A stretch of DNA of 64,000 nucleotides from Vampirovibrionaceae bacterium NZW_1234 (GCA_041697335.1 JBGUGD010000038.1:32001-96000); one strand, 5' to 3'; positions 1 to 64,000 are shown, numbered from the stretch's first letter. Notes: generated from the sequence alone by a model not told the origin. A program made the numbers and translations.

Positions 1-927
1 GCCTTGGAACGAGTCTTACGCACCCGCGTGGTTGATCGCACAGAGCTGATTCTAGATATTTTCGCCCAGCGAGCCCAATCCTGGGAAGGTAAAATCCAGG
101 TGGAATTGGCTCAACTCCAATACAAGCTACCCCGCCTGGCTGGCCGAGGCCATGGGTTCTCTCAGCAAACCGCCGGAGCTAAAGGCGGCGGAGGAATTGC
201 GACAAGAGGGCCAGGTGAAACAAAGCTGGAATTGGATCGACGTCGGCTACGTACTCGAATCACCGAGCTGGAACGCCAAGCAGAGCAAGTCCGTAAACAT
301 CGTCAACTTCAGCGTAAGGACCGCATGGAAAAAGGGCTTCCAATTATAGCCCTGGTGGGCTACACCAATGCGGGTAAATCCACCCTGCTCAACACCTTAA
401 CCAAAGCTGGGACTTTGTCTGAAGACAAACTTTTTGCCACGTTGGATCCCTTGGCCCGTCGTCTTGTTCGCCCCGGCCTTCCGGAATGTCTGGTTGTGGA
501 TACGGTTGGATTCATTCAAAAACTACCCACCACACTTGTCAAAGCATTTCGCTCAACCTTGGAAGAGGTGCAATCGGCGACGCTCATCTTCCATGTGGCG
601 GATCTGTCTCATCCGGATCGAATTGTCCACTTTGAGGCTGTGCAGGAAACTTTGCTTGCTCTAGAATGTGAGTCCACACCGCAATGGATTTTGTTAAACA
701 AAATCGACCAGGTAAAGCACCTGGATGAGGAGATGCACGCGCTTGAAGGCCTGTTACAGGAGTACTCCATTTTCCCGATCTCGGCAAAGACCGGTGAAGG
801 CTTGCCAGCGCTTTTGGATGCCTTGCAATCGTTTTTACAAGCCTCTGTTCAATCTGATGGCTCTGGTGTTGCTCATCGGTCTGATTCCGATGCCAGCATC
901 TGGGCAGAATCTGCTGGACCCGGATGA
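1..927 (+). CDS. hflX: GTPase HflX (5'-truncated by window edge)
   Basis: HflX N-domain motifs [34 protein letters not shown]-motifs [29 protein letters not shown]. Confidence 0.96.
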
Positions 928-1663
928 TTTAAGTTATCAAGTTAAACTCTTGGGTACCGTTACCTATGATAATGTAGAGCCCGGCGAGATCATTACACTG
1001 GACTCTGAGCTTCCTGAGACCAATACCTTGAGCTTGCTCCATCACGCTCTATGTCAGCGGCCTGCGGTAACGACAACATTAGGTGCCCTTGCTGTTGTCA
1101 AGGACGAATACCCTTTGTCATCCCGATTAACTCGCTGGAAGAACGCCTATACCGTTCTGTGGTCTTTTGGCGGCGGCATCGGCAATGGTGTTTTCAAAAA
1201 TATCGAAGGTCGCGATGAGGCCATTGACCTGCTGACTCAGAACTTTAAAAACCCGATTGGCCGGGCTATCACAGGTTATAATGTCGATAAAGACACATTC
1301 AGGACAAATTATATTGAACATCCGGTGCTCTGGTACAGCATGGCAACGTTGCTTAAAAACTGGGGAGCCACAAATAAAGAAGCATTAGTTGAATCCCAGG
1401 TTGCCAGTTTCCTTTGGGAGCACGTGATGGAAGGAACTTATGTAGCGCCTTCCGGAAAAGATATTATTACTAACTTTCTGAGCTGTGCCGCAGCCATTTA
1501 TTTATATGATAAGGCTCCTGGGCGCTATGTTGCCGGCAAGTTAAAGGCCATTCAAGATTGGGGCAGCAAGAAAAATATGAGCCTGGTCCCCACCTTTGGT
1601 CGGGGTATCGCCCCGTGGGGCGGTGGCCGCATGGGTACCAAGCTGGTTTGGTATATTCGTTAA
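818..1663 (+). CDS. Exported/membrane protein, DUF3943-like
   Basis: Hydrophobic signal-like stretch [16 protein letters not shown]; pattern D.F..NY..HP...S..WE...E....PS..D.I resembles DUF3943. Start uncertain (818 or 857); overlaps the hflX 3' end. Confidence 0.6.
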
Positions 1664-1767
1664 TTCAAACCGACGCCGGGAAGGGCAACAGCCAAAGCCA
1701 TTGTTGGCCTGATTTCACACCGTCATGTGGTATCAGCAGACTTTTTATAAACTCCTTGAAAAATGGA

Positions 1768-1795
1768 CCGACAAGACGGATAGTCGTCTTGTCGG
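1768..1795 (-). terminator. Hairpin between convergent genes, probable intrinsic terminator
   Basis: Perfect 11-bp stem ccgacaagacg/cgtcttgtcgg; T-rich tract follows on the minus strand. Confidence 0.65.
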
Positions 1796-1827
1796 CTAGG
1801 GTATCTGGGTTTTATCTCTGGGTGAAC

Positions 1828-2940
1828 TTATGCCATACAAGCGGCTTGACGCTGTGGAAATGGAATGATATTACCACCCATCAATCCAGCAGCAGGAACT
1901 GGGCTGGTTTGTGGAGGTACCGGTGCACCGGGAACCGGTGTTTGTAAATCCCGATGCAATTGATTTAAAAAGTCCGAATTATCCGGCCAGTCACTATGGC
2001 GGATTTCGGGGCCAAAACGTCTTTCCGCATCATTACTATCCAGGTGTGGAGATCTGCCACGCATGAATGGTAATACCGGTACCCAAGTCAAAACTTCATC
2101 CCCACTGGAGGTGTAATTATACACCTGGATCCGGCTTGGGGTTCTGCTCATAAATGAGGGCAACGGACTTCCTGCGGTAGCCATACGCTCAACACGCACA
2201 CCTCGCTCAGCCAACTGTGGATCGTCTTCAGCACGCACGGCTAGGGTATTTACAGCAACACCGCCACCACTAAAACCAATGAGATTGACTTGAATTTGCT
2301 CACCATTCCTTGAGCGGGGCATTGCATTGACGAATTGCTGGTAGAGGTCATTTGAGGCGGCAGAGTTTGGATTGGACAGCTGAAGATAGTGCATACAGTT
2401 TCTCGCCAAATTAAACACCTGTGTGGCGAATTTTTGGGCTTTGTAACTGAGCTGACGCACACCATTGCGGAAATTACGGCCAATTCTGCCAAAAAACCCT
2501 TCGTTTTCCGGCGGCTGCTCCATTTCCGGTTCTGGAGGCAAGCACTCATCTAACCCGGGGTACTTGCTTTCAAGAACAATAATATCTTCATCCGGGATCC
2601 CTCGTTCTCTAAGAGACTGGACAAATCGTTCACGCGGACAATGATTTTCACGAGAGAAAAAACCACAATGATAGACATAAACCTGTCTTACCGATTGACC
2701 TTGATTCTGGGATTGACCCAGTTGAGCCAACCGAGACGTCACAGCCTGAACCTGAGGAACATTCTGAGTATTAACACTCGCTGCGCTCCCTGCCACGGGT
2801 GGCTGAGATGCTGAGCGCATCTGCAAGAAACGCAGATCTCTCGGCGCACTCTCGTCTGCAACAGTAGTGGGTTGTACAGGAGTTTCTCCGGAATTCTCTG
2901 TTGAGAGAACACCGGGTAACATGCTGATGGAATCAACCAT
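1828..2940 (-). CDS. Alpha/beta-hydrolase-fold (lipase/esterase-like) protein with long low-complexity N-terminus
   Basis: VNLIGFSGGG nucleophile elbow, ATAGSP, downstream Asp (GDEV) and His (RHSDW) candidates. Confidence 0.6.
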   Translation of the reverse strand: MVDSISMLPGVLSTENSGETPVQPTTVADESAPRDLRFLQMRSASQPPVAGSAASVNTQNVPQVQAVTSRLAQLGQSQNQGQSVRQVYVYHCGFFSRENHCPRERFVQSLRERGIPDEDIIVLESKYPGLDECLPPEPEMEQPPENEGFFGRIGRNFRNGVRQLSYKAQKFATQVFNLARNCMHYLQLSNPNSAASNDLYQQFVNAMPRSRNGEQIQVNLIGFSGGGVAVNTLAVRAEDDPQLAERGVRVERMATAGSPLPSFMSRTPSRIQVYNYTSSGDEVLTWVPVLPFMRGRSPHLDSNDAERRFGPEIRHSDWPDNSDFLNQLHRDLQTPVPGAPVPPQTSPVPAAGLMGGNIIPFPQRQAACMA

Positions 2941-3351
2941 TGAGTTACATTCCTACTTTCCCTATGCTGACACTATGTATCCACTTCATACGTCATTGCA
3001 GGACTGTGGAATCCCTGCATCAAGGCGCTAAGCCTATGTCATGAAGGATGATAAGATGTCGCCATGATGGTCAAAATAATAAATAGCTTGAGTACCGCGA
3101 ACACGCAGTTAATATTCATACACAACATCTCCCCTAGGTACCGCTGCATTAAAACAGAAACCTCCCCCCGGTACCTGTGAGCATAAAAACGATTTTTATA
3201 AAAAATTTGTTATTCACACAGGCAGATATGATGCTTTTTTAATAACTTTTTTTTAAAGCATACAGGGGATTTTGGATTCGCGTTGATTCTTGTAGCGGCT
3301 TTGGCTATAATCCTCTGCATACTAAAAGCTGTTGTGGGAGTCTGATCGTTT

Positions 3352-4023
3352 ATGAAAGTCGGGTTGAGGGTGAACACCTTTATTCAGTCTGCTAACCAGC
3401 TATATCCCTCCGCCCCTGTCAGATTCGGGCAAGAAAATCAGACTCCTGATTTTTCCGACGAGGACGACCTATTTTTTAATAATGAAAATCCTCCGGACAA
3501 CGCTGACAGTTTGCGTGACATTTGCAAAGCCTTTGGGGGGATTACCTACGAGCCCTCCGAGATGATGGCTCCCCATAATACGCTCCGAGAACTGACAACA
3601 GATGATTTAAAAGAGATGGCTGAAAACGGCTCCCGTAATTTTCGGGTTTGGCTTGAGTTGGCGACACGTTATCAACATGGACGCGAAACACCTCGGGATA
3701 TTAAACAGGCAGAGCAATGTTATCGTACGGCCAGTAAAATGGCACCCGAGGGCAAGTATTGGTGTGCCATCTTTCTGCTGAACGAATTAGCCATGACAGA
3801 GCACGTGCCGTTATCCACTCAATTCGGAAACGCGTTTCGCCGAAAGCCATGGCCCACGCCGCTTCAAGCCGAAGCATATCAACTGTTTTATTTGGCATCC
3901 ATTAGTGACCAGTCACGATACGAAGTTCAAGAGGCGGTTATTGAGCGCCAAAAGCTGGAACAGCAACTGGCACCCAAGGCCTTACTGGCACTTCGTTTGG
4001 CTTTACAAAAGAAAAAAACATAA
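3352..4023 (+). CDS. Sel1-like repeat protein with RFG leader
   Basis: LATRYQHGRETPRDIKQAEQCYRTA matches the Sel1 repeat pattern; APVRFG near residue 25. Confidence 0.65.
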   Translation: MKVGLRVNTFIQSANQLYPSAPVRFGQENQTPDFSDEDDLFFNNENPPDNADSLRDICKAFGGITYEPSEMMAPHNTLRELTTDDLKEMAENGSRNFRVWLELATRYQHGRETPRDIKQAEQCYRTASKMAPEGKYWCAIFLLNELAMTEHVPLSTQFGNAFRRKPWPTPLQAEAYQLFYLASISDQSRYEVQEAVIERQKLEQQLAPKALLALRLALQKKKT

Positions 4024-4231
4024 TCCGTACTTTTCTGCCGACAACGTTGAAGACCCATCGATTCTGGTGAACACCGTCCATAATTATTTGTTTATATAAA
4101 TTAACAAAACATCATCAAATTCCGTACACCGGTTTTTATGCCTGTATAGGAATAGAGAGACCCATTTGGCATGCCTGTGGCTAAAATGCCCGCTGCCTGA
4201 ATTGGGAAAACAGGAAAGAGAGGAAACGTAG

Positions 4232-5230
4232 ATGTCCATTGGTGGCAGTGCCATTAATATGAACCAGGCAATGGGTATTCAACAGTCGTTGAATACGGAT
4301 TTGGCTGCTCGCCGCCAATTGCTCACCAACCCTGCAATTTCAGGATATACCGACCGTAAACTGTCCAGTGCTCTGGCTCAGGCAAACTCTATCTTTAATA
4401 GCCTGCAAGGTGGCGGTCTTGGCGGAGGCCTCGACGTGCTCTCCACATTAGGTGGAGTCGGCCTCGAAAGCATGAATTTGTACGGTCTTGGCGCCCTCGG
4501 CTTAGGGCGTTACGATTCGTTTAATAATGATGTTCTTTTAAACCAGGTTCTGAGCCCAACCTCGCAATTAGGGCAAGGACTGGAAGCCTTGAGTGGCCCG
4601 GGCACCATGGCCGGAAACTTAATGGCCAAGGCAAAGCAAACCGCCCTTCAGCAGTCACAGCAACAGCTTGCGCAGCTGAATCAAACCTATGCTCAAACGG
4701 TTCAGACCTTACAACTCAAGCAGCGTTTCGGTATTCCCATTATGCAGCAGGAGCTGGTCCAGTTTCAGATGCTCCAGCAGACCTATGCTCAAGCGGTACA
4801 ACAGTATCAGCGAACCGTATTACAATTCCAAGCACCCCAAATGCAGCAACAACCCGCATTCGGCGGTTCTCCCTTTGCCGGCATGACAAGCCAAGGTGCC
4901 TTAGGCGGCTTTGGCCAGCAGGCAGGCTTTGCCAGCCCATTCGGCGGCGGCGGCGGAGGAGGAGGCTTCGGCGGCGGGTTTGGCAGTCCCATGGGGGTCG
5001 GCGGATTCCCTGGCGGATTTGGCGCTCAGGCCAACCCCGGACTAGGAGATCTTGGCACCGTATGGGGCGGCGGCGGATCCGGTACGGGCTTTGGAGGTGT
5101 TCCCATCACCTCTGGCGGAGGTGTATTCGGTTCAACACCAACCTATAGTTTTCAACCCAGCTATGGCCAAGCCATCCTCGGCCCTCAGTTCGGCATGGTA
5201 CAAGGTCAACCCCAGAGAGCCTTTTTCTAA
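4232..5230 (+). CDS. Gly/Gln/Phe-rich low-complexity hypothetical protein
   Basis: 332-aa ORF with upstream gagagga RBS; Q-rich helical centre, FG-rich tail. Confidence 0.75.
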   Translation: MSIGGSAINMNQAMGIQQSLNTDLAARRQLLTNPAISGYTDRKLSSALAQANSIFNSLQGGGLGGGLDVLSTLGGVGLESMNLYGLGALGLGRYDSFNNDVLLNQVLSPTSQLGQGLEALSGPGTMAGNLMAKAKQTALQQSQQQLAQLNQTYAQTVQTLQLKQRFGIPIMQQELVQFQMLQQTYAQAVQQYQRTVLQFQAPQMQQQPAFGGSPFAGMTSQGALGGFGQQAGFASPFGGGGGGGGFGGGFGSPMGVGGFPGGFGAQANPGLGDLGTVWGGGGSGTGFGGVPITSGGGVFGSTPTYSFQPSYGQAILGPQFGMVQGQPQRAFF

Positions 5231-5236
5231 AGCCGT

Positions 5237-5776
5237 TTAATACCCATAGGGCATCCAGGCCCGAGAATAGGTACCGTACGAATAATAGGATGTCGGCGGC
5301 ATACCAGGGCGATAAGGTATCCCTGGGGTCGCCATCATTAGCGGCATCGATTGCATGGTAGAAACGCGATTGTCCGGCATCGGCCCTTCGACGACCTGCG
5401 TGTTTATTCCCGGCATGGGAGTCATTGAGGCTTCAGACGACTTGGTGCTCAAGCCTATAATTTCAGATGGTCGTGATGATTTTGGAAAACAGCGTGCTGC
5501 AATACGGCGCATCACTTCGTATCCGAGAACAGGCAAAACCGAGGCCCCTAACCAAATCCCAAAGGCTTTTGGCAGTGTTTTCGCCCGAAAGCCATAGCGA
5601 TGGGCAATATAGAGCGTTCCGGCCATACCGCCCCAAAAACCCAGATGTTTGAATGCCATCCGCATGCGGCTGTTTCTATCCTTGGTCCAGGTCAAGTGAA
5701 GCCCGACCATGTAGGCCACAGGGAGCCCTGCACTCAACAGGGTGCCAAGAATACGATGCGTACGTGTCAGTCCCAT
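5237..5776 (-). CDS. Hypothetical membrane protein
   Basis: Three hydrophobic segments plus a Pro/Met-rich tail. Confidence 0.6.
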   Translation of the reverse strand: MGLTRTHRILGTLLSAGLPVAYMVGLHLTWTKDRNSRMRMAFKHLGFWGGMAGTLYIAHRYGFRAKTLPKAFGIWLGASVLPVLGYEVMRRIAARCFPKSSRPSEIIGLSTKSSEASMTPMPGINTQVVEGPMPDNRVSTMQSMPLMMATPGIPYRPGMPPTSYYSYGTYSRAWMPYGY

Positions 5777-5814
5777 GGGGCTATCCTAGCGAAAGCAAAG
5801 CCTTGCCGCAATAC

Positions 5815-6279
5815 TTAACGTGATGATACCGGCTCCGAGCTACCGGTGACCGTATTTTTCGACCGATAAGCAACCCCGCGAAACAGAGCAACAATCTGGT
5901 TTTCCTGATTAGACACCCGGACATCATAGACACCGGTCCTACCCTGGTAGGATAATTCCTCCGCACTAGCCGTCAAGACGTCACCCACCTTGGCAGGCAC
6001 CGTATAGGAAATGCTGCACTGCAAGGCATAGGTCACTTGATTCCGGGAGTTACAGGCAAAGGCAAACGCCGTATCCGCCAGGGCAAAGCTGACGCCGCCA
6101 TGACACACGCCAAGGCCATTGATCATATCGGGCCGAATGGTTAGCCCCAAAACGGCTTTGCCCGGCTGCACATCCAGGATATTGACTCCTAAATGCTGCG
6201 CGTGCTGATCGTGGGCCAGCATAAATTCAGCCACCTCCCACGCAGACGGATGCGGATGAGATGAAGCGTTGTTAGCCAT
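5815..6279 (-). CDS. paaI: PaaI-family (phenylacetyl-CoA) hotdog thioesterase
   Basis: NGLGVCHGGVSFALADTAFAFACNS and GRTGVYDV motifs; RBS upstream of ATG 6279. Confidence 0.88.
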   Translation of the reverse strand: MANNASSHPHPSAWEVAEFMLAHDQHAQHLGVNILDVQPGKAVLGLTIRPDMINGLGVCHGGVSFALADTAFAFACNSRNQVTYALQCSISYTVPAKVGDVLTASAEELSYQGRTGVYDVRVSNQENQIVALFRGVAYRSKNTVTGSSEPVSSR

Positions 6280-6629
6280 AATCGTTCTCCTGAGGCGCCG
6301 AATCACTTATGAAAGGCATCTTAGTGCAGACCCCGGCGAAGTCGCAAGCAGATTGATCCAAAGGAGGATGGAAAGATTAACCCTTGGATAATTGTCGGGT
6401 CAGGTTAAGTGAACATGGGTAATTCCAAAAATCCAAACGCCAAGAACCCCATAAATGGCTTAACCCAACACGTTCATTCCTGAAAGCTTAAGCCAGCAGA
6501 TTAATACGTTGGTTGTGCCCGCATCTTAGAATTTAAAAAACTTAATAACTCTTACAGTTCTGATATGTTTTCACGATATATCTCATATATCGAGAGAGTT
6601 ATATAACGAAGTGATGGAGGGTCGCTCGC

Positions 6630-7292
6630 ATGTCACGGATGAGCGCTAAACTAGTTCTGCTTGGATTAATTGTAGGAATAATGGGAGCGACTGTTCCTGT
6701 ATCGGCTGTTGTGGATGACGTCAATCATGCCCAACTCGGTTTTTTGCCGAGCCAACCGTATTTAATGCCCATTGAAGACAAACATACCCCATCGGCCAAT
6801 CCCACGGATTCACCCACGCCGTTAAAAATTAAAGTGTCCAAGTTCTATGATGCCGTGGAAGAAGCCTTTAATCCGCAAGTGGTGGTGATGCAAAACCATC
6901 GTGTTTTAGGGGGCGAAGTGGATATGTCTCGCAGTGCAAATAAACGTCTGCCCGCCGAGAAATTCCCCTTTACACTGAATTTTAAAAATAAAGCCAATAT
7001 CCGCCCTGTACTGACGATTGGCTCCATTTCAGGCATTAACACACCCGAAGCGCATAAGCGGGGCCAGGCGAGTGCCAACCACATCAGCAGCCCGGTGGTG
7101 ATTAAAGTCAATGGGATTCGGGTCCAGTACGTCTACGAAAACGGCCAGAATATCAAACTGGCCATTCCACCCCATGTGTTTCGCAAGGAAGGTTTTAACA
7201 CCATCCAGGTGGAAGCGGGATATTACTTCCCCGAGGATAACCGGATCGCTTACGATGAAATCCACCTCGACAACATCGGCCTGGATTTCTAG
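6630..7292 (+). CDS. Secreted hypothetical protein
   Basis: Sec-type signal peptide (basic, hydrophobic, VSA); ggagg RBS; beta-rich C-terminus. Confidence 0.7.
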   Translation: MSRMSAKLVLLGLIVGIMGATVPVSAVVDDVNHAQLGFLPSQPYLMPIEDKHTPSANPTDSPTPLKIKVSKFYDAVEEAFNPQVVVMQNHRVLGGEVDMSRSANKRLPAEKFPFTLNFKNKANIRPVLTIGSISGINTPEAHKRGQASANHISSPVVIKVNGIRVQYVYENGQNIKLAIPPHVFRKEGFNTIQVEAGYYFPEDNRIAYDEIHLDNIGLDF

Positions 7293-7380
7293 AAGTAGAC
7301 CAACGGAATTTCTAAACTCAAAAACGCCCTTGATGATGACATCAAGGGCGTTTGAATTGGGTTTCCGGTTATCGGAAAAA

Positions 7381-10300
7381 CTAGAAGTTCCGGAACGGAA
7401 TGAAGGAAGCGCCATTACCGTTGCCGCCGAGGCCGCCTTGACCCAAGAAGGAGAAGGGACCACCAGGCAGGTTAATGGTATTGCCTTTGAATTCGTTCTG
7501 AATTTGAGTGGCGATCCGAGAGCCCAAGCTGCCAGCCAGGTTTCTCAGCTTACCAGAATCATCATCATCCGGAACGTTAACGAAAGCCGCACCGCCAGGA
7601 GTGATAAGGAGAATCACCTTACCTACGCCAATGGCATCGGGCAGCTTCACGTAAGCTAAGCTGTCGCCCGGCAGAGCCACATCGATGTCACCGAACGGCG
7701 ACAGGTTGTTGCCGACGAACTGAACGCCCGGGGCGGTCAATCTATCTGCAGCGCTGGTGGCGCCACCGGTAAAGTAGATGTCATTACCGGCGTTCATCAC
7801 CACGTTCTCGAAGGCCGCACCGCTATCCGAGAAAGGAGTCGATTCCTGGACGGAGAACAAGGTGTTGAAGGTCAGATCCAGCGGATTACCCGTCAGAACC
7901 ACCCGACCAATGGTGATGGTGGTGTTGGTGAACTGATCCCCGATGAAGAGGTCGTTGACATTGGCAATGTCAAAGGCCAACTGAGGCAGTTGCAACACGC
8001 CGGTTCCGCCACCCACACCGATGGTGGTGGTGGGGTTGAAGGCGGCATAACTCAAGAAGTCGGAGTTAATGGATCCGCCCAGGAAGAGCATATTGTCTGA
8101 CTTCAGCGCCACTCGGCCAGTCAAGAGGTTAGAGTTGATGGTGGTGGTCGGCGCCAGGGTTAACAGGCCGGTGGAGCCTTGAATGGTGACATCAACCGAG
8201 GTGTCGCCTTGGAGCAGGCCTGCCAGGGTAATGTTGCTGTCATTCAAGGTCTTAACGGTGGCTGTTGTAGCGCCTTGAACCGTACTGCCATCGCTCAACA
8301 GGATATCCGAGAGGCTACCGGCAGTTTGAACCAGAATGCTTCCTGTGGTGCTTTCGTTGCTGCCACCCAGGGTAATACCACTGTTGTTACCCACGGTGTT
8401 GAACGAGACAGGACCATTGGCTTCAACGCTGGAGCCCGCTACCTGATTGATAGTCGAGCCGGTACCAAGCGTGATGATTGCGAAACTACCATCGCTGGTA
8501 ATATTGGCTGTTGAGCCAAGGGTCACAGGAGCATCGCTACCAACAGTGGTGATGTTCACCGAGTTGCCATTGTTGGTAATGTCACCGTTCAAGGTGATCG
8601 ACGCATTGCTACCGATGGTCAGCAAATTCACACCCGTGTCAGCCGTGATGGTGTTAGTTGCACCGGTTTGGATGGTTGACCCAGAGCCTATAGTTGTCAG
8701 GCTGACGCCAGAGTCAGTCGCTGTCACAGTACCGTTCAGGTCAATAGTGCTGTCGGAACCAATGGTTGTAAAGGAAATACCGTCATCGGCCGTGATGGAA
8801 GCCCCATCGGCTTGGGAGATACCGGAATTATTGCCAATGGTGAGCATTGTAACTTCGCCGTCAGTCGTCAGGCTACCGGCATTGATGTCGGATGTCGATT
8901 CCAGGGTTATCGCACTATTGGAACTAATTGTCGTTACCTCAACATCAGAGTGACCCTGGATGGAACCACCCAAGGTGATGCCGGAGTTAGCTCCAATCGT
9001 GGTTAACTCAACGGTATCAGCCTCAAGATTGCTCGTAGCGCTTGCGATAATCTCACTGTCAGCTCCGAGAGTGACGACATCGATATTATTGTCACTGGTC
9101 GTTGACCCATTCAAGATAATATCGCTATCTGTTGAGTAGGTTAGGTAATCAACGCTGAGGGTGCCGCTGACGGTGGTTCCCGCTTGCTGGGTAATGTCGC
9201 CATCGGTGCCAAGGGTCACGATGTCAACATGAGCGGTCGAATTGATATTGGCGTTCAGATTGATATCACCTTCCCTTGCGGTCAATTCGACATTATTGGC
9301 ATCCACTTGCGTATCAACCACCAGATCCCCTTCAGCGTTTCCGTTGTCTGCGGTCACCGAAGGCTCGAAGGTGGTAATCGTCAGGTTGCCGGAGCCCAGG
9401 TTGGCATCCGTCTCCAAGGTCAAGCCATCCTTGTCATTCAGGGTGACGTGCCCCCCGTTGGTTGTGAGCGACAGCGTCGTTGTATCGACATTGAGGGCTG
9501 TGACATTACCGCCATTGGTATTGAAGTTCAAGTCGGAAGCCGTTAAATCACCAATGACCTGATCAATGTCACCGCTATCTTCAACGGTCAGGTTGACGGT
9601 AGCGCCGTTGACGTTGCCATCCAAGGTAATGCCGGATTCAGCATTGCCGTTGTCGGCCGTATTGGCACCGTGACCAGCGGTTACGGACAAGGTACCGGCA
9701 CCCACTTCGGCGCTGGTGATGGTCAAGCCATCTTTGTCAACCACGCTGGCATTACCACCGGCTGCACCACCCACGGTCGTATCAATGGTCAAGTTGGTGG
9801 TATCGACGTTGTGGAGGTCAATATCCCCACCTGTCGTGGTCAGGTTCAAGTTGGTAGCGACGACGGAGCTGCCCGGCTCATCGATGTCAAAGGTGCCGGA
9901 AAGCACGTTCAGGTTCACGGTCTGACCGGCCACATCCCCAATAATGGAGAGGTTGTTCTCGGTATTACCGTTATCGGCTGTAGCAGTAGTACTTTGAGCA
10001 TTGATGGTCAAGGTGCCGGTGCCGACATTAGAATTACCAACCTTCACGCCATCGGTATCGGTCACGGTTGCGTTACCACCGCTGGTGTTCACGGTCAAGG
10101 TTTCGGTATCCACATTGTTGGCTGTGACATTGCCGCCCGTGGTGCTGAAGTTCAAGTCGGTGGCCGTCAGGTTGCCCGAGCTTTGAACGATGTTGCCAGC
10201 GCCACTGTTGACGTTCAAGTTCACGGTCTGACCGTTCACGTTACCTGCCAGGGTCAGGTTGCCTTCCAGCAAGCTGACACCGTTATTGGCCGTGCTGCCA

Positions 10301-13300
10301 TTGAAGGCGTTGATGGTCAAGATGCCCGTGCCCACGTTGGCGTTGGTCACCCGCAAGCCATCCCGGTCACCAATGGTGGCCGAGCCGTTGTTCGTCAGCA
10401 CGCTCAGGTTGGTGGTATCCACATTGTTCAGGCTGATACTGCCACCGTTGGTGCTCAGGTTCAGTGTCACGGTCTCCAGCTCACCACCGGATTGAGAAAT
10501 CCCTTCCGTCGTGTTCAACACGTTCAGGTTGGTGGTCAGGGCATTCAGATTGCCATTCAGGGTCAAGCCCAACTCAGAGGCACCATTATTGGCCGCATTA
10601 CCGCCGTGAGCATTAATCGTGACAGTGCCCAGACCGGCATTAATCGTTCCGGTGGTCAAGCCATCGCTGTCGGTCAACGTGATGTTGGCCCCCAGCAAGC
10701 CCAGACCATTGGTCGTGTTTGCGGTCACATTGGCCACATCAATGTTGTTCAGGGTAATGGCCCCGCCATTGGTGTTCAAGGTCAGGTTGGTAGCCGTCAA
10801 GGCCCCTGCCGTCTGGTTGATTACGGCACCCGTACCGGCCAGAGAAACGTTGTTGCTCAGGTTGACGGTGGCCCCGTTCACGTTACCGGCCAGAGTAATG
10901 CCGGATTCGCCATTGCTGTTGTTGGCGGTTACGCCAGAGCGGTAAGCATTGACGGTCAAAGTGCCCGTGCCCACGTTGGCGCTGTTGATGGTCAGACCAT
11001 CCCGGTCGCCGAAGGTGGCATTGGCCCCACCGGAGCCGGCATTGGTGGTATCAATGTTCAAGAAGCGGGTATCCACGTTATTGGTGGTAATGGCCCCTTC
11101 GTTGGTGTCCATACTCAGAGTCGTGGCGGTCAGTCTGCCGGCCGTCTGGGTAATGCCGCTGCCGCTGTCGACCACGTTCAGGTTCACGTTCAGACCATTG
11201 ACATCCCCGGCTAGGGTCAGACCGGACTCGGCAACACCGTTGTCTGCCGCATTGCCATTGCCCGCCGTGACCGTCAAGGTCCCACCGGTGCCAACATTGG
11301 CACTGTTGATGGTCAGCCCGTCACGGTCGGTGATGGTGGCGTTGGCCCCTGCAGCTACACCGTTGTTGGTTCTCAAGGTCAAGGTGCTGGCGTCCATGTT
11401 GGTGATGGACACAGCGCCACCACGGGTCTGGACGTTCAGGTTGCTGGTGACTTCAAGGTCACCGCTGGCCTGAGATACGCCACCGGTTGTGCTCTTGATA
11501 TCAAAGGTCGCATTGTTGGCCTGGATATTGCCATCCAAGGTAATGCCGGATTCAGCGTTGCCGTTATCCGCAGTGGCCGTGCCGTGAGCGTTAATGGTCA
11601 GGTTACCCGCCCCTAAAGCAGAGTCACCCACAGTTAAACCATCTTTATCGGTCACGGTTGCGTTGCCGCCATTGGTGTTTACCGTCAAGGTGTCGGTATC
11701 CACGTTGTTGGCCGTCACGTTACCGCCGTTGGTGTTCAAACCTAATGAGCTGGAAACGATATCCCCAGCGGTCTGGGTGATATTGCCGGTTCCGTTCTGA
11801 ACCGCCAAGGTCACATTGTTGCTAGTCACATTCCCGGTGATGGCAATACCGCCGTTGTTATGATCCACAGCGGAAGCGCCCGCATTCAAGGTCAGGTTAC
11901 CGGAACCCAAAGACGCACCGATCAAGGTCACATTATCAACATCACTGACAGTGACATTGGCATTATCCGTGTTGATGTACAACGAATTGGTATCAACGTT
12001 GTTTAAGGTGATTGAACCGGTCTCCGAGAACAGGCTCAATTTGTCGGCAGAAATCTGACCGCCAGTCTGGTTGATTTGTCCGGAACCGTTTTCAATTTCT
12101 AAAGCAACGTCTTTACCTATCACGTTGCCGGCAATGGTCAACGATTCATTCTTATGAATTGCAGAATTAATGGCATTGGCAGCCTTAATTTCGATGTCAC
12201 TGGTTCCGGCATTGGCACTGTTAACGATTAAACCGTCATCGTCATAAACAGTAATGTTACCGCTGGCGCTGCCATTGACGGTGGACACGGTCAGGGTATT
12301 GGCGTCGATATTCGGCGTGTAGATTGCACCGCCCTGGGTGATCATGGTCAGGTCTGTGGCGTTAATATCGACTGTAAATCCCGAGGCAACAATGCCCCCA
12401 GTCCCGTTCTGGACATTCAAGCTCACATTTCCACCGGTCATATCCCCGGTAATGAAGATGCCGCCATTGCCATGCGAAACCGCAGACGCACCGGCATTGA
12501 TGGTCAGGTTACCGCTGCCCACATTGGCTCCAGTCACCGTAATCCCATCGATATCGGTAATGGTGGTGCTGTTGCCGGCACCGCTGTTAATGACCGACAA
12601 ATTATCGGCATCAATATTACCCAGGGTAATGTTGCCCCGAGGAATAGCGGGGGCCACGCCACCACTGTTGTTCAAGTCTGAAGAATTGATATTCAACGTC
12701 TCTGCACTGATCAAGCCGGTGCCGCCTTGGGTAATCGCCCCGCGGGAATCCAGATTGACCGTACCGGAAGCATTGGAAATAGAACCATCAATGGTCAACG
12801 TGCCCGGTTGAGCCGAACCATAAAGCGTTGTTGAGCCGGACTTAAAGCGGTAACCGGCCGTTAAATCGACGGTTTTTGTCCCGCTCCCTGCCGTGGCAAT
12901 GGTAGAGCCTTGACCCAGGGTCAAATTGTTACCGGCTCTCAAAGTAATGGTTTTCGCCGTCAGGAAGGTGCCCAGGTTGTCATTCACGATGATATTTTGA
13001 CCCGCTTGGGCAGTGAACGACTTGCCGGAGAGGGAAATACCAACCGTATTATTCGTAAACGTAATATTGTTGGTTGCACTTAACGTGGTGTCGGCATTGG
13101 CAGCGTTTAAGAAGCCCGCCCCGACGATATAGTCTCCACTGTAGCTAAAATCAGCCAGGCGAGTGAATCGCAAGCTGTTTTGCTGGTTTGCGTTACAACC
13201 CGGCCCAAGGACACAGGTTGGGATGTTGGTCGAACCGGAATTATCAATGGTCAGGTTCGTAGGATCCAACAACAGGGAACCCAGGGCGCCATTAGCGGCG

Positions 13301-14793
13301 GTCGTATCGACCAGACCCTGGAACAAGAGATTCTCTTTACCGGAGACTTCTACCAAGCCGCCATCGCCACTGGTGGCACCACCCTTGGCGCTAATGGAGC
13401 CCTGGAAGATCGTATCCCCATCGGACCAGAGAACGACTTGCCCGCCATTGCCGGAGTCAATGGCGTCGGCTTTCAAGGTGACACCCTCACCGACATAGGT
13501 GAAATCGCTATTCTTGATGTTGGGGTCTTGACCCATGTAGCTACCGCCAACGTTGATAGAACCGCCACCGGTTTGACCGGAAGCATCCACAACGGCGCCA
13601 TCGGTCATGGCAACGAATTGACCCAGGAAGTTAATGGCACCGCCATCGCCTTCCGTCCCGGCCGCCAGCAATTGACCGCCTTCATTCAAGGCCGCCTGAC
13701 CTTCCACATGGATCGAGCCGCCGGTGGTGCCGCTGGCATCCACCAGGCCGGTATTCTTGATGATGCCGGAACCATCGGCAATCAACTCAACCGTGCCGCC
13801 CGCACCGTCAACCACTTTATTGGCAATAATCCGGCCGGAGTTGTTCACAATGACATCCAGCACGGACTCTTTCAAGGCAGCTGCCATGATTTTCACGGCT
13901 TCAGCCGACAGGGTTCCGTTGTTGGTAATCAACGTCGTGGCTTGATCCAATTGATCCTGGACCGCCTCATCAATGGTAAACCCAATCAGGTCAGAGCCCA
14001 ACTGAATCCGATCGCCCACGGCAATCTGGATGCGCCCGGCGGTCACATTACCGCTGTTGACAAACGAAGAGGCCAGGAACGATGCCGAGCCTCCGTTAGC
14101 GATATTGATGTTTGCGCCGTCTTCAATTTTAATCTGGCCGAGGCCGGAACCGACGGCCCGGGAGAATTCGTACTGCCCGGACAAGAACTTGTGGTTGGCA
14201 ATATCCAGCGTGGACGCAACCAGGCCGGATACGGAGATTGCTGCACCTTGCCCAAAGAGAACACCGGCCGGGTTAATCAGGAACACGTTCCCGTTCGACT
14301 GGATGGACCCGTAAATCTGGGACATTTGACCGCTCAAAACGCGGTTCAAAATGGTGGAGTTGCTTCCAGGAAGATTAAATTTGACGGTCGCTGCTGACCC
14401 GACGTCAAAGGTATTGTAGTTAACGATAGACTGCTGTGCACCTGTGGAGACTTGGAGTACATTGCCGGTTTGGGAAAACACGTGATTCCCCGAGACAGAC
14501 TGGAAGCCTGTAGGCAATGCATTGGAATCGAGCGCCATGGATTGTGACGTCAAAAGCGATACCCCTGCCATGGTTGCCAACATGGCCATCTTCACGGAAG
14601 CGGCCGGGGTGGCGTATGCGGCATTCAACATGCCGAACAACTCAGCAATCATGTGGTTAATGTCATCCACATGGGTGGTAAAGGTTCTGAGTTTCCCATT
14701 CAGGTAGTAGAAAAACCGGTGTTTGTTTTTCGCGTCACGGAAGATTTGAGACGGTTTCAGCAGCAGTTTGGTATTCAAGGCGCAGTACTCCAC
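7381..14793 (-). CDS. Two-partner secretion exoprotein TpsA (filamentous haemagglutinin-like, 2470 aa)
   Basis: TPS domain motifs (ILNRV, S.IYG.I.SNGNVFLINPAGVLFG), GGLVEVSG and GSLLLDP motifs, long T/N/G/V/L beta-helix repeats; downstream of TpsB. Confidence 0.93.
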   Translation of the reverse strand: MEYCALNTKLLLKPSQIFRDAKNKHRFFYYLNGKLRTFTTHVDDINHMIAELFGMLNAAYATPAASVKMAMLATMAGVSLLTSQSMALDSNALPTGFQSVSGNHVFSQTGNVLQVSTGAQQSIVNYNTFDVGSAATVKFNLPGSNSTILNRVLSGQMSQIYGSIQSNGNVFLINPAGVLFGQGAAISVSGLVASTLDIANHKFLSGQYEFSRAVGSGLGQIKIEDGANINIANGGSASFLASSFVNSGNVTAGRIQIAVGDRIQLGSDLIGFTIDEAVQDQLDQATTLITNNGTLSAEAVKIMAAALKESVLDVIVNNSGRIIANKVVDGAGGTVELIADGSGIIKNTGLVDASGTTGGSIHVEGQAALNEGGQLLAAGTEGDGGAINFLGQFVAMTDGAVVDASGQTGGGSINVGGSYMGQDPNIKNSDFTYVGEGVTLKADAIDSGNGGQVVLWSDGDTIFQGSISAKGGATSGDGGLVEVSGKENLLFQGLVDTTAANGALGSLLLDPTNLTIDNSGSTNIPTCVLGPGCNANQQNSLRFTRLADFSYSGDYIVGAGFLNAANADTTLSATNNITFTNNTVGISLSGKSFTAQAGQNIIVNDNLGTFLTAKTITLRAGNNLTLGQGSTIATAGSGTKTVDLTAGYRFKSGSTTLYGSAQPGTLTIDGSISNASGTVNLDSRGAITQGGTGLISAETLNINSSDLNNSGGVAPAIPRGNITLGNIDADNLSVINSGAGNSTTITDIDGITVTGANVGSGNLTINAGASAVSHGNGGIFITGDMTGGNVSLNVQNGTGGIVASGFTVDINATDLTMITQGGAIYTPNIDANTLTVSTVNGSASGNITVYDDDGLIVNSANAGTSDIEIKAANAINSAIHKNESLTIAGNVIGKDVALEIENGSGQINQTGGQISADKLSLFSETGSITLNNVDTNSLYINTDNANVTVSDVDNVTLIGASLGSGNLTLNAGASAVDHNNGGIAITGNVTSNNVTLAVQNGTGNITQTAGDIVSSSLGLNTNGGNVTANNVDTDTLTVNTNGGNATVTDKDGLTVGDSALGAGNLTINAHGTATADNGNAESGITLDGNIQANNATFDIKSTTGGVSQASGDLEVTSNLNVQTRGGAVSITNMDASTLTLRTNNGVAAGANATITDRDGLTINSANVGTGGTLTVTAGNGNAADNGVAESGLTLAGDVNGLNVNLNVVDSGSGITQTAGRLTATTLSMDTNEGAITTNNVDTRFLNIDTTNAGSGGANATFGDRDGLTINSANVGTGTLTVNAYRSGVTANNSNGESGITLAGNVNGATVNLSNNVSLAGTGAVINQTAGALTATNLTLNTNGGAITLNNIDVANVTANTTNGLGLLGANITLTDSDGLTTGTINAGLGTVTINAHGGNAANNGASELGLTLNGNLNALTTNLNVLNTTEGISQSGGELETVTLNLSTNGGSISLNNVDTTNLSVLTNNGSATIGDRDGLRVTNANVGTGILTINAFNGSTANNGVSLLEGNLTLAGNVNGQTVNLNVNSGAGNIVQSSGNLTATDLNFSTTGGNVTANNVDTETLTVNTSGGNATVTDTDGVKVGNSNVGTGTLTINAQSTTATADNGNTENNLSIIGDVAGQTVNLNVLSGTFDIDEPGSSVVATNLNLTTTGGDIDLHNVDTTNLTIDTTVGGAAGGNASVVDKDGLTITSAEVGAGTLSVTAGHGANTADNGNAESGITLDGNVNGATVNLTVEDSGDIDQVIGDLTASDLNFNTNGGNVTALNVDTTTLSLTTNGGHVTLNDKDGLTLETDANLGSGNLTITTFEPSVTADNGNAEGDLVVDTQVDANNVELTAREGDINLNANINSTAHVDIVTLGTDGDITQQAGTTVSGTLSVDYLTYSTDSDIILNGSTTSDNNIDVVTLGADSEIIASATSNLEADTVELTTIGANSGITLGGSIQGHSDVEVTTISSNSAITLESTSDINAGSLTTDGEVTMLTIGNNSGISQADGASITADDGISFTTIGSDSTIDLNGTVTATDSGVSLTTIGSGSTIQTGATNTITADTGVNLLTIGSNASITLNGDITNNGNSVNITTVGSDAPVTLGSTANITSDGSFAIITLGTGSTINQVAGSSVEANGPVSFNTVGNNSGITLGGSNESTTGSILVQTAGSLSDILLSDGSTVQGATTATVKTLNDSNITLAGLLQGDTSVDVTIQGSTGLLTLAPTTTINSNLLTGRVALKSDNMLFLGGSINSDFLSYAAFNPTTTIGVGGGTGVLQLPQLAFDIANVNDLFIGDQFTNTTITIGRVVLTGNPLDLTFNTLFSVQESTPFSDSGAAFENVVMNAGNDIYFTGGATSAADRLTAPGVQFVGNNLSPFGDIDVALPGDSLAYVKLPDAIGVGKVILLITPGGAAFVNVPDDDDSGKLRNLAGSLGSRIATQIQNEFKGNTINLPGGPFSFLGQGGLGGNGNGASFIPFRNF

Positions 14794-14972
14794 ATTACTT
14801 AGGTATTACAAATATAGTGAGGCAATGTACATAATAGGATATCAATTCAAGAAATCAATATGATTTGAATAAATTATACATAGTTGTTTAAAAAATCGGA
14901 GGTGTGATTTTGATGTTACCTCGACTTTTGAAACGAAATTAATGTTTACAACTATCTTAAAAAAGCCCGCCA

Positions 14973-16772
14973 CTAGAAAATGCGACTTTCCAAACCGAAG
15001 TGGAGACGGGCAAATTCGTTGCTTGGAGCCACCCGAAGCAGCGGGAAGCCAAGGTCAAGACGAGCATTCAAGAAGCGAGTGACCTTTGCCCGCATCCCAA
15101 AGCCCGCACTCAGCAGGTAAGCATTGGGCTGGACAGAGCCGCTCAGGGCATTCACCCCGCTAAAGGCATAGTTGTCAAAGGCGCCACCGGCATCGGCAAA
15201 GGTTACAAACTCCAGGTTATCCCGTAATTTGTAGTCGCGAACCTTCAAATTCTCGGACAGAAAGTGCATGGGCATCCGCCATTCCGCACTCACTACGACC
15301 CCGGAGTCGCCAATCAAACGACCTTCGGAATACCCGCGAACCGTCGTGGCGCCACCCAGCTGGAATTGCTCCAAGGCAACCAGGGGATTGGGGGAATATT
15401 GTCCTAGGACCTTAAAGATACCGTAGGTAGGACCCACCAGCTTTTGCAGACGAACAATCGAACCGGTATATCTAAAGAACTGGCTTCCAGCCCCCGGACG
15501 ATTCCCGGAAGCAGGGCGGCTGCTCAGCGAATCGCTCCCCAGGCTGGCGTTGAACAAATCAACCCCGATGCCCAGTTCGTGGCGCATGAACAATTGGCCA
15601 TGCTTGTCATAGGAACGGAAGTTCAGGGCCGGGGTAATCACCCGCAGCCGGTCTTCGTTCAACTTGGTGCTGCTGGCAACGAACTCGGAGTTCTTGATGC
15701 CGAAGCCCAGGTCCGCCGTGAGGACCATTTTTTCAGTCCGCTTCAGCTCCTGGGAGATATAGGGCTGAATCAGGTTGGAGTTTCCACGCAATTTAACGTT
15801 ATTCTGGCTCAAATCAAAGTGGGTATGGGCGGTACTGATTCCCAGCTTGGTTCCGTGGGGGCCAAGGGGCAGTTCATAGCCGTTAATCACACCAAAGGAA
15901 CGCTTCGTAAAATAAGGGCTGATAAACCCGGTATCCGCCAGGCCAAAGACGTTGTTGTTGGTAAAGGTGGTCCCAATCCGGAACTGGCCGATGGGATCCC
16001 GGCCCAGGTTATCGAAGAAGGGTGCGGCGTGGAGGAAGAAGTTGTTCTTGGTGGGGGACAGAATCACCCGAGTTTCCCCAGGCTTCTCACCGGCCCGCAA
16101 GGTGGCCTGAAGGGCCAGATCCGGATTCTCGTTAATCCGGCGCAAGCTTCGTTGCAGGGGAGCCACCTGGAAAAGTTGTCCGGGCTTCAAGGCCACGCGA
16201 GGCACAATGGCAGCCCGGCGGAAGTACTTCACCTTCTCCAGGGAGACTTCGCTGACCACACCTTCATCGGCCCGAATGGTCAGAACGCCATCTTCAATCT
16301 TCTGGGGCGGAATAAAGACGAGGGTCGTAATATAGCCCCGGGATTCGTAGAGTTCCGTCAATTTGTCGGCCACATTTTCCTGGAGTTCCTGAAGTGAGCT
16401 CTCTTTATTCTCATAAGGGGCCACAATGGCTCTCACTTCTTCCTGGGACAAAACAGTAACGCCCTCGACATTGATTTTCTCAATCTTCAAAGGGCGTTTC
16501 AGACTGGGGTCCAGGCGGGGTTCTTCAATGGTACTTTTAATGGGGGCCGTGGTCTGCTCCGGAGACTTCTGCTGGTTGTCCAGAATGTCGACGGGGTTCA
16601 CCTTTTCCGGCTGATCCGTAATGGGACTGGTGACATCTTCCAGGATGGTACCTGAAAAGGTTCTCGGCACATTGGTACCAGGAACAAAGGTGCCTTGAGC
16701 ATTACTGGCATGCTGCAGCAAAAGAAAACCAACCAAACTGGCGGTAGAAATCAAGCGAGAATATTTAATCAA
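14973..16772 (-). CDS. ShlB/FhaC/HecB-family TpsB outer-membrane transporter
   Basis: Signal peptide, POTRA-like region (LTELYESRGYIT...PPQKIEDGVL), EQFQLGGATTVRGY loop-6 motif, FAD.G, C-terminal Phe. Confidence 0.93.
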   Translation of the reverse strand: MIKYSRLISTASLVGFLLLQHASNAQGTFVPGTNVPRTFSGTILEDVTSPITDQPEKVNPVDILDNQQKSPEQTTAPIKSTIEEPRLDPSLKRPLKIEKINVEGVTVLSQEEVRAIVAPYENKESSLQELQENVADKLTELYESRGYITTLVFIPPQKIEDGVLTIRADEGVVSEVSLEKVKYFRRAAIVPRVALKPGQLFQVAPLQRSLRRINENPDLALQATLRAGEKPGETRVILSPTKNNFFLHAAPFFDNLGRDPIGQFRIGTTFTNNNVFGLADTGFISPYFTKRSFGVINGYELPLGPHGTKLGISTAHTHFDLSQNNVKLRGNSNLIQPYISQELKRTEKMVLTADLGFGIKNSEFVASSTKLNEDRLRVITPALNFRSYDKHGQLFMRHELGIGVDLFNASLGSDSLSSRPASGNRPGAGSQFFRYTGSIVRLQKLVGPTYGIFKVLGQYSPNPLVALEQFQLGGATTVRGYSEGRLIGDSGVVVSAEWRMPMHFLSENLKVRDYKLRDNLEFVTFADAGGAFDNYAFSGVNALSGSVQPNAYLLSAGFGMRAKVTRFLNARLDLGFPLLRVAPSNEFARLHFGLESRIF

Positions 16773-17264
16773 CTCTTAGGACCCCAAGTTATTAACAGCT
16801 ATCAAACTATGGCACCGTGATAATACAAACACTGAGGCTTTGCAAACCCGAAGTTCGTGTTAAGAAATGTTAAGTTGCCCTGTTTTTACCGGCCACAGTG
16901 ATGAAGCCCTTGCTTCAAGGACTGCTTTGGGACTGATTGATTATGAAATGACAAATGTAGATTCTTAATGCAAATCCCACCATGCCACTCCTAAACAGAG
17001 GACCAACCTGCATTCACAGATCTGTCACCGTGGAGAAGATGCTCTATCAACATCATGGCAAGACCCAGACAACCCGAACACGTCCTTAATCCGTAAGGAC
17101 CTCAAACCCTCATTGTCGGTAACCACTTTAGGCCTATTATACATGGCGTTTGCAAAGACAGGCAAACCAAATCTATGGTTCTGAAAGCGCTCGCTTTATC
17201 AAGCAAAACAAGCAATCTCAAGCACAAACAAGGCCACTATAATTCGTAGAAAAAGCCTTGATAA

Positions 17265-18200
17265 TCAAATCGTTCTTTTCAGTCCGGGTAATTGGGCATT
17301 CTCGGGGAGGTACCCAATATCCATCAGCCCAAACCCTTTTTTAAACTCGCTGTAGCTTAACTGCATCACCTTGGAACCCAAATGGGGATTCAGCACTTTC
17401 ACGGTCTGATACGTCGGATCAATATCGAGAAGCGAGTAGGCGTGGGCATCCAGGACCTCTACCCGTTGCCCCGTCAGGGTCCTTACCTCTTTCCCGATAC
17501 CGTTGACGGAAACCGTCACCGTCTTCATATACGGTGCCAACTGATTCAAGAGGTCAGACACGTCGACCTTTTCAAAGTCAATGGTCTCGGGATGTTTTCC
17601 GGTGAGGGCATAATAACCGTTACCGGAGCCTTCCAGGGCCGCTTGCAGCGACGGGTATCTCAGGGCCTTGTCATGTAAAAACCAGTTTCTCGGGGTCGGA
17701 TCCGACTCCAGATAAACTCTCGGCACCGGCTGCTTTTCATGAAGGGCGCGGGCATATTCAAAAATCGGCACATACAGCGGGCCGATCGTTCCGGCATAGC
17801 CCAACTCCTCCAGGGCCTTCTTGCGGGACACGGGAATCTGAACCTGGGTGTCACCCCATTTGGCATGAAGCGTCACGATGAAGCGATCGGCATCGACCTG
17901 TCGGACGGCTTTCTCCAGGCGCCTGGCTTTGACCGGGTGTGTCGTCAGGCTGTTCAAAAACGCAACCTGGGGACAATTCCCCACATTGCGCTGGCCGCAC
18001 TGGCCTAGCACATGGGCTTTGGCGAAATCGTAATCCTTGCAGCGGCGGGTCAACACAATGGGCTCCGGGTCTTTATCCTCAGTGGGCAAGGGTGGCGAGG
18101 TTAATCCAAACCGCACGCTCGTCTGAAGTCCGGGGGGCATTGCCGGATAAAATCTGGCGAAATTCGTCTGTATCGGGGTCATAGTCACCAGGGCCTTCAT
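17265..18200 (-). CDS. Calpain-like (C2-type) cysteine protease with RFG leader
   Basis: Q-x-x-x-G-N-C (QRNVGNC), HAYSL and VLNPH catalytic-triad motifs; TSVRFG in N-terminus. Confidence 0.72.
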   Translation of the reverse strand: MKALVTMTPIQTNFARFYPAMPPGLQTSVRFGLTSPPLPTEDKDPEPIVLTRRCKDYDFAKAHVLGQCGQRNVGNCPQVAFLNSLTTHPVKARRLEKAVRQVDADRFIVTLHAKWGDTQVQIPVSRKKALEELGYAGTIGPLYVPIFEYARALHEKQPVPRVYLESDPTPRNWFLHDKALRYPSLQAALEGSGNGYYALTGKHPETIDFEKVDVSDLLNQLAPYMKTVTVSVNGIGKEVRTLTGQRVEVLDAHAYSLLDIDPTYQTVKVLNPHLGSKVMQLSYSEFKKGFGLMDIGYLPENAQLPGLKRTI

Positions 18201-18308
18201 GTCCTATACTCTCGTGCTGTATAAAATGCACTCAAGCATGGTTTTTGACAGTCCTTTTGAGAGCCGCCTGAGACCGTCATTTGATACCTCGAAATAAAGA
18301 TTAGGTCC

Positions 18309-19136
18309 GTGAGTGTCAATCCCTCGGGCGTGTGGCTTGACAGATGGCTGAGCGGGCTCAAAAATAGAAAAACGCATTTCAGAGAGTTGCAGAAGTCAAC
18401 CACTGTGAAAACCCTGGCCATCACCCCCGCCAATGCCTCAGCAAGCCGCAACGCGGCCAGTGTTGGTGCGGGATTATGTCCTCATGGGTTTTCCCAAATG
18501 TCCTGTTCCAAGTGCGGCGGCGGTGGTGGCGGTGGCGCCGCCCCCAAACGCACCGCAGGCCTGATGAGCTGGAACGAAGCCTACGCGTTATGGCGCTCCA
18601 TTCAAAATGCCCGTATCCGGGAAGAAGATTACCTTCGCAACCGGGAAGCCTCGGTCCGCCAATCGGCCGTAGAGACCAATCGATTGCTTTTCATGCAGTC
18701 CATTGGCGCCACGCTGATGCGCTGGGTGCCGTCGGCAGCGCTGGCAACCATGGCCGCAGTCCTTCGCGCAGTCGTGCTGAACCCCATCACCCTGGCCCGA
18801 AACGTCATCGCTTCGGTCCCGGCGGCCATGTCTCAAGCCCTTCAGGGGATCAAAGCAGCGGTTGTCACCGTGGCCGATATCGCCGATCGGGTGGCCACCG
18901 TGATTGGTGAAAAACTCAAGGCCCTGCAGGAATTTCTCAGCGAGAATTTAAAGAAGCTACGCGCCCAGATCTTCAAGCTCAACATTCTCAAGTCCTTAAA
19001 ATCCATCTGGAATTTTCCCAAAGCCTTTAAAGAGGAATGGTTGCCCTCGGCCATCGAGAAATTCAAGCGCCGTATCTTCAGCTTCCTCAACCCGGTGTCC
19101 ACCGAGCCGGAATACGATTCGGACGCCTCGTCCTAA
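18309..19136 (+). CDS. Hypothetical protein with CPHG-x5-CxxC-polyG putative Zn-binding motif and helical C-terminus
   Basis: CPHGFSQMSCSKCGGGGGGG; start uncertain (possibly GTG near 18405). Confidence 0.65.
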   Translation: MSVNPSGVWLDRWLSGLKNRKTHFRELQKSTTVKTLAITPANASASRNAASVGAGLCPHGFSQMSCSKCGGGGGGGAAPKRTAGLMSWNEAYALWRSIQNARIREEDYLRNREASVRQSAVETNRLLFMQSIGATLMRWVPSAALATMAAVLRAVVLNPITLARNVIASVPAAMSQALQGIKAAVVTVADIADRVATVIGEKLKALQEFLSENLKKLRAQIFKLNILKSLKSIWNFPKAFKEEWLPSAIEKFKRRIFSFLNPVSTEPEYDSDASS

Positions 19137-19390
19137 TCTTCCCGGGTCTTTTCGCCTTGACGGTTGGCCTGCCCCCCCTTGCGGCCAATGGAGGCCATAT
19201 GCTCCCGATCCCGGCTCACGGTTTCGCCGCCTTTGCGGCCAGCCACACGCGCTTCCTCGGGGGTAAAAATATGGGCGGTTCCTTTTTCATGAGCCGCTTT
19301 ACCCCCTTTTCGGGCAATGGCTTTCAACTTTTCCGTGTCCATAGCCGCAAAGCCCCGTTTTGGTTTGGAATCCTGTCTCTTCTCGGTCAT
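19133..19390 (-). CDS. KGG-repeat general stress protein (YciG/GsiB-like)
   Basis: RGFAAMD, IARKGG, AGRKGG, IGRKGG repeats; aggag RBS. Confidence 0.9.
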   Translation of the reverse strand: MTEKRQDSKPKRGFAAMDTEKLKAIARKGGKAAHEKGTAHIFTPEEARVAGRKGGETVSRDREHMASIGRKGGQANRQGEKTRED

Positions 19391-19551
19391 TGCAATCTTC
19401 TCCTATCAGGACCGTTGAGCTTGAATACAAAGGCCCTACCAACGTTTCCTGTCATCATACTGACGGTCGTCACGAAACGACCATTCTCCAGGTGGCGAAC
19501 TCTAAGCGAGGGTGCTTTGCGCTCGGGCATCCTTTACGGTGTCATCACGCC

Positions 19552-20076
19552 TCAGGGCTCTTTTGCTTGCTTCGAGGCCGGAGCCTGGTGAAGAGACTCA
19601 TCCAGCATTTCCGACGTGTTGTAGGCCGCAATTTTGCTGGCCAATCCGGTATCCGGGGCATGGGCTGACAGGGGCCTCATCTTGCCATGACTGCTGGAAT
19701 GCGGGTTTCTCAGATCAGCCGACCCTCCGGCCCCGGCCCCATGAATATCTCCCCCGGTGGGGCCTCCCATGCGCTTGCCTTGCCCCAGGCGGCTTCTGGT
19801 CAGATCGTCCGACATGCCCCCTGCCGACACCCCGCCGGTATGAACATCGGTGGCCGTGCCATCCATGCCGGTCTCATTCACCGAGCTTTCCTCTTCCTGA
19901 TCCAGATAGAGCTGGCTTTCGGGCGTGGGCGTCCCCCATACATCAATGTCCTCATCCACGGCCCCGTAAATCAGAAGCTCCGCATCCGAGACCGTCTCGG
20001 TCAACGTGACGTTTTCTTCCAAGGCCTCCAACGCTTGAGGTTCAGGCTTCTTTCTGGATTCCGAATCCGGTTTCAT
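19552..20076 (-). CDS. Hydrophilic acidic/Gly-rich hypothetical protein
   Basis: ORF with gggag RBS before ATG 20076; same strand as the KGG gene. Confidence 0.55.
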   Translation of the reverse strand: MKPDSESRKKPEPQALEALEENVTLTETVSDAELLIYGAVDEDIDVWGTPTPESQLYLDQEEESSVNETGMDGTATDVHTGGVSAGGMSDDLTRSRLGQGKRMGGPTGGDIHGAGAGGSADLRNPHSSSHGKMRPLSAHAPDTGLASKIAAYNTSEMLDESLHQAPASKQAKEP

Positions 20077-20377
20077 GATGTTGCGCTCCCTTGTTACCTT
20101 CAATCCGTCTATACGGGAGATCATAACAACTTTTACAAAAATAACACTTGCCGGAGACGGCAATTCCACCGCACCTCACCCTAAGTCCGCTTGCACTACA
20201 GGCTGTTCTGCTCCTCATTGTCCTTTGGCTAAGACTGGGGTAGGCTATTCTTGTACTCGGTACTGGACCATACCTGCTGCCAGGAGTGCCGCCGCACCGC
20301 GACTCTGCTCCTCCCGAGTACCAGTCCTCCCCTTGCTTCTGGCAATGGCGACCGAGAATAGCTTGAACGAGACCCCA

Positions 20378-21628
20378 ATGAACAAAATCAAAACGACATT
20401 TCGGGCCCTGTCCAACCCTAATTTTCGCTTATTTGCCGCGGGCCAAGTCCTCTCATTAACGGGCACCTGGATGCAGCAGCTGGCCATGGGGTGGCTGGTT
20501 TACCGCCTGACTCATTCGTCGGTGGCCTTGGGCCTATACGGTTTCGTGTCGTACCTGCCTACCTTTGTATTCACGCCCTTCGGCGGCGCCATTGCCGATC
20601 GATGGAATCGTCACCGGGTGCTCATCATCACGCAGATTCTGGCCATGGCAGAGGCCCTGCTGATGGCCTATTTAACCCTGTCGGGCCAGATACAGATGTG
20701 GCAGATTCTGCTGTTGGGGTTTTTCCTGGGCGTGTTGAATGCCGGTGCCATGCCGGTGCAACAGGCTTTTATCGTGGACATGTTGGATAAAAAAGAAGAC
20801 ACGGCCAATGCCATTGCCCTCAACGCCTCCATGGTCAACATGGCGCGTCTGGTTGGCCCGGCCATTGCGGGTCTGGTGGTGGCCTGGCATGGGGAGGGGC
20901 TGTGTTTTCTGCTCAATGGCCTCAGTTACATTGCCGTCATCCTTTCCCTCGCCCTGATGAAGGTCACCTGCCGCCCGCCGTCCGTGGATCCCGGACGTGT
21001 GTGGGACAGTGTCAAAGAAGGGTTCCACTATTCCTTTTCCTTTTTACCCATTCGCGTCGTCTTGATTCTGATGGCCACCCTGAGCCTCGCGGTGGCCCCG
21101 ACGGTCACCATGATGCCGGTCCTGACCCGAGAGATGCTCCATCGCGGGGCTGACATCATGGGCATGTTGATGGCCTCCTCGGGCATTGGGGCGATGACCG
21201 GGGCCATTTATCTGGCCTCGCGCCGCACCGTAGACGGCTTGAGCCAGCGCCTGGCCATGGCCATGGGCATCAGCGGCCTGGGTCTGATGGCCTTCTCCCT
21301 GTCCCATACGGTATGGCTTTCGGCATTGCTTATGGTGATTATGGGCTTTGGCATGATGGTCCAGATGGCGGCCAGCAATATTTTTCTTCAAACCGTGGTG
21401 GACGAGGCCAAACGGGGCCGGGTCATGAGCATCTATATCATGTCCTTCATGGGCTTAATGCCCTTTGGCAGCTTGCTGGCGGGGTATCTCATCAACCACA
21501 TCGGCTTGCAGGAAACCTTGATCTTAAACGGCCTGGCCTGCCTCACCGGCTCCGGCATCCTCATCACCATGATGCCACGCTTCCAAGCCCAAATCCGTCC
21601 CCTCTGCCCCAAAGCCGACCCGGTATAA
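20378..21628 (+). CDS. MFS transporter
   Basis: About 12 hydrophobic segments; GAIADRWNR motif A; RGRVMS in C-half. Confidence 0.92.
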   Translation: MNKIKTTFRALSNPNFRLFAAGQVLSLTGTWMQQLAMGWLVYRLTHSSVALGLYGFVSYLPTFVFTPFGGAIADRWNRHRVLIITQILAMAEALLMAYLTLSGQIQMWQILLLGFFLGVLNAGAMPVQQAFIVDMLDKKEDTANAIALNASMVNMARLVGPAIAGLVVAWHGEGLCFLLNGLSYIAVILSLALMKVTCRPPSVDPGRVWDSVKEGFHYSFSFLPIRVVLILMATLSLAVAPTVTMMPVLTREMLHRGADIMGMLMASSGIGAMTGAIYLASRRTVDGLSQRLAMAMGISGLGLMAFSLSHTVWLSALLMVIMGFGMMVQMAASNIFLQTVVDEAKRGRVMSIYIMSFMGLMPFGSLLAGYLINHIGLQETLILNGLACLTGSGILITMMPRFQAQIRPLCPKADPV

Positions 21629-21834
21629 GCGCCCTTTCTTAACGTCACCGGGTGCCAAATGGGCGTTTAGACCTCAACAGCGTTACTTTTACAGGCTTCC
21701 ATATCCTGGGAGACACGGGAAGACGCGAACCGGTTTTTGGTAGGAAAGTTGGCCAATAGAAACATTCTCTATCTACGCTAAGCTCGTTTTATCTATTGAC
21801 ATCTCCGGCAAGGGTAGGATAAACCGGGTTCATC

Positions 21835-22719
21835 ATGAGTCAACAATGGCCCAAAGAAGATCTCGTCATAGGCTCCGTGTTCTGGATACTCTTCATTCAC
21901 CTGATTGCAGTACTGGCGCCCTTTACCTTTACCTGGGCCGGTTTCGCTCTTTTTGTCGTGATGACCTGTATGACTTTGGGCCTCGGTGTTACCTTGGGGT
22001 ACCATCGTCTGCTGGCGCATCGCAGCTTTGAAACGCCAGCAACCGTCCGGTATTTGTTAGCGCTATTGGGCTGCCTCGCGCTTCAAGGCGGCCCGATACG
22101 ATGGGTGGCAACACATCGCTTGCATCACAAGGAAACCGATAAGATGGCCGATCCGCATTCTCCCACCCGGGGATTTGCATGGGCCCATGTTGTCTGGACC
22201 TTTTATCGCCATCCTCAGCTTAAAACCCCGGAAGACCTGGGCCATTTTGCCCCCGACTTATCCAGGGAACGTTTTCTGTGTTTCCTAGAGCGCTACTATT
22301 TGTTGCCCTACTTGGCTTTTTGCGTTCTGGCCTTTGCCATCGGCACGGCTTTGGAGGGCTGGTATCTGGGGGTATCTCTAGTCATTTGGGGATGTGCTTT
22401 ACGAACGGTTTATTCGTGGCATGTCACTTGGCTGGTCAACTCTGCCGCCCATATCTGGGGTTATCAAAGCCATCCATCATCGGATAACAGCCAAAACAAC
22501 TGGTGGGTTGCCTTACTCACCTTTGGTGAAGGCTGGCACAACAATCATCATGCCTATCCCTATTCAGCCAGAATGGGGTTCAAATGGTTTGAATTAGATA
22601 AGACATACTGGATAATTACACTGATGGCGAAAACCGGTCTTGCCTGGAATGTTGTTCAACCCAAGCGAACACCGGGTTCTGAAAAAGCCGGGCTCTCCTC
22701 CCCCATCTCATTGGAATAA
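21835..22719 (+). CDS. Acyl-CoA/acyl-lipid delta-9-type fatty acid desaturase
   Basis: His boxes HRLLAH, HRLHH, GEGWHNNHH. Confidence 0.93.
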   Translation: MSQQWPKEDLVIGSVFWILFIHLIAVLAPFTFTWAGFALFVVMTCMTLGLGVTLGYHRLLAHRSFETPATVRYLLALLGCLALQGGPIRWVATHRLHHKETDKMADPHSPTRGFAWAHVVWTFYRHPQLKTPEDLGHFAPDLSRERFLCFLERYYLLPYLAFCVLAFAIGTALEGWYLGVSLVIWGCALRTVYSWHVTWLVNSAAHIWGYQSHPSSDNSQNNWWVALLTFGEGWHNNHHAYPYSARMGFKWFELDKTYWIITLMAKTGLAWNVVQPKRTPGSEKAGLSSPISLE

Positions 22720-22726
22720 AGCAACC

Positions 22727-23281
22727 TCACTCCCTCTGCCTTGCTGTCATTTCTGGATTTCGAAAGGCAAGCACAGCTCCTGAAATTTCGCCATTCGTCA
22801 GTAACGGGGACATCGTAAAGATTACGGGGAATAAAGTCCCATTTCGGTGAATAAAGCTGCTTTCCTGGTCATGAATACTGATGCCCTTCTCAAGCACATC
22901 CAGTAACGGGCACGCTGCATTTGGAAAATCCATTCCATCCGCCTGGTGAGCATGTATCTTGTCATGGATGGATTGCCCCATTAATTCCTCTTTCCGCCAG
23001 CCTAAAAGCGTTTCCGCAGCCGGATTTAAAAAGGTCACATGCCCAACGTCATCAATGACATAAATCCCTTCTTCCATACTGGAGGTAATGACGTTGGTAA
23101 AATCAATCTGTTGATTTAACCGTGCTTTTTGCTCGCTGAGCAGGTGTTCTGTATGCTGTTGCTCTACAAGTTCCTGCTTTAAGCTGATATTGGTATTCGC
23201 ATAATCAGACGCTGCATTATTTTCTGCGGCTTCACTTATTTTTAGCAAGTAGTCTGCCCAATCTTCCCGTTTATTCACCAT
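22727..23281 (-). CDS. PAS domain protein without output domain
   Basis: EGIYVID..G.VTFLNPAAE.LLGW..EEL.G; PAC-like HRNGT.FPV...SP...GAVLAFR. Confidence 0.8.
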   Translation of the reverse strand: MVNKREDWADYLLKISEAAENNAASDYANTNISLKQELVEQQHTEHLLSEQKARLNQQIDFTNVITSSMEEGIYVIDDVGHVTFLNPAAETLLGWRKEELMGQSIHDKIHAHQADGMDFPNAACPLLDVLEKGISIHDQESSFIHRNGTLFPVIFTMSPLLTNGEISGAVLAFRNPEMTARQRE

Positions 23282-23421
23282 GAACGTTTCCAACCTATCT
23301 TGTACAGATGGCCTTGTAACTGTTTAAGGCCTCTCTATAATAGGATCTATTCTCATGAAGCAAATATCCATAAGGCACATACCTTATTTCAGCGGGTAGC
23401 GGACGTATTCCAGTGCTTGAT

Positions 23422-23964
23422 TCATGAGACAGAGTGTTCTTGTTTTCGGTCATGCTGCTTCTGCTGTAGACCCGCTTTAATCTCGTGCTGTGCCTGTACG
23501 GGCAGTAAACGATGGGCCAGGGGAAATAATTCTTTTTCTTCCTTCTCAAAATGTCGTTTGATGGCTTCTTGCAGGAGGGTAATTTTGTCCTGAACTTTTC
23601 GGGACTCTAATTCTCCCTGGAAGAGTTCATGAATGGCGGATTGTGCTTCTTCGGAATCCAGAAAAACGTTGACCTTACGCTGCAGATTTTTAGAGTGGCG
23701 TTCATCCTGAAACAGTTCGCCGATGAGCTGCTTTACTGCCAATTGCTGTTTAAGAAACTTCTCCGTGGTGGACTTTGTTTCAGCCATCCGCAGTAAAGGC
23801 TCATAGAGAAGTTGCTCTTCCAACTCCATCTGAAAGAGCAAATTATCAAAAATGGATGAAAACGCATTCTCTTGGGAAATATCTCCAGATTGGAGCGAAT
23901 CAAGCTGCTTAACCAGTTGAGAATGGCTCTTTGCAAGTGAGTTGAACAGATCCATACGTTTCAT
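23422..23964 (-). CDS. Hemerythrin-like (HHE) helical protein, degenerate
   Basis: L..SH, LEEQLLY and HFEKEEKELFP motifs; several expected His replaced by Gln. Confidence 0.65.
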   Translation of the reverse strand: MKRMDLFNSLAKSHSQLVKQLDSLQSGDISQENAFSSIFDNLLFQMELEEQLLYEPLLRMAETKSTTEKFLKQQLAVKQLIGELFQDERHSKNLQRKVNVFLDSEEAQSAIHELFQGELESRKVQDKITLLQEAIKRHFEKEEKELFPLAHRLLPVQAQHEIKAGLQQKQHDRKQEHSVS

Positions 23965-24103
23965 CCCATGAAACCAGAAGCTGCCTATAGCCTAATTCTT
24001 TTTTACCTCGTTACCTACTGCACAACTGGCGATACTTCTCGCACCTGCGTAGACCAGCCCAACAATAAACGCGTACCCTCAACGCCTGAAGCAGAATTAA
24101 TGC

Positions 24104-25141
24104 TTATTTAATTTCGAAGGCCATTCTTCTTTCGAGGTCAGGACTTTTCGATTTGTAGAACGTTTTAAATCCGATAGAGGTGTAAAACTCCTCAGATTTT
24201 TGATCATGGACAGTAACAAATATTTTTTTAAAATTACGAGCTTTCGCTTCACTTAAAGCAATTTGGAATACGCTATCCATCAGTGTATTTCGATTCTGAT
24301 CCGAGTTAAGCAATGTTTCGGATAAATGGGTTTCCCAACTTTCCAAGGTAAGGAGTGTAGAACCAGGACGTGCATAATCAAAACCCAACTCAGAAACTAA
24401 CTTTCCTTGATGCAGAGCACGAATTTGGCATGGCATGGATTTTCCATTAGGATCAAACGTCGGGACGGCGAGTTCTATGTCTAATGTCACCGGTTCGTTA
24501 TTGGGGCCGGTAAGCTCGATTTTACGGGGATCGGGAAGAATACCCAGTAGAATAGCAACCAGAGGTCTTCCTGATGTTGGAGCCTGATCTTCAGACTTCG
24601 CATTATCAGGTCTTTTGGGTTTAGGGACAGGGATGGGCCTAGGAGCCGCCGAGGGTGATTCAACAGGTGTCTCTAAGGAAGGAGAGGTTGGCTTAAGAGG
24701 TTGTATAGTCGGAGCATTCTTCTCAATACTGGGTAAAGATTGCTTTCGCTGCTGAGGGCGTTTTCGTCGTCTACGTCGAGGGGCATCACTCTCCTTGGTA
24801 GTTGAATCTTTGGTAGTTGAATCTTTTTGAGGCTTGCTCGATTGATTTTTATTTCCTGCTCGTCGAAGCTGAAAGGCTTGATAGATCCCTTTAACCAAAG
24901 CAATGGGCAGCCAAAGAGGGGCACTGACAAAAGCAATTAGCCCGCCCAGCAGAAAAGCGAACTTGCTTGTCAAAGAGCCTTTCCAAAATACCTTGCTGTC
25001 CGAAGCAGTTGAGGACAGATTTTCATCGGATCCAAATCGAACTGAATCCTTATTCATTGGAGGAACCTGAAGCGGAGAGCTTGATTTTTCCACCATCGTG
25101 TAGGGTTTAGTTTGAAAAAAGGGGAAACTTGATTTGATCAT
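24104..25141 (-). CDS. RFG-leader protein with TM segment, poly-basic patch and GNAT-like C-terminus
   Basis: DSVRFG; hydrophobic FAFLLGGLIAFVSAPLWLPIALV; PRRRRRKRP; EAKARNFKKIFV...EEFYTSIGF resembles GNAT motif B. Confidence 0.6.
   Translation of the reverse strand: MIKSSFPFFQTKPYTMVEKSSSPLQVPPMNKDSVRFGSDENLSSTASDSKVFWKGSLTSKFAFLLGGLIAFVSAPLWLPIALVKGIYQAFQLRRAGNKNQSSKPQKDSTTKDSTTKESDAPRRRRRKRPQQRKQSLPSIEKNAPTIQPLKPTSPSLETPVESPSAAPRPIPVPKPKRPDNAKSEDQAPTSGRPLVAILLGILPDPRKIELTGPNNEPVTLDIELAVPTFDPNGKSMPCQIRALHQGKLVSELGFDYARPGSTLLTLESWETHLSETLLNSDQNRNTLMDSVFQIALSEAKARNFKKIFVTVHDQKSEEFYTSIGFKTFYKSKSPDLERRMAFEIK
24795..24824. repeat. 15-bp tandem duplication (encodes KDSTT twice on minus strand)
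   Basis: ttggtagttgaatct x2. Confidence 0.8.
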
Positions 25142-25906
25142 GATTCCAATTTGATACTTTCCAACACCGGATAAACGATTCTCAAGAAATCTTGGTGCTA
25201 ACGGTATATAAATCTTGGTTACATGCCGTTACAAAATTTAGATATTGATTTAAATATGAAATCAAATCAAGGAGGAAATTTTCGGTTTTTTGATTTTTCA
25301 AAGCGCTGAAAGCAATAGTCAATAACACGCTTACGAAATCAATTGAAAATAGGTTAAAAACAAAATGATGGCGTCGAAGGGGGCTATCAAGCGAAGTAAA
25401 TCTTCCAACCCGCCGAATAAAACACATCAACACCTACGCAGACCAGGCGAAACAATCGTATTGAACTCGCCAGCAAACAATGAATACAGATTTATGGCCC
25501 TCTCTGGTTGAGGATCGGATTGATGAACTCACCTATCAGCTTAAGCAGCAGGAATTGACAGAAGAAAAGAAACGTTATTTCACCAGCTTGCTTCATCGCC
25601 CCCCGAAGGCAGAGGGAGCGGGCGTTCAGCATGGTTGAGGCTCTCCTTCAAAAGGTCGAGGATTTACAAGAACCCACTCTCGTTAAAATCGGGTATCACC
25701 CCGACAAAGTCAGAGAGTGAACACCATAAGCTATTTACCACAGACAAAAACCGACATAGGTATACCTTAAGATTATTACCCTCAGAGGCTATCAACCCTA
25801 TCAAAATCTTAAGAATGTCTAAAAACGGGCATAACCACTATATAAATAGTATATAATTAAAGTATTCTCAGTAATGTAGGTTCGTAAGAAAGTGAAGAGG
25901 TACGCT

Positions 25907-26875
25907 ATGACGGATTCAACAATCGATTGGTACGAAATCAAAGGGCGCTATATGGCGGGGGAGAAGCCAAAGCGCCTGGCCCAGATGTATGAGATTGACC
26001 CCAAGCAGCTCAGCAACATCATTGTACGCCAAGGCTGGCGAAAGCAGCGCGAGGAAATCCGCCTGAAAGTCGCCGAGGAGTTCGTGGACGCCCAACGGGA
26101 ACTCAACCGGAAAGCCATGCACGTTGTGGACCTGGTCCTGTCGTCGCTCATCACCGAGGACGGCACCCTGAACTGGGAGGCCTGCAAGACGATCAAGAGC
26201 AGCGTGCTTCGCCTGTGCCTGCAAATGGCCATGCCCGACAAGGTCAAAGTCCGGGAAGTCACCCACACCTTCGGCGAAGGCCCCGAACCCTGGCGCACCT
26301 TCACGGAGCCTCCCAGCACGGATGACACGCCTCCGGTGAGTAAAACTGAGCAAAAATTCGAATTTGAAAATCCCTCAGCCCCGGAGTTCTGGGCCACTTC
26401 TCACGAAAGCTCCACGTTTAAAGAACCCTTGAGCGAAGACGCCTTAAGCGACCCGACCGCGGGTATGGCGGATCCCGCCACTCCTTTGGTGAGCCATGAC
26501 GTGAGTAAAAGTGAGCAAAAATTCGAACATCAAAATAACTCATCCCCGGCATCCTCTGAACCTGAAGCCACGCCCCCGGCCCCGACCGTCCCGGAGCCCC
26601 CGCAACCCAGCAAACTCCTGATGCTCGCCCAACTGCCCCATATGTGGGACATGTGGAACCGGATCAACACCCTGATGGCCCAGGCCCCACGCCTGTCCCT
26701 GCCCGATGAGCCCCATGAGAAAAATGAGCAAAATCGAGCCAACAATCACACGTCGCATGACGGGCCACCCCTCTGTGCCAACCTGGGCGAACCCTATGAT
26801 ACATACCCTTATCCGGGTCAGCCCGAGCGCAACCGAATCCAAAGCAACGCCTTCCGGCCCCAAAGACCCGTTTAA
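25907..26875 (+). CDS. Phage terminase-small-subunit-like HTH protein with Pro-rich tail
   Basis: IDWYEIKGRYMAGE...LAQMY.I....L......GW pattern is typical of TerS N-terminal HTH; gagg RBS. Confidence 0.55.
   Translation: MTDSTIDWYEIKGRYMAGEKPKRLAQMYEIDPKQLSNIIVRQGWRKQREEIRLKVAEEFVDAQRELNRKAMHVVDLVLSSLITEDGTLNWEACKTIKSSVLRLCLQMAMPDKVKVREVTHTFGEGPEPWRTFTEPPSTDDTPPVSKTEQKFEFENPSAPEFWATSHESSTFKEPLSEDALSDPTAGMADPATPLVSHDVSKSEQKFEHQNNSSPASSEPEATPPAPTVPEPPQPSKLLMLAQLPHMWDMWNRINTLMAQAPRLSLPDEPHEKNEQNRANNHTSHDGPPLCANLGEPYDTYPYPGQPERNRIQSNAFRPQRPV
26336..26527 (+). repeat. 27-bp direct repeat (26336-26362 and 26501-26527), one mismatch
   Basis: gtgagtaaaa[c/g]tgagcaaaaattcgaa, encoding VSK[T/S]EQKFE. 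Confidence 0.8.
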
Positions 26876-26925
26876 ACCGGCCAGCCTGAATTTTGAGAAA
26901 AATTATTTTTTTCTATCAAAATTGG

Positions 26926-26954
26926 TTGACATGTGAATTTGCTTAGTGTAATTT
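26926..26954 (+). promoter_or_regulatory. Sigma70-like promoter
   Basis: TTGACA (26926-26931), 17-bp spacer, TAATTT (26949-26954), AT-rich upstream tract. Confidence 0.55.
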
Positions 26955-27019
26955 GAACACACTTTAATTTTTCGCACCACATATATGGGTAATGGACTAT
27001 GGCATTATTCTCGACATCT

Positions 27020-27172
27020 GAAGGATCCTGGCACGATTTCTAACGCCAGCTTGCCACCCCTGCGACAGGTTGCCGCAACACGCCTGTCGGTGCATCTGTT
27101 GGCAACATGACCTGGCTTTGGTTTACGCTGCCTGTGCACGCCCCATATAAACCCGTCAATCCGGGTTCCCCT
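27020..27172 (+). ncRNA. Candidate structured RNA / 5' leader upstream of purA
   Basis: Nested complementary segments gccag/ctggc, ttgcca/tggcaa, cgacagg/cctgtcg and outer ggatcctgg/ccgggttcc; family not recognised. Confidence 0.3.
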
Positions 27173-27319
27173 CTCTAAAGATAGACATTCACAATTTAAC
27201 CGTTCATCACGCCGTCGAGCACGGGCCAATCTGGCCAACCCTACTTTCTGCTCGCACACTGTCTTACCACAGCTCGACGCGGCATTACGAATAATGAGGA
27301 TTTAAAGGAGATTTTGACG

Positions 27320-28729
27320 ATGCTTCGTCAACGTATTGGTTCAATGATTCCCATGGTCGATCTGACCTGGATGAAGCCCCGTTTTCAGGGCAACACCATT
27401 GTGGTGGGCGCCCAGTGGGGCGATGAAGGCAAGGGCAAAATTGTCGATGTCCTGGCCGAATATGCCGATGTCACCGTGCGCCCCACCGGGGGCTGCAACG
27501 CCGGCCACACCCTGAAGCGCGGCAACGATGTGTTCAAGCTCCACCTGATTCCCTCCGGGATTTTGCAGCCCAACAAGCTGTGCGTCATCGGCAACGGCAC
27601 GGTCATCCACCCGGATGTCCTCCAGCAGGAAATCACCGGCCTGACCCAACGCGGCATCTCTCTGGCCAACCTGAAGATCAGCGATCGGGCCCACGTCACG
27701 CTTCCCCTCTACACTGCCCTGGACAAGGCCCAGGAAGTGGCCCGGGGCAACCAGAAAATCGGCACCACCGGCCGGGGTATCGGCCCCACCTACGAGGCCA
27801 AGGTCGCCCGCACCGGACTTCGCGTGGCCGACCTGTTCGAGCCGGAAGCCGTCCTGTCCGCCAAGTTGGCCCCCGTGCTTCGGGCCGCCAACCAACGCCT
27901 CAGCAGCCTTGGTCAGCCCGAATTCACCATGGACACCGTCCTGGCCGACTGCAAGCGCTTTGCCGCTATCCTGAAACCCTACGTCGCCGATACGGTCACC
28001 CTGCTCAATCAGGCTGTGGCCCAGAACAAGGAGATCCTCTTTGAAGGCGCCCAGGGGACCCTGCTTGATGTGGACTTCGGCACCTACCCCTACGTCACCA
28101 GCTCCAACGCCACCGCCGGGGGCACGCTCACCGGCTCCGGCATCGGCCCCAGCAAAATCGACCGGGTCCTGGGTGTCCTGAAGGCTTACAGCACCCGGGT
28201 CGGCGAAGGCCCCTTCCCGACGGAGCTGGACATTGCCACCGACACCGTGGGCAAGACCATGTCCGAGGTCGGGCAGGAACGCGGCACCACCACCGGACGC
28301 CTGCGTCGCTGCGGCTGGTTTGACGCCGTGGCCGGTCGCTTTGCCGTCCAGGTCAATGGCCTGACCGATGTGGCCATCACCAAGCTCGATGTCCTGGATG
28401 GCCTCGATGAAATCAAGATTTGCACCGGCTACCGCAATAAAGCCACCGGGGCGATCCTCCAGCACGTGCCCACCCAGGTCTCCCAAATGGCCCAGTTGGA
28501 ACCGGTGTATGAAACCATGCCCGGCTGGAAAACCCCGATTACGGAAGCCAAAAAACTGGAAGACCTGCCCGTCAACGCCCGGCGCTACTTGCAGCGCCTG
28601 TCGGACCTGATGGGCGTGCCGGTGTCCATCATCAGTGTGGGCCCCGAACACTCGCAAACCATTATTCTGGACAACCCCCTGACCTCGCCCAAACGGCAAG
28701 CCGCCGTCAGGGCCATCCCGCTGGCCTAG
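27320..28729 (+). CDS. purA: Adenylosuccinate synthetase with N-terminal extension
   Basis: GAQWGDEGKGK, NAGHT, IGTTGRGIGP, EGAQG.LLD.D.GTYPYVTSS, GTTTGR.RRCGW.D, TKLDVL; aaggag RBS before ATG 27320. Confidence 0.97.
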   Translation: MLRQRIGSMIPMVDLTWMKPRFQGNTIVVGAQWGDEGKGKIVDVLAEYADVTVRPTGGCNAGHTLKRGNDVFKLHLIPSGILQPNKLCVIGNGTVIHPDVLQQEITGLTQRGISLANLKISDRAHVTLPLYTALDKAQEVARGNQKIGTTGRGIGPTYEAKVARTGLRVADLFEPEAVLSAKLAPVLRAANQRLSSLGQPEFTMDTVLADCKRFAAILKPYVADTVTLLNQAVAQNKEILFEGAQGTLLDVDFGTYPYVTSSNATAGGTLTGSGIGPSKIDRVLGVLKAYSTRVGEGPFPTELDIATDTVGKTMSEVGQERGTTTGRLRRCGWFDAVAGRFAVQVNGLTDVAITKLDVLDGLDEIKICTGYRNKATGAILQHVPTQVSQMAQLEPVYETMPGWKTPITEAKKLEDLPVNARRYLQRLSDLMGVPVSIISVGPEHSQTIILDNPLTSPKRQAAVRAIPLA

Positions 28730-29024
28730 GGGCTTATCCCAACAGTCGTATATTAGAGGAGTGATCCGAAGAAGAGAAACGATGAGAGGTATGACAATGA
28801 AATCGGCCCCAGAATTGGAAGCTCCGGGAACCCGATTTCAGAAGGTGGACGGTACGGCTTCGAGCCAATAAGCCGTATAACTGGTAGCCATCGGCGAGCC
28901 CCCCTTTGCCGATGGTTGCCCTCCACCTGGGGGACACACCCAGGATGCGAACCACACCGGCTTGGCGTATAATCGGGTTTTTCACCATCCCGTTCCAACG
29001 GGTTCGATCGAGGAGGAAACTCAC

Positions 29025-29543
29025 ATGCAAGTGACACGCTTCTCCGGCACCTACCGGATTCAGCTCAACGGCATCAAGCATGCCCCCTGGTATGACAGCA
29101 GCAAGCACGACACCAATAACCGGACCCAGGGCGAAGCCTTTTTAAACGCCCTCGCCACCCAGTTCTCGCAGACGCTGCCGGATCGCCCCCAAAAAGAAGG
29201 GCGCACCTACCTCGGCATGCCCCAGCGCCCCTACCGGTCTCTCCTTCTCCAGGAGAAGCATCCCGACAGGGACGCCTACCACAACGTGATGCGAGTCACC
29301 GTGGACGATGCCCACACCTACAGCTATGCCATTCGCTGCTTCGATGATCTGGATGCCCCCACCGAGCAAGCCCTCCAGGCCCTTTCGCCACAGATTGCCT
29401 CATGGCGAAAAAGCCCCAACGGCAGCTACGACCGAAACAAGCCCGACGACTGGGGCTGGCTGAACAACGCCACGGGCCTGACCCGGGAAGCGATGAATCT
29501 TTTCAAGGCCTTTACCGCCCGCTTTCGCAAAGACGAGGCCTAA
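29025..29543 (+). CDS. Hypothetical protein with RFSG leader
   Basis: aggagg RBS, MQVTRFSG start. Confidence 0.7.
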   Translation: MQVTRFSGTYRIQLNGIKHAPWYDSSKHDTNNRTQGEAFLNALATQFSQTLPDRPQKEGRTYLGMPQRPYRSLLLQEKHPDRDAYHNVMRVTVDDAHTYSYAIRCFDDLDAPTEQALQALSPQIASWRKSPNGSYDRNKPDDWGWLNNATGLTREAMNLFKAFTARFRKDEA

Positions 29544-30295
29544 TCAAGCGCCTTGATGTCAAATACGGCTTCCGGCGGCTGCTCCGGCTCCTGCTGAAGG
29601 GTCACTTCCAGGCGAGATGGCTTGGTATCCTGAAACACCTTCCGGAGCGCCTCAAGCGTCCGATCATACAGTGCCTCTAAGCCTTCCGGGGCATCTTCCG
29701 CGTCGTTCACCTCGGCAATCAAGTCATCCTCATCCATCTCAGGGTCCAGATGATGCTCCTTCTGGTAGGCCCTGGCAATGGCCAGCTCTTGTTTCCGGTA
29801 ATCGTCAACCAGGGTTTTGATCTGGGACGCATGATTGCCAAGGGCATCATCGGCAATAAAGACCTGTTCATTATGGACCAACCTCGGATCCGACACCGTT
29901 GCGGGCACTAAATCAGTGCCCGAGGGCTCAAAAATATACATGGCCTCCAGGCTATCCCCATTGATAAAGCGCTTTGTCCTGTCTTTCGGAGGGAGGACGG
30001 TTGCCATACGACAGTAGTCCCTGACCAACAGCGTATCGGGAATCACGGTAAACAGGTCCCGCAACGAATTCCGACGTGCATCTTCACGCAGGTGCGCTTT
30101 CATCAGGATATTAAACGCGCGCCCCACCGGATTGGCATTGGGGGGCTTCACACGTTGCATGCCCCGAACCGTTCCGTTAATCACCAGATCATCCTGAACA
30201 TTGGCCTCGGTCACCAGGTTATGGATTTTATCCTCATACCGAACCCGGTTTACATAATAGATGCCCGAAAAACGGGGTAACTGTGTCTTTATCAT
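29540..30295 (-). CDS. Hypothetical protein, tandem paralogue 3 (RFSG leader)
   Basis: Shares RFxGIY, VRD[YF]C, FI.DD..G.HA and PEQPPEA with two neighbours. Confidence 0.8.
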   Translation of the reverse strand: MIKTQLPRFSGIYYVNRVRYEDKIHNLVTEANVQDDLVINGTVRGMQRVKPPNANPVGRAFNILMKAHLREDARRNSLRDLFTVIPDTLLVRDYCRMATVLPPKDRTKRFINGDSLEAMYIFEPSGTDLVPATVSDPRLVHNEQVFIADDALGNHASQIKTLVDDYRKQELAIARAYQKEHHLDPEMDEDDLIAEVNDAEDAPEGLEALYDRTLEALRKVFQDTKPSRLEVTLQQEPEQPPEAVFDIKALD

Positions 30296-30351
30296 GGGTG
30301 GAAGCTCCTATGACTCTCAAATGACGGATAACGACCTAAAATAACCACATC

Positions 30352-31113
30352 TTAATCCCGTGTGTGCGGGGTAATCCGGTAGCTGGCTTCCGGCGGCTGC
30401 TCCGGCACCTGACTGACGGTCACATGCATGGTCGCCGACACACTGTCTTGGTAAAGCGCTTTCATCTTTTCCTGGATGACTTCATGCACCAGGGCCGATT
30501 CTCCGGCGAAATCGTCATCTTCGTACAACTCGTCCAACAGCTCATCCAAAGGAATCGCCGGATCCAACTTCCGCTTTTTCCGATACGCGTCTGCCAGCAC
30601 GGCCTCCTGTTCCCGAAACTCTTCCACCAGGGCCGTCATGCGGGTGGCATGGTCCCCCTGTTCATCATCGGTAATGAAGATGTTTTCATCAAAGTAGTGC
30701 TTGGAATGAAAGCGCCCTTTGGGCAAAAGTTCCAAGCCTTTCGGGCTGAAGGAATGCAGGGAATCCATGGCATTTCCTTTGATATAGGTTTTCCGAGGGG
30801 GGTCCTGATTCAACTTCGGCGCCAGCTTACAAAAATCCCGAACCCGCATGACCTCCGGCATCGCCCCAAACATGGCTTGTATCAGATTAAACGACTTATC
30901 CACGATGAGCTGTTCTCTCATCCGATGATGAAACAGCTCACCCACGGGATGCCCCCCTTCAGGGGGGCGTATCTTGAGCATACTGCTCAGCGTACTTTCA
31001 ATAACAGCGTCATCCTGCGACGTATAGGTTTCCTGCACCCGGTGAACCTTGTCGTCGGTAACGACTTTCTGGACCACATAGATCCCGGCAAATCGAAGGG
31101 AAGCAATATTCAT
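30352..31113 (-). CDS. Hypothetical protein, tandem paralogue 2 (RFAG leader)
   Basis: Same shared motifs as neighbours; aaggag RBS. Confidence 0.8.
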   Translation of the reverse strand: MNIASLRFAGIYVVQKVVTDDKVHRVQETYTSQDDAVIESTLSSMLKIRPPEGGHPVGELFHHRMREQLIVDKSFNLIQAMFGAMPEVMRVRDFCKLAPKLNQDPPRKTYIKGNAMDSLHSFSPKGLELLPKGRFHSKHYFDENIFITDDEQGDHATRMTALVEEFREQEAVLADAYRKKRKLDPAIPLDELLDELYEDDDFAGESALVHEVIQEKMKALYQDSVSATMHVTVSQVPEQPPEASYRITPHTRD

Positions 31114-31195
31114 AAGAGTGGAAGCTCCTTAGACAAACAAATGACACACGCTTAAAGATCTGGAAAAGACGTTTCTCCAAAGCCAGGGGATGGCC

Positions 31196-31960
31196 TTACG
31201 CAAGCACCTCCAGTCGATAGGTGGCTTCAGGCGGTTGCTCTGGAGTTTGCTTGACCGTAATGTGGAGTTCTGCCGGTTGAGCCGACTTGAATAACGTTTT
31301 AAGCTTGTCGACGGTCTGCTTGAAAGCCAGTCCAACGTCATTGGTGAAGTCTTCATTGCTTTCATACAGTTCATCGACCAGCTCCGCTAACTTCAAGTCC
31401 GAAGGCAGGCTTAGGCGTTGCCGATAGGTTTCGGCCACATCGGCTTCGTGCTTTCGAAACTCCGAAACCATTGCCTTGACTTGAGTCGCATGGTTGCCTC
31501 TTTCATCATCCGCCAGAAAGACCTGCTCATCGAAGTAGTGCCGGGGATTGAACTGCGATTCGGGAAGCAGACGATACCCCAACGGGCTGAAAGGCCCCAT
31601 GACCTTTTGCTGGTTGGCCGTCACATAGCGAACCCCAGGTTCTTCGGCTTTTAATGCCCGAGTGGAGCGACAGAAGTCACGAACCATCATTGTTTCAGGC
31701 TCTACCCCCAAAGCGTTACGCATAAAGTTTTGGGATTTCTCCGCTTCCAGCTGCTCGCGCATAACCGCGGCAAACTCTTGTCCCATAGTGCTCGACATCG
31801 AAGGCTGAATGGTCAGCAGATCGTGCATGGTGGCCAGAGCCAGCGCATCTTCTTGTGCGGTAAAGGTTTCTTCTGTTTTGTGGATCGTATCTTTGGCAAC
31901 GACTTTCTGGACCACGTAGATGCCGGAAAACCGAAGGGGAGCCAGGGGCAACGTCATCAT
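31196..31960 (-). CDS. Hypothetical protein, tandem paralogue 1 (RFSG leader)
   Basis: Same shared motifs as neighbours; aaggag RBS before ATG 31960. Confidence 0.8.
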   Translation of the reverse strand: MMTLPLAPLRFSGIYVVQKVVAKDTIHKTEETFTAQEDALALATMHDLLTIQPSMSSTMGQEFAAVMREQLEAEKSQNFMRNALGVEPETMMVRDFCRSTRALKAEEPGVRYVTANQQKVMGPFSPLGYRLLPESQFNPRHYFDEQVFLADDERGNHATQVKAMVSEFRKHEADVAETYRQRLSLPSDLKLAELVDELYESNEDFTNDVGLAFKQTVDKLKTLFKSAQPAELHITVKQTPEQPPEATYRLEVLA

Positions 31961-32116
31961 CTTCTCCTTAAGCAAATCAACTCTCGGATACCGAGCCGCT
32001 ATAAAACAGCGTCAGGCAAAACCGGGTGGGATGCCTCAATAAACCCCATCAATCATGAAAATTGCCTCAGCAATCCAAAGGATGACTGTTGGCATGCCCA
32101 ATCGACTGAATACAGG

Positions 32117-32650
32117 CTACAGTGGTTTAAAGTCCGGGATGGCGCTATCTTTGGCCGAGATTTGGCTCAGCGGCAACGGCCAGGAAATGGCGAAATACGG
32201 ATCGTCCCAGCGGACACCCCGCTCCGCACTGGGGGTATAGGACGTGGAGACCGGATAAAAGACCTCGGTATGGTCTTCCTGGGTCTGAAACCCATGGGCA
32301 CAGCCGGGCGGCACATAGAAGGACTGCCGGTTTTCGGCGGTCAACAGGACGCCGGTCCATTGCAGATAGGTGGGCGAATCCGGTCGCAGATCGACAATCA
32401 CATCGTAAATGGCGCCTCGGATGCAGCGCATCAGCTTGGCTTCCTGATGCGGGGCAATCTGGTAATGCAGTCCCCGAATGGTCCCTTTCTCCCGGCTATA
32501 AGAGAGGTTACACTGGGCAATGTCCGAGACCAGACCATGCTGGGCAAACTCCTCCCGGCACCAGGCACGCCCGAAGAAGCCGCGCTCATCGCCGAAGGTT
32601 TCTAAATCAATGATGTAGGCCCCATGAATCGGGGTGGGGGTAAATTTCAT
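32117..32650 (-). CDS. rfbC: dTDP-4-dehydrorhamnose 3,5-epimerase family
   Basis: DERGFF, GTIRGLHYQ, DVIVDLRPDSPT, YVP.GCAHGFQT, S.KD. Confidence 0.9.
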   Translation of the reverse strand: MKFTPTPIHGAYIIDLETFGDERGFFGRAWCREEFAQHGLVSDIAQCNLSYSREKGTIRGLHYQIAPHQEAKLMRCIRGAIYDVIVDLRPDSPTYLQWTGVLLTAENRQSFYVPPGCAHGFQTQEDHTEVFYPVSTSYTPSAERGVRWDDPYFAISWPLPLSQISAKDSAIPDFKPL

Positions 32651-32708
32651 CGGCGGCGGTTTCCTTGCACATCTCTGGGAAAATCGGGTCTGACAAACAC
32701 GGTACGGC

Positions 32709-33821
32709 CTAAAGGGAAGATTGCAACCACTGGTCCAGAAACAGAGTCAGGCTCTGGAAGTCGTCCCGTTGTTTCATGCGCCGGTGCACCCACTGGCCAA
32801 ACCGTTTATCGCGCTGGGGCAGGGCGTACTGGTGGTAGGTGATGCGCTCTTTCAGGGTTTGGGCCAAATCCACCACACTGTCCCACAGAACTGCCGGGAT
32901 GGACTTCAGCCGAGTCGGAGGGCCCTGCTGCTGACCAATGCGAAGCCCTTGCACCAGGAATCGTTTGGGGAACAGATACATCCGCCCCAAAAAAGCACTG
33001 AAGGCATAATCCACCAAACGATCGGCTTCATCCGGAGGCACTTCGGGCTGTACCCGCTTGGCATGCTTGACGACACAGGCCTTAAAGCGATTGTACTGCT
33101 CCACAAAGGCGGGTTTATAGATCTCCCGGTCGAAGACGACTTTCTGATGCACGGCCTGCTGATCCTGGCGGCCCATATAGAAGGTGTCCACCACTTTGAC
33201 CTTGCCGTACAGGCAGGCCATGGCGTTCATCAGAAACTCCATAAAGACAAAGTAATCCGGGTGAACCGTCTCCACCACCTCCTGCATCACCCAGGCCAGA
33301 TGCTCGGTGCGGTAGACGGCATAGGTCAGATCGGAATAGTTGTAGAAGAAGCGAATCACCCGCGTCAGCGGCTCCTCGTCTTGCGTGGACGAAAGCCAGG
33401 GGTAAAGATGTTGCGTCAACTGGTAACGGCGGTTTTCCGGGTTGATTAGGACAAAGATATCGTGGCCGTGAGCCGCGGTATGGTCCGGATGCGTGCGTAA
33501 AAAGGCCACAGAGGCCTGAAGCCCTGCCGGGTTCAGAAAATCATCATCAGGAACAAAGGCCGCATAGGGGGTCGTCACCGAGCGAAGCCCCTCCTGCCAG
33601 CGAAGATACTGGGGAAAGTCCGGCGCAAAGCCTTGGTACTGGACTCCTGCAGCCTGACATAAACGCTTGTTCTCCTGGGCAATCTCCGGGTTCGAGCCGT
33701 CCAGAACGATCACCGTCAGTTCCGTCAAGTCATAGGCCTGTGAAAAATAGGTCAGCGTGCGTCTCAAATCCTCAGGACGCTGATAGGTGGGAATAAGCAG
33801 GGTCAGATCCGATAAGGTCAC
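32709..33821 (-). CDS. GT2-like glycosyltransferase (TIGR00180-like)
   Basis: LLIPTYQRP..L.R.L.Y, IVLDGS, PDDDF, YAVYR. Confidence 0.8.
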   Translation of the reverse strand: MTLSDLTLLIPTYQRPEDLRRTLTYFSQAYDLTELTVIVLDGSNPEIAQENKRLCQAAGVQYQGFAPDFPQYLRWQEGLRSVTTPYAAFVPDDDFLNPAGLQASVAFLRTHPDHTAAHGHDIFVLINPENRRYQLTQHLYPWLSSTQDEEPLTRVIRFFYNYSDLTYAVYRTEHLAWVMQEVVETVHPDYFVFMEFLMNAMACLYGKVKVVDTFYMGRQDQQAVHQKVVFDREIYKPAFVEQYNRFKACVVKHAKRVQPEVPPDEADRLVDYAFSAFLGRMYLFPKRFLVQGLRIGQQQGPPTRLKSIPAVLWDSVVDLAQTLKERITYHQYALPQRDKRFGQWVHRRMKQRDDFQSLTLFLDQWLQSSL

Positions 33822-34409
33822 GAACTTCCGCCAATGGGTCTCACTAAGACAGGGGCTGGTTTTATTATACCAGTGGACATTGCATTACCGTCGCCCAAGG
33901 CTTGGCTGACACAAAGGCGATTCCGCACGGGGGCACCAGGGCACGCATGGCGCGGGAGCCCACCTGGGGCAATCCCGTCTAAAATACCACGTCAAAGCCC
34001 AGAGGGCCTTTACCGGATCTGCGGGCCGAGCCCGATGCCACAACGGCCCCATCACACTTTGTAATAGTAGAAACCCGGAACAAGCGGGCGTCGGAATCCC
34101 CTCAAAAAAATTCCTCTATTCATGGGATTAAGGATATATCAAATGTGTCGAATAATGATAACAGTTGGGATAGGAACATTGCGATCAGGCCAGAATCCTG
34201 GCATGATGTTTATCAATGTGGGTCGCGCTTGACGGTGCCAAATCACATTTATGTATCAGGCGGGACTTTCGAGCAGGTGATGAGGGCAACCCCCACGCCC
34301 GGGCTCTATTCCTTTCCTGTAACCCGCCCTGAGAGCTTGAATCCTGGTCTTTTGACCATCCGAAGGGCATCTTCCCGATGAACCCCAGCGAGCGAAAGGA
34401 ACGCGTCTG

Positions 34410-35510
34410 TTGAAAATTCTGGTCACAGGAACAGAAGGCTATATTGGCTCTGTGTTGGTGCCGCTTCTGGTGGCGCATGGACACGAGGTGGTTGGTGTGG
34501 ATACGGGCTACTACAAGGCCGGATGGCTGTATGAAGATGCCACGGCCCCCCATTATCGCCTGCTGAACAAAGATATTCGCGACATCACCCTGAACGACCT
34601 GGACGGCTGCGACGCCGTGGTTCATATGGCGGAATTGGCCAATGATCCGGCGGGCGAGCTTTGCCCGGACGTGACCTATGCCATCAACTACCATGGGTCC
34701 CTACACCTGGCACGGCTGGCCAAGCAAGCCGGCGTGTCCCGATTTGTCTACACCTCCTCGTGCAGTGTCTACGGGGTGGAAACAGATGCCATGGTTACGG
34801 AAACCTCGGATTTGAATCCCGTCAGCGTCTATGCCCAGTGTAAGGTGCTGGTGGAACAGAATGTCATGCCGATGGCCACAGAGTCTTTCTCACCGGTCTT
34901 TCTGCGAAACGCCACGGTCTTTGGCTTGTCCCCCCGAATGCGCTTTGATCTGGTCCTGAACAACCTGTCGGGTCTCGCATGGACCTTGGGTGAAATCAAC
35001 ATGATTAGCGACGGCACCCCGTGGCGCCCCCTGGTGCATGTTCAGGATGTCTGCCAGGCTGTTCTATGTGCCCTTCAGGCCCCCCGGGACATTGTCCATA
35101 ATCAGATTTTTAACGTCGGTGATACCCGAAACAATTTCCAGGTCCGCGATATTGCCGAAATCGTGGCGGAGGTCTTCCCGCACTGCCAGATTCGCTTTGG
35201 CGATCGGGGCAACGATGCGCGCAGCTACCGGGTGGACTTCAGCAAGATTCACGACCAGTTGCCGGGCTTTTCCTGCCAGTGGACCGTGAAAGCCGGGGCC
35301 GAGCAGCTGAAAGAGATGTTCCAAAAGCTGGATATGACCTACGAACAGTTTATGTTCCGGGGCTTTACGCGCATGCGCCAACTGGAATACCTGTTGTCGA
35401 CCCAGCAGATTGATGATTACTTCTTCTGGGCGCGTCCATCCACCCTGGTGCACCAGTTGCCCACACCGCTGTATCCGGCTGACGCCAGCCTGGTAAGCCG
35501 TGCCGGTTAG
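34410..35510 (+). CDS. NAD-dependent epimerase/dehydratase (extended SDR)
   Basis: TGTEGYIG, SSCSVYG, YAQCK, RMRFDLV, DGTPWRP.VHV.D. Confidence 0.9.
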   Translation: MKILVTGTEGYIGSVLVPLLVAHGHEVVGVDTGYYKAGWLYEDATAPHYRLLNKDIRDITLNDLDGCDAVVHMAELANDPAGELCPDVTYAINYHGSLHLARLAKQAGVSRFVYTSSCSVYGVETDAMVTETSDLNPVSVYAQCKVLVEQNVMPMATESFSPVFLRNATVFGLSPRMRFDLVLNNLSGLAWTLGEINMISDGTPWRPLVHVQDVCQAVLCALQAPRDIVHNQIFNVGDTRNNFQVRDIAEIVAEVFPHCQIRFGDRGNDARSYRVDFSKIHDQLPGFSCQWTVKAGAEQLKEMFQKLDMTYEQFMFRGFTRMRQLEYLLSTQQIDDYFFWARPSTLVHQLPTPLYPADASLVSRAG

Positions 35511-35529
35511 TCAGGGTTTTCAGGGTGCC

Positions 35530-36483
35530 ATGAAGCGGGTTCTGGTGACAGGTGCAACGGGCTTTATCGGCCGCCACTGCCTGCCCTACCTGGTGGCTGC
35601 CGGGTATGAGATTCACGCCTTGACATCGCGTCCTTCATCGGATGCGGATTGGCAAGCCCTGGCTGAGGCCTGGCCCCAGGTGACCTGGCATGCCGTCTCC
35701 ATGTTTGAAACCGAGAAATTGGAACGGCTGGTAGCCGAGGTTCAACCGACCCATCTGCTGCACCTGGCTTGGGAGCTTCCGCCCAAGCTGTCGTGGGATT
35801 CCCCCAAGCACTTCCTATGGATGGAAGCCAGCTTGAAACTCCTCCTGGCCTTCCACCAGCATGGCGGACAGCGGTGTACCTTCAGCGGCACCGGCTTTGA
35901 GTATGACGCCCGCTATGGGTATTGCTCCGAGTCACTGACCCCGAAGGCCTCGACCAACTTGTACGGCACAACCAAGCATTGTCTCCAGTCCATGACCGAG
36001 ATCTACTGCCAGCAACACCAGCTCAGCTACGCCTGGGGACGGGTCTTTTTCCTCTATGGCCCCTATGAGGCCAAGTCCCGTCTGGTGGCCTCTATCATCA
36101 ATGCCTTATTGGATGAGGCACCGGCCCGGTGTTCGCATGGCAACCAGATCCGGGATTATCTTCACGTGGCCGATGCGGCCTCCGCCCTGGTAGCGCTTTT
36201 GGACAGCGACGTGACCGGACCGGTCAACATTGGTTCGGGTACGGCGGTGACGCTGAAGCAAATCATCTATGCCATTGGCGATATTCTGGGCAAATCCCAT
36301 CTCATTGAACTGGGCGCCCTGCCCAGCCCGCCCAATGAACCGGCCTTGCTGGTGGCACAAGTGGAGCGGCTTCAGCGGGAGTTGAAATGGTTGCCCCAAT
36401 ACTCCCTGGACCATGGCCTTCGCGAAACCGTCGCCTGGTGGCAATCCCAGCGCTATTGTCTAAATATGCCAGGCACCGTATGA
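35530..36483 (+). CDS. NAD-dependent epimerase/4-reductase (dideoxyhexose synthase-like)
   Basis: VTGATGFIG, HLAW, GT.FEY, YGTTK, RDYLHV.D. Confidence 0.85.
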   Translation: MKRVLVTGATGFIGRHCLPYLVAAGYEIHALTSRPSSDADWQALAEAWPQVTWHAVSMFETEKLERLVAEVQPTHLLHLAWELPPKLSWDSPKHFLWMEASLKLLLAFHQHGGQRCTFSGTGFEYDARYGYCSESLTPKASTNLYGTTKHCLQSMTEIYCQQHQLSYAWGRVFFLYGPYEAKSRLVASIINALLDEAPARCSHGNQIRDYLHVADAASALVALLDSDVTGPVNIGSGTAVTLKQIIYAIGDILGKSHLIELGALPSPPNEPALLVAQVERLQRELKWLPQYSLDHGLRETVAWWQSQRYCLNMPGTV

Positions 36484-36602
36484 TACTAATATCCCCCGGC
36501 GATGCCGCTGTTCCCGGCCCGAATTTCGGGAGTTCGTCCTTAAGAGAAACGGTCGTTGCTATGCCTCCATCCGTTGCGTTTAAACACAAGATTTGATCCG
36601 CC

Positions 36603-37736
36603 ATGTCGGTTCCATCCCCCGCAGAGCTCACATTACTGATCCCCACTTATAACCGCCCCGCCGATTTGCGGCGGACAATCCGGTACCTGGCCCACGTGTA
36701 TCATCTGGAGTCGTTGCCGGTGATTGTGCTGGACGGCTCGACGGATTCCGAGGCCTTGTACCAGAACAAGCGGCTCTGTGACGAATACGGCGTGCGCTAC
36801 AATGTCTACGATCGCCGAGTCAGCCAATTTGAGCGCTGGCTGGATGGGGCCAGACAGGTCGAAACGGAACTGGTCTGCGTGGTGCCGGATGATGATTTCC
36901 TTTTGCCAGAAGGGCTTGAAAAAGCCGTGGGCTATCTGAAAACCCACCCCGACTACGCCTCGGCCCAGGGCTATTATACCTATCTGCTATTGGAAGAAGG
37001 CCAGTTCTGGTTTGAACCCCATTTCTGGACAACCCGGAAATCCATTGAAGCCGATGACCCGCTGGAACGGCTCATTGATTTTTACAACCATTACTCCGAT
37101 GTTATCTATGCGGTTCACCGTCGGGAGCATTTGCAGTTCTTGCTGGAGCAGACGGTTCAAAACTATTCGGACTCGGAAAGCTTTGTCTTCATGGAGTTTC
37201 TCTTTGGTGCCATGACCGCCCTAAAGGGCAAGGTCAAGGTCCTGGACGTGCCCTACTCCTTACGCCAGCGTGGGCAGGCCAATCACCAGAAGCTCTGCTT
37301 TGATCGCTACATCTACACTGCCGATTTCCTTGAGAAGTACCAAAAATACAAGGCCAGTGTCATTGCCTATGCCCGGGACCGTTATCGAGCCGACCCGGAA
37401 ACCGTGGACGCGGTTGTGGACTACGCCTTCGGCATGCTGCTGAGCATCCTGTTTCTGCACCCCAAGCAGCTAAAAGTACGGGCGCTGCGTCACCTCCGTC
37501 CCGAACCCCCACGCGAGGGCGCTCTTGGCGCGTTCGCCCTGTTGGGCGAAATGATTCAGGACCTGTGGCAGGCGTTTGCCACCCGCCTGGTGTTTTATAT
37601 TTACGTCTTACCCCAAAAGCACCCGGCCTTCCATTGGCTGGCCAATGCCATCTACTCGCAGCACCCGGATTTTATGGATATTCACACGTTTTTACGCCAG
37701 GAAATCAAAGCCGAACAACACGAACCTTCCTACTAG
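36603..37736 (+). CDS. GT2-like glycosyltransferase (TIGR00180-like), paralogue of 32709..33821
   Basis: LTLLIPTYNRP.DLRRT, IVLDGS, VPDDDF, FVFMEFL, GKVKV.D shared. Confidence 0.8.
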   Translation: MSVPSPAELTLLIPTYNRPADLRRTIRYLAHVYHLESLPVIVLDGSTDSEALYQNKRLCDEYGVRYNVYDRRVSQFERWLDGARQVETELVCVVPDDDFLLPEGLEKAVGYLKTHPDYASAQGYYTYLLLEEGQFWFEPHFWTTRKSIEADDPLERLIDFYNHYSDVIYAVHRREHLQFLLEQTVQNYSDSESFVFMEFLFGAMTALKGKVKVLDVPYSLRQRGQANHQKLCFDRYIYTADFLEKYQKYKASVIAYARDRYRADPETVDAVVDYAFGMLLSILFLHPKQLKVRALRHLRPEPPREGALGAFALLGEMIQDLWQAFATRLVFYIYVLPQKHPAFHWLANAIYSQHPDFMDIHTFLRQEIKAEQHEPSY

Positions 37737-37737
37737 C

Positions 37738-38853
37738 CTAGACGTTCAGCGGTCGTTGGGAGAACCGGGCAATGGCCTCGGCAACCTGGTCCACGGCTTC
37801 GGCAGGCAGGTGGGGCCCCATGGGCAGGCTTAGAATTTCCCGGGACAGGTTTTCGGCCACAGGGTAGGATTGATGGCCATGACTGGCCCGGTAGGCTCCC
37901 TGGCGGTGGGGGGGCGTCGGGTAGTGGATGAGGGTCTGAATGCCCTGTTGTGTTAAATAGGCTTGGAGCGCCTCGCGATCGGCGGAGCGAATGACAAACA
38001 GATGCCACACGGACTCGACTTCCGGAAGAATGTGCGGGACCTGAATATCCGGCACGCTGGATAAACGCTGGATGTACTGCTCGGCAACCGACCTGCGATG
38101 CCGGTTCCAGTCATCCAGAACCCCCAGCCGCACGCGTAAGAACGCGGCCTGAAGTTCGTCCAGGCGCGAGTTTACCGCAGCCACATCGTGAACGTATTTC
38201 TGGGTTGAGCCGTAGTTGCGAAGCTTCCGGATTTTTTCAGCCAATGCGGCATCCTGGGTCACGACAGCCCCGCCATCGCCCAAGGCCCCGAGATTTTTGC
38301 CGGGATAAAAACTAAAGCCGGCGGCAATACCAAAGGTCCCGACAGGTCGACCCTGATACCGAGCCCCATGGGCTTGTGCCGCATCTTCAATGACAGCAAG
38401 ATTATGCTCTTGGGCAAAGGCCAGAATGGGCACCATATCCGCAGGCTGACCATAGAGATGCACCGGCATAATGGCCCGGGTTCGGGGGGTCAATGCCGCC
38501 TCCAGACGAGCCGGATCCAGATTATGGGTACCAGGATCGGGTTCGACGCCCACCGGGGTTGCTCCGGTTTGGGATACGGCCAGCCAGGTTGCGATAAACG
38601 TATTGGTAGGCACCAAAACTTCATCGCCTGGGCCAATCTCCAGGGCACGCAGTATTAGATACAGGGCATCCAATCCGTTACCCACGCCAATGCAATGCGA
38701 GGCCCGGCAGTAAGCGGCAAATTCCGATTCAAAAGCCTCCAGTTCCGGCCCCAGGATAAAACAGCCGGAATCCATGACCCGGTGATAAGCGGCATCCAGT
38801 TGGGGCCGCAAGGCATCGCAGCCGGTTTTCAAATCGAGAAAAGGAATGGTCAT
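37738..38853 (-). CDS. DegT/DnrJ/EryC1/StrS sugar aminotransferase (FdtB/QdtB-like)
   Basis: [58 protein letters not shown]-coupled to the upstream isomerase. Confidence 0.92.
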
Positions 38854-39269
38854 GCTTGGGGTTCCCGATTGCGGACACTTTCGAGAAACTCGGAATAGCA
38901 CCGGTAGTAATCGGCTTCGTCATAATACATAGAGGCCAGGGCCATACAGACCGATCCGGAGGAGAAGTTGTCAATCTCCCGCCAGACGCCAGGGGAAATA
39001 TAGAGGCCAAAATAAGATCGGTTCAAATGATAACGTTGCTTGTGGTGTCCATCGTCCAGCAAGACATCGAAGCTGCCGGACATGGCAATGAGAACCTGCT
39101 GCAATTCCTTGTGGGCGTGTCCCGCCCGGTGAGCCCCTCCGGGAACGTCGTACATATAATAGACCCGCTTGATGTCAAAAGGCACATGGCGCTCGGCCTC
39201 GATAAAGGTCAAATTGCCACGGGGGTCGTGGATGATGGGAAAATCAATGAGTTTACAACGGTCCAGCAT
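38850..39269 (-). CDS. FdtA/QdtA/WxcM-like sugar 3,4-ketoisomerase (cupin)
   Basis: [38 protein letters not shown]. Confidence 0.9.
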
Positions 39270-39363
39270 CGGGAATCAGCAGTCTCATGAAGGGAATGTT
39301 ACTTCAGTGTATCTTATTTGCGTTGGGTTTGGCTCCTCGTAACAGTGGAGACCGGGGTAGATG

Positions 39364-40485
39364 CTAGACATTGATGCGAGAGTGCTCCAGAGCCCGGATT
39401 TGCTGTTTGCATTCCTGCACCTGGCGAATGTTGAAGATATCCTGATCGCTGACCATCCGGGCCAGCTCGGGGAATCCGAAGTCACAGCGGGCCATAATCT
39501 TTTCGGCCAGCGCCACATCGCCCATGGCTTCATAGATGGCCAGCACCCCAAAACGCCGATGGGTGGCACTGTTGCAGGCAATGCCAAAGTCCAGGGCATG
39601 GCGGCCCACCAGAAACGGCACCATGTCATCATCCCCGGCCACCGCCCCATAGGTCTGGGCAGCCGGAAAGATAGCCTTAAAGTCGCTCAAAGAGCGGATG
39701 TCGAGAAAGTTCATCAGCACCTGCACATGCTCCCAATCATACAGGGGAATATCCCGCTGAACGTAGGCGCTGGCATTGGCCCCGCCGGCTCGGACCCGGT
39801 ACTGCATCAGGGGCTCCTGGAGGATATGAATGGGGTGATGCATGCAAATTTTCACCCACAGCTCAAAGTCTGCGGTCTTCACCAGGCGGCCATGGCGGAA
39901 ATAGTCGTCCAGCCAGGGCAGAAGCGAGGGTCGCAGCATGGCCGTCGGGGCACACAGGCAGTTGAAGTTGTGGAAGAAATGATTCAACCACTCATAGCGA
40001 GAGCGGTTCGGCTGGGTAAAGCGGTTTTTTTCGAGGGTGGGTGGCTTTCGCAATGCCGGATCAGTGTAATAATCCTCAAATACGTAATGACTCAAATCCT
40101 CAAAGGGCTGGCTGTCATCATCAATAATCTGAACCCATGTCAGCACGGCGGCCACCTCGGGGTGGGCATCCAGGTAGGCGACCTGCTTCTGGAGTTTCTC
40201 GGGCAAATACACATCGTCGGTGGGCAAAAAGGCCATGTAGTCGCCCTGGAACTGCCGGAAGCACTGGTAGGTGGTGTAGGGAGCCCCGCTGTTCTTGCTG
40301 TTTCGGGCCTTGCGGATGCGCGGATCGGTCATGGCCTGAATCCGCTCCCAAGTGCCGTCCTGAGAGGCATCGTCGACAATCACCAGATCAAAATCCTGAA
40401 ACGGTTGATTCAACACACTGTTGACCGCTTCCTGGACGTATTTGCCGTGATTATAGCTGGGGGAAAGAATACTGACCTTGGGCAT
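39364..40485 (-). CDS. GT2 glycosyltransferase
   Basis: PSYNH, SVLNQ, IVDDAS.DGT, DD...P.KL.KQ, DFELW. Confidence 0.88.
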   Translation of the reverse strand: MPKVSILSPSYNHGKYVQEAVNSVLNQPFQDFDLVIVDDASQDGTWERIQAMTDPRIRKARNSKNSGAPYTTYQCFRQFQGDYMAFLPTDDVYLPEKLQKQVAYLDAHPEVAAVLTWVQIIDDDSQPFEDLSHYVFEDYYTDPALRKPPTLEKNRFTQPNRSRYEWLNHFFHNFNCLCAPTAMLRPSLLPWLDDYFRHGRLVKTADFELWVKICMHHPIHILQEPLMQYRVRAGGANASAYVQRDIPLYDWEHVQVLMNFLDIRSLSDFKAIFPAAQTYGAVAGDDDMVPFLVGRHALDFGIACNSATHRRFGVLAIYEAMGDVALAEKIMARCDFGFPELARMVSDQDIFNIRQVQECKQQIRALEHSRINV

Positions 40486-40532
40486 ACGCCATCCGTTACT
40501 CCAACACCGGTGTCTTAGTCTATCGTATCACG

Positions 40533-41333
40533 TTACAGGCGAATCCCGCCGCACCGGGACAAATCGCAGAACGTCGAAAGCGTTCCCTCCCGAGCCATGG
40601 CTTCGTAAAGGGTTAAATCCTGGACCGTATCCACTTCCAACCACCCATGGGCCACAGGGACCGCCTGAATGGGCCATCCGGCATCGATCAGCTCCTGAAG
40701 GAAGCGAGTCATAAACATTTGCCCAAAGGCCCTGCCATCGTAGGTCCGGGTCCGATCCATGGCCTGGTAGAAGGCCAGAATCGGGGCCAGCTGATCGCCC
40801 CGAAAGCGAATCAGCCCCATGTACTGGGCCTGGATGTCTTCATACCCTTTCGGCTTTTCGCCCAGTTCCAGCAGACGCCCGGTGGCATCCAACTTCAGGG
40901 TCTCGGCATCCTGGAGCGGGTCTTCCTGCCGAAGCTCCCAGTAGGACCGCCACTCGGTATCCACGGTCAGGGCCAGAGGCGCGTCACAGGCCAACAGGGC
41001 CTCCAATACCCGGGGCTCGTAGACGATATCCCCGTAACTGATGAGAAGATCCTCGGCGGTGTGAAAAAGCGACTCGGCACAGAACAGGGAATGCACCATG
41101 TTGGTGGTCTCAAAGGCCGGGTTCAGAATTACCTGAACCCCCAGGGCTGTGGACAGGGTCTCGGCACGATAGCCCCCCAGAACCGTGACATCCCCAATGC
41201 CGCAGGCCTTGAACACGGCCAACTGACGTTCCAGAAGCGAATAACCGGCCAGGGGGACCAGGGCCTTGGGACGGTCATCGGTATAGGGCCGCAGGCGAGA
41301 TCCTTGTCCTGCCGCCAAAATCAAGGCCTGCAT
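40533..41333 (-). CDS. Nucleotidyl(cytidylyl)transferase, LicC/Cj1416-like
   Basis: ALILAAGQGSRL.P.T.DRPK, TNM..SL, SYGDI, W.EVD...DL. Confidence 0.85.
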   Translation of the reverse strand: MQALILAAGQGSRLRPYTDDRPKALVPLAGYSLLERQLAVFKACGIGDVTVLGGYRAETLSTALGVQVILNPAFETTNMVHSLFCAESLFHTAEDLLISYGDIVYEPRVLEALLACDAPLALTVDTEWRSYWELRQEDPLQDAETLKLDATGRLLELGEKPKGYEDIQAQYMGLIRFRGDQLAPILAFYQAMDRTRTYDGRAFGQMFMTRFLQELIDAGWPIQAVPVAHGWLEVDTVQDLTLYEAMAREGTLSTFCDLSRCGGIRL

Positions 41334-41965
41334 TCATCGGCTCCAAAGACGGCATCAAACAACATCCGATCGTGCGGGGCCAATGCCGCCTCACGCTCGG
41401 GATGCCACATCACCCCATAGATACGACCTTCACTCTGGCGGACGGCTTCGATGCTCCCATCGTCACACACGCCCCAAATCGCCAGGGTATCTGCCAGGGT
41501 CTCCGGGAGAATCCCGTAGTGGTGAAAGCTATTGACCTCGAAGACCTGTTCCCAGAGTGCGTCCTCCTTCGGGATGATGCGGTGCCGGGTTCGCACATGG
41601 CCGGACACCGGCGTCAACGACCCGCCGAAATAGTGGTTGATCACCTGCATGCCGCGACACACCCCCAGCACCGGAAGCCGGTGTTGACAGGCGTAGCTCA
41701 AAATGGCCGCTTCGGCCTCATCCCGTTCCGGGGCCGGGGTCTCGGGATGGGGGAGACTGCTCAGATCATTGCCCCCGGTGAGGATGATGCCGGACAGATT
41801 CAGGTCATCAAGGTAGGCTTCGATATTCAGGCGAAGATTAGGCAGCGGTACCGGCTGAAACCCCAGAGATTGAATCAAGGGGGCCCACGCCTGATCCAGG
41901 GCATCCCGGCGCTCGCCGTGCGGGGTCACCTCCACGCGCTGGGTCAGCCCGATAAGGCGCTTCAT
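41321..41965 (-). CDS. Class I glutamine amidotransferase-like gamma-glutamyl hydrolase (C26/Cj1417-like)
   Basis: GLTQR, E.RDALD..W, LTGGND, GVCRGMQ, VNSFH, MWHPER. Confidence 0.88.
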   Translation of the reverse strand: MKRLIGLTQRVEVTPHGERRDALDQAWAPLIQSLGFQPVPLPNLRLNIEAYLDDLNLSGIILTGGNDLSSLPHPETPAPERDEAEAAILSYACQHRLPVLGVCRGMQVINHYFGGSLTPVSGHVRTRHRIIPKEDALWEQVFEVNSFHHYGILPETLADTLAIWGVCDDGSIEAVRQSEGRIYGVMWHPEREAALAPHDRMLFDAVFGADECRP

Positions 41966-43323
41966 CGCAGAACCTCCGGGTGCGGGATCCGATTGCCCTG
42001 TGCCTGGAGAATGGCAATATGCTTCAACACCGGGTGAATCACGAAAAACGTTTCCGCCTGGTCTTGTGGCTGAGGCGTGGTGTGAAACCGGCCTTCACGC
42101 AGATACTCTTCCAGCACCGCGACCAGGGTTTGGGCGCGCATCCAGGGATCGTAGTCCTGATCGATGGCCATGGGGTCTTCGGGAATCGCAAACGAACGGC
42201 TCATCAGCACCTCGCCGGTGTCGATGGCCTGCTCCAAAAACAGGGCCGTCGCGACCAAACGTTGCTCTTTGAGAAGGCTGTAGTACATGGGCGTACTCCC
42301 CCGATACTGGGGCAACTGCCCGGGATGGACATGCAGGTAGTGCTTGCCCTGTCCAAAAAAGCTGGGGCCAAGCACCGCCCCGCTGGGCCCGGAGAAAATA
42401 ACATAGGGCTGATGAAACTGACGCAAGGCTTCGGTGACGGACGCATCGTTGATGGACTCGGCTTCGATCACAGTCGTTGGAATGCCCATACGGGCCAGCA
42501 CGGCGTCCACGGGGGTTGTGTTGTCAAAGCGCTCTGACGGCCTAGGCTCTACTGGAGACGAGACGGCAGAGGGAGCCTTGACCAGAATAGCCGCCGCAGG
42601 TACTAGCCGATGGCAGGCCATGGCATCCAGATAGGCCCGGGAGCGCCCGGTCTCCGCCAGCAGGCAGATCACATCCGACATCACCTGCGGGGAGGTCCGC
42701 TCGGGAGCGCCATCGGAAATGCGATTGCCCTCAGGGGCAGGATCGGGGCTTGTGCGGGGCGAAGCCCACAGCAATTCGACGGCAGCTTGCTCCAACGCCA
42801 ATGATGCATGATAGGCCTCGCAGGCCTCGGGGGTTGAGAACTCCGCCAGGCGCGTCGCCAGATAGTCGTTGAGCTTTAGAAGGCAGCTCAAGGCCCGGAG
42901 GTTTTGGCGAGCCGGTTGTCGTTGCTGCCCCAGGATATTTCCAAAGCGGGCATAGCTGAGCAGGGAAATTTCGTCGCCACTGAGCGGCTTTAAAGACGCA
43001 TCATACCCGGTCTTAATCACCCGCGTGGTTTCAAACTTCTTGATAAGGATGTCCACCCAAGACTGCTGGTCTTGGCCCTCCTCCGGAGTCAGTGTGGCCA
43101 GACGGGCCAGAAAGCCCTCGGTGTGTTGTAGCGGATTTGTTCCATCAGGGCAAGGCGCTTCGGTCGTCGCCACGGATGGGGGTGGGGTAGCTTCTTGCAA
43201 GTACTTTGCCAAAAGCGCCCGGTTCTGGGCATAGGCGGCCAAAAAGGCCTCACCCTCGAAGGGGGTGTACATATACAGCGTTTTTTGGGCTTTGTAAGGC
43301 GTCTGTGTATAGCGATAGGTCAT
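41962..43323 (-). CDS. Two-domain protein with C-terminal formyltransferase-like domain
   Basis: HVHPGQLPQYRGS and IDTG motifs; about 210-aa unassigned N-terminal domain. Confidence 0.7.
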   Translation of the reverse strand: MTYRYTQTPYKAQKTLYMYTPFEGEAFLAAYAQNRALLAKYLQEATPPPSVATTEAPCPDGTNPLQHTEGFLARLATLTPEEGQDQQSWVDILIKKFETTRVIKTGYDASLKPLSGDEISLLSYARFGNILGQQRQPARQNLRALSCLLKLNDYLATRLAEFSTPEACEAYHASLALEQAAVELLWASPRTSPDPAPEGNRISDGAPERTSPQVMSDVICLLAETGRSRAYLDAMACHRLVPAAAILVKAPSAVSSPVEPRPSERFDNTTPVDAVLARMGIPTTVIEAESINDASVTEALRQFHQPYVIFSGPSGAVLGPSFFGQGKHYLHVHPGQLPQYRGSTPMYYSLLKEQRLVATALFLEQAIDTGEVLMSRSFAIPEDPMAIDQDYDPWMRAQTLVAVLEEYLREGRFHTTPQPQDQAETFFVIHPVLKHIAILQAQGNRIPHPEVLR

Positions 43324-43832
43324 GTCAGCGAAATGCCTCGCGCTCGTATGCTCTCCAGAACCGCCTCGGCCAGGGGGGCAAAATCCGTCTGCTCGACGGT
43401 GTTCTCCAAAACCAGATCCGGGGACTCGGGTTCGTGAAAGGGAATATCCAAGCCCACAACACCTTCGGAGGAACCCTCATACAGCCCTTTTTGGTTTCTC
43501 GCCCGCAGGGTCTCCAGCGGCACGCGGATATAAACCTCGTGGTAATCGGCGACATGAGTCCGGTTCCACGCCCGTTGCTCGGGGAAGTTGGAGAGAATAC
43601 AGACGATCACATGCTGGCCCTGATCCGCCAGATACTTCCCCAGACGACAGAGACGCCACCCGTTTTTCTCCCGATCCGCCTGGGAATAGCCCAGGTCATT
43701 GCCCATCACCTCGCGGATACCGTCGCCGTCCAACAAAATCGTGTTAGGCCAGGTGGCTTTCATCCGGGAAAACAAGGCCCGCCCGATGGTGGTTTTACCG
43801 GAACCGGCCAGGCCAATCAACCAAATGATCAT
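43320..43832 (-). CDS. Adenylyl-sulfate-kinase-like P-loop kinase (Cj1415-like)
   Basis: IWLIGLAGSGKTT, LDGD.IR, R..KGLY, VVG.DI.F.EP; ATGA overlap at 43829-43832 indicates this start. Confidence 0.85.
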   Translation of the reverse strand: MIIWLIGLAGSGKTTIGRALFSRMKATWPNTILLDGDGIREVMGNDLGYSQADREKNGWRLCRLGKYLADQGQHVIVCILSNFPEQRAWNRTHVADYHEVYIRVPLETLRARNQKGLYEGSSEGVVGLDIPFHEPESPDLVLENTVEQTDFAPLAEAVLESIRARGISLT

Positions 43833-44998
43833 GGGGCACTCACCTCGACACGCTGCAAAATTTCCAATAACCGCTGGGCTGCGACACGTCCAGCTTGTCC
43901 CTGGGTATCCAGGAAGAACCGGGCGTTCAGGATTGCCCGCGCCTGTTGCTGCGCCCGGGCGATGTCCGGGTCGTTGAAAATACGACAGAGTGCTTCCGGC
44001 GTCGCCGAATCCAGATTCACAAAATGCTGCCGCAGCATCTGATCCGGCGACTCGGCCGACATGGTCTGATGCCCTGCTGCCCCCGGCATGTTCAGCAACA
44101 GCAAATTGGTGTTCGAGTAGAGGGCGCCAAAAGGCGAGCCGCCATAGTCGGCAATCACCCAATCAGCCAGGGCAAAGAGTTCGGCATTGTCATAGTCCGG
44201 CGCATCCAGAAGCACCAGACCATCTACCTGGCGAACCGGCCCGAGAATGGCCGGATCGGTCAGCGGATGGGGTTTGAGAATCAGGTTGTAATCTTCACCA
44301 AGGGCTGCGATGGGCTCCAGAAAACGGGGAATAGAACATAAGTCACCACATGTGGGAAGCCAGACGAGGCTTTTTCGTTCGGAGGACAGCCCGAGCCTTG
44401 CCCGAACCTCGGCCCCTTGAACCGAACCGTTTTTGACCCCATCAAAACGAGGGTAGCCCACCTGATAGACCGGCGTTGACACTCGCTGCCTCAGTTGCTC
44501 CTCCTGGTAGGGGCCATAGACCAGCACGGCATCGTATTCGCCATTGTATTGGCCAAAATTCCACAGATCCTTGCCCAAGCCATACATCATCCGCACCTGG
44601 GTCCGGCTGAGGTGGCGGAACATGACGAAATAATTCACGCCCGGATTCGGGAAGAAGGGCGGAGCCACATAACAAAAGGGCACATGAGAGACCAGCACCT
44701 GAAACCTGAGGCAGGCCTTCATGACCTCGTAAACAGAATAATGCCGGTACCCGGCCCGCTCGCACCAGGCCTGAATCTGGCGAGCCTGGTCCAGGTCGGT
44801 CGCAAAGTTCAGAACCACCCGGCGGTCCTCGGGTAAATGGTCCAGAATCGAAGCATAGTGGCCCAGCATTAGGGGGACGTTGACGGCAAAGGCAATCTGA
44901 GCCACATCGGTCTGGGGCACCAGGTCGTCCATGGACTGGAACCGTTGGGCCGTGTCATCATTCCATGCCAGGGTCGGGTCAGGGGAGCTTGCCATCAT
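43829..44998 (-). CDS. CDP-glycerol glycerophosphotransferase (TagF)-like transferase
   Basis: GYPRFD, WLPT, LKPHP, ADWVIADY motifs. Confidence 0.7.
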   Translation of the reverse strand: MMASSPDPTLAWNDDTAQRFQSMDDLVPQTDVAQIAFAVNVPLMLGHYASILDHLPEDRRVVLNFATDLDQARQIQAWCERAGYRHYSVYEVMKACLRFQVLVSHVPFCYVAPPFFPNPGVNYFVMFRHLSRTQVRMMYGLGKDLWNFGQYNGEYDAVLVYGPYQEEQLRQRVSTPVYQVGYPRFDGVKNGSVQGAEVRARLGLSSERKSLVWLPTCGDLCSIPRFLEPIAALGEDYNLILKPHPLTDPAILGPVRQVDGLVLLDAPDYDNAELFALADWVIADYGGSPFGALYSNTNLLLLNMPGAAGHQTMSAESPDQMLRQHFVNLDSATPEALCRIFNDPDIARAQQQARAILNARFFLDTQGQAGRVAAQRLLEILQRVEVSAP

Positions 44999-45127
44999 CC
45001 TCTTCCGTTCACAGGCCCGATGCGCACTGGGGTGTCCGAAGCCCGGGAGGTCGGTTTAAACCGCTATCTACGCAGGCTGAAGGGGGACAAATCGCACCGA
45101 GGCAGATATGATAAAGTAATACGTTGA

Positions 45128-47605
45128 TTGTACGGCATTCCGGTCATTGATGGAAATGTCACCGGCAAACAAAATGAGGCCCCTGTCGTGACACACACGT
45201 CGCTTCAACTGGGAACCAAGGCCGAAACCCTGGCACAACTGCAAGGGGTTCTTCGCCATGCCACGGTATTGCCCCTGGTACGTATTCCAGTGGTTGATTA
45301 CCTCGCCAACCCGGAGGGATGGTATCACAGGGTATGTGACACCCTGACCTCCCCGCTGCTGGCGGTTCGATCCTCATCGACCCTGGAGGACACGGCCACA
45401 TCCTCAATGGCGGGTCATTTTGCCAGCGTCTTGAACGTCCCGGCGGCAGATCCCGATGCCCTTCACCAGGCCATCGGCGAGGTGATTGCCTCCTACGGAG
45501 ACTTGGAAAGGCACCAGGAAGTTCTCATTCAGCCCATGATGACGGATGTCGCTTGTTCTGGCGTGGCGTTGACGCTGGACCTGGACATGCTCGCCCCGTA
45601 CTACGTCATTGAATACAGCACCACCGGCACCGATGTGGTCACCGGCGGCAAGGCAGACACCCGGCGGACCTATGTCTGCTTCAAGCAATCTCCTGTTCCA
45701 GCGCCTGAAGCCTGGCTGGACAAACTCATCACTGCCTGCCGGGAGCTGGAGGCCCTGTTTCAAACCGACGCCCTGGACATCGAATTCGGGGTTACGGGCC
45801 AGGAGGAGATCGTCCTCTTCCAGGTGCGACCGCTGGCCAAAGCCCATGGAGCCCCTCGTCCCGGTAAGACCCTGGATTTGAGTGTCGCCCTGGAGAAGCT
45901 GTACAAGAAAATCGACAAGCTTTCCCGCCCGCATCCCAGCATGATGGGCTCTCATGCCCTCTTCGGTGTGATGCCCGACTGGAACCCGGCTGAAATTATT
46001 GGCATTCGCCCCAAGCCCCTGGCCTTGTCGCTGTATAAAGAACTAATCACCGATCAGATCTGGGCCATCCAGCGGGAAAAGTACGGCTACCGCGATCTCA
46101 AGTCCCACCCGCTTCTCGTGTCCTTCTTCGGCCTCCCCTATATCGACATCCGGGTGGACTTCAATTCCTTTATTCCGGAGGCCCTGGACCCCAAGACCGC
46201 CGAAAAGCTGGCCGATATCTATCTGGAGCAACTCATTGAAAGCCCGCAGTGCCATGACAAGGTGGAGTTCGAGATTGTCCACAGCTGCTACTGCCTGAAC
46301 ACCCCGGAGCGGTTGGGGACCCTTGGCCTCACGTCGGACGAGCAGCAACGCTTTCAGCAGGCCTTGCTGACGCTCACCAACCGCATTATCCAGGAAGACG
46401 GCGGCTTGTTTGATCAGGATGTCCAGGCGGTGCAGGAGCTGCCCACGCGCATGCAGGCCGTCATGGATTCCGAGTTGGCCCTCGTTGATAAAATCTACTG
46501 GCTCATCGAAGATTGCAAACGCTACGGCACGCTCCCCTTTGCCGGAATCGCCCGAGCCGCCTTCGTGGCCGTACAACTCCTCAGCTCGTTTGTGGCGGTG
46601 GGCCTGTTTACACCGGACGATTACCAGGCCTTTCTCAACAGCCTGAACACCATCAGCAAGCAGCTTTCGGCGGACGTCCATGCCTGGCAGTCCAGTGTAC
46701 TGTCTCGGGAGGAATTCGTCAGACGATACGGCCACTTGCGCCCCGGGACCTATGACATTCTCTCCCCTCGCTACGATCAGTCTCTCGATGTGTATTTCCC
46801 GACGGCCCTGAAATCCCCCATCCTGGATCCGGGGACCGAAGAAGCCCCGACCCCGGTGACGCCCTTTGAACTTACACCGGACCACCGGGCCCGGATCAAT
46901 GAGCACTTACACGCCCATGGGTTCCAATTCTCCGTGGATCACTTGCTGCGGTTTATTCGCGAGGCCATCGAAGCCCGTGAGGCCTCAAAATTTGAGTTTA
47001 CCAAGTGCCTGAGCCAGATTCTCGAATCCATTGCGCAATTAGGCGAGCGGGTTGGCCTCAGTCGGGAGGATATGGCCTTTGTGGATGTCGAGAGCATCCG
47101 CAAGCTGTATGTATCCCTCACGGAAGACGACGTGGGTACACGTCTCCAGGCGGACATCCGCCAGGCCCGGCAGCATTATCAATACACGCAGGCCCTGAAG
47201 CTCCCCAGCCTGATTCGGAAACCCCAAGACGTCTACAGCTTTTACCTTGATGCCGAGCGCCCGACCTTTGTGACCCAAGGTGTTGTGGAAGCCCCGGTGG
47301 TTCTTGAGGCAGACCTCTATAACCGGGACGTCACCGGTTGCATCGTCCTGATTCGCTCTGCGGATCCCGGCTACGATTTTCTGTTTGCCAAGAACATTGC
47401 GGGCCTGGTGACCCAATACGGGGGAGCCAATTCACACATGGCCATCCGCTGTGCCGAACTGGGCTTGCCTGCCGTCATCGGCGCAGGAGAAGCCTTATTC
47501 AATCAATGGACCACGTGGGATCGCCTTCGCATCGACGGCATCAACCAGCAGGTTCTGCCCCTGTACGGCACTTCTGCCCAGCCCATGGTCTCGGCCTCAC
47601 GCTAG
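45128..47605 (+). CDS. PEP-utiliser-family L-glutamine kinase (Cj1418-like)
   Basis: TKAETL, VRSS..ED...SMAG.F.S, GVMPDWNPAEIIG, HDKVEF, YGHLRPGTYDI, ADPGYD, GGANSHMAIR (phospho-His domain at C-terminus); start uncertain. Confidence 0.88.
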   Translation: MYGIPVIDGNVTGKQNEAPVVTHTSLQLGTKAETLAQLQGVLRHATVLPLVRIPVVDYLANPEGWYHRVCDTLTSPLLAVRSSSTLEDTATSSMAGHFASVLNVPAADPDALHQAIGEVIASYGDLERHQEVLIQPMMTDVACSGVALTLDLDMLAPYYVIEYSTTGTDVVTGGKADTRRTYVCFKQSPVPAPEAWLDKLITACRELEALFQTDALDIEFGVTGQEEIVLFQVRPLAKAHGAPRPGKTLDLSVALEKLYKKIDKLSRPHPSMMGSHALFGVMPDWNPAEIIGIRPKPLALSLYKELITDQIWAIQREKYGYRDLKSHPLLVSFFGLPYIDIRVDFNSFIPEALDPKTAEKLADIYLEQLIESPQCHDKVEFEIVHSCYCLNTPERLGTLGLTSDEQQRFQQALLTLTNRIIQEDGGLFDQDVQAVQELPTRMQAVMDSELALVDKIYWLIEDCKRYGTLPFAGIARAAFVAVQLLSSFVAVGLFTPDDYQAFLNSLNTISKQLSADVHAWQSSVLSREEFVRRYGHLRPGTYDILSPRYDQSLDVYFPTALKSPILDPGTEEAPTPVTPFELTPDHRARINEHLHAHGFQFSVDHLLRFIREAIEAREASKFEFTKCLSQILESIAQLGERVGLSREDMAFVDVESIRKLYVSLTEDDVGTRLQADIRQARQHYQYTQALKLPSLIRKPQDVYSFYLDAERPTFVTQGVVEAPVVLEADLYNRDVTGCIVLIRSADPGYDFLFAKNIAGLVTQYGGANSHMAIRCAELGLPAVIGAGEALFNQWTTWDRLRIDGINQQVLPLYGTSAQPMVSASR

Positions 47606-48993
47606 CCAATGGGGGCCAGTTGCCCCACGCCCAGAAATCGAATATTCTGTGCCCGATTCTGATAGGCATCTCGGGCTTCCAGACGTTGGATTCGCTCCGC
47701 CACGTCTTTAAAACCCACTTTGGCAAAGCATCGGGTCAAAATCGCCTGCAGGGTAAACCGGTCGTAATAGCCCTGGAGCTTCTGAAAAGCGGATTCTGCG
47801 GCATCCTCCCGGTAGTTGGGGTTGGCAATGGCGTAGGCGCACTTGTCCCGAAGCTCCGAGAAAGAGGAATAGGCAATAAAATCCGTATCCTCTTCAAAAC
47901 CCAGATGCTTCAGAGGCTCACGACACAGCCCCTGGGTCACCAGCAGGCTTTTGCAGGCCACCATATCAAACACCCGAAACGACAACGACGTGTTCATCGC
48001 CGCGGTCACCTGGGCGTTCAGCCCCATCTTGGAGGTGTTGTATATCACGGCGTTTTCCGGGTAGGAGAACACGGCCTTGAACTTGAAATGCTTGAGCAGC
48101 TCGATGTTGGCAATGGAAATTTGCCGCACCCATTCGCCCACCGGCATCCCATAGATGGCGAGGTTGAATTCAGAGAGGGCCGAAAGCGCATGGAGCCGAT
48201 TATAAAACGTATTCTGCATCTCAAAGGCCGACTGAATCATCATGGGCGAGGCCAACAGGTCATAATGCGGATCCGTCGGGTCCATGTGACAGCCGCGTGC
48301 CTCCAACAGGTCGGCCAGGTTGTCGATATAGCGGGTTTCATGCTCGTGAAACACATCGAGCAGGGTGTTTAAATTTTGGTAGGCCTGCTCCTCCGACTGA
48401 TCCATCATCCGAGACACCGTGGCCCGAATGTAGCGCAAGAAGTTGACGTTGGAGAAGGCGGTCCCGATAAAGGATACATCCACGTCCCGAGGCCGGTTCT
48501 GGGGATAGAAGGTAAAGTGATCCAGGAAGAAATTCAGCTGTTCAAACTGCGCATCTCGGATCTGGAAGGCCTCCAGGATATTCTTGCGGGTATGAAGCCC
48601 GTCACCATGGTCAAAGGAGAGGATGGCTACCACGTCTCGCTCGGTGAACTGGCGGCATTCGGCAGGGATTTGGTTGTACTGATCGACAATCAGGTTGATA
48701 ATGGGCATCTCCGGCCCCAGGAGCTTCAGAACCTCCGGGCTCAGGCCACAACGGTTGACACAGAACACGACATCCGGCTGAAAATCCTCAATAGCTTCCA
48801 GCATCTTCGGAAATTCGGGCTGGGTGTTGATGCTGCCGTTAAAAATCGTATTGACGAAGGCATTGGTCCGAATGGCCAGCACCGGCATCTGGGCCGGGGC
48901 GAAATAGTTCTCGAGAATGGTATGAATATAGGGCCCAAACTGCCCATCCAGATAGCCATCGGCCAAAAACAACACCTTGGTCATACACACCAC
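47602..48993 (-). CDS. Glycosyltransferase-like protein (CgeB/YkvP-type C-terminal domain)
   Basis: DVSFIG, IYNTSK.GLN, R.FD..AC..LL.T pattern. Confidence 0.7.
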   Translation of the reverse strand: MVCMTKVLFLADGYLDGQFGPYIHTILENYFAPAQMPVLAIRTNAFVNTIFNGSINTQPEFPKMLEAIEDFQPDVVFCVNRCGLSPEVLKLLGPEMPIINLIVDQYNQIPAECRQFTERDVVAILSFDHGDGLHTRKNILEAFQIRDAQFEQLNFFLDHFTFYPQNRPRDVDVSFIGTAFSNVNFLRYIRATVSRMMDQSEEQAYQNLNTLLDVFHEHETRYIDNLADLLEARGCHMDPTDPHYDLLASPMMIQSAFEMQNTFYNRLHALSALSEFNLAIYGMPVGEWVRQISIANIELLKHFKFKAVFSYPENAVIYNTSKMGLNAQVTAAMNTSLSFRVFDMVACKSLLVTQGLCREPLKHLGFEEDTDFIAYSSFSELRDKCAYAIANPNYREDAAESAFQKLQGYYDRFTLQAILTRCFAKVGFKDVAERIQRLEARDAYQNRAQNIRFLGVGQLAPIG

Positions 48994-49308
48994 TCTCTTT
49001 AATATACAAAACCGCCTAACACAAAAGCCCTGGTCCCTTTAGAACGGTATCGGCCCGATTCCATACCGTCTTTCATGATCATGAGCCCTCTATCCAATTA
49101 TACAAAACTTCTGCCATCCCAAAACGGTCCCCTCCCTCACCGTAGAAAGCGCGTCTGAAGTTCGGGAAAACGGCGCCCGACATAATCTACCCCACCTGTT
49201 TTTCCCTCTGATCAATTCTGATGCCTGCCTGGTTTTTTCTTGGATGTCTGCATTTTGTTCTGTTATCCGTTGCGTTTTGTTTTCGTTGAGAAAGAAAGAT
49301 ACCCCATC

Positions 49309-49713
49309 ATGAAACTCTCCTCCTCGCACCCCATGCGCTTTACCGGCGCGATCTTCAAAAGTACGCCCGGCCGTGAGGGCATTACTGTTAGCGGCAGCAC
49401 CTATAAACTTCTCAAACCCGGGCAGGTGGAATTCGACGGCAAACTCCTGGAGGAGGAATACCCGGATCTGGCAGCCCTGTCCAATGCTATGGTCTCGGAT
49501 ACGCCCCCCAGCATTCAGGAAAAACGCGTCACCCTGTTGCATGTGCTCCAAAAACTGGTCCACGATAAAAAAGTCACCTTGGACGCGACCGCTCACCAGG
49601 GTTTGGTGTCGCTCCTCGAAACCGGCCAGATATCCTCCTTCCAAAGCCCTCAGAACCAATGGGCCTGCGATCATTTTTTACCCCAACCCCAGCGCGGCCC
49701 GATTCGGAAATAA
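49309..49713 (+). CDS. Hypothetical protein with RFTG leader
   Basis: MKLSSSHPMRFTG start. Confidence 0.6.
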   Translation: MKLSSSHPMRFTGAIFKSTPGREGITVSGSTYKLLKPGQVEFDGKLLEEEYPDLAALSNAMVSDTPPSIQEKRVTLLHVLQKLVHDKKVTLDATAHQGLVSLLETGQISSFQSPQNQWACDHFLPQPQRGPIRK

Positions 49714-49762
49714 CCTCCGAAAGAGAAGGGAATCCTTCTGGCGCCTGTCGGATAAATCGGTC

Positions 49763-50713
49763 TTAACCGGCTTTTTGTACCTTAAACGAAGCCTTGGGTG
49801 AAACCAGGGCCAGCAGCGCCTGGGTATTGGCGGCAAACGAGTAATCCGCAAAGGCTGGCTCCACCAGCACGGCCTGTCGAATGGCGCTTAAGGACTGGCC
49901 CTCGGATACCAGCCGAACCATCAAATCCTGAAACGGGGTAATCGTGGGATTGGGGCCGGAAATGGTCAAGGCAGTCCCTGTGTAAACCCTGCCATTCTCC
50001 AGCTTCACGGCAAGCCCCGACCATGTTTTTCGGGAGGGATTGGGCAGATAAGATGCCCCGGCTGCCTGACGGGCCTGACGTGTCAGATACTGAGGGCGAA
50101 TCGGCTTAATCGCATGAGAGACGGCGATGGCAGGAGACTGAAACAGGTTTTGCTCAGGGGTCGCGTAGGAATATCCTACGGGGAAGAGCTGATCAATGGT
50201 CATGGTTACCATGGGCTGACCCGGGACCAGGATGTGAACGGGTAACGACCCATGCCCAGCCTCCCGCACAATCTGACGACACGGCCCACAGGGTTGCAGG
50301 GATTGAATCAGGCGTTGAATCCCCGTTTCCCCATGCTGTCGGGCTAAGGCCAGAACAAAGGGTTCCGCATGCAAGGTATCGGCAGGGGCGGCTCCTTTGA
50401 GTTCAATATTCGCGCCCAGGTAAGCCCTCCCACTGTTCCCAATGGCCACAATCCCGACACGTCGCCCGGTGACGGCAGGTTGCGAGATGGCCTGGGCTTT
50501 GGTCAGCAACTGAGCATAATAGGCCATGGATGCCGGATCATCGGGCACAAAGGGCAACGGCTTTTCAATGACCAGTGGACTGGACGTCTGTGTTGCCGCC
50601 TGGCTTCCCAGACGCAAAGACGTCACCCGAGACGGGCTCAGAAACCCTGGCTTGGTAGCGTGCTTCCCCGGGCAGATTGTGGCTACCCCACGCCCATACG
50701 ATACGGCCTGCAT
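49763..50713 (-). CDS. cdd: Cytidine deaminase, two-domain type, with N-terminal extension
   Basis: G.N.E, HAE and PCGPCRQ Zn motifs; second degenerate domain (ASY.P...SGLA.....G.VY.G). Confidence 0.8.
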   Translation of the reverse strand: MQAVSYGRGVATICPGKHATKPGFLSPSRVTSLRLGSQAATQTSSPLVIEKPLPFVPDDPASMAYYAQLLTKAQAISQPAVTGRRVGIVAIGNSGRAYLGANIELKGAAPADTLHAEPFVLALARQHGETGIQRLIQSLQPCGPCRQIVREAGHGSLPVHILVPGQPMVTMTIDQLFPVGYSYATPEQNLFQSPAIAVSHAIKPIRPQYLTRQARQAAGASYLPNPSRKTWSGLAVKLENGRVYTGTALTISGPNPTITPFQDLMVRLVSEGQSLSAIRQAVLVEPAFADYSFAANTQALLALVSPKASFKVQKAG

Positions 50714-50901
50714 GTCGGCTGGATTCCTTGTATTGTTGCGTTGCTTTGAAACGCCTTACGCATCCTATCTAAAATAAAACAACTTATCAAGATGCGAACC
50801 CACAAACCGGACACGGCGTTGTTTCCCTGGCCTAACTTTGTTAGCATGACCCCTCACAGGTCCTGGCTTTGAAATTCGCAGGACCTCTCAAGGAGCCCCC
50901 C

Positions 50902-52098
50902 ATGTCACCCACCACCACTCTGGACATTGACGCCCTCCGGGCCGACACGCCCGGTTGCTCGCATGTGATTCACCTCAACAACGCCGGAGCTGCACTCATC
51001 CCCAGTCCCGTCGCCAATGCCGTTATGGACTACCTGACCCAGGAAACCCGCATCGGCGGCTATGAAACCACAGCCGCTCGCCTGGATGAACTGGAAGATA
51101 CTTATCACGCCCTGGCCACCCTGATTAACGCCCGGCCCGATGAAATTGCCTTTATGGAGAATGCAACCCGAGCCTGGGATATGGCCTTTTACGGCATTCC
51201 ATTTTCTCCGGGGGACGTTATTTTGACGTCGGTATCCGAATATGCCAGCAATATGATCGCCTTTCTCCAGGTGGCCCAAAAAACGGGCGCCGTTGTCCAG
51301 GTCATCCCGAATGACGCGTTCGGCCAAACCTCGGTGAGCGCGCTGGCCGAGATGATTCATCCCCAGGTCAAGCTGATTGCCATCACCCACATCCCCACCA
51401 ATGGGGGCCTGGTGAACCCGGCTGCCGAAATCGGTGCTCTGGCCCGGGAGCACAATATTTTATACCTCCTGGATGCTTGCCAGTCCGTGGGGCAAATGCC
51501 CATTGATGTGGAGGCTATTGGATGTGACTTCCTTTCGGCTACCGGGCGCAAATACCTCCGAGGCCCTCGTGGCACCGGCTTCCTGTATGTGCGCCGAGAG
51601 CGCCTGAACGCCCTGGAACCTCCTCTGCTGGATTTGCATGCCGCCACCTGGGTGGCCCCGGATCGCTATGAGATGCGCCCCGATGCCCGTCGCTTTGAAA
51701 CCTGGGAGACCCACTACGCCGGAAAGCTCGGCCTGGGTGTTGCGGCTCGCTATGCTCTGAATCTGGGATTGCCTGCTATCTGGGATCGAATTCACATGCT
51801 GGCGTCCCGACTCCGGTCCTTGTTACACGATCTCGACAACGTGACTGTCCAGGATTTGGGACAGGTGCAATGCGGCATTGTCAGCTTTAGCGTTACCGGT
51901 ATGGCTCCCCGGGATCTGCAACAGGCCCTTCGACAGCAGAACATCAATATTTCTGTTTCACCCCGGGAATACACCCTCAACGATATGCGCCAGCGCGGGC
52001 TGGAAACGATCCTTCGGGCCTCCGTGCACTATTACAATACCGACGCCGAACTCCAGCAATTTGCAACGACTCTGGATCGCCTGCTGCATTCTCAATAA
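50902..52098 (+). CDS. Class V PLP-dependent aminotransferase / C-S lyase family
   Basis: HLNNAGA, DACQSVGQ, ATGRKYLRGPRGTGFL, RASVHYYN; aaggag RBS. Confidence 0.88.
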   Translation: MSPTTTLDIDALRADTPGCSHVIHLNNAGAALIPSPVANAVMDYLTQETRIGGYETTAARLDELEDTYHALATLINARPDEIAFMENATRAWDMAFYGIPFSPGDVILTSVSEYASNMIAFLQVAQKTGAVVQVIPNDAFGQTSVSALAEMIHPQVKLIAITHIPTNGGLVNPAAEIGALAREHNILYLLDACQSVGQMPIDVEAIGCDFLSATGRKYLRGPRGTGFLYVRRERLNALEPPLLDLHAATWVAPDRYEMRPDARRFETWETHYAGKLGLGVAARYALNLGLPAIWDRIHMLASRLRSLLHDLDNVTVQDLGQVQCGIVSFSVTGMAPRDLQQALRQQNINISVSPREYTLNDMRQRGLETILRASVHYYNTDAELQQFATTLDRLLHSQ

Positions 52099-52183
52099 CA
52101 GATGAAGTCTCCTCCAGCCCAGCCTTGTGAGTTCATGCCTACTATGCTACTGTAATCACCACACAAAGCACGTGAACAGGGGA

Positions 52184-52810
52184 ATGAGCATGACCGTGGT
52201 ACCAACATTCTTGCGTTTCGGCATCACGTTTAAACCGGTCCATATTTCATCGGGCAAAGGGCAGTCCAAACAGACCTACCGCCCCAACCCTTCGGACATT
52301 GCCGTGGGTTTCAGCGCCCCACTGACCGAGGCCGATTTGGCTCCCCTGCTTTCCCCGCTCAAGGTCATTGTCAAAGAGGCCACCGCGTTCAATGCCGAAA
52401 AACAGTGGCTTACCGTCCAGTTGCCCAAGGGCAAAACAGCTTCTCAAACCGCATGGGATGGGCTGGTCGATTTGCTCCAAAAAGGCTCTCTGCGCTTTTT
52501 ATCGCCACTGTTGACCCAACCCGGTTACCCCGAGTCTCCACAAATTCCGATCAATGAAATCATCGTGAAGTTCAAGCGCCTGCCCGGTGCTAAAAAATTG
52601 GCCCAGTGGATGTCCGGTCATGGCCTGGAGCTGAAACAGGCGGGTTCGGAATCGGGACACCTGTTTTACAGCCCCGGAAAACCGTGGAATGAGGTCCTGG
52701 CTCTGGCCGATGCCATTGACAAGGAAAAAAACGTGGCCTACGCCACCCCCAATTTCCTCAGGATCACCCCGGCTCCGAAGCCCTCCCCAGTCCCCAATAA
52801 AACGGCTTAG
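52184..52810 (+). CDS. RFG-leader protein with subtilase-propeptide-like C-terminal domain
   Basis: FLRFG at the N-terminus; NEIIVKF...V.YATPNF resembles S8 prodomains; no catalytic domain follows. Confidence 0.55.
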   Translation: MSMTVVPTFLRFGITFKPVHISSGKGQSKQTYRPNPSDIAVGFSAPLTEADLAPLLSPLKVIVKEATAFNAEKQWLTVQLPKGKTASQTAWDGLVDLLQKGSLRFLSPLLTQPGYPESPQIPINEIIVKFKRLPGAKKLAQWMSGHGLELKQAGSESGHLFYSPGKPWNEVLALADAIDKEKNVAYATPNFLRITPAPKPSPVPNKTA

Positions 52811-52816
52811 ACACCC

Positions 52817-53218
52817 ATGACGTTTTACTGGCCTGCCTGCTTACTGACATGGCTCTGGGGCTTGTGGCATGGGCTCTGGCGCCAGAGCATCCTGACCCTG
52901 TTCTTATATGTCATCTTTGCCCTGATCCCCTTGATTATCGCCTCCACCGAGGCCATTCCCATCCGGCCGGAAACCATGGGCCTTCGCCTGTCATTGATAT
53001 ACGTGGGCCTGCTCTATCACCTGGTTGCTGCTGTAGTCTGGGGACGATACGGCTTTCGCTGGCTTGGTCCGGAGAGACTTTCCGCTCACCCTGTCTCCAT
53101 GCTCATCGGGATGACCTTTAATGCAGGCTATTGGGCTTTTTACCTTTTTTATCTTTACTTTCTCACGTATTTCACGATTCATTGCAGTCAACAGGCCAGC
53201 CAATGCCTAACGTATTAA
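52817..53218 (+). CDS. Small membrane protein (DUF2628-like N-terminus)
   Basis: F.WPA.L..WLW.LW..LW pattern; about 4 hydrophobic segments. Confidence 0.55.
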   Translation: MTFYWPACLLTWLWGLWHGLWRQSILTLFLYVIFALIPLIIASTEAIPIRPETMGLRLSLIYVGLLYHLVAAVVWGRYGFRWLGPERLSAHPVSMLIGMTFNAGYWAFYLFYLYFLTYFTIHCSQQASQCLTY

Positions 53219-53458
53219 CACCGAGATTCATTCTTATTGGAAATTAAAAACTCCATTCGCTTCTATTAATAACCCGTTAAAAACCAACACGACTCTCTCA
53301 TGTTTTCTCCCACCCTGTCTCCATTTTCTGTCGAAAAGGGCAGGTTTATTGACTCTAAAAATTTCATTAACGGGGGTTTAGTTATTTCGCATCCTGCCGA
53401 CACCCATGTTACCGGAAAAAAGAAGACAGAAGAGAGAACAAGAGAGGAACCGTTGAAG

Positions 53459-53689
53459 ATGCATGATTTGGCCGATTTTTTTCGTCACTCCGTCAAGGAA
53501 AACACCAAGCTTCAGTCCCGCAATCGGGAGCTGATGGAGACATTGGAATCCGTATTGACCTTTCTGATGCATGAAGAGAGAATGGCGGCAAATGCCATCC
53601 GGCATCAATATATTTTAAAAGTCCGTACTGTCCTGCAACCCAGCCAGCTTCAAGAGCCCACCCTGGCCCAAGGCGTGGCCACTCCCTAA
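53459..53689 (+). CDS. Small coiled-coil hypothetical protein
   Basis: gagga RBS; heptad-like ENTKLQSRNRELMETLE. Confidence 0.45.
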   Translation: MHDLADFFRHSVKENTKLQSRNRELMETLESVLTFLMHEERMAANAIRHQYILKVRTVLQPSQLQEPTLAQGVATP

Positions 53690-53721
53690 ACCCACTTGGG
53701 AAATTACGGCTCTAAAAATCG

Positions 53722-55161
53722 CTAAAAAGCCATCCCAGGTATCATCCCACCCGGGGGCATTCCCCCGTTCATCATGCTGGGATCCATGCCGCCGCTATTT
53801 CCATAGCCCGGATAAAGCTGAAGGTTATCCATAATGGATGGACGCTGACTGCGCAACCCGAGGAGTTCAGCCAACCCATTGGGTTGTGAAGGTCCGTAGC
53901 CCGGGTAGTTTTGCAAATTTTGAGCAATCGATGGCGGTTGCGGTGAAAGTCCCAGAATGCTTGCGGCACTAGGACCAAAGGAAGGTGCATACCCCGGATA
54001 AGCCATCAAGTTTTGAGCAATGGAAGGTTGTTGTGGCATCATGCCAAATCCGCCGGGAAAGCCTCCGAAGGATCCAAAACCACCCGGAAACCCACCCATC
54101 CCCCATGGTGATGCACCAAAGCCTGGAGCATAGCCAGGGATACCCCCCATTTGAGCCCCATTGGCATAGAGGAACTGATTGGCCAGGTTCAGGTTGTTAA
54201 ACATCGGATTGAAATTCAAATACTGTGGCCCCTGATACCCCGGTGTGGGAATAAATCCCGGCACCCCACCAATACGGGCACCGTTGTTGTACAAGAAATT
54301 ATTCCGGTTTTGCAATTGACCAAACATACCATTAAAATTCAAATACTGAGGCCCCTGATACCCCGGCGTGGGAATAAATCCCGGCATACCCCCAATACGG
54401 GCGCCGTTATTATAAAGGAAATTATTGCGGTTCTGCAGTTGCCCAAAAAGCCCATTAAAATTTAAATATTGCGGGTTCTGATAGCCCGGTGTGGGAATAA
54501 ATCCCGGAACGCCGCCAATACGAGCACCGTTGTTATAAAGAAAATTATTGCGGTTCTGCAATTGCCCAAAAAGCCCATTAAAATTTAAATATTGCGGGTT
54601 CTGATAGCCCGGTGTGGGAATAAACCCGGGGACACCCCCAATACGTGCTCCGTTGTTGTACAAGAAATTATTGCGGTTCTGCAATTGACCAAACATGTTA
54701 TTAAAATTTAAATACTGTGGCCCCTGATAGCCCGGTGTTTGAATAAACCCCGGAACACCGCCAATACGAGCACCATTGTTGTAAAGGAAATTATTGCGGT
54801 TTTGCAGTTGGCCAAAAAGCCCATTAAAGTTTAAATATTGCGGGTTTTGATAGCCCGGTGTTTGAATAAACCCCGGAACGCCGCCAATGCGTGCACCGTT
54901 GTTATAGAGGAAATTATTGCGGTTCTGAAGCTGACCGAACTGCCCATTAAAATTCAAATACTGTGGCCTCTGATATCCCGGCGTTGGTATAAATCCAGGG
55001 ATGCCCCCGATGCGGGCGCCACTGTTGTACAGGGAATTATTCCGGTTCTGAAGCTGACCGAAAAGCCCGTTGAAGTTCAGGTAGCTCGGGCCGGACGCGC
55101 CTGCCCAAGGCTGAAATTGAAATCGATTTGGTTGTCCACGCAGTGTTGCCCAATGTGCCAT
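53722..55161 (-). CDS. Tandem-repeat N/G/Q/F/Y/P-rich protein
   Basis: Seven 41-aa repeats plus a degenerate eighth; much of the nucleotide variation between copies is synonymous. Confidence 0.85.
   Translation of the reverse strand: MAHWATLRGQPNRFQFQPWAGASGPSYLNFNGLFGQLQNRNNSLYNSGARIGGIPGFIPTPGYQRPQYLNFNGQFGQLQNRNNFLYNNGARIGGVPGFIQTPGYQNPQYLNFNGLFGQLQNRNNFLYNNGARIGGVPGFIQTPGYQGPQYLNFNNMFGQLQNRNNFLYNNGARIGGVPGFIPTPGYQNPQYLNFNGLFGQLQNRNNFLYNNGARIGGVPGFIPTPGYQNPQYLNFNGLFGQLQNRNNFLYNNGARIGGMPGFIPTPGYQGPQYLNFNGMFGQLQNRNNFLYNNGARIGGVPGFIPTPGYQGPQYLNFNPMFNNLNLANQFLYANGAQMGGIPGYAPGFGASPWGMGGFPGGFGSFGGFPGGFGMMPQQPSIAQNLMAYPGYAPSFGPSAASILGLSPQPPSIAQNLQNYPGYGPSQPNGLAELLGLRSQRPSIMDNLQLYPGYGNSGGMDPSMMNGGMPPGGMIPGMAF
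54223..55083 (-). repeat. 7 x 123-bp coding tandem repeat
   Basis: Consensus YLNFNGLFGQLQNRNNFLYNNGARIGGVPGFIPTPGYQxPQ. Confidence 0.95.
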
Positions 55162-55480
55162 GTGATCTCGCCCCAATCCATCTTGTCCAACTATCTAACG
55201 TTATTGCGTCCCAGGTTATATTCCGAAATGTCTGTCCAATTTTATCGGTGTCTGTAACTGTATAAAAACAACGAATCTTAAGTTTTTGTTAATAAACTTT
55301 TTATCGTCCCCGGATATCCTCCGTCCCGCATTCTTCATTGATTGGTCTAAAGCCGCGCAGGAACAGGTTCGTCAGGCATTTAGATTCTTTTAATTAAAAA
55401 TCAATCAATTCAGGCTCACCCCATGTTTTTATTCTGGTAGATCGTATGTGTTGTCGACCATTGAGAGGAAGGAAGCAGAG

Positions 55481-55732
55481 ATGTCAGTCCAGTTCCCTAA
55501 TCGCGCTGCGACATCGGGTCCGCGTCAGCGACAGAGTATTTTCCAAAAACAACGAGCCATTGCCGACCGGCTGAGAGATCTCCTGTTGCAACAGCAACAA
55601 CGCTCGGCCCAAGCGCAATTTACCCCCCAGCCCCTGAACCTCAATTTTAACGGGGCCAATTCCGGTCAACAAAACCAAATGTCCTTCAATGCCCCCACCC
55701 CTTTCGGGGGCGGAAACCAATGGATTGGTTAA
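55481..55732 (+). CDS. Small Q/N/F-rich protein
   Basis: ggaagg RBS, terminator downstream; LNFNG motif shared with the divergent repeat protein. Confidence 0.65.
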   Translation: MSVQFPNRAATSGPRQRQSIFQKQRAIADRLRDLLLQQQQRSAQAQFTPQPLNLNFNGANSGQQNQMSFNAPTPFGGGNQWIG

Positions 55733-55759
55733 GTCTCACCGTGTTCTAAACCTCCATCC

Positions 55760-55796
55760 AAAACATCCCCAACGTGGCGCGCTGGGGATGTTTTTG
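55760..55796 (+). terminator. Intrinsic terminator
   Basis: aaaacatcccca/tggggatgtttt inverted repeat ending in a T tract. Confidence 0.75.
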
Positions 55797-55842
55797 TTAT
55801 GGTCTTGCCGTAATAAAACACAACACAGGACACGCCCTGCCG

Positions 55843-56043
55843 ATGTTTAGCTTAAGCCCAACCGATATCCTGGTCCTGGTCGGCTCCAGCATTCTGATGA
55901 GCCTGTACATCGCCATCGAAGTTCTCAGCAGCATTAAGAATCCCAAGCTCTCCGACGAAGAACGGCGCAACCGCATTTTTCGGGTCGGCATCATCGAAGC
56001 ACTTGCCATGGGGCTTTTGGTGGCCTTTATCCTCATTTTTTAA
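55843..56043 (+). CDS. Small two-TM membrane protein
   Basis: Two hydrophobic segments separated by a charged loop. Confidence 0.5.
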   Translation: MFSLSPTDILVLVGSSILMSLYIAIEVLSSIKNPKLSDEERRNRIFRVGIIEALAMGLLVAFILIF

Positions 56044-56188
56044 GCCATCGTCATTGTTCATCCACCCCTATTAAAACCGCCCTGTTTATGACACCATAAG
56101 ACCATCGTCGCATGGCAGGGGTGTGTCTCTGCATGGCTGCCCTCAACTGCGACACCTGTTTTGGGAGCGTCGTTAGGAGCTTACTGCC

Positions 56189-57298
56189 ATGATCCACCAG
56201 ATTCAATTCGGCCTAAAAACAGCGGGCCGCAAAGATCTTACCCCTGCTGTCACTCGGCAAACCCCGCGCTTTGCATCAAGTGCAGCCTCAGAGCCCACCA
56301 ACCCGGAAGGCGATAACAGTTCCCCGGGAGTGATTCTGGATCTCTCCGGCCAGGCCAAAGACGTGTTCCCAAGCGTGTCCGTGTCCTGGGAAAAGGAACG
56401 CGAGTTGCTGCCGCAAATCAAGGCCGGTGCCGAAGCCGATTTTAAAGCATTACTGGCCGGGAGCTCCACAACAGTCCCCATGGACGTGACCAGCAAGATG
56501 GGGGTGGGCCGTCATTATCGCCCACAAATTACGGTTACAGTGGACGAGGATAAAATCCAAGATGCCTACACCGTGCTGCGGAGTCTCCCTGGGGTTGCCC
56601 CGCTTTACACGCATCCCGATATCAGCACGCTTGGTCCCAATAAAAACAACACCCGTCGCTTCCTCTGGCAATACAAAGCCCTTCCCGAAATTCTGGTCGG
56701 CCAGGTTTGGCAGACCAAAACCCCGACCGGGGCCTGGACCAACCCCCGGGAGATGTCAGCTGTGGAACTCAAAGCAAACTCCCCAAACTACCCCATCATG
56801 GTCCACCTCAAAGATAAAAACGACGACCAAAAACGGGTCACGGCCTTTAACGAACTGGCGGCTCTCATCAGCAATGCCAAGACAAAGGTCAAAGGCGCTC
56901 AGAATATTACGCTCACCCCAACCCTGGTGGAAGGAAACAGCGGCGAGCAAGAGGTCTTCATCTACACTTCGGCCAAAGAGGCCAAATTGGCCAACAAAGT
57001 CCTTAATCTTGGATTGCCCGGATACCGTGAGCGCCATGTGATCTCTCGTCTGGGCTGGTTCTCCAAACCCCGATGGCTGTTCAACCTTCAGCGCAAGCTT
57101 CAGCCCAACACACCTGTCAGCGGCGTTATTGACATCCGGATACCGTCACTGCTCATGAGAAATAGCTCGACCCTCCGGGAATGGATGGACCGGCGAAACG
57201 GCATTAATCACGTTTTAGACTATACGTCGAAGAAGGTGCCCGGCTATACGCTACGCGTCAACATTCGGGACCAGGGCCTTCAGCTTCTGGGCGGCTAG
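56189..57298 (+). CDS. Hypothetical protein with IQFG / PRFAS leader
   Basis: aggag RBS; 369-aa ORF with low-complexity N-terminus. Confidence 0.75.
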   Translation: MIHQIQFGLKTAGRKDLTPAVTRQTPRFASSAASEPTNPEGDNSSPGVILDLSGQAKDVFPSVSVSWEKERELLPQIKAGAEADFKALLAGSSTTVPMDVTSKMGVGRHYRPQITVTVDEDKIQDAYTVLRSLPGVAPLYTHPDISTLGPNKNNTRRFLWQYKALPEILVGQVWQTKTPTGAWTNPREMSAVELKANSPNYPIMVHLKDKNDDQKRVTAFNELAALISNAKTKVKGAQNITLTPTLVEGNSGEQEVFIYTSAKEAKLANKVLNLGLPGYRERHVISRLGWFSKPRWLFNLQRKLQPNTPVSGVIDIRIPSLLMRNSSTLREWMDRRNGINHVLDYTSKKVPGYTLRVNIRDQGLQLLGG

Positions 57299-57318
57299 AA
57301 AACAGTCCCCCCTCGGCG

Positions 57319-57552
57319 TTACTTGTTATGCCCCCGATCCGTCAGTAAGCCCTCCCGGCGAGGATCCGCCCGAAAGTTAAAGTTCCCCGGACCGCACTCC
57401 GACGGCGAACGCTTGGTCGGGTCGATGCCATGCTGGTGCGGTGGCGGCTGGCTCACGGGTCCCGTCTGGGACTGTTGAAATTCCTGGTCTTCCGGGCCAA
57501 AGCGATGATGCTCGTGAGGATGGGCATCGTGGCCGTGTTTGCGTTTTCCCAT
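57319..57552 (-). CDS. Small hydrophilic His-rich hypothetical protein
   Basis: gaggag RBS; downstream of the CBS gene. Confidence 0.5.
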   Translation of the reverse strand: MGKRKHGHDAHPHEHHRFGPEDQEFQQSQTGPVSQPPPHQHGIDPTKRSPSECGPGNFNFRADPRREGLLTDRGHNK

Positions 57553-57590
57553 GGGTCTGACTCCTCTGGTTTATCACTGCTTTCTATGGG

Positions 57591-58004
57591 TTAGGACGGA
57601 CGGGTGGAACCGTGATAGGCCGTATGCTGTGGCACCCCCTGTTTCATGATGCGCTGTAAGTCGGTAGATGTAATAATCCCCACCAGCCGTCCATGCTCCA
57701 CCACGGGCAAGCAATGAATATGGCGCTCCTGAAAGAGGGCTCCCACCCGCTTCAAGTCCGTTGTAGGCTCAACCGTAATCACATCCCGGCTCATGACCTC
57801 TTCCACACGCTGTTGATCCGGGATTTCCTGAGCACCATCGCCCCCCAAATCCGTATCGGTAATAACGCCCAAAATAGCCCCCTGGTCACTGGTCACCACC
57901 AGATGATGGATCCGAAGGCGCCACATCAGATCATTGGCTTCCACCACGGTGGCTTTGGGGGAAATGGTTTTTGCCGGGGACGTCATGGCCTGAAACACAC
58001 GCAT
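57591..58004 (-). CDS. CBS-pair domain protein
   Basis: IHHLVV...GVITDTD and IHCLPVV..GRLVGIIT..DL. Confidence 0.88.
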   Translation of the reverse strand: MRVFQAMTSPAKTISPKATVVEANDLMWRLRIHHLVVTSDQGAILGVITDTDLGGDGAQEIPDQQRVEEVMSRDVITVEPTTDLKRVGALFQERHIHCLPVVEHGRLVGIITSTDLQRIMKQGVPQHTAYHGSTRPS

Positions 58005-58156
58005 AAGTTCTGCCTCCCGAGCCCACGCTCTATCAGACACGGCTAAAACGTGCTTGAGTCTTATCCTGCTAGATCACTTTAGCTTGTAACTGGGGCAATT
58101 TGTGCTGGTCGACCGGGCAGGTTGGTGCGTTCGAGCCTGCTTCGATGCAGAGGGTT

Positions 58157-58525
58157 TTATCCAAAAGTTTCCAGGCGTCTCTTGCGGGAATCCATAAAGG
58201 CTTTGGCGACATCCTGATAGGCTGTGGAAGGGAGCGCCGCCACTTGTAATTCGCGCTTTTTCGCCTCGAGCAGAGCGGCCAGGGCATTGCGATCTTTATG
58301 CTTGGTATTGGTGACCAGCAACACCTGACCGTCCACCAAATCCAGAGAGCTGACATTCTTGTCGTAGGCTTGGGGCTTTTTCCCGTCAAAAACCGGATCT
58401 TTCGTCAACCGACTCATGTAATCCAGATAACCGCTCAAGCCTCGCTGATCCAGGGCACGCTCAGCGGCCGCTGCACTGGTGGAACCCAAAACATAAACCT
58501 GACCGAATCGAGGGGTAACATTCAT
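58157..58525 (-). CDS. Hypothetical protein with RFG leader
   Basis: MNVTPRFGQVY start. Confidence 0.65.
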   Translation of the reverse strand: MNVTPRFGQVYVLGSTSAAAAERALDQRGLSGYLDYMSRLTKDPVFDGKKPQAYDKNVSSLDLVDGQVLLVTNTKHKDRNALAALLEAKKRELQVAALPSTAYQDVAKAFMDSRKRRLETFG

Positions 58526-58612
58526 TCCGATACTCAGCTCCGCACTTGTAGGATAGCTAGGCCAATAAAATCACTCCAGGAGAAAAATTGCGCCATCTTG
58601 CATCGATTGGGC

Positions 58613-59449
58613 TTACGGCAGAAAATCCAACCCGATATCCAGGGCCGGGGCGCTCAAGGTAATCTGACTGGTTGAAATAACGTCCACCCCGGTTTCGGCA
58701 ATGGCCCGGACCGTGGCTAATGTCACCCCACCACTGGCTTCGGTGATGGCCTGCCCGTCAATGGCTTTAACCGCCAGGGCCAGGGTCTCCAAATCCATAT
58801 TATCCAGCAGAATCACATCCACCTGGGCCTCCAGGGCTTCCCGGACCTGAGCCAGGGTATCGCATTCAACTTCGATACGAACCGTATGGCCCACGGTCTT
58901 ACGAATGGTCGCTACCGCTGTTGCAATGCTGCCTGCCGCCTGGATGTGATTGTCCTTAATCAGCACCGCATGAGACAGGGATTTGCGGTGAGGCATGCCC
59001 CCACCATGGAGCACCGCTTGAATGGCCCAGCTACGCAGGCCCGGAATGGTTTTTCGGGTATGGGTGATCTTGGCCTCTGTACCTGCCAGCGCCTCGACAT
59101 ATTGCGCTGTCAGCGTCGCAATCCCCGAGAGATGCTGCAAAAGGTTCAAAGCCAAACGCTCGGCTTTTAACACCGAGGCCGTGGGACCGTCCAACGATAA
59201 CAGCACAGTGCCTTTTTCAACCCGATCGCCATCCTGAACCCGTAGGCAGACCTTCACCAGGGGATCCACTTTCTCAAAGACCGTTTGTGCCGCAGTCAGA
59301 CCGGAAACGACACCCGCCTGACGCACAGCCACCTGCGCCCGACACTGGGACTCCGGAGAAAACAGGGGGTCGGTCGTAATGTCACCAAAGGCCAGGTCTT
59401 CTGCCAACGCCAAATCAATCAGGGCCAACTCCGGGGTGAGGAGCGTCAC
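58613..59449 (-). CDS. nadC: Nicotinate-nucleotide pyrophosphorylase (QPRTase)
   Basis: AL.ED...GDIT, ER.ALN, TRKT.PG.R, LIKDNH, EVE, LLDNM, EASGG. Confidence 0.96.
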   Translation of the reverse strand: MTLLTPELALIDLALAEDLAFGDITTDPLFSPESQCRAQVAVRQAGVVSGLTAAQTVFEKVDPLVKVCLRVQDGDRVEKGTVLLSLDGPTASVLKAERLALNLLQHLSGIATLTAQYVEALAGTEAKITHTRKTIPGLRSWAIQAVLHGGGMPHRKSLSHAVLIKDNHIQAAGSIATAVATIRKTVGHTVRIEVECDTLAQVREALEAQVDVILLDNMDLETLALAVKAIDGQAITEASGGVTLATVRAIAETGVDVISTSQITLSAPALDIGLDFLP

Positions 59450-61062
59450 CGGGGAATCTCCTCTTTCGTACTTTCCTCTTTCAGCACACGGTGGTATACC
59501 GAGTGCCGTGCCTGGGGCAACAACTCGGGAAAATCTGTCCGATAATGGGCTCCACGGCTTTCCTGCCGATTCAGGGCCGCTTTGGCAATCAGGCGACAGG
59601 TGGTCAGCATATTGCGAAGCTCCACACCAAAGGGCACATAGGAAAACAGATCCTGCTCCGTGGCAAGGGCTTCAATCCCATCCAGTTCAACCAACAGGCT
59701 TTGTAACCCGGCTTCATGGCGCAAAATCCCGGCATCCTGCCACATGAGCCGGCGCAGGCTATCGATGCTGCGTTGCAGGACCTCGTTGTGGCCATACTTG
59801 AGAGAGGGCTGGGAGAGTTGCGGGAAGTGGTTGAAAATGTCCACGGGAATGACTTCGGAATAGGTTTCCAGATGCGCCGCAACCCGGCGGGCCAGGACCA
59901 CGCATTCCAACAATGAGTTACTGGCCAGGCGATTGGCCCCATGCAAGCCGGAGCTAATGACTTCGCCAACGGCATACAGGTTTTCAACCGTCGTCCGTCC
60001 CACGGTATCCACCAAAACCCCACCCATGCCATAGTGGGCGGCTGGCGCCACGGGGATCTGATCCTTGCGAATATCCACCCCATACTCAAGGCATGCTTGC
60101 AAGATATTGGGGAAACGGGTCTCGATAGTGTCCACCGGCAGATGAGTAATATCCAGGGTCACAAAAGGACGCCCGTCTTTCAGAATCTGGGCCGAAATGG
60201 CGCGGGTCACCACGTCTCGGGGAGCCAGCTCCCCATCGGGATGATAATCCCTGGCAAAGGCCCGACCATGCTGATCACGGAGAATCCCGCCTTCCCCGCG
60301 CAGGGCTTCGGAAATCAGAAAGCGGACCTGGCCCTCAAAGCAAAAGGCGGTGGGATGAAACTGAACAAACTCCATATCCTGAATCTTGGCACCGGCATCG
60401 TAGGCCAGGGCCACGCCGTCACCGGTGGCAATCACCGGGTTGGTGGTCTGGGCATAAAGCCGCCCGATGCCGCCGGTCGCTAAAATAACATGCTGAGCCA
60501 GGATCAGCATTTCCTGGATGTTCTCGGGGTCATCGTAGCGAACCACATGAACCCCGTAGCAACGGTTGTCAATGGTCAGCAGGCGCAGGGCAATGCATTC
60601 TTCGAGGGCTTCAATATACGGATCGGCTTGGACTTTCTGAATCAGGGTGTCCTGAATGGAACGCCCGGTGGCATCGCCTCCGGCATGCAAAATGCGTTGA
60701 GTCGAGTGAGCGGCTTCCTTGGTAAAGGCCAGCTTGCCACCAACCCGATCAAAGGGCACGCCCAGTTTCAGCAAGTCCTGGATGGCGAGATGGCCTTCGC
60801 TCAGAATGGAGCGGGTCACGCTCTCTTCAGTCAACCCGGCCCCGGCAATCAGAGTGTCTTTGACATGAAGCTCAATGGAATCGTTGTTGTTTTCCGGCAG
60901 CACTGCCGCAATGCCCCCTTGCGCCATCCATGAACTGTTTTCCTGAAGGCAGGTCTTGGTCACCACAAGCGAGGAAATTCCAGAGTCAGAGAGTTTCAGC
61001 GCTGTCAGCAGACCGGCAATACCGCTACCAATGATGACAACGGGGGACTTACGGATGTCCAT
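59446..61062 (-). CDS. nadB: L-aspartate oxidase
   Basis: GSGIAGL, AQGGIAA, EAAHS..RILHA.GDATG, QFHPT, SEALRGEG, AAHY.MGG, GLHGANRLASNSL, ESRGAH. Confidence 0.96.
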   Translation of the reverse strand: MDIRKSPVVIIGSGIAGLLTALKLSDSGISSLVVTKTCLQENSSWMAQGGIAAVLPENNNDSIELHVKDTLIAGAGLTEESVTRSILSEGHLAIQDLLKLGVPFDRVGGKLAFTKEAAHSTQRILHAGGDATGRSIQDTLIQKVQADPYIEALEECIALRLLTIDNRCYGVHVVRYDDPENIQEMLILAQHVILATGGIGRLYAQTTNPVIATGDGVALAYDAGAKIQDMEFVQFHPTAFCFEGQVRFLISEALRGEGGILRDQHGRAFARDYHPDGELAPRDVVTRAISAQILKDGRPFVTLDITHLPVDTIETRFPNILQACLEYGVDIRKDQIPVAPAAHYGMGGVLVDTVGRTTVENLYAVGEVISSGLHGANRLASNSLLECVVLARRVAAHLETYSEVIPVDIFNHFPQLSQPSLKYGHNEVLQRSIDSLRRLMWQDAGILRHEAGLQSLLVELDGIEALATEQDLFSYVPFGVELRNMLTTCRLIAKAALNRQESRGAHYRTDFPELLPQARHSVYHRVLKEESTKEEIPR

Positions 61063-61193
61063 GGGCTTCCTTTTATGTTCTTCTGCATCATCAACCCGAG
61101 TGGATTTGGTGTATTATCGCGTAAGGGTGTTATAGAATAAAGCCTGATTTTGCGAGCCGTTGCTCATTTTAGAAGTGCCTCGGCTCAAAACGG

Positions 61194-63203
61194 ATGGAGG
61201 CGTCTGACAACCTGATGGAGTTTGCGGCTGAAAGCATCCAATCCATTACACTGATTCTGGCCGTTGCTGGTCTGATTGGCCTGCTGTTCAATGTTGTCCG
61301 CCTTCCTGCGGTATTGGCCTTTATCCTCACCGGGGTTGTCATTGGTCCGGGTGGGCTAAAATGGGTCGCCAATGAAGAAGTCATTCGCCATATTGCTGAG
61401 ATTGGCATTGTCTTTCTGCTCTTTGTCCTCGGTGCGGAACTATCCCTGCCCCGAATCAAAGAAATGCGGATTCATTCGCTTTGGGCCGGGGTACTTCAGC
61501 TCGTCATCACCATCATTATTATGTCGCTCGGCTTTACATTAGCCGGGCTGGACTTAAAGGCCGCCATCTTCCTCGGCGGTGCCCTATCGCTCTCGAGTAC
61601 GGCGCTGGTACTGAAAATTCTGGGCGATCAGAATGAACTGGATGCCGCCCATGGCCGCATTGCCATGGGGATTCTCCTGGTTCAGGATCTGGCCCTGGTC
61701 CCCTTAATGGCCTTTATGCCTCTGCTTACTGGGCATGGGGGTGAAGGCCAGATTCTTCAGGCTTTTCTGGTGACAACCGGAAAGGTCTTGTTATTTTTGG
61801 CCTTTATCGTGTTGATGAGCTGGCGCTTTGTCCCTCGCCTGGCGGATAGGTTTGCGGCCAAGGCCAGCAAGGAGATCTTTGGGCTCCTGGCCATTGCTTT
61901 TGGCTTGCTGATTACAATGTTGGCAGAGTGGATGGGACTGTCTCACGCAGTTGGCGCATTTTTGGCGGGCCTCTGCCTCAGCCAGAGCCTGGTCAGCCGT
62001 CAGATCGTCGCCGACCTGATCCCGTTTCGCGATGTTTTTTCCAGCGTTTTCTTCGTCTCCATCGGGATGCTCCTGAACGTGCCCTTTCTGTTGGGCAACC
62101 TGCCCCTGATTCTCTTGGTTACCTGTGTGATTGTGGTGGTTAAACTTCTGGGCATCAGCTTGGCGGTCTATTTTCTCCGGTTTCCGGCAAAAACCATCTT
62201 CTGGTGTGCCATGTCGTTGTTTCAGGTTGGGGAATTCTCGTTTATTTTGCTTCAAACCGGCCTACAGACCGGCACCCTAGACGGGGTCCTCCTCAATACC
62301 GTGACCAGTGCCATTGTGCTAACCATGCTGCTGACCCCCCTAGCCATCCGCTCTATCCCCAGCTGGCTCAATTACATCGAATCCGACGGCGGGTGGCTCA
62401 AAGGTCTGGAAAAGGCACTTCCTGGGGGTGCGATGCCCCCGCTGAAAGATGAAGTGATTATTGCGGGCTATGGTCCCATTGCCAAAAACGTCGCCCATGT
62501 ACTGCAAAGCCATGACATCGGGTTTCGGGTCATCGAAATGAACATCAACACGGTCAAGCGGCTCCAGAATCAGGGCATCCACTGTGTCTTCGGCGACTCC
62601 TCCAATGCCGAAGTTTTGCATGCAGCTGGGATCCAGGAAGCCAAGGTTTTTGCCATCACCATCCCGGACATCCGCGCCACGGAGCTGGCCATTCAAAATG
62701 CCAAACGCCTCAACCCCCATATTTACTGCATCGTACGCACCCGCTATCAGCATCCCATCGGGGCATTGTTTCAGATGGGCGCCGATGAAGTGGTCTACGA
62801 GGAGTTTGAAACCAGCATGAGTTTTATCTACTCCATCATCGATGTCTTTGGCGACACGGTCAGCGACAAGGAAAGCTACATGCTGCTGCTGCGGGAAAAC
62901 CGTAAATCCCTGATGAACGCCGGAAAAGCCATCGAGGAGCAAATGCGCTACGGCCGCTTCAGCGTCTTCAAAGATACCAAGATTGAGTGGATCACCATCC
63001 CCGAAGGCAGCAATCTGGAAGGCTCAACGGTGGCCGATGCCGCCCTGCGCCAGCGCACCGGGGTCAATATTCTGTCCATTCTCGATGAGGATGGCGTGAC
63101 GCAACTCAACCCCGAACCGGATACGGTGCTCAGATCCAACCAGGTTCTTGTCGTCATCGGCACCCTGGAGCAACTGACGCACCTGGAATCGTTGTTGTGC
63201 TAG
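61194..63203 (+). CDS. CPA2/Kef-type cation:proton antiporter with TrkA-N and TrkA-C (RCK) domains
   Basis: LSSTA, GILLVQD, GAFLAG, FFVSIG, Q.GEFSF; IAGYG, FGDS; LRQRTGVNIL. Confidence 0.92.
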   Translation: MEASDNLMEFAAESIQSITLILAVAGLIGLLFNVVRLPAVLAFILTGVVIGPGGLKWVANEEVIRHIAEIGIVFLLFVLGAELSLPRIKEMRIHSLWAGVLQLVITIIIMSLGFTLAGLDLKAAIFLGGALSLSSTALVLKILGDQNELDAAHGRIAMGILLVQDLALVPLMAFMPLLTGHGGEGQILQAFLVTTGKVLLFLAFIVLMSWRFVPRLADRFAAKASKEIFGLLAIAFGLLITMLAEWMGLSHAVGAFLAGLCLSQSLVSRQIVADLIPFRDVFSSVFFVSIGMLLNVPFLLGNLPLILLVTCVIVVVKLLGISLAVYFLRFPAKTIFWCAMSLFQVGEFSFILLQTGLQTGTLDGVLLNTVTSAIVLTMLLTPLAIRSIPSWLNYIESDGGWLKGLEKALPGGAMPPLKDEVIIAGYGPIAKNVAHVLQSHDIGFRVIEMNINTVKRLQNQGIHCVFGDSSNAEVLHAAGIQEAKVFAITIPDIRATELAIQNAKRLNPHIYCIVRTRYQHPIGALFQMGADEVVYEEFETSMSFIYSIIDVFGDTVSDKESYMLLLRENRKSLMNAGKAIEEQMRYGRFSVFKDTKIEWITIPEGSNLEGSTVADAALRQRTGVNILSILDEDGVTQLNPEPDTVLRSNQVLVVIGTLEQLTHLESLLC

Positions 63204-63475
63204 GGCCGTTTGTTATACAAATCCTGCGCCATTTGGTTAACCGCTGTATACAAGGGTTCTAAGGCAACCGCAACGCCCTTGAATATTGCACCGGAAGGCT
63301 GATTGTCATTTCCGGACTTATAGTAATTAATCACGGCCTGGGCCGCCGCTAAGTTTTGAAAAACAGTCGGGTTTATACCGTTATTGCTCGGCGTTTTTGG
63401 ATCTGGAAAGAAATCATCATCGGTTTTAATGCCAAAACGAACCTGGGGAGCTAACGAAGAAAAGCGAACCTGCAT
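63200..63475 (-). CDS. Small hypothetical protein with doubled VRF leader
   Basis: gaggag RBS; MQVRFSSLAPQVRFG. Confidence 0.65.
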   Translation of the reverse strand: MQVRFSSLAPQVRFGIKTDDDFFPDPKTPSNNGINPTVFQNLAAAQAVINYYKSGNDNQPSGAIFKGVAVALEPLYTAVNQMAQDLYNKRP

Positions 63476-64000
63476 TTTTGGATCTCCTCACAATCATCAC
63501 AACACGTTCTTCTACTTGAGCAGAAAGCCTTGCCCTCAGGCACCGGCCTTACCTCTGCCGTGTTTCATTATGCAATGCTGATTTCAATCGGAACCCCAAA
63601 AAATACATAAAAAGGGATCATTGTTACACTTATTTATGATGCATTTATGGATTCCGGTTCCTGCCAGCCGCCGTGCCATTGCCCCAGGAAGGCACCTCAG
63701 GCAAACCGCTTCAGAGGCAGCCCAGGTCTTCTGAACACAGACAATCCTCCCATACGCTCTCTAACCGGGCATAAATCGTTCGGAGCGCCAAACAGGTATC
63801 GCATTTCAAAAGCATCACAACAGCGTTTGCAACCCTTTCTTTACAGGTAATTTGCATATCCATACGAACCATGATTCAATCATGGACACTTTTGGGAGTC
63901 GTTGACATTTTGTATCAACAAGGAACGATTTGATGATTATCACTCAAACTGCCGTACGACCGGTTAATACTCGTGTCATGAAGTTTAAAAGTCTGGACCT

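Follow-up and report, generated by a model that had tools for sequence, protein, structure and literature searches.

The stretch analysed here, 64,000 nucleotides from Vampirovibrionaceae bacterium NZW_1234 (GCA_041697335.1 JBGUGD010000038.1:32001-96000, hereafter the window), raises the question of why a series of its proteins should share a short R-F-(x)-G motif near the N-terminus. A sequence-only reading had taken the motif for part of a portable leader that marks substrates of a dedicated secretion, chaperone or processing system, perhaps T3SS-, flagellar- or T4SS-like. The genome belongs to the class Vampirovibrionia, non-photosynthetic relatives of the cyanobacteria, and is 94.75% complete.

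Leader-bearing genes of the window

The residues quoted in that reading all lie where it placed them, in thirteen window proteins and in one variant. Motif density here is above that of the genome, with 12 of 55 called genes bearing it; the gene at 24104..25141 was missed by the gene caller and checked by hand. Several of the genes are preceded by a promoter common to leader genes, GCAA(T/C)-N16-(C/G)GTTT. The first protein (3352..4023, + strand, 223 amino acids) carries APVRFGQ, with its R-F-G codons at 3421-3429; its proposed Sel1 label is weak (E 0.015). The second (17265..18200, -, 311 amino acids; TSVRFGL, codons 18105-18113) had been called calpain-like but has no Pfam match at E 0.1. 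A homologue search with it returned only itself, and its one paralogue in the genome (26%) carries a leader variant of its own; a promoter site (score 19.1) lies ahead of the gene at 18219..18252 (-). The hand-checked gene (24104..25141, -) encodes 345 amino acids with DSVRFGS (codons 25031-25039), a hydrophobic stretch past the motif and a weakly GNAT-like C-terminus, and a site scoring 14.0 lies at 25169..25202 (-).

Two of the genes are second copies of housekeeping enzymes. The window purA (27320..28729, +, starting at 27320 or 27374) has an extension with KPRFQG (codons 27380-27388), found in this copy only among 93 purA matches; no promoter site was found for it, and its leaderless twin elsewhere in the genome (G000:C34:166354) is 51% identical. 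The cytidine deaminase gene cdd (49763..50713, -) has an extension of about 45 amino acids with the variant SLRLGS (50606-50614), and its leaderless twin (G000:C38:19903) is 33% identical. Between them lie a 172-amino-acid orphan with QVTRFSG (29025..29543, +; codons 29037-29045) and a run of three paralogues on the - strand, namely 31196..31960, first of the run, with PLRFSG (codons 31925-31933), 30352..31113 with SLRFAG (31087-31095) and 29540..30295 with LPRFSG (30266-30274). This triplet is headed by a strong promoter site (score 28.1; 32036..32069, -), and its fold prediction reached a pLDDT of 42. A site of score 13.5 lies at 49208..49241 (+), and a 134-amino-acid orphan with PMRFTG (codons 49336-49344) at 49309..49713 (+).

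The remaining members are a 208-amino-acid protein with FLRFGI (52184..52810, +; codons 52214-52222) and a match to a fervidolysin-like prodomain (E 1e-4); a 369-amino-acid orphan (56189..57298, +) with two copies, IQFG (56204-56212) and TPRFAS (56267-56275); a 122-amino-acid orphan with TPRFGQ (58157..58525, -; codons 58502-58510), which gave unnamed clusters only in an atlas look-up and has a strong site (score 23.7) at 58562..58595 (-); and a 91-amino-acid orphan (63200..63475, -), also with two copies, QVRFSS (63458-63466) and QVRFGI (63431-63439), and a weak site (score 10.4) at 63595-63628.

The motif across the genome

The RF(x)G motif is a genome-wide feature and not a product of chance. 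Our own gene caller gave 3061 genes, of which 228 have RF.?G within residues 2-45; 200 shuffles that kept composition averaged 39 such genes and never exceeded 56, so that the positional enrichment foreseen from the window is strong; outside the window it is found in 216 of 3006 genes at residues 1-45 and in 37 of 2488 at residues 100-145. The N-terminal excess persists under three start rules, and C-termini show none. The consensus is [PVLI]-R-F-[GSAQ]-[ASG], with position +4 mostly S, P or T, and it stands at the end of an acid-poor S/P/T leader, before residue 30 in 149 of 205 strict leader genes. These 205 fall into 181 BLAST families, so the motif proteins are mostly unrelated, as had been noted for the window, and 122 are orphans within the genome.

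Starts called too far upstream, or mere composition, might produce such a pattern: the starts come from our own caller, and a looser version of the motif model gives matches in 52 of 2330 internal windows as well. The evidence makes this source of error next to impossible. Beyond the shuffles, 239 of the 3061 genes have the motif in frame, while the two alternative frames give 82 and 117, and its synonymous codon variation is like that of the genome, as for a signal at the protein level. A start with a ribosome-binding site lies only upstream of the motif in 137 of the 205 genes, only downstream in 8, on both sides in 19 and on neither in 41, which tells against true starts beyond the motif. 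Two close citrate-synthase orthologues were found (73% and 61%), and both keep the motif in leaders that have otherwise diverged. A few matches are false, for instance that in an Obg-like gene.

Leader composition and putative cargo

The leaders are as acid-poor and S/P/T-rich as first described, with 3.3% D+E against 9.6% in other N-termini, and 31% S+P+T. They also bear out the claimed lack of a Sec or Tat core: a Sec-like hydrophobic core is present in 3 of 205, against 379 of 2109 other genes, and a twin-arginine motif in one. For type III substrates of Pseudomonas syringae the N-terminal patterns described, though not strictly required for secretion, are at least 10% Ser in the first 50 residues, I, L, V or P at position 3 or 4, and no D or E in the first 12 (PMC3338616). 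Singly these hold for 107, 157 and 158 of the 205 leader genes, and all three together for 65, compared with 96 of 2109 others. In a simple pattern search no C39-ABC protein was found; the genome has one stand-alone C39-like protein, and the leader is acid-poor while double-glycine leaders are acidic.

Families were assigned by scanning 53 proteins (40 of them leader candidates of this genome) plus the window's 14, the rest by eye and by internal BLAST. The putative cargo includes duplicate enzymes of the TCA cycle and of nucleotide and lipid metabolism, along with proteases, AAA ATPases and membrane-binding orphans, as well as an M16 peptidase, FtsH-like AAA proteins and sigma-70-domain proteins. 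For purA, cdd, citrate synthase, malate dehydrogenase, glutamate dehydrogenase and an aminotransferase, the leader copy is accompanied by a leaderless twin.

Across the motif the D/E content climbs sharply, from 2-4% before it to 11-12% after. Type III signals usually have no cleavage boundary, and a step that resembles one counts against reading the leader as such a signal. It would suit instead a leader, acid-free and rich in R, S and P, that serves in processing or organelle targeting once delivered by any route, much as plastid or mitochondrial presequences do, and that is cut near R-F; this explanation could be combined with type III export. TCA enzymes, M16 peptidases, FtsH-like AAA proteins and sigma-70-domain proteins do organelle work in eukaryotes, and all occur in the cargo. 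That this is the motif's main function nevertheless seems improbable to us: in Gastranaerophilales-like loci S, T or N mostly stands in place of the R; a hydrophobic strand follows the motif at once in 45 of 205 proteins; many leaders, at fewer than 10 residues, are short for a transit peptide; and F directly after R differs from the R-3 spacing of mitochondrial presequences.

A second flagellum-type export set

Secretion loci accompanying the leader were sought, and the genome proved to hold, besides a full normal flagellum, a second, divergent flagellum-type export set. It comprises FliP'Q'R'O', FlhB', FlhA', FliI', FliH', FliJ', FliF', an SctQ-like C-ring protein, FliE', the rod proteins FlgB'C'F'G', a short protein resembling hook or rod subunits, a weakly FliK-like ruler and a lytic transglycosylase; flgB, flgC and fliE are all in the second cluster. 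Second copies of the SctR, S, T, U, V, N, J and Q homologues (plus L and O) are all present, and most of them fall short of the NCBIfam cut-offs, flagellar and Sct alike; FlhA', for example, scores 678 bits against FlhA (cut-off 772) and 586 against SctV (cut-off 692). In the FlhA tree it makes up a single clade of 28 of the 78 rows, with support 100, which is separate from the SctV clade and lies among flagellar FlhA in the best tree; a position sister to SctV is not rejected (p-AU 0.064), and one sister to native FlhA fits better (p-AU 0.18).

The 385-amino-acid gene in the fliG position matches no family. The C-terminal part of its product resembles four FliG chains with Z scores of just 5.3-5.6, its helical N-terminal part gave generic matches only, and Foldseek found nothing at E 0.001. 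No outer-membrane exit was found for the second system, which counts against export through it: the genome's two secretins belong to type IV pilus/type II and Tad loci, though one of them may be shared, and FlgD, FlgH and FlgI are single-copy. Nor was a CesT-type chaperone found in the genome. Prediction of a complex between the FlhA' cytoplasmic domain and one leader scored 0.02. The lytic transglycosylase itself starts with TRFSAG; the motif is absent from seven of the eight axial-type proteins of the system.

Profiles for VirB4 (PF03135), VirD4 (PF02534), VipB (PF05943) and phage sheath (PF04984) had no match in this 94.75% complete genome, and its four PF00437 ATPases look PilB-, TadA- and PilT-like. 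With no type IV, type VI or contractile system found and a full second flagellum-type set present, the candidates narrow to type III. The case for a portable leader tied to a dedicated machine is good, though circumstantial, while its T4SS-like option finds no support, VirB4 and VirD4 having no match. Tagged proteins are probably secreted by the second, motorless export machine, and we think it rather likely that the tag marks late cargo, its export inferred, of a type III system that derives from the flagellum and stands apart from known injectisomes. The lineage would have built a second, non-motile system from flagellar parts, with the leader as its export tag; the export gate would read the disordered, acid-poor leader and its [PVLI]-R-F-small-small end without a CesT-type chaperone, and cargo would pass through a rod/hook-like conduit into a prey cell, a host cell or a contact zone.

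Shared promoter and a candidate sigma factor

The promoter recovered 57 of 205 leader genes when held out, against 2-3% of other genes (in two-fold cross-validation, 25 of 102 and 32 of 103, against 46 and 64 of 2109), though only 79 of the 205 reach threshold even in training. None of the second machine's structural genes does so. Low-GC metagenome loci from the same class also link leader variants to the promoter (7/27 vs 16/357, p 4e-4). Class-wide pattern counts were 37 against 2 in this genome and 22 against 1 in another genome (G149), but the pattern beat its reversed control in most families, the machine-less f5 included, so this count does not discriminate. The canonical sigma-28 promoter was found ahead of none of 182 leader genes, and of none of the flagellin genes.

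The genome has two FliA-like sigma factors, one of which, divergent and here called sigma', adjoins flhB'. Among 80 sigma' loci flhB' is present in 62, all 62 copies being closer to flhB' than to flagellar flhB, and family tallies of FlhA and sigma' agree. Sigma-28 drives the late substrates of flagella; sigma', or a paralogue, might likewise read the leader-gene promoter.

A shared promoter means co-regulation, not export, and the tag could instead have an intracellular role, marking the proteins of a single life-stage regulon for degradation, for a chaperone or for the attachment pole, with no export at all. Many of the cargo families are normally cytoplasmic, and the motif is not detectably enriched in several families that have the machine. 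This we also regard as unlikely, given the type III-like N-terminal composition, the leader copies kept alongside leaderless housekeeping twins, the abundance of orphans and the tie between the candidate sigma and flhB'.

Distribution among relatives

Flagellin was not found in three families of relatives, f7 (0/37), f8 (0/9) and f9 (0/11), 57 genomes; FliF' is present there in 37/37, 8/9 and 10/11, and FlhA' is also kept. FlgD (hook cap), FlgI (P-ring) and MotB (stator) were found in none of the 15 genomes searched from these families. Leader variants accompanied by the promoter are present in f7 and in f7-like loci, which tells against the idea that the ordinary flagellum exports the tagged proteins and that the second gene set has some other job. 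Campylobacter does export non-flagellar proteins through its flagellum, and here a full flagellum is present and both FliD caps score 0.99 at their N-termini with the motif model; the flagellins, however, have neither tag nor promoter. We give this explanation little credence, slightly less than either of the two above.

Enrichment among relatives was tried on regional samples of 19 genomes and on 13 named loci, too small to show absence. In f2, f3, f4, f6, f8 and f9, where the machine is present, RF.?G and the variants tried were not significantly enriched (56-326 genes per sample), and the blank in the machine-less f5 and f10 therefore does not discriminate. Weak enrichment was seen in f11 (3 vs 2, p 0.02) and for phi-x-FG in a pooled low-GC set of 708 genes (10 vs 17, p 0.004). 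The co-distribution of the machine rests on related genomes and may reflect one gain or loss. A DNA pattern search for x-R-F-G-x across the order was swamped by background.

If the machine injects proteins into prey, the non-motile gut Gastranaerophilales, which keep it, would also be contact-dependent parasites or symbionts; a host-dependent lifestyle could explain the resistance of these uncultured bacteria to culture.

Comparison with known systems

What is new here is the leader-gene promoter, the second export set with its own sigma, and the persistence of that set in genomes without a flagellin match, together with the absence of any type IV, type VI or contractile match. A search of the literature, mainly open-access papers, turned up no account of either the motif or a second type III system.

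The non-flagellar injectisomes described by Abby and Rocha (2012, PMC3459982), including the secretin-less form of the Myxococcales, share with the second system an export gate, an ATPase complex, an inner ring and an SctQ-like protein, and likewise lack filament and motor; their signals are N-terminal, Sec-independent, S/P-rich and acid-poor, as the present leader would be. The second system, however, keeps FlgB, FlgC and FliE, which that work uses as flagellum-specific markers, and no secretin of its own was found. FlhA' also falls outside the SctV clade in the best tree, and the putative signal here has a short conserved motif. Some injectisomes have a dedicated sigma regulon, as with HrpL, a further parallel to the one proposed here. 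To our knowledge there is no agreed consensus for type III export signals; some 200 putative natural substrates that share a short motif and a promoter would open signal recognition to direct test.

It is a serious possibility, though somewhat less likely than not, that the Vampirovibrionia made a duplicate flagellar basal body into an injection machine independently of the classical injectisome, with the rod as conduit, its own sigma and a short motif, and that in this genome it delivers at least 200 proteins into prey, shadow metabolic enzymes and sigma-domain proteins among them. The flagellum may here have given rise to a secretion machine for a second time, with the rod still in place, and machine and tag together may be how the group feeds on other cells.

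In the melainabacterial ACD20 cluster (flgG flgG flgC fliF fliH flhA fliI flgE; Di Rienzi et al. 2013, PMC3787301) the genes are ordered as in the second system of another genome (G001). That paper, which describes MEL.A1 as having no filament, cap, junction or L/P rings, treats these genes as a flagellum or decaying flagellum, and "type III" is absent from its main text, whereas here they form a separate conserved system beside a complete flagellum. The gate recognition motif of flagellar export, short and hydrophobic, belongs to unchaperoned type III substrates and engages the export gate (Bryant et al. 2022, PMC8983047); it lies no fewer than 30 residues after the start of early subunits, whereas the present tag mostly lies before residue 30 and on non-structural cargo. 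For Vampirovibrio chlorellavorus, in which a pad and spikes were seen by microscopy, the proposed attack model is a conjugative T4SS (Soo et al. 2015, PMC4451040). Both models require a channel carrying hydrolytic enzymes into prey, but the present genome has no VirB4 or VirD4 match, and the main text of that paper does not mention "type III". In place of that plasmid-borne T4SS, the second system may offer a chromosomal, class-wide candidate for attack on, or exploitation of, other cells.

Buchnera retains filament-less basal bodies, with flagellar export but no motility, and Chlamydia secretes glycogen enzymes into its host by type III secretion. The present case differs from both in having a duplicate system alongside a full flagellum, a class-wide sigma and a motif.

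The N-terminal leader

The genome of Vampirovibrionaceae bacterium NZW_1234 (G000; 3.70 Mb, 94.75% complete), of which the window is C37:32001-96000, carries 3061 genes as called with a dicodon model. The sequence-only reading had proposed a leader ending in RF(x)G, shared by about 13 mostly unrelated proteins, as a candidate export or targeting signal. Every motif site it listed in the window is present on re-checking, and enrichment at N-termini is strong genome-wide, with RF.?G lying within residues 2-45 of 228 genes against 39 on average and 56 at most in 200 shuffles of the same stretches. Under three start rules the motif rate is about 2 per 1000 over the first 20 residues vs. 0.34 deep in protein interiors, and the C-termini of the called genes show no excess. 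A position-aware model with the consensus [PVLMI]-R-F-[GSA]-[SGA] scores above 0.5 in 476 of the 3061 genes vs. 52 of 2330 internal controls. Further counts use a strict set of 205 leader genes; these fall into 181 families, which bears out that the proteins are mostly unrelated.

The tag is a protein signal. It is in frame in 239 genes vs. 82 and 117 for the other two frames, and codon use for its R, F and G shows about the variation seen elsewhere in the genome. True starts lie mostly upstream of the motif: a start with a ribosome site is found only upstream in 137 of the 205 strict genes and only downstream in 8 (both, 19; neither, 41). As described from the window, the leader is poor in acidic residues (D+E 3.3%) and rich in S, P and T (31%), with D/E climbing to 11-12% a few residues past the motif, and a Sec-like hydrophobic core is rare (3/205 vs. 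379/2109 other genes). All three P. syringae type III N-terminal patterns, which according to PMC3338616 are not strictly needed there, occur together in 65/205 leader genes vs. 96/2109 others.

The tag is also portable and under selection, as seen from the frame, codon and start data, from a leader-bearing citrate synthase whose two close orthologues both keep RFG in leaders otherwise unalignable by eye, and from purA, where only the window copy among 93 matches (named as Melainabacteria, Vampirovibrionales and cyanobacteria) has KPRFQG; S/P/T-rich extensions occur on three of the others. Leader genes tend to lie together: of 204 next neighbours, 34 are strict leader genes as well, vs. a base rate of 6.7%.

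A shared promoter

Leader and promoter together define a regulon. GCAATTT stands upstream of 30/182 leader genes vs. 38/1490 others, and the full model, GCAA(T/C)TT-N6-TTGAG-N-(C/G)GTTTT, in short GCAA(T/C)-N16-(C/G)GTTT, begins a median of 80 bases upstream of the ATG. At a threshold of 12 bits it is found at 79 of the 205 training genes, at 43 of 271 looser leader genes outside training and at 62 of 2109 non-leader genes; cross-validation recovered 25/102 and 32/103 leader genes. Five sites of at least 13 bits lie in the window. The GCAA-N16-GTTT spacing resembles that of alternative sigma factor promoters.

A divergent FliA-like sigma adjoins the export gene flhB' described below. Its second copy (C16:18681-19630, 42-44% identical) follows a 61-aa ORF that has a promoter site of 15.8 bits, which suggests feedback. 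Among the family groups of the class Vampirovibrionia (f1-f11), this sigma usually occurs in two copies in f1-f4 and f7 and in one in f6, f8, f9 and f11. A 117-aa orphan at C26:143795-144148, with no counterpart in the relatives' regions compared, has a start that by eye resembles an FlgM-type anti-sigma factor.

A second export system

G000 has two FlhA genes, one belonging to a complete flagellum and the other, FlhA', heading a second, divergent export set (primed names). Contig C32 carries flgF', flgG', flgB', flgC', a transglycosylase gene, fliE', fliF', a gene for a 385-aa protein whose C-terminus is weakly FliG-like, fliH', flhA' and fliI'; C8 carries an SctQ-like gene with fliO'P'Q'R', C29 flhB' with the divergent sigma, and C30 fliJ' with genes for a 270-aa protein and a 280-aa hook/rod-like protein. 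In a related genome, G001, the genes of C32 and C30 form a single run. Two orthologues of the 270-aa protein gave weak FliK matches below the cut-off (E 0.006 and 0.001). Of the dedicated T3SS-, flagellar- or T4SS-like machinery proposed earlier, the flagellum-type option thus has a candidate and the T4SS option has none: VirB4 and VirD4, like VipB, phage sheath and CesT, had no match in this 94.75% complete genome. Its two secretins each lie within a pilus-type locus.

Two small paralogous orphans immediately 3' of fliI' (C32:8784-9854; L003:8787-9854) could be assigned to no family and are unmatched in the relatives' regions compared. G000 also has two FliD caps, 48% identical (C5:100662 and C5:141547), three flagellins and two weak MotA-like matches (C4:11960 and C10:135710).

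Distribution and origin

Across 160 class genomes an FlhA match, counting either copy, is present in f1 (2/2), f2 (17/17), f3 (18/18), f4 (2/2), f6 (24/25), f7 (37/37), f8 (9/9), f9 (11/11) and f11 (1/1), and was not found in f10 (0/2) or f5 (0/36), which we infer to be Obscuribacterales. Best identities are 62-89% or 42-49% for the second type vs. 36-39% for flagellar copies, the type being confirmed by the tree for sampled rows. The tally for the divergent sigma is nearly equal (f6, 22/25), and flhB' was found in 62 of 80 metagenome loci of this sigma. The second system is thus retained without motility, since flagellin was found in none of the 57 f7, f8 and f9 genomes, nor FlgD, FlgI or MotB in the 15 of them searched, while FliF' is present in 55/57; this co-distribution is a pattern rather than a statistical test, kin not being independent. 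The hook/rod-like protein (E 1e-20) was found in f7 (6/6) and f9 (5/5) and not in f8 (0/4).

In a 78-row tree (a quick search, from which incomplete matches and some of the redundant outgroup loci were excluded) all FlhA' rows share a single long-stemmed clade, placed on the flagellar side. The closest named relatives of FlhA', from Gastranaerophilales and other Melainabacteria (62-67%), group with f7. In a 34-row set, forcing FlhA' with native FlhA cost 2.29 log units (p-AU 0.18) and forcing it with SctV 11.05 (p-AU 0.064), so that duplication of a flagellar gene fits best, and a position as sister to injectisomes is the worse fit, though not rejected.

In both f7 genomes examined, a second FHIPEP match (G147:C1:1501950-1502969; G005:C6:10760-11788) covers the cytoplasmic half of FlhA only, within an open reading frame some 500 aa long, possibly a soluble FlhA-like protein.

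The form of the leader in f7 and comparable low-GC loci is phi-[STNR]-F-[GKQST], and it goes with a promoter-like pattern in 11/43 vs. 25/665 genes; because that pattern was drawn partly from f7 genes, the metagenome-only count (7/27 vs. 16/357) is the fair one. The top two promoter scores in f3 precede PPRFAA and LQFSS leaders. Samples of f2, f3, f4, f6, f8 and f9 gave no significant motif enrichment, and by eye the starts of f6, f8 and f9 orphans are often S/P/T-rich yet lack the motif; it may be present in only a part of the class, and the cargo of G000 may be unusually large.

A probable link between leader and machine

The two type III systems are the only Sec-independent routes with an N-terminal signal found in G000, and tag and promoter persist where the second system alone remains. 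We consider a functional link between the leader regulon and the second export system rather probable; together they would represent a variant form of type III secretion. On the model of the flagellar hierarchy of apparatus, specificity switch and late sigma-driven substrates, the apparatus would be assembled first, a ruler and FlhB' would then change specificity, the sigma adjoining flhB' would transcribe late cargo, and the cargo leader would be read at the export gate. The tag would mark late cargo only, since it is absent from seven of the eight axial-type proteins in the second set and both flagellar caps resemble it.

The gate recognition motif (PMC8983047) differs in position from the leader motif. 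Under the rules of Abby and Rocha (PMC3459982), who take flgB, flgC and fliE as flagellum markers and a secretin as the injectisome marker, the second system is classed as a flagellum, and this may explain its having been overlooked. Di Rienzi et al. (PMC3787301) list a cluster of identical gene order as flagellar and interpret the lack of a filament in one gut genome as decay, and Soo et al. (PMC4451040) ascribe the V. chlorellavorus spike to a T4SS. A literature search with most subscription papers outside its scope turned up neither an account of the motif nor one of a second type III system for the class.

Candidate cargo

No paralogue exists in G000 for 122/205 leader genes, and 24 of 40 candidates scanned gave no informative Pfam family. 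Among the leader genes with a family assignment are citrate synthase, isocitrate and malate dehydrogenase, nicotinamide phosphoribosyltransferase, a CinA domain, nucleotidyltransferase, acyltransferase, hydrolases, a subtilase, M16 and M41 peptidases and AAA ATPases. Leaderless twins exist for the leader-bearing purA, cdd, citrate synthase, malate dehydrogenase, glutamate dehydrogenase (this last one named by eye) and an aminotransferase. Every gene of a 16-gene ribosomal block has a leader score below 0.2, and in the glycan biosynthesis cluster at window 32117-48993, where the earlier reading had seen no motif at the enzymes' N-termini, no gene scores as a leader gene.

Two large proteins with sigma-70 region 4 matches (C8:33261-36494, 1077 aa; C8:170821-173730, 969 aa) both have the leader or a variant, with the promoter; if exported, they point to a target that has an RNA polymerase of bacterial type. 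A membrane-type family widespread in the class (C7:71625, C34:120573, C29:117610, L116:8742-10010, L132:4951-6246) has no Pfam match in the members scanned and carries the leader on its G000 members. Four Q/G/S-rich low-complexity orphans in the window (1828-2940, 4232-5230, 53722-55176 and 55448-55732), three with borderline promoter sites (10-11 bits) and two with weak motif variants, may be further cargo.

The window also holds a two-partner secretion pair (7381-16772), a 2470-aa haemagglutinin-like TpsA with a ShlB-type TpsB, of which at least five more TpsB/Omp85-like paralogues occur elsewhere in G000; a KGG-repeat stress protein, named by eye, with two close paralogues (19133-19390); and a 322-aa protein of no Pfam family (25907-26875) to which four or more paralogues are 46-69% identical.
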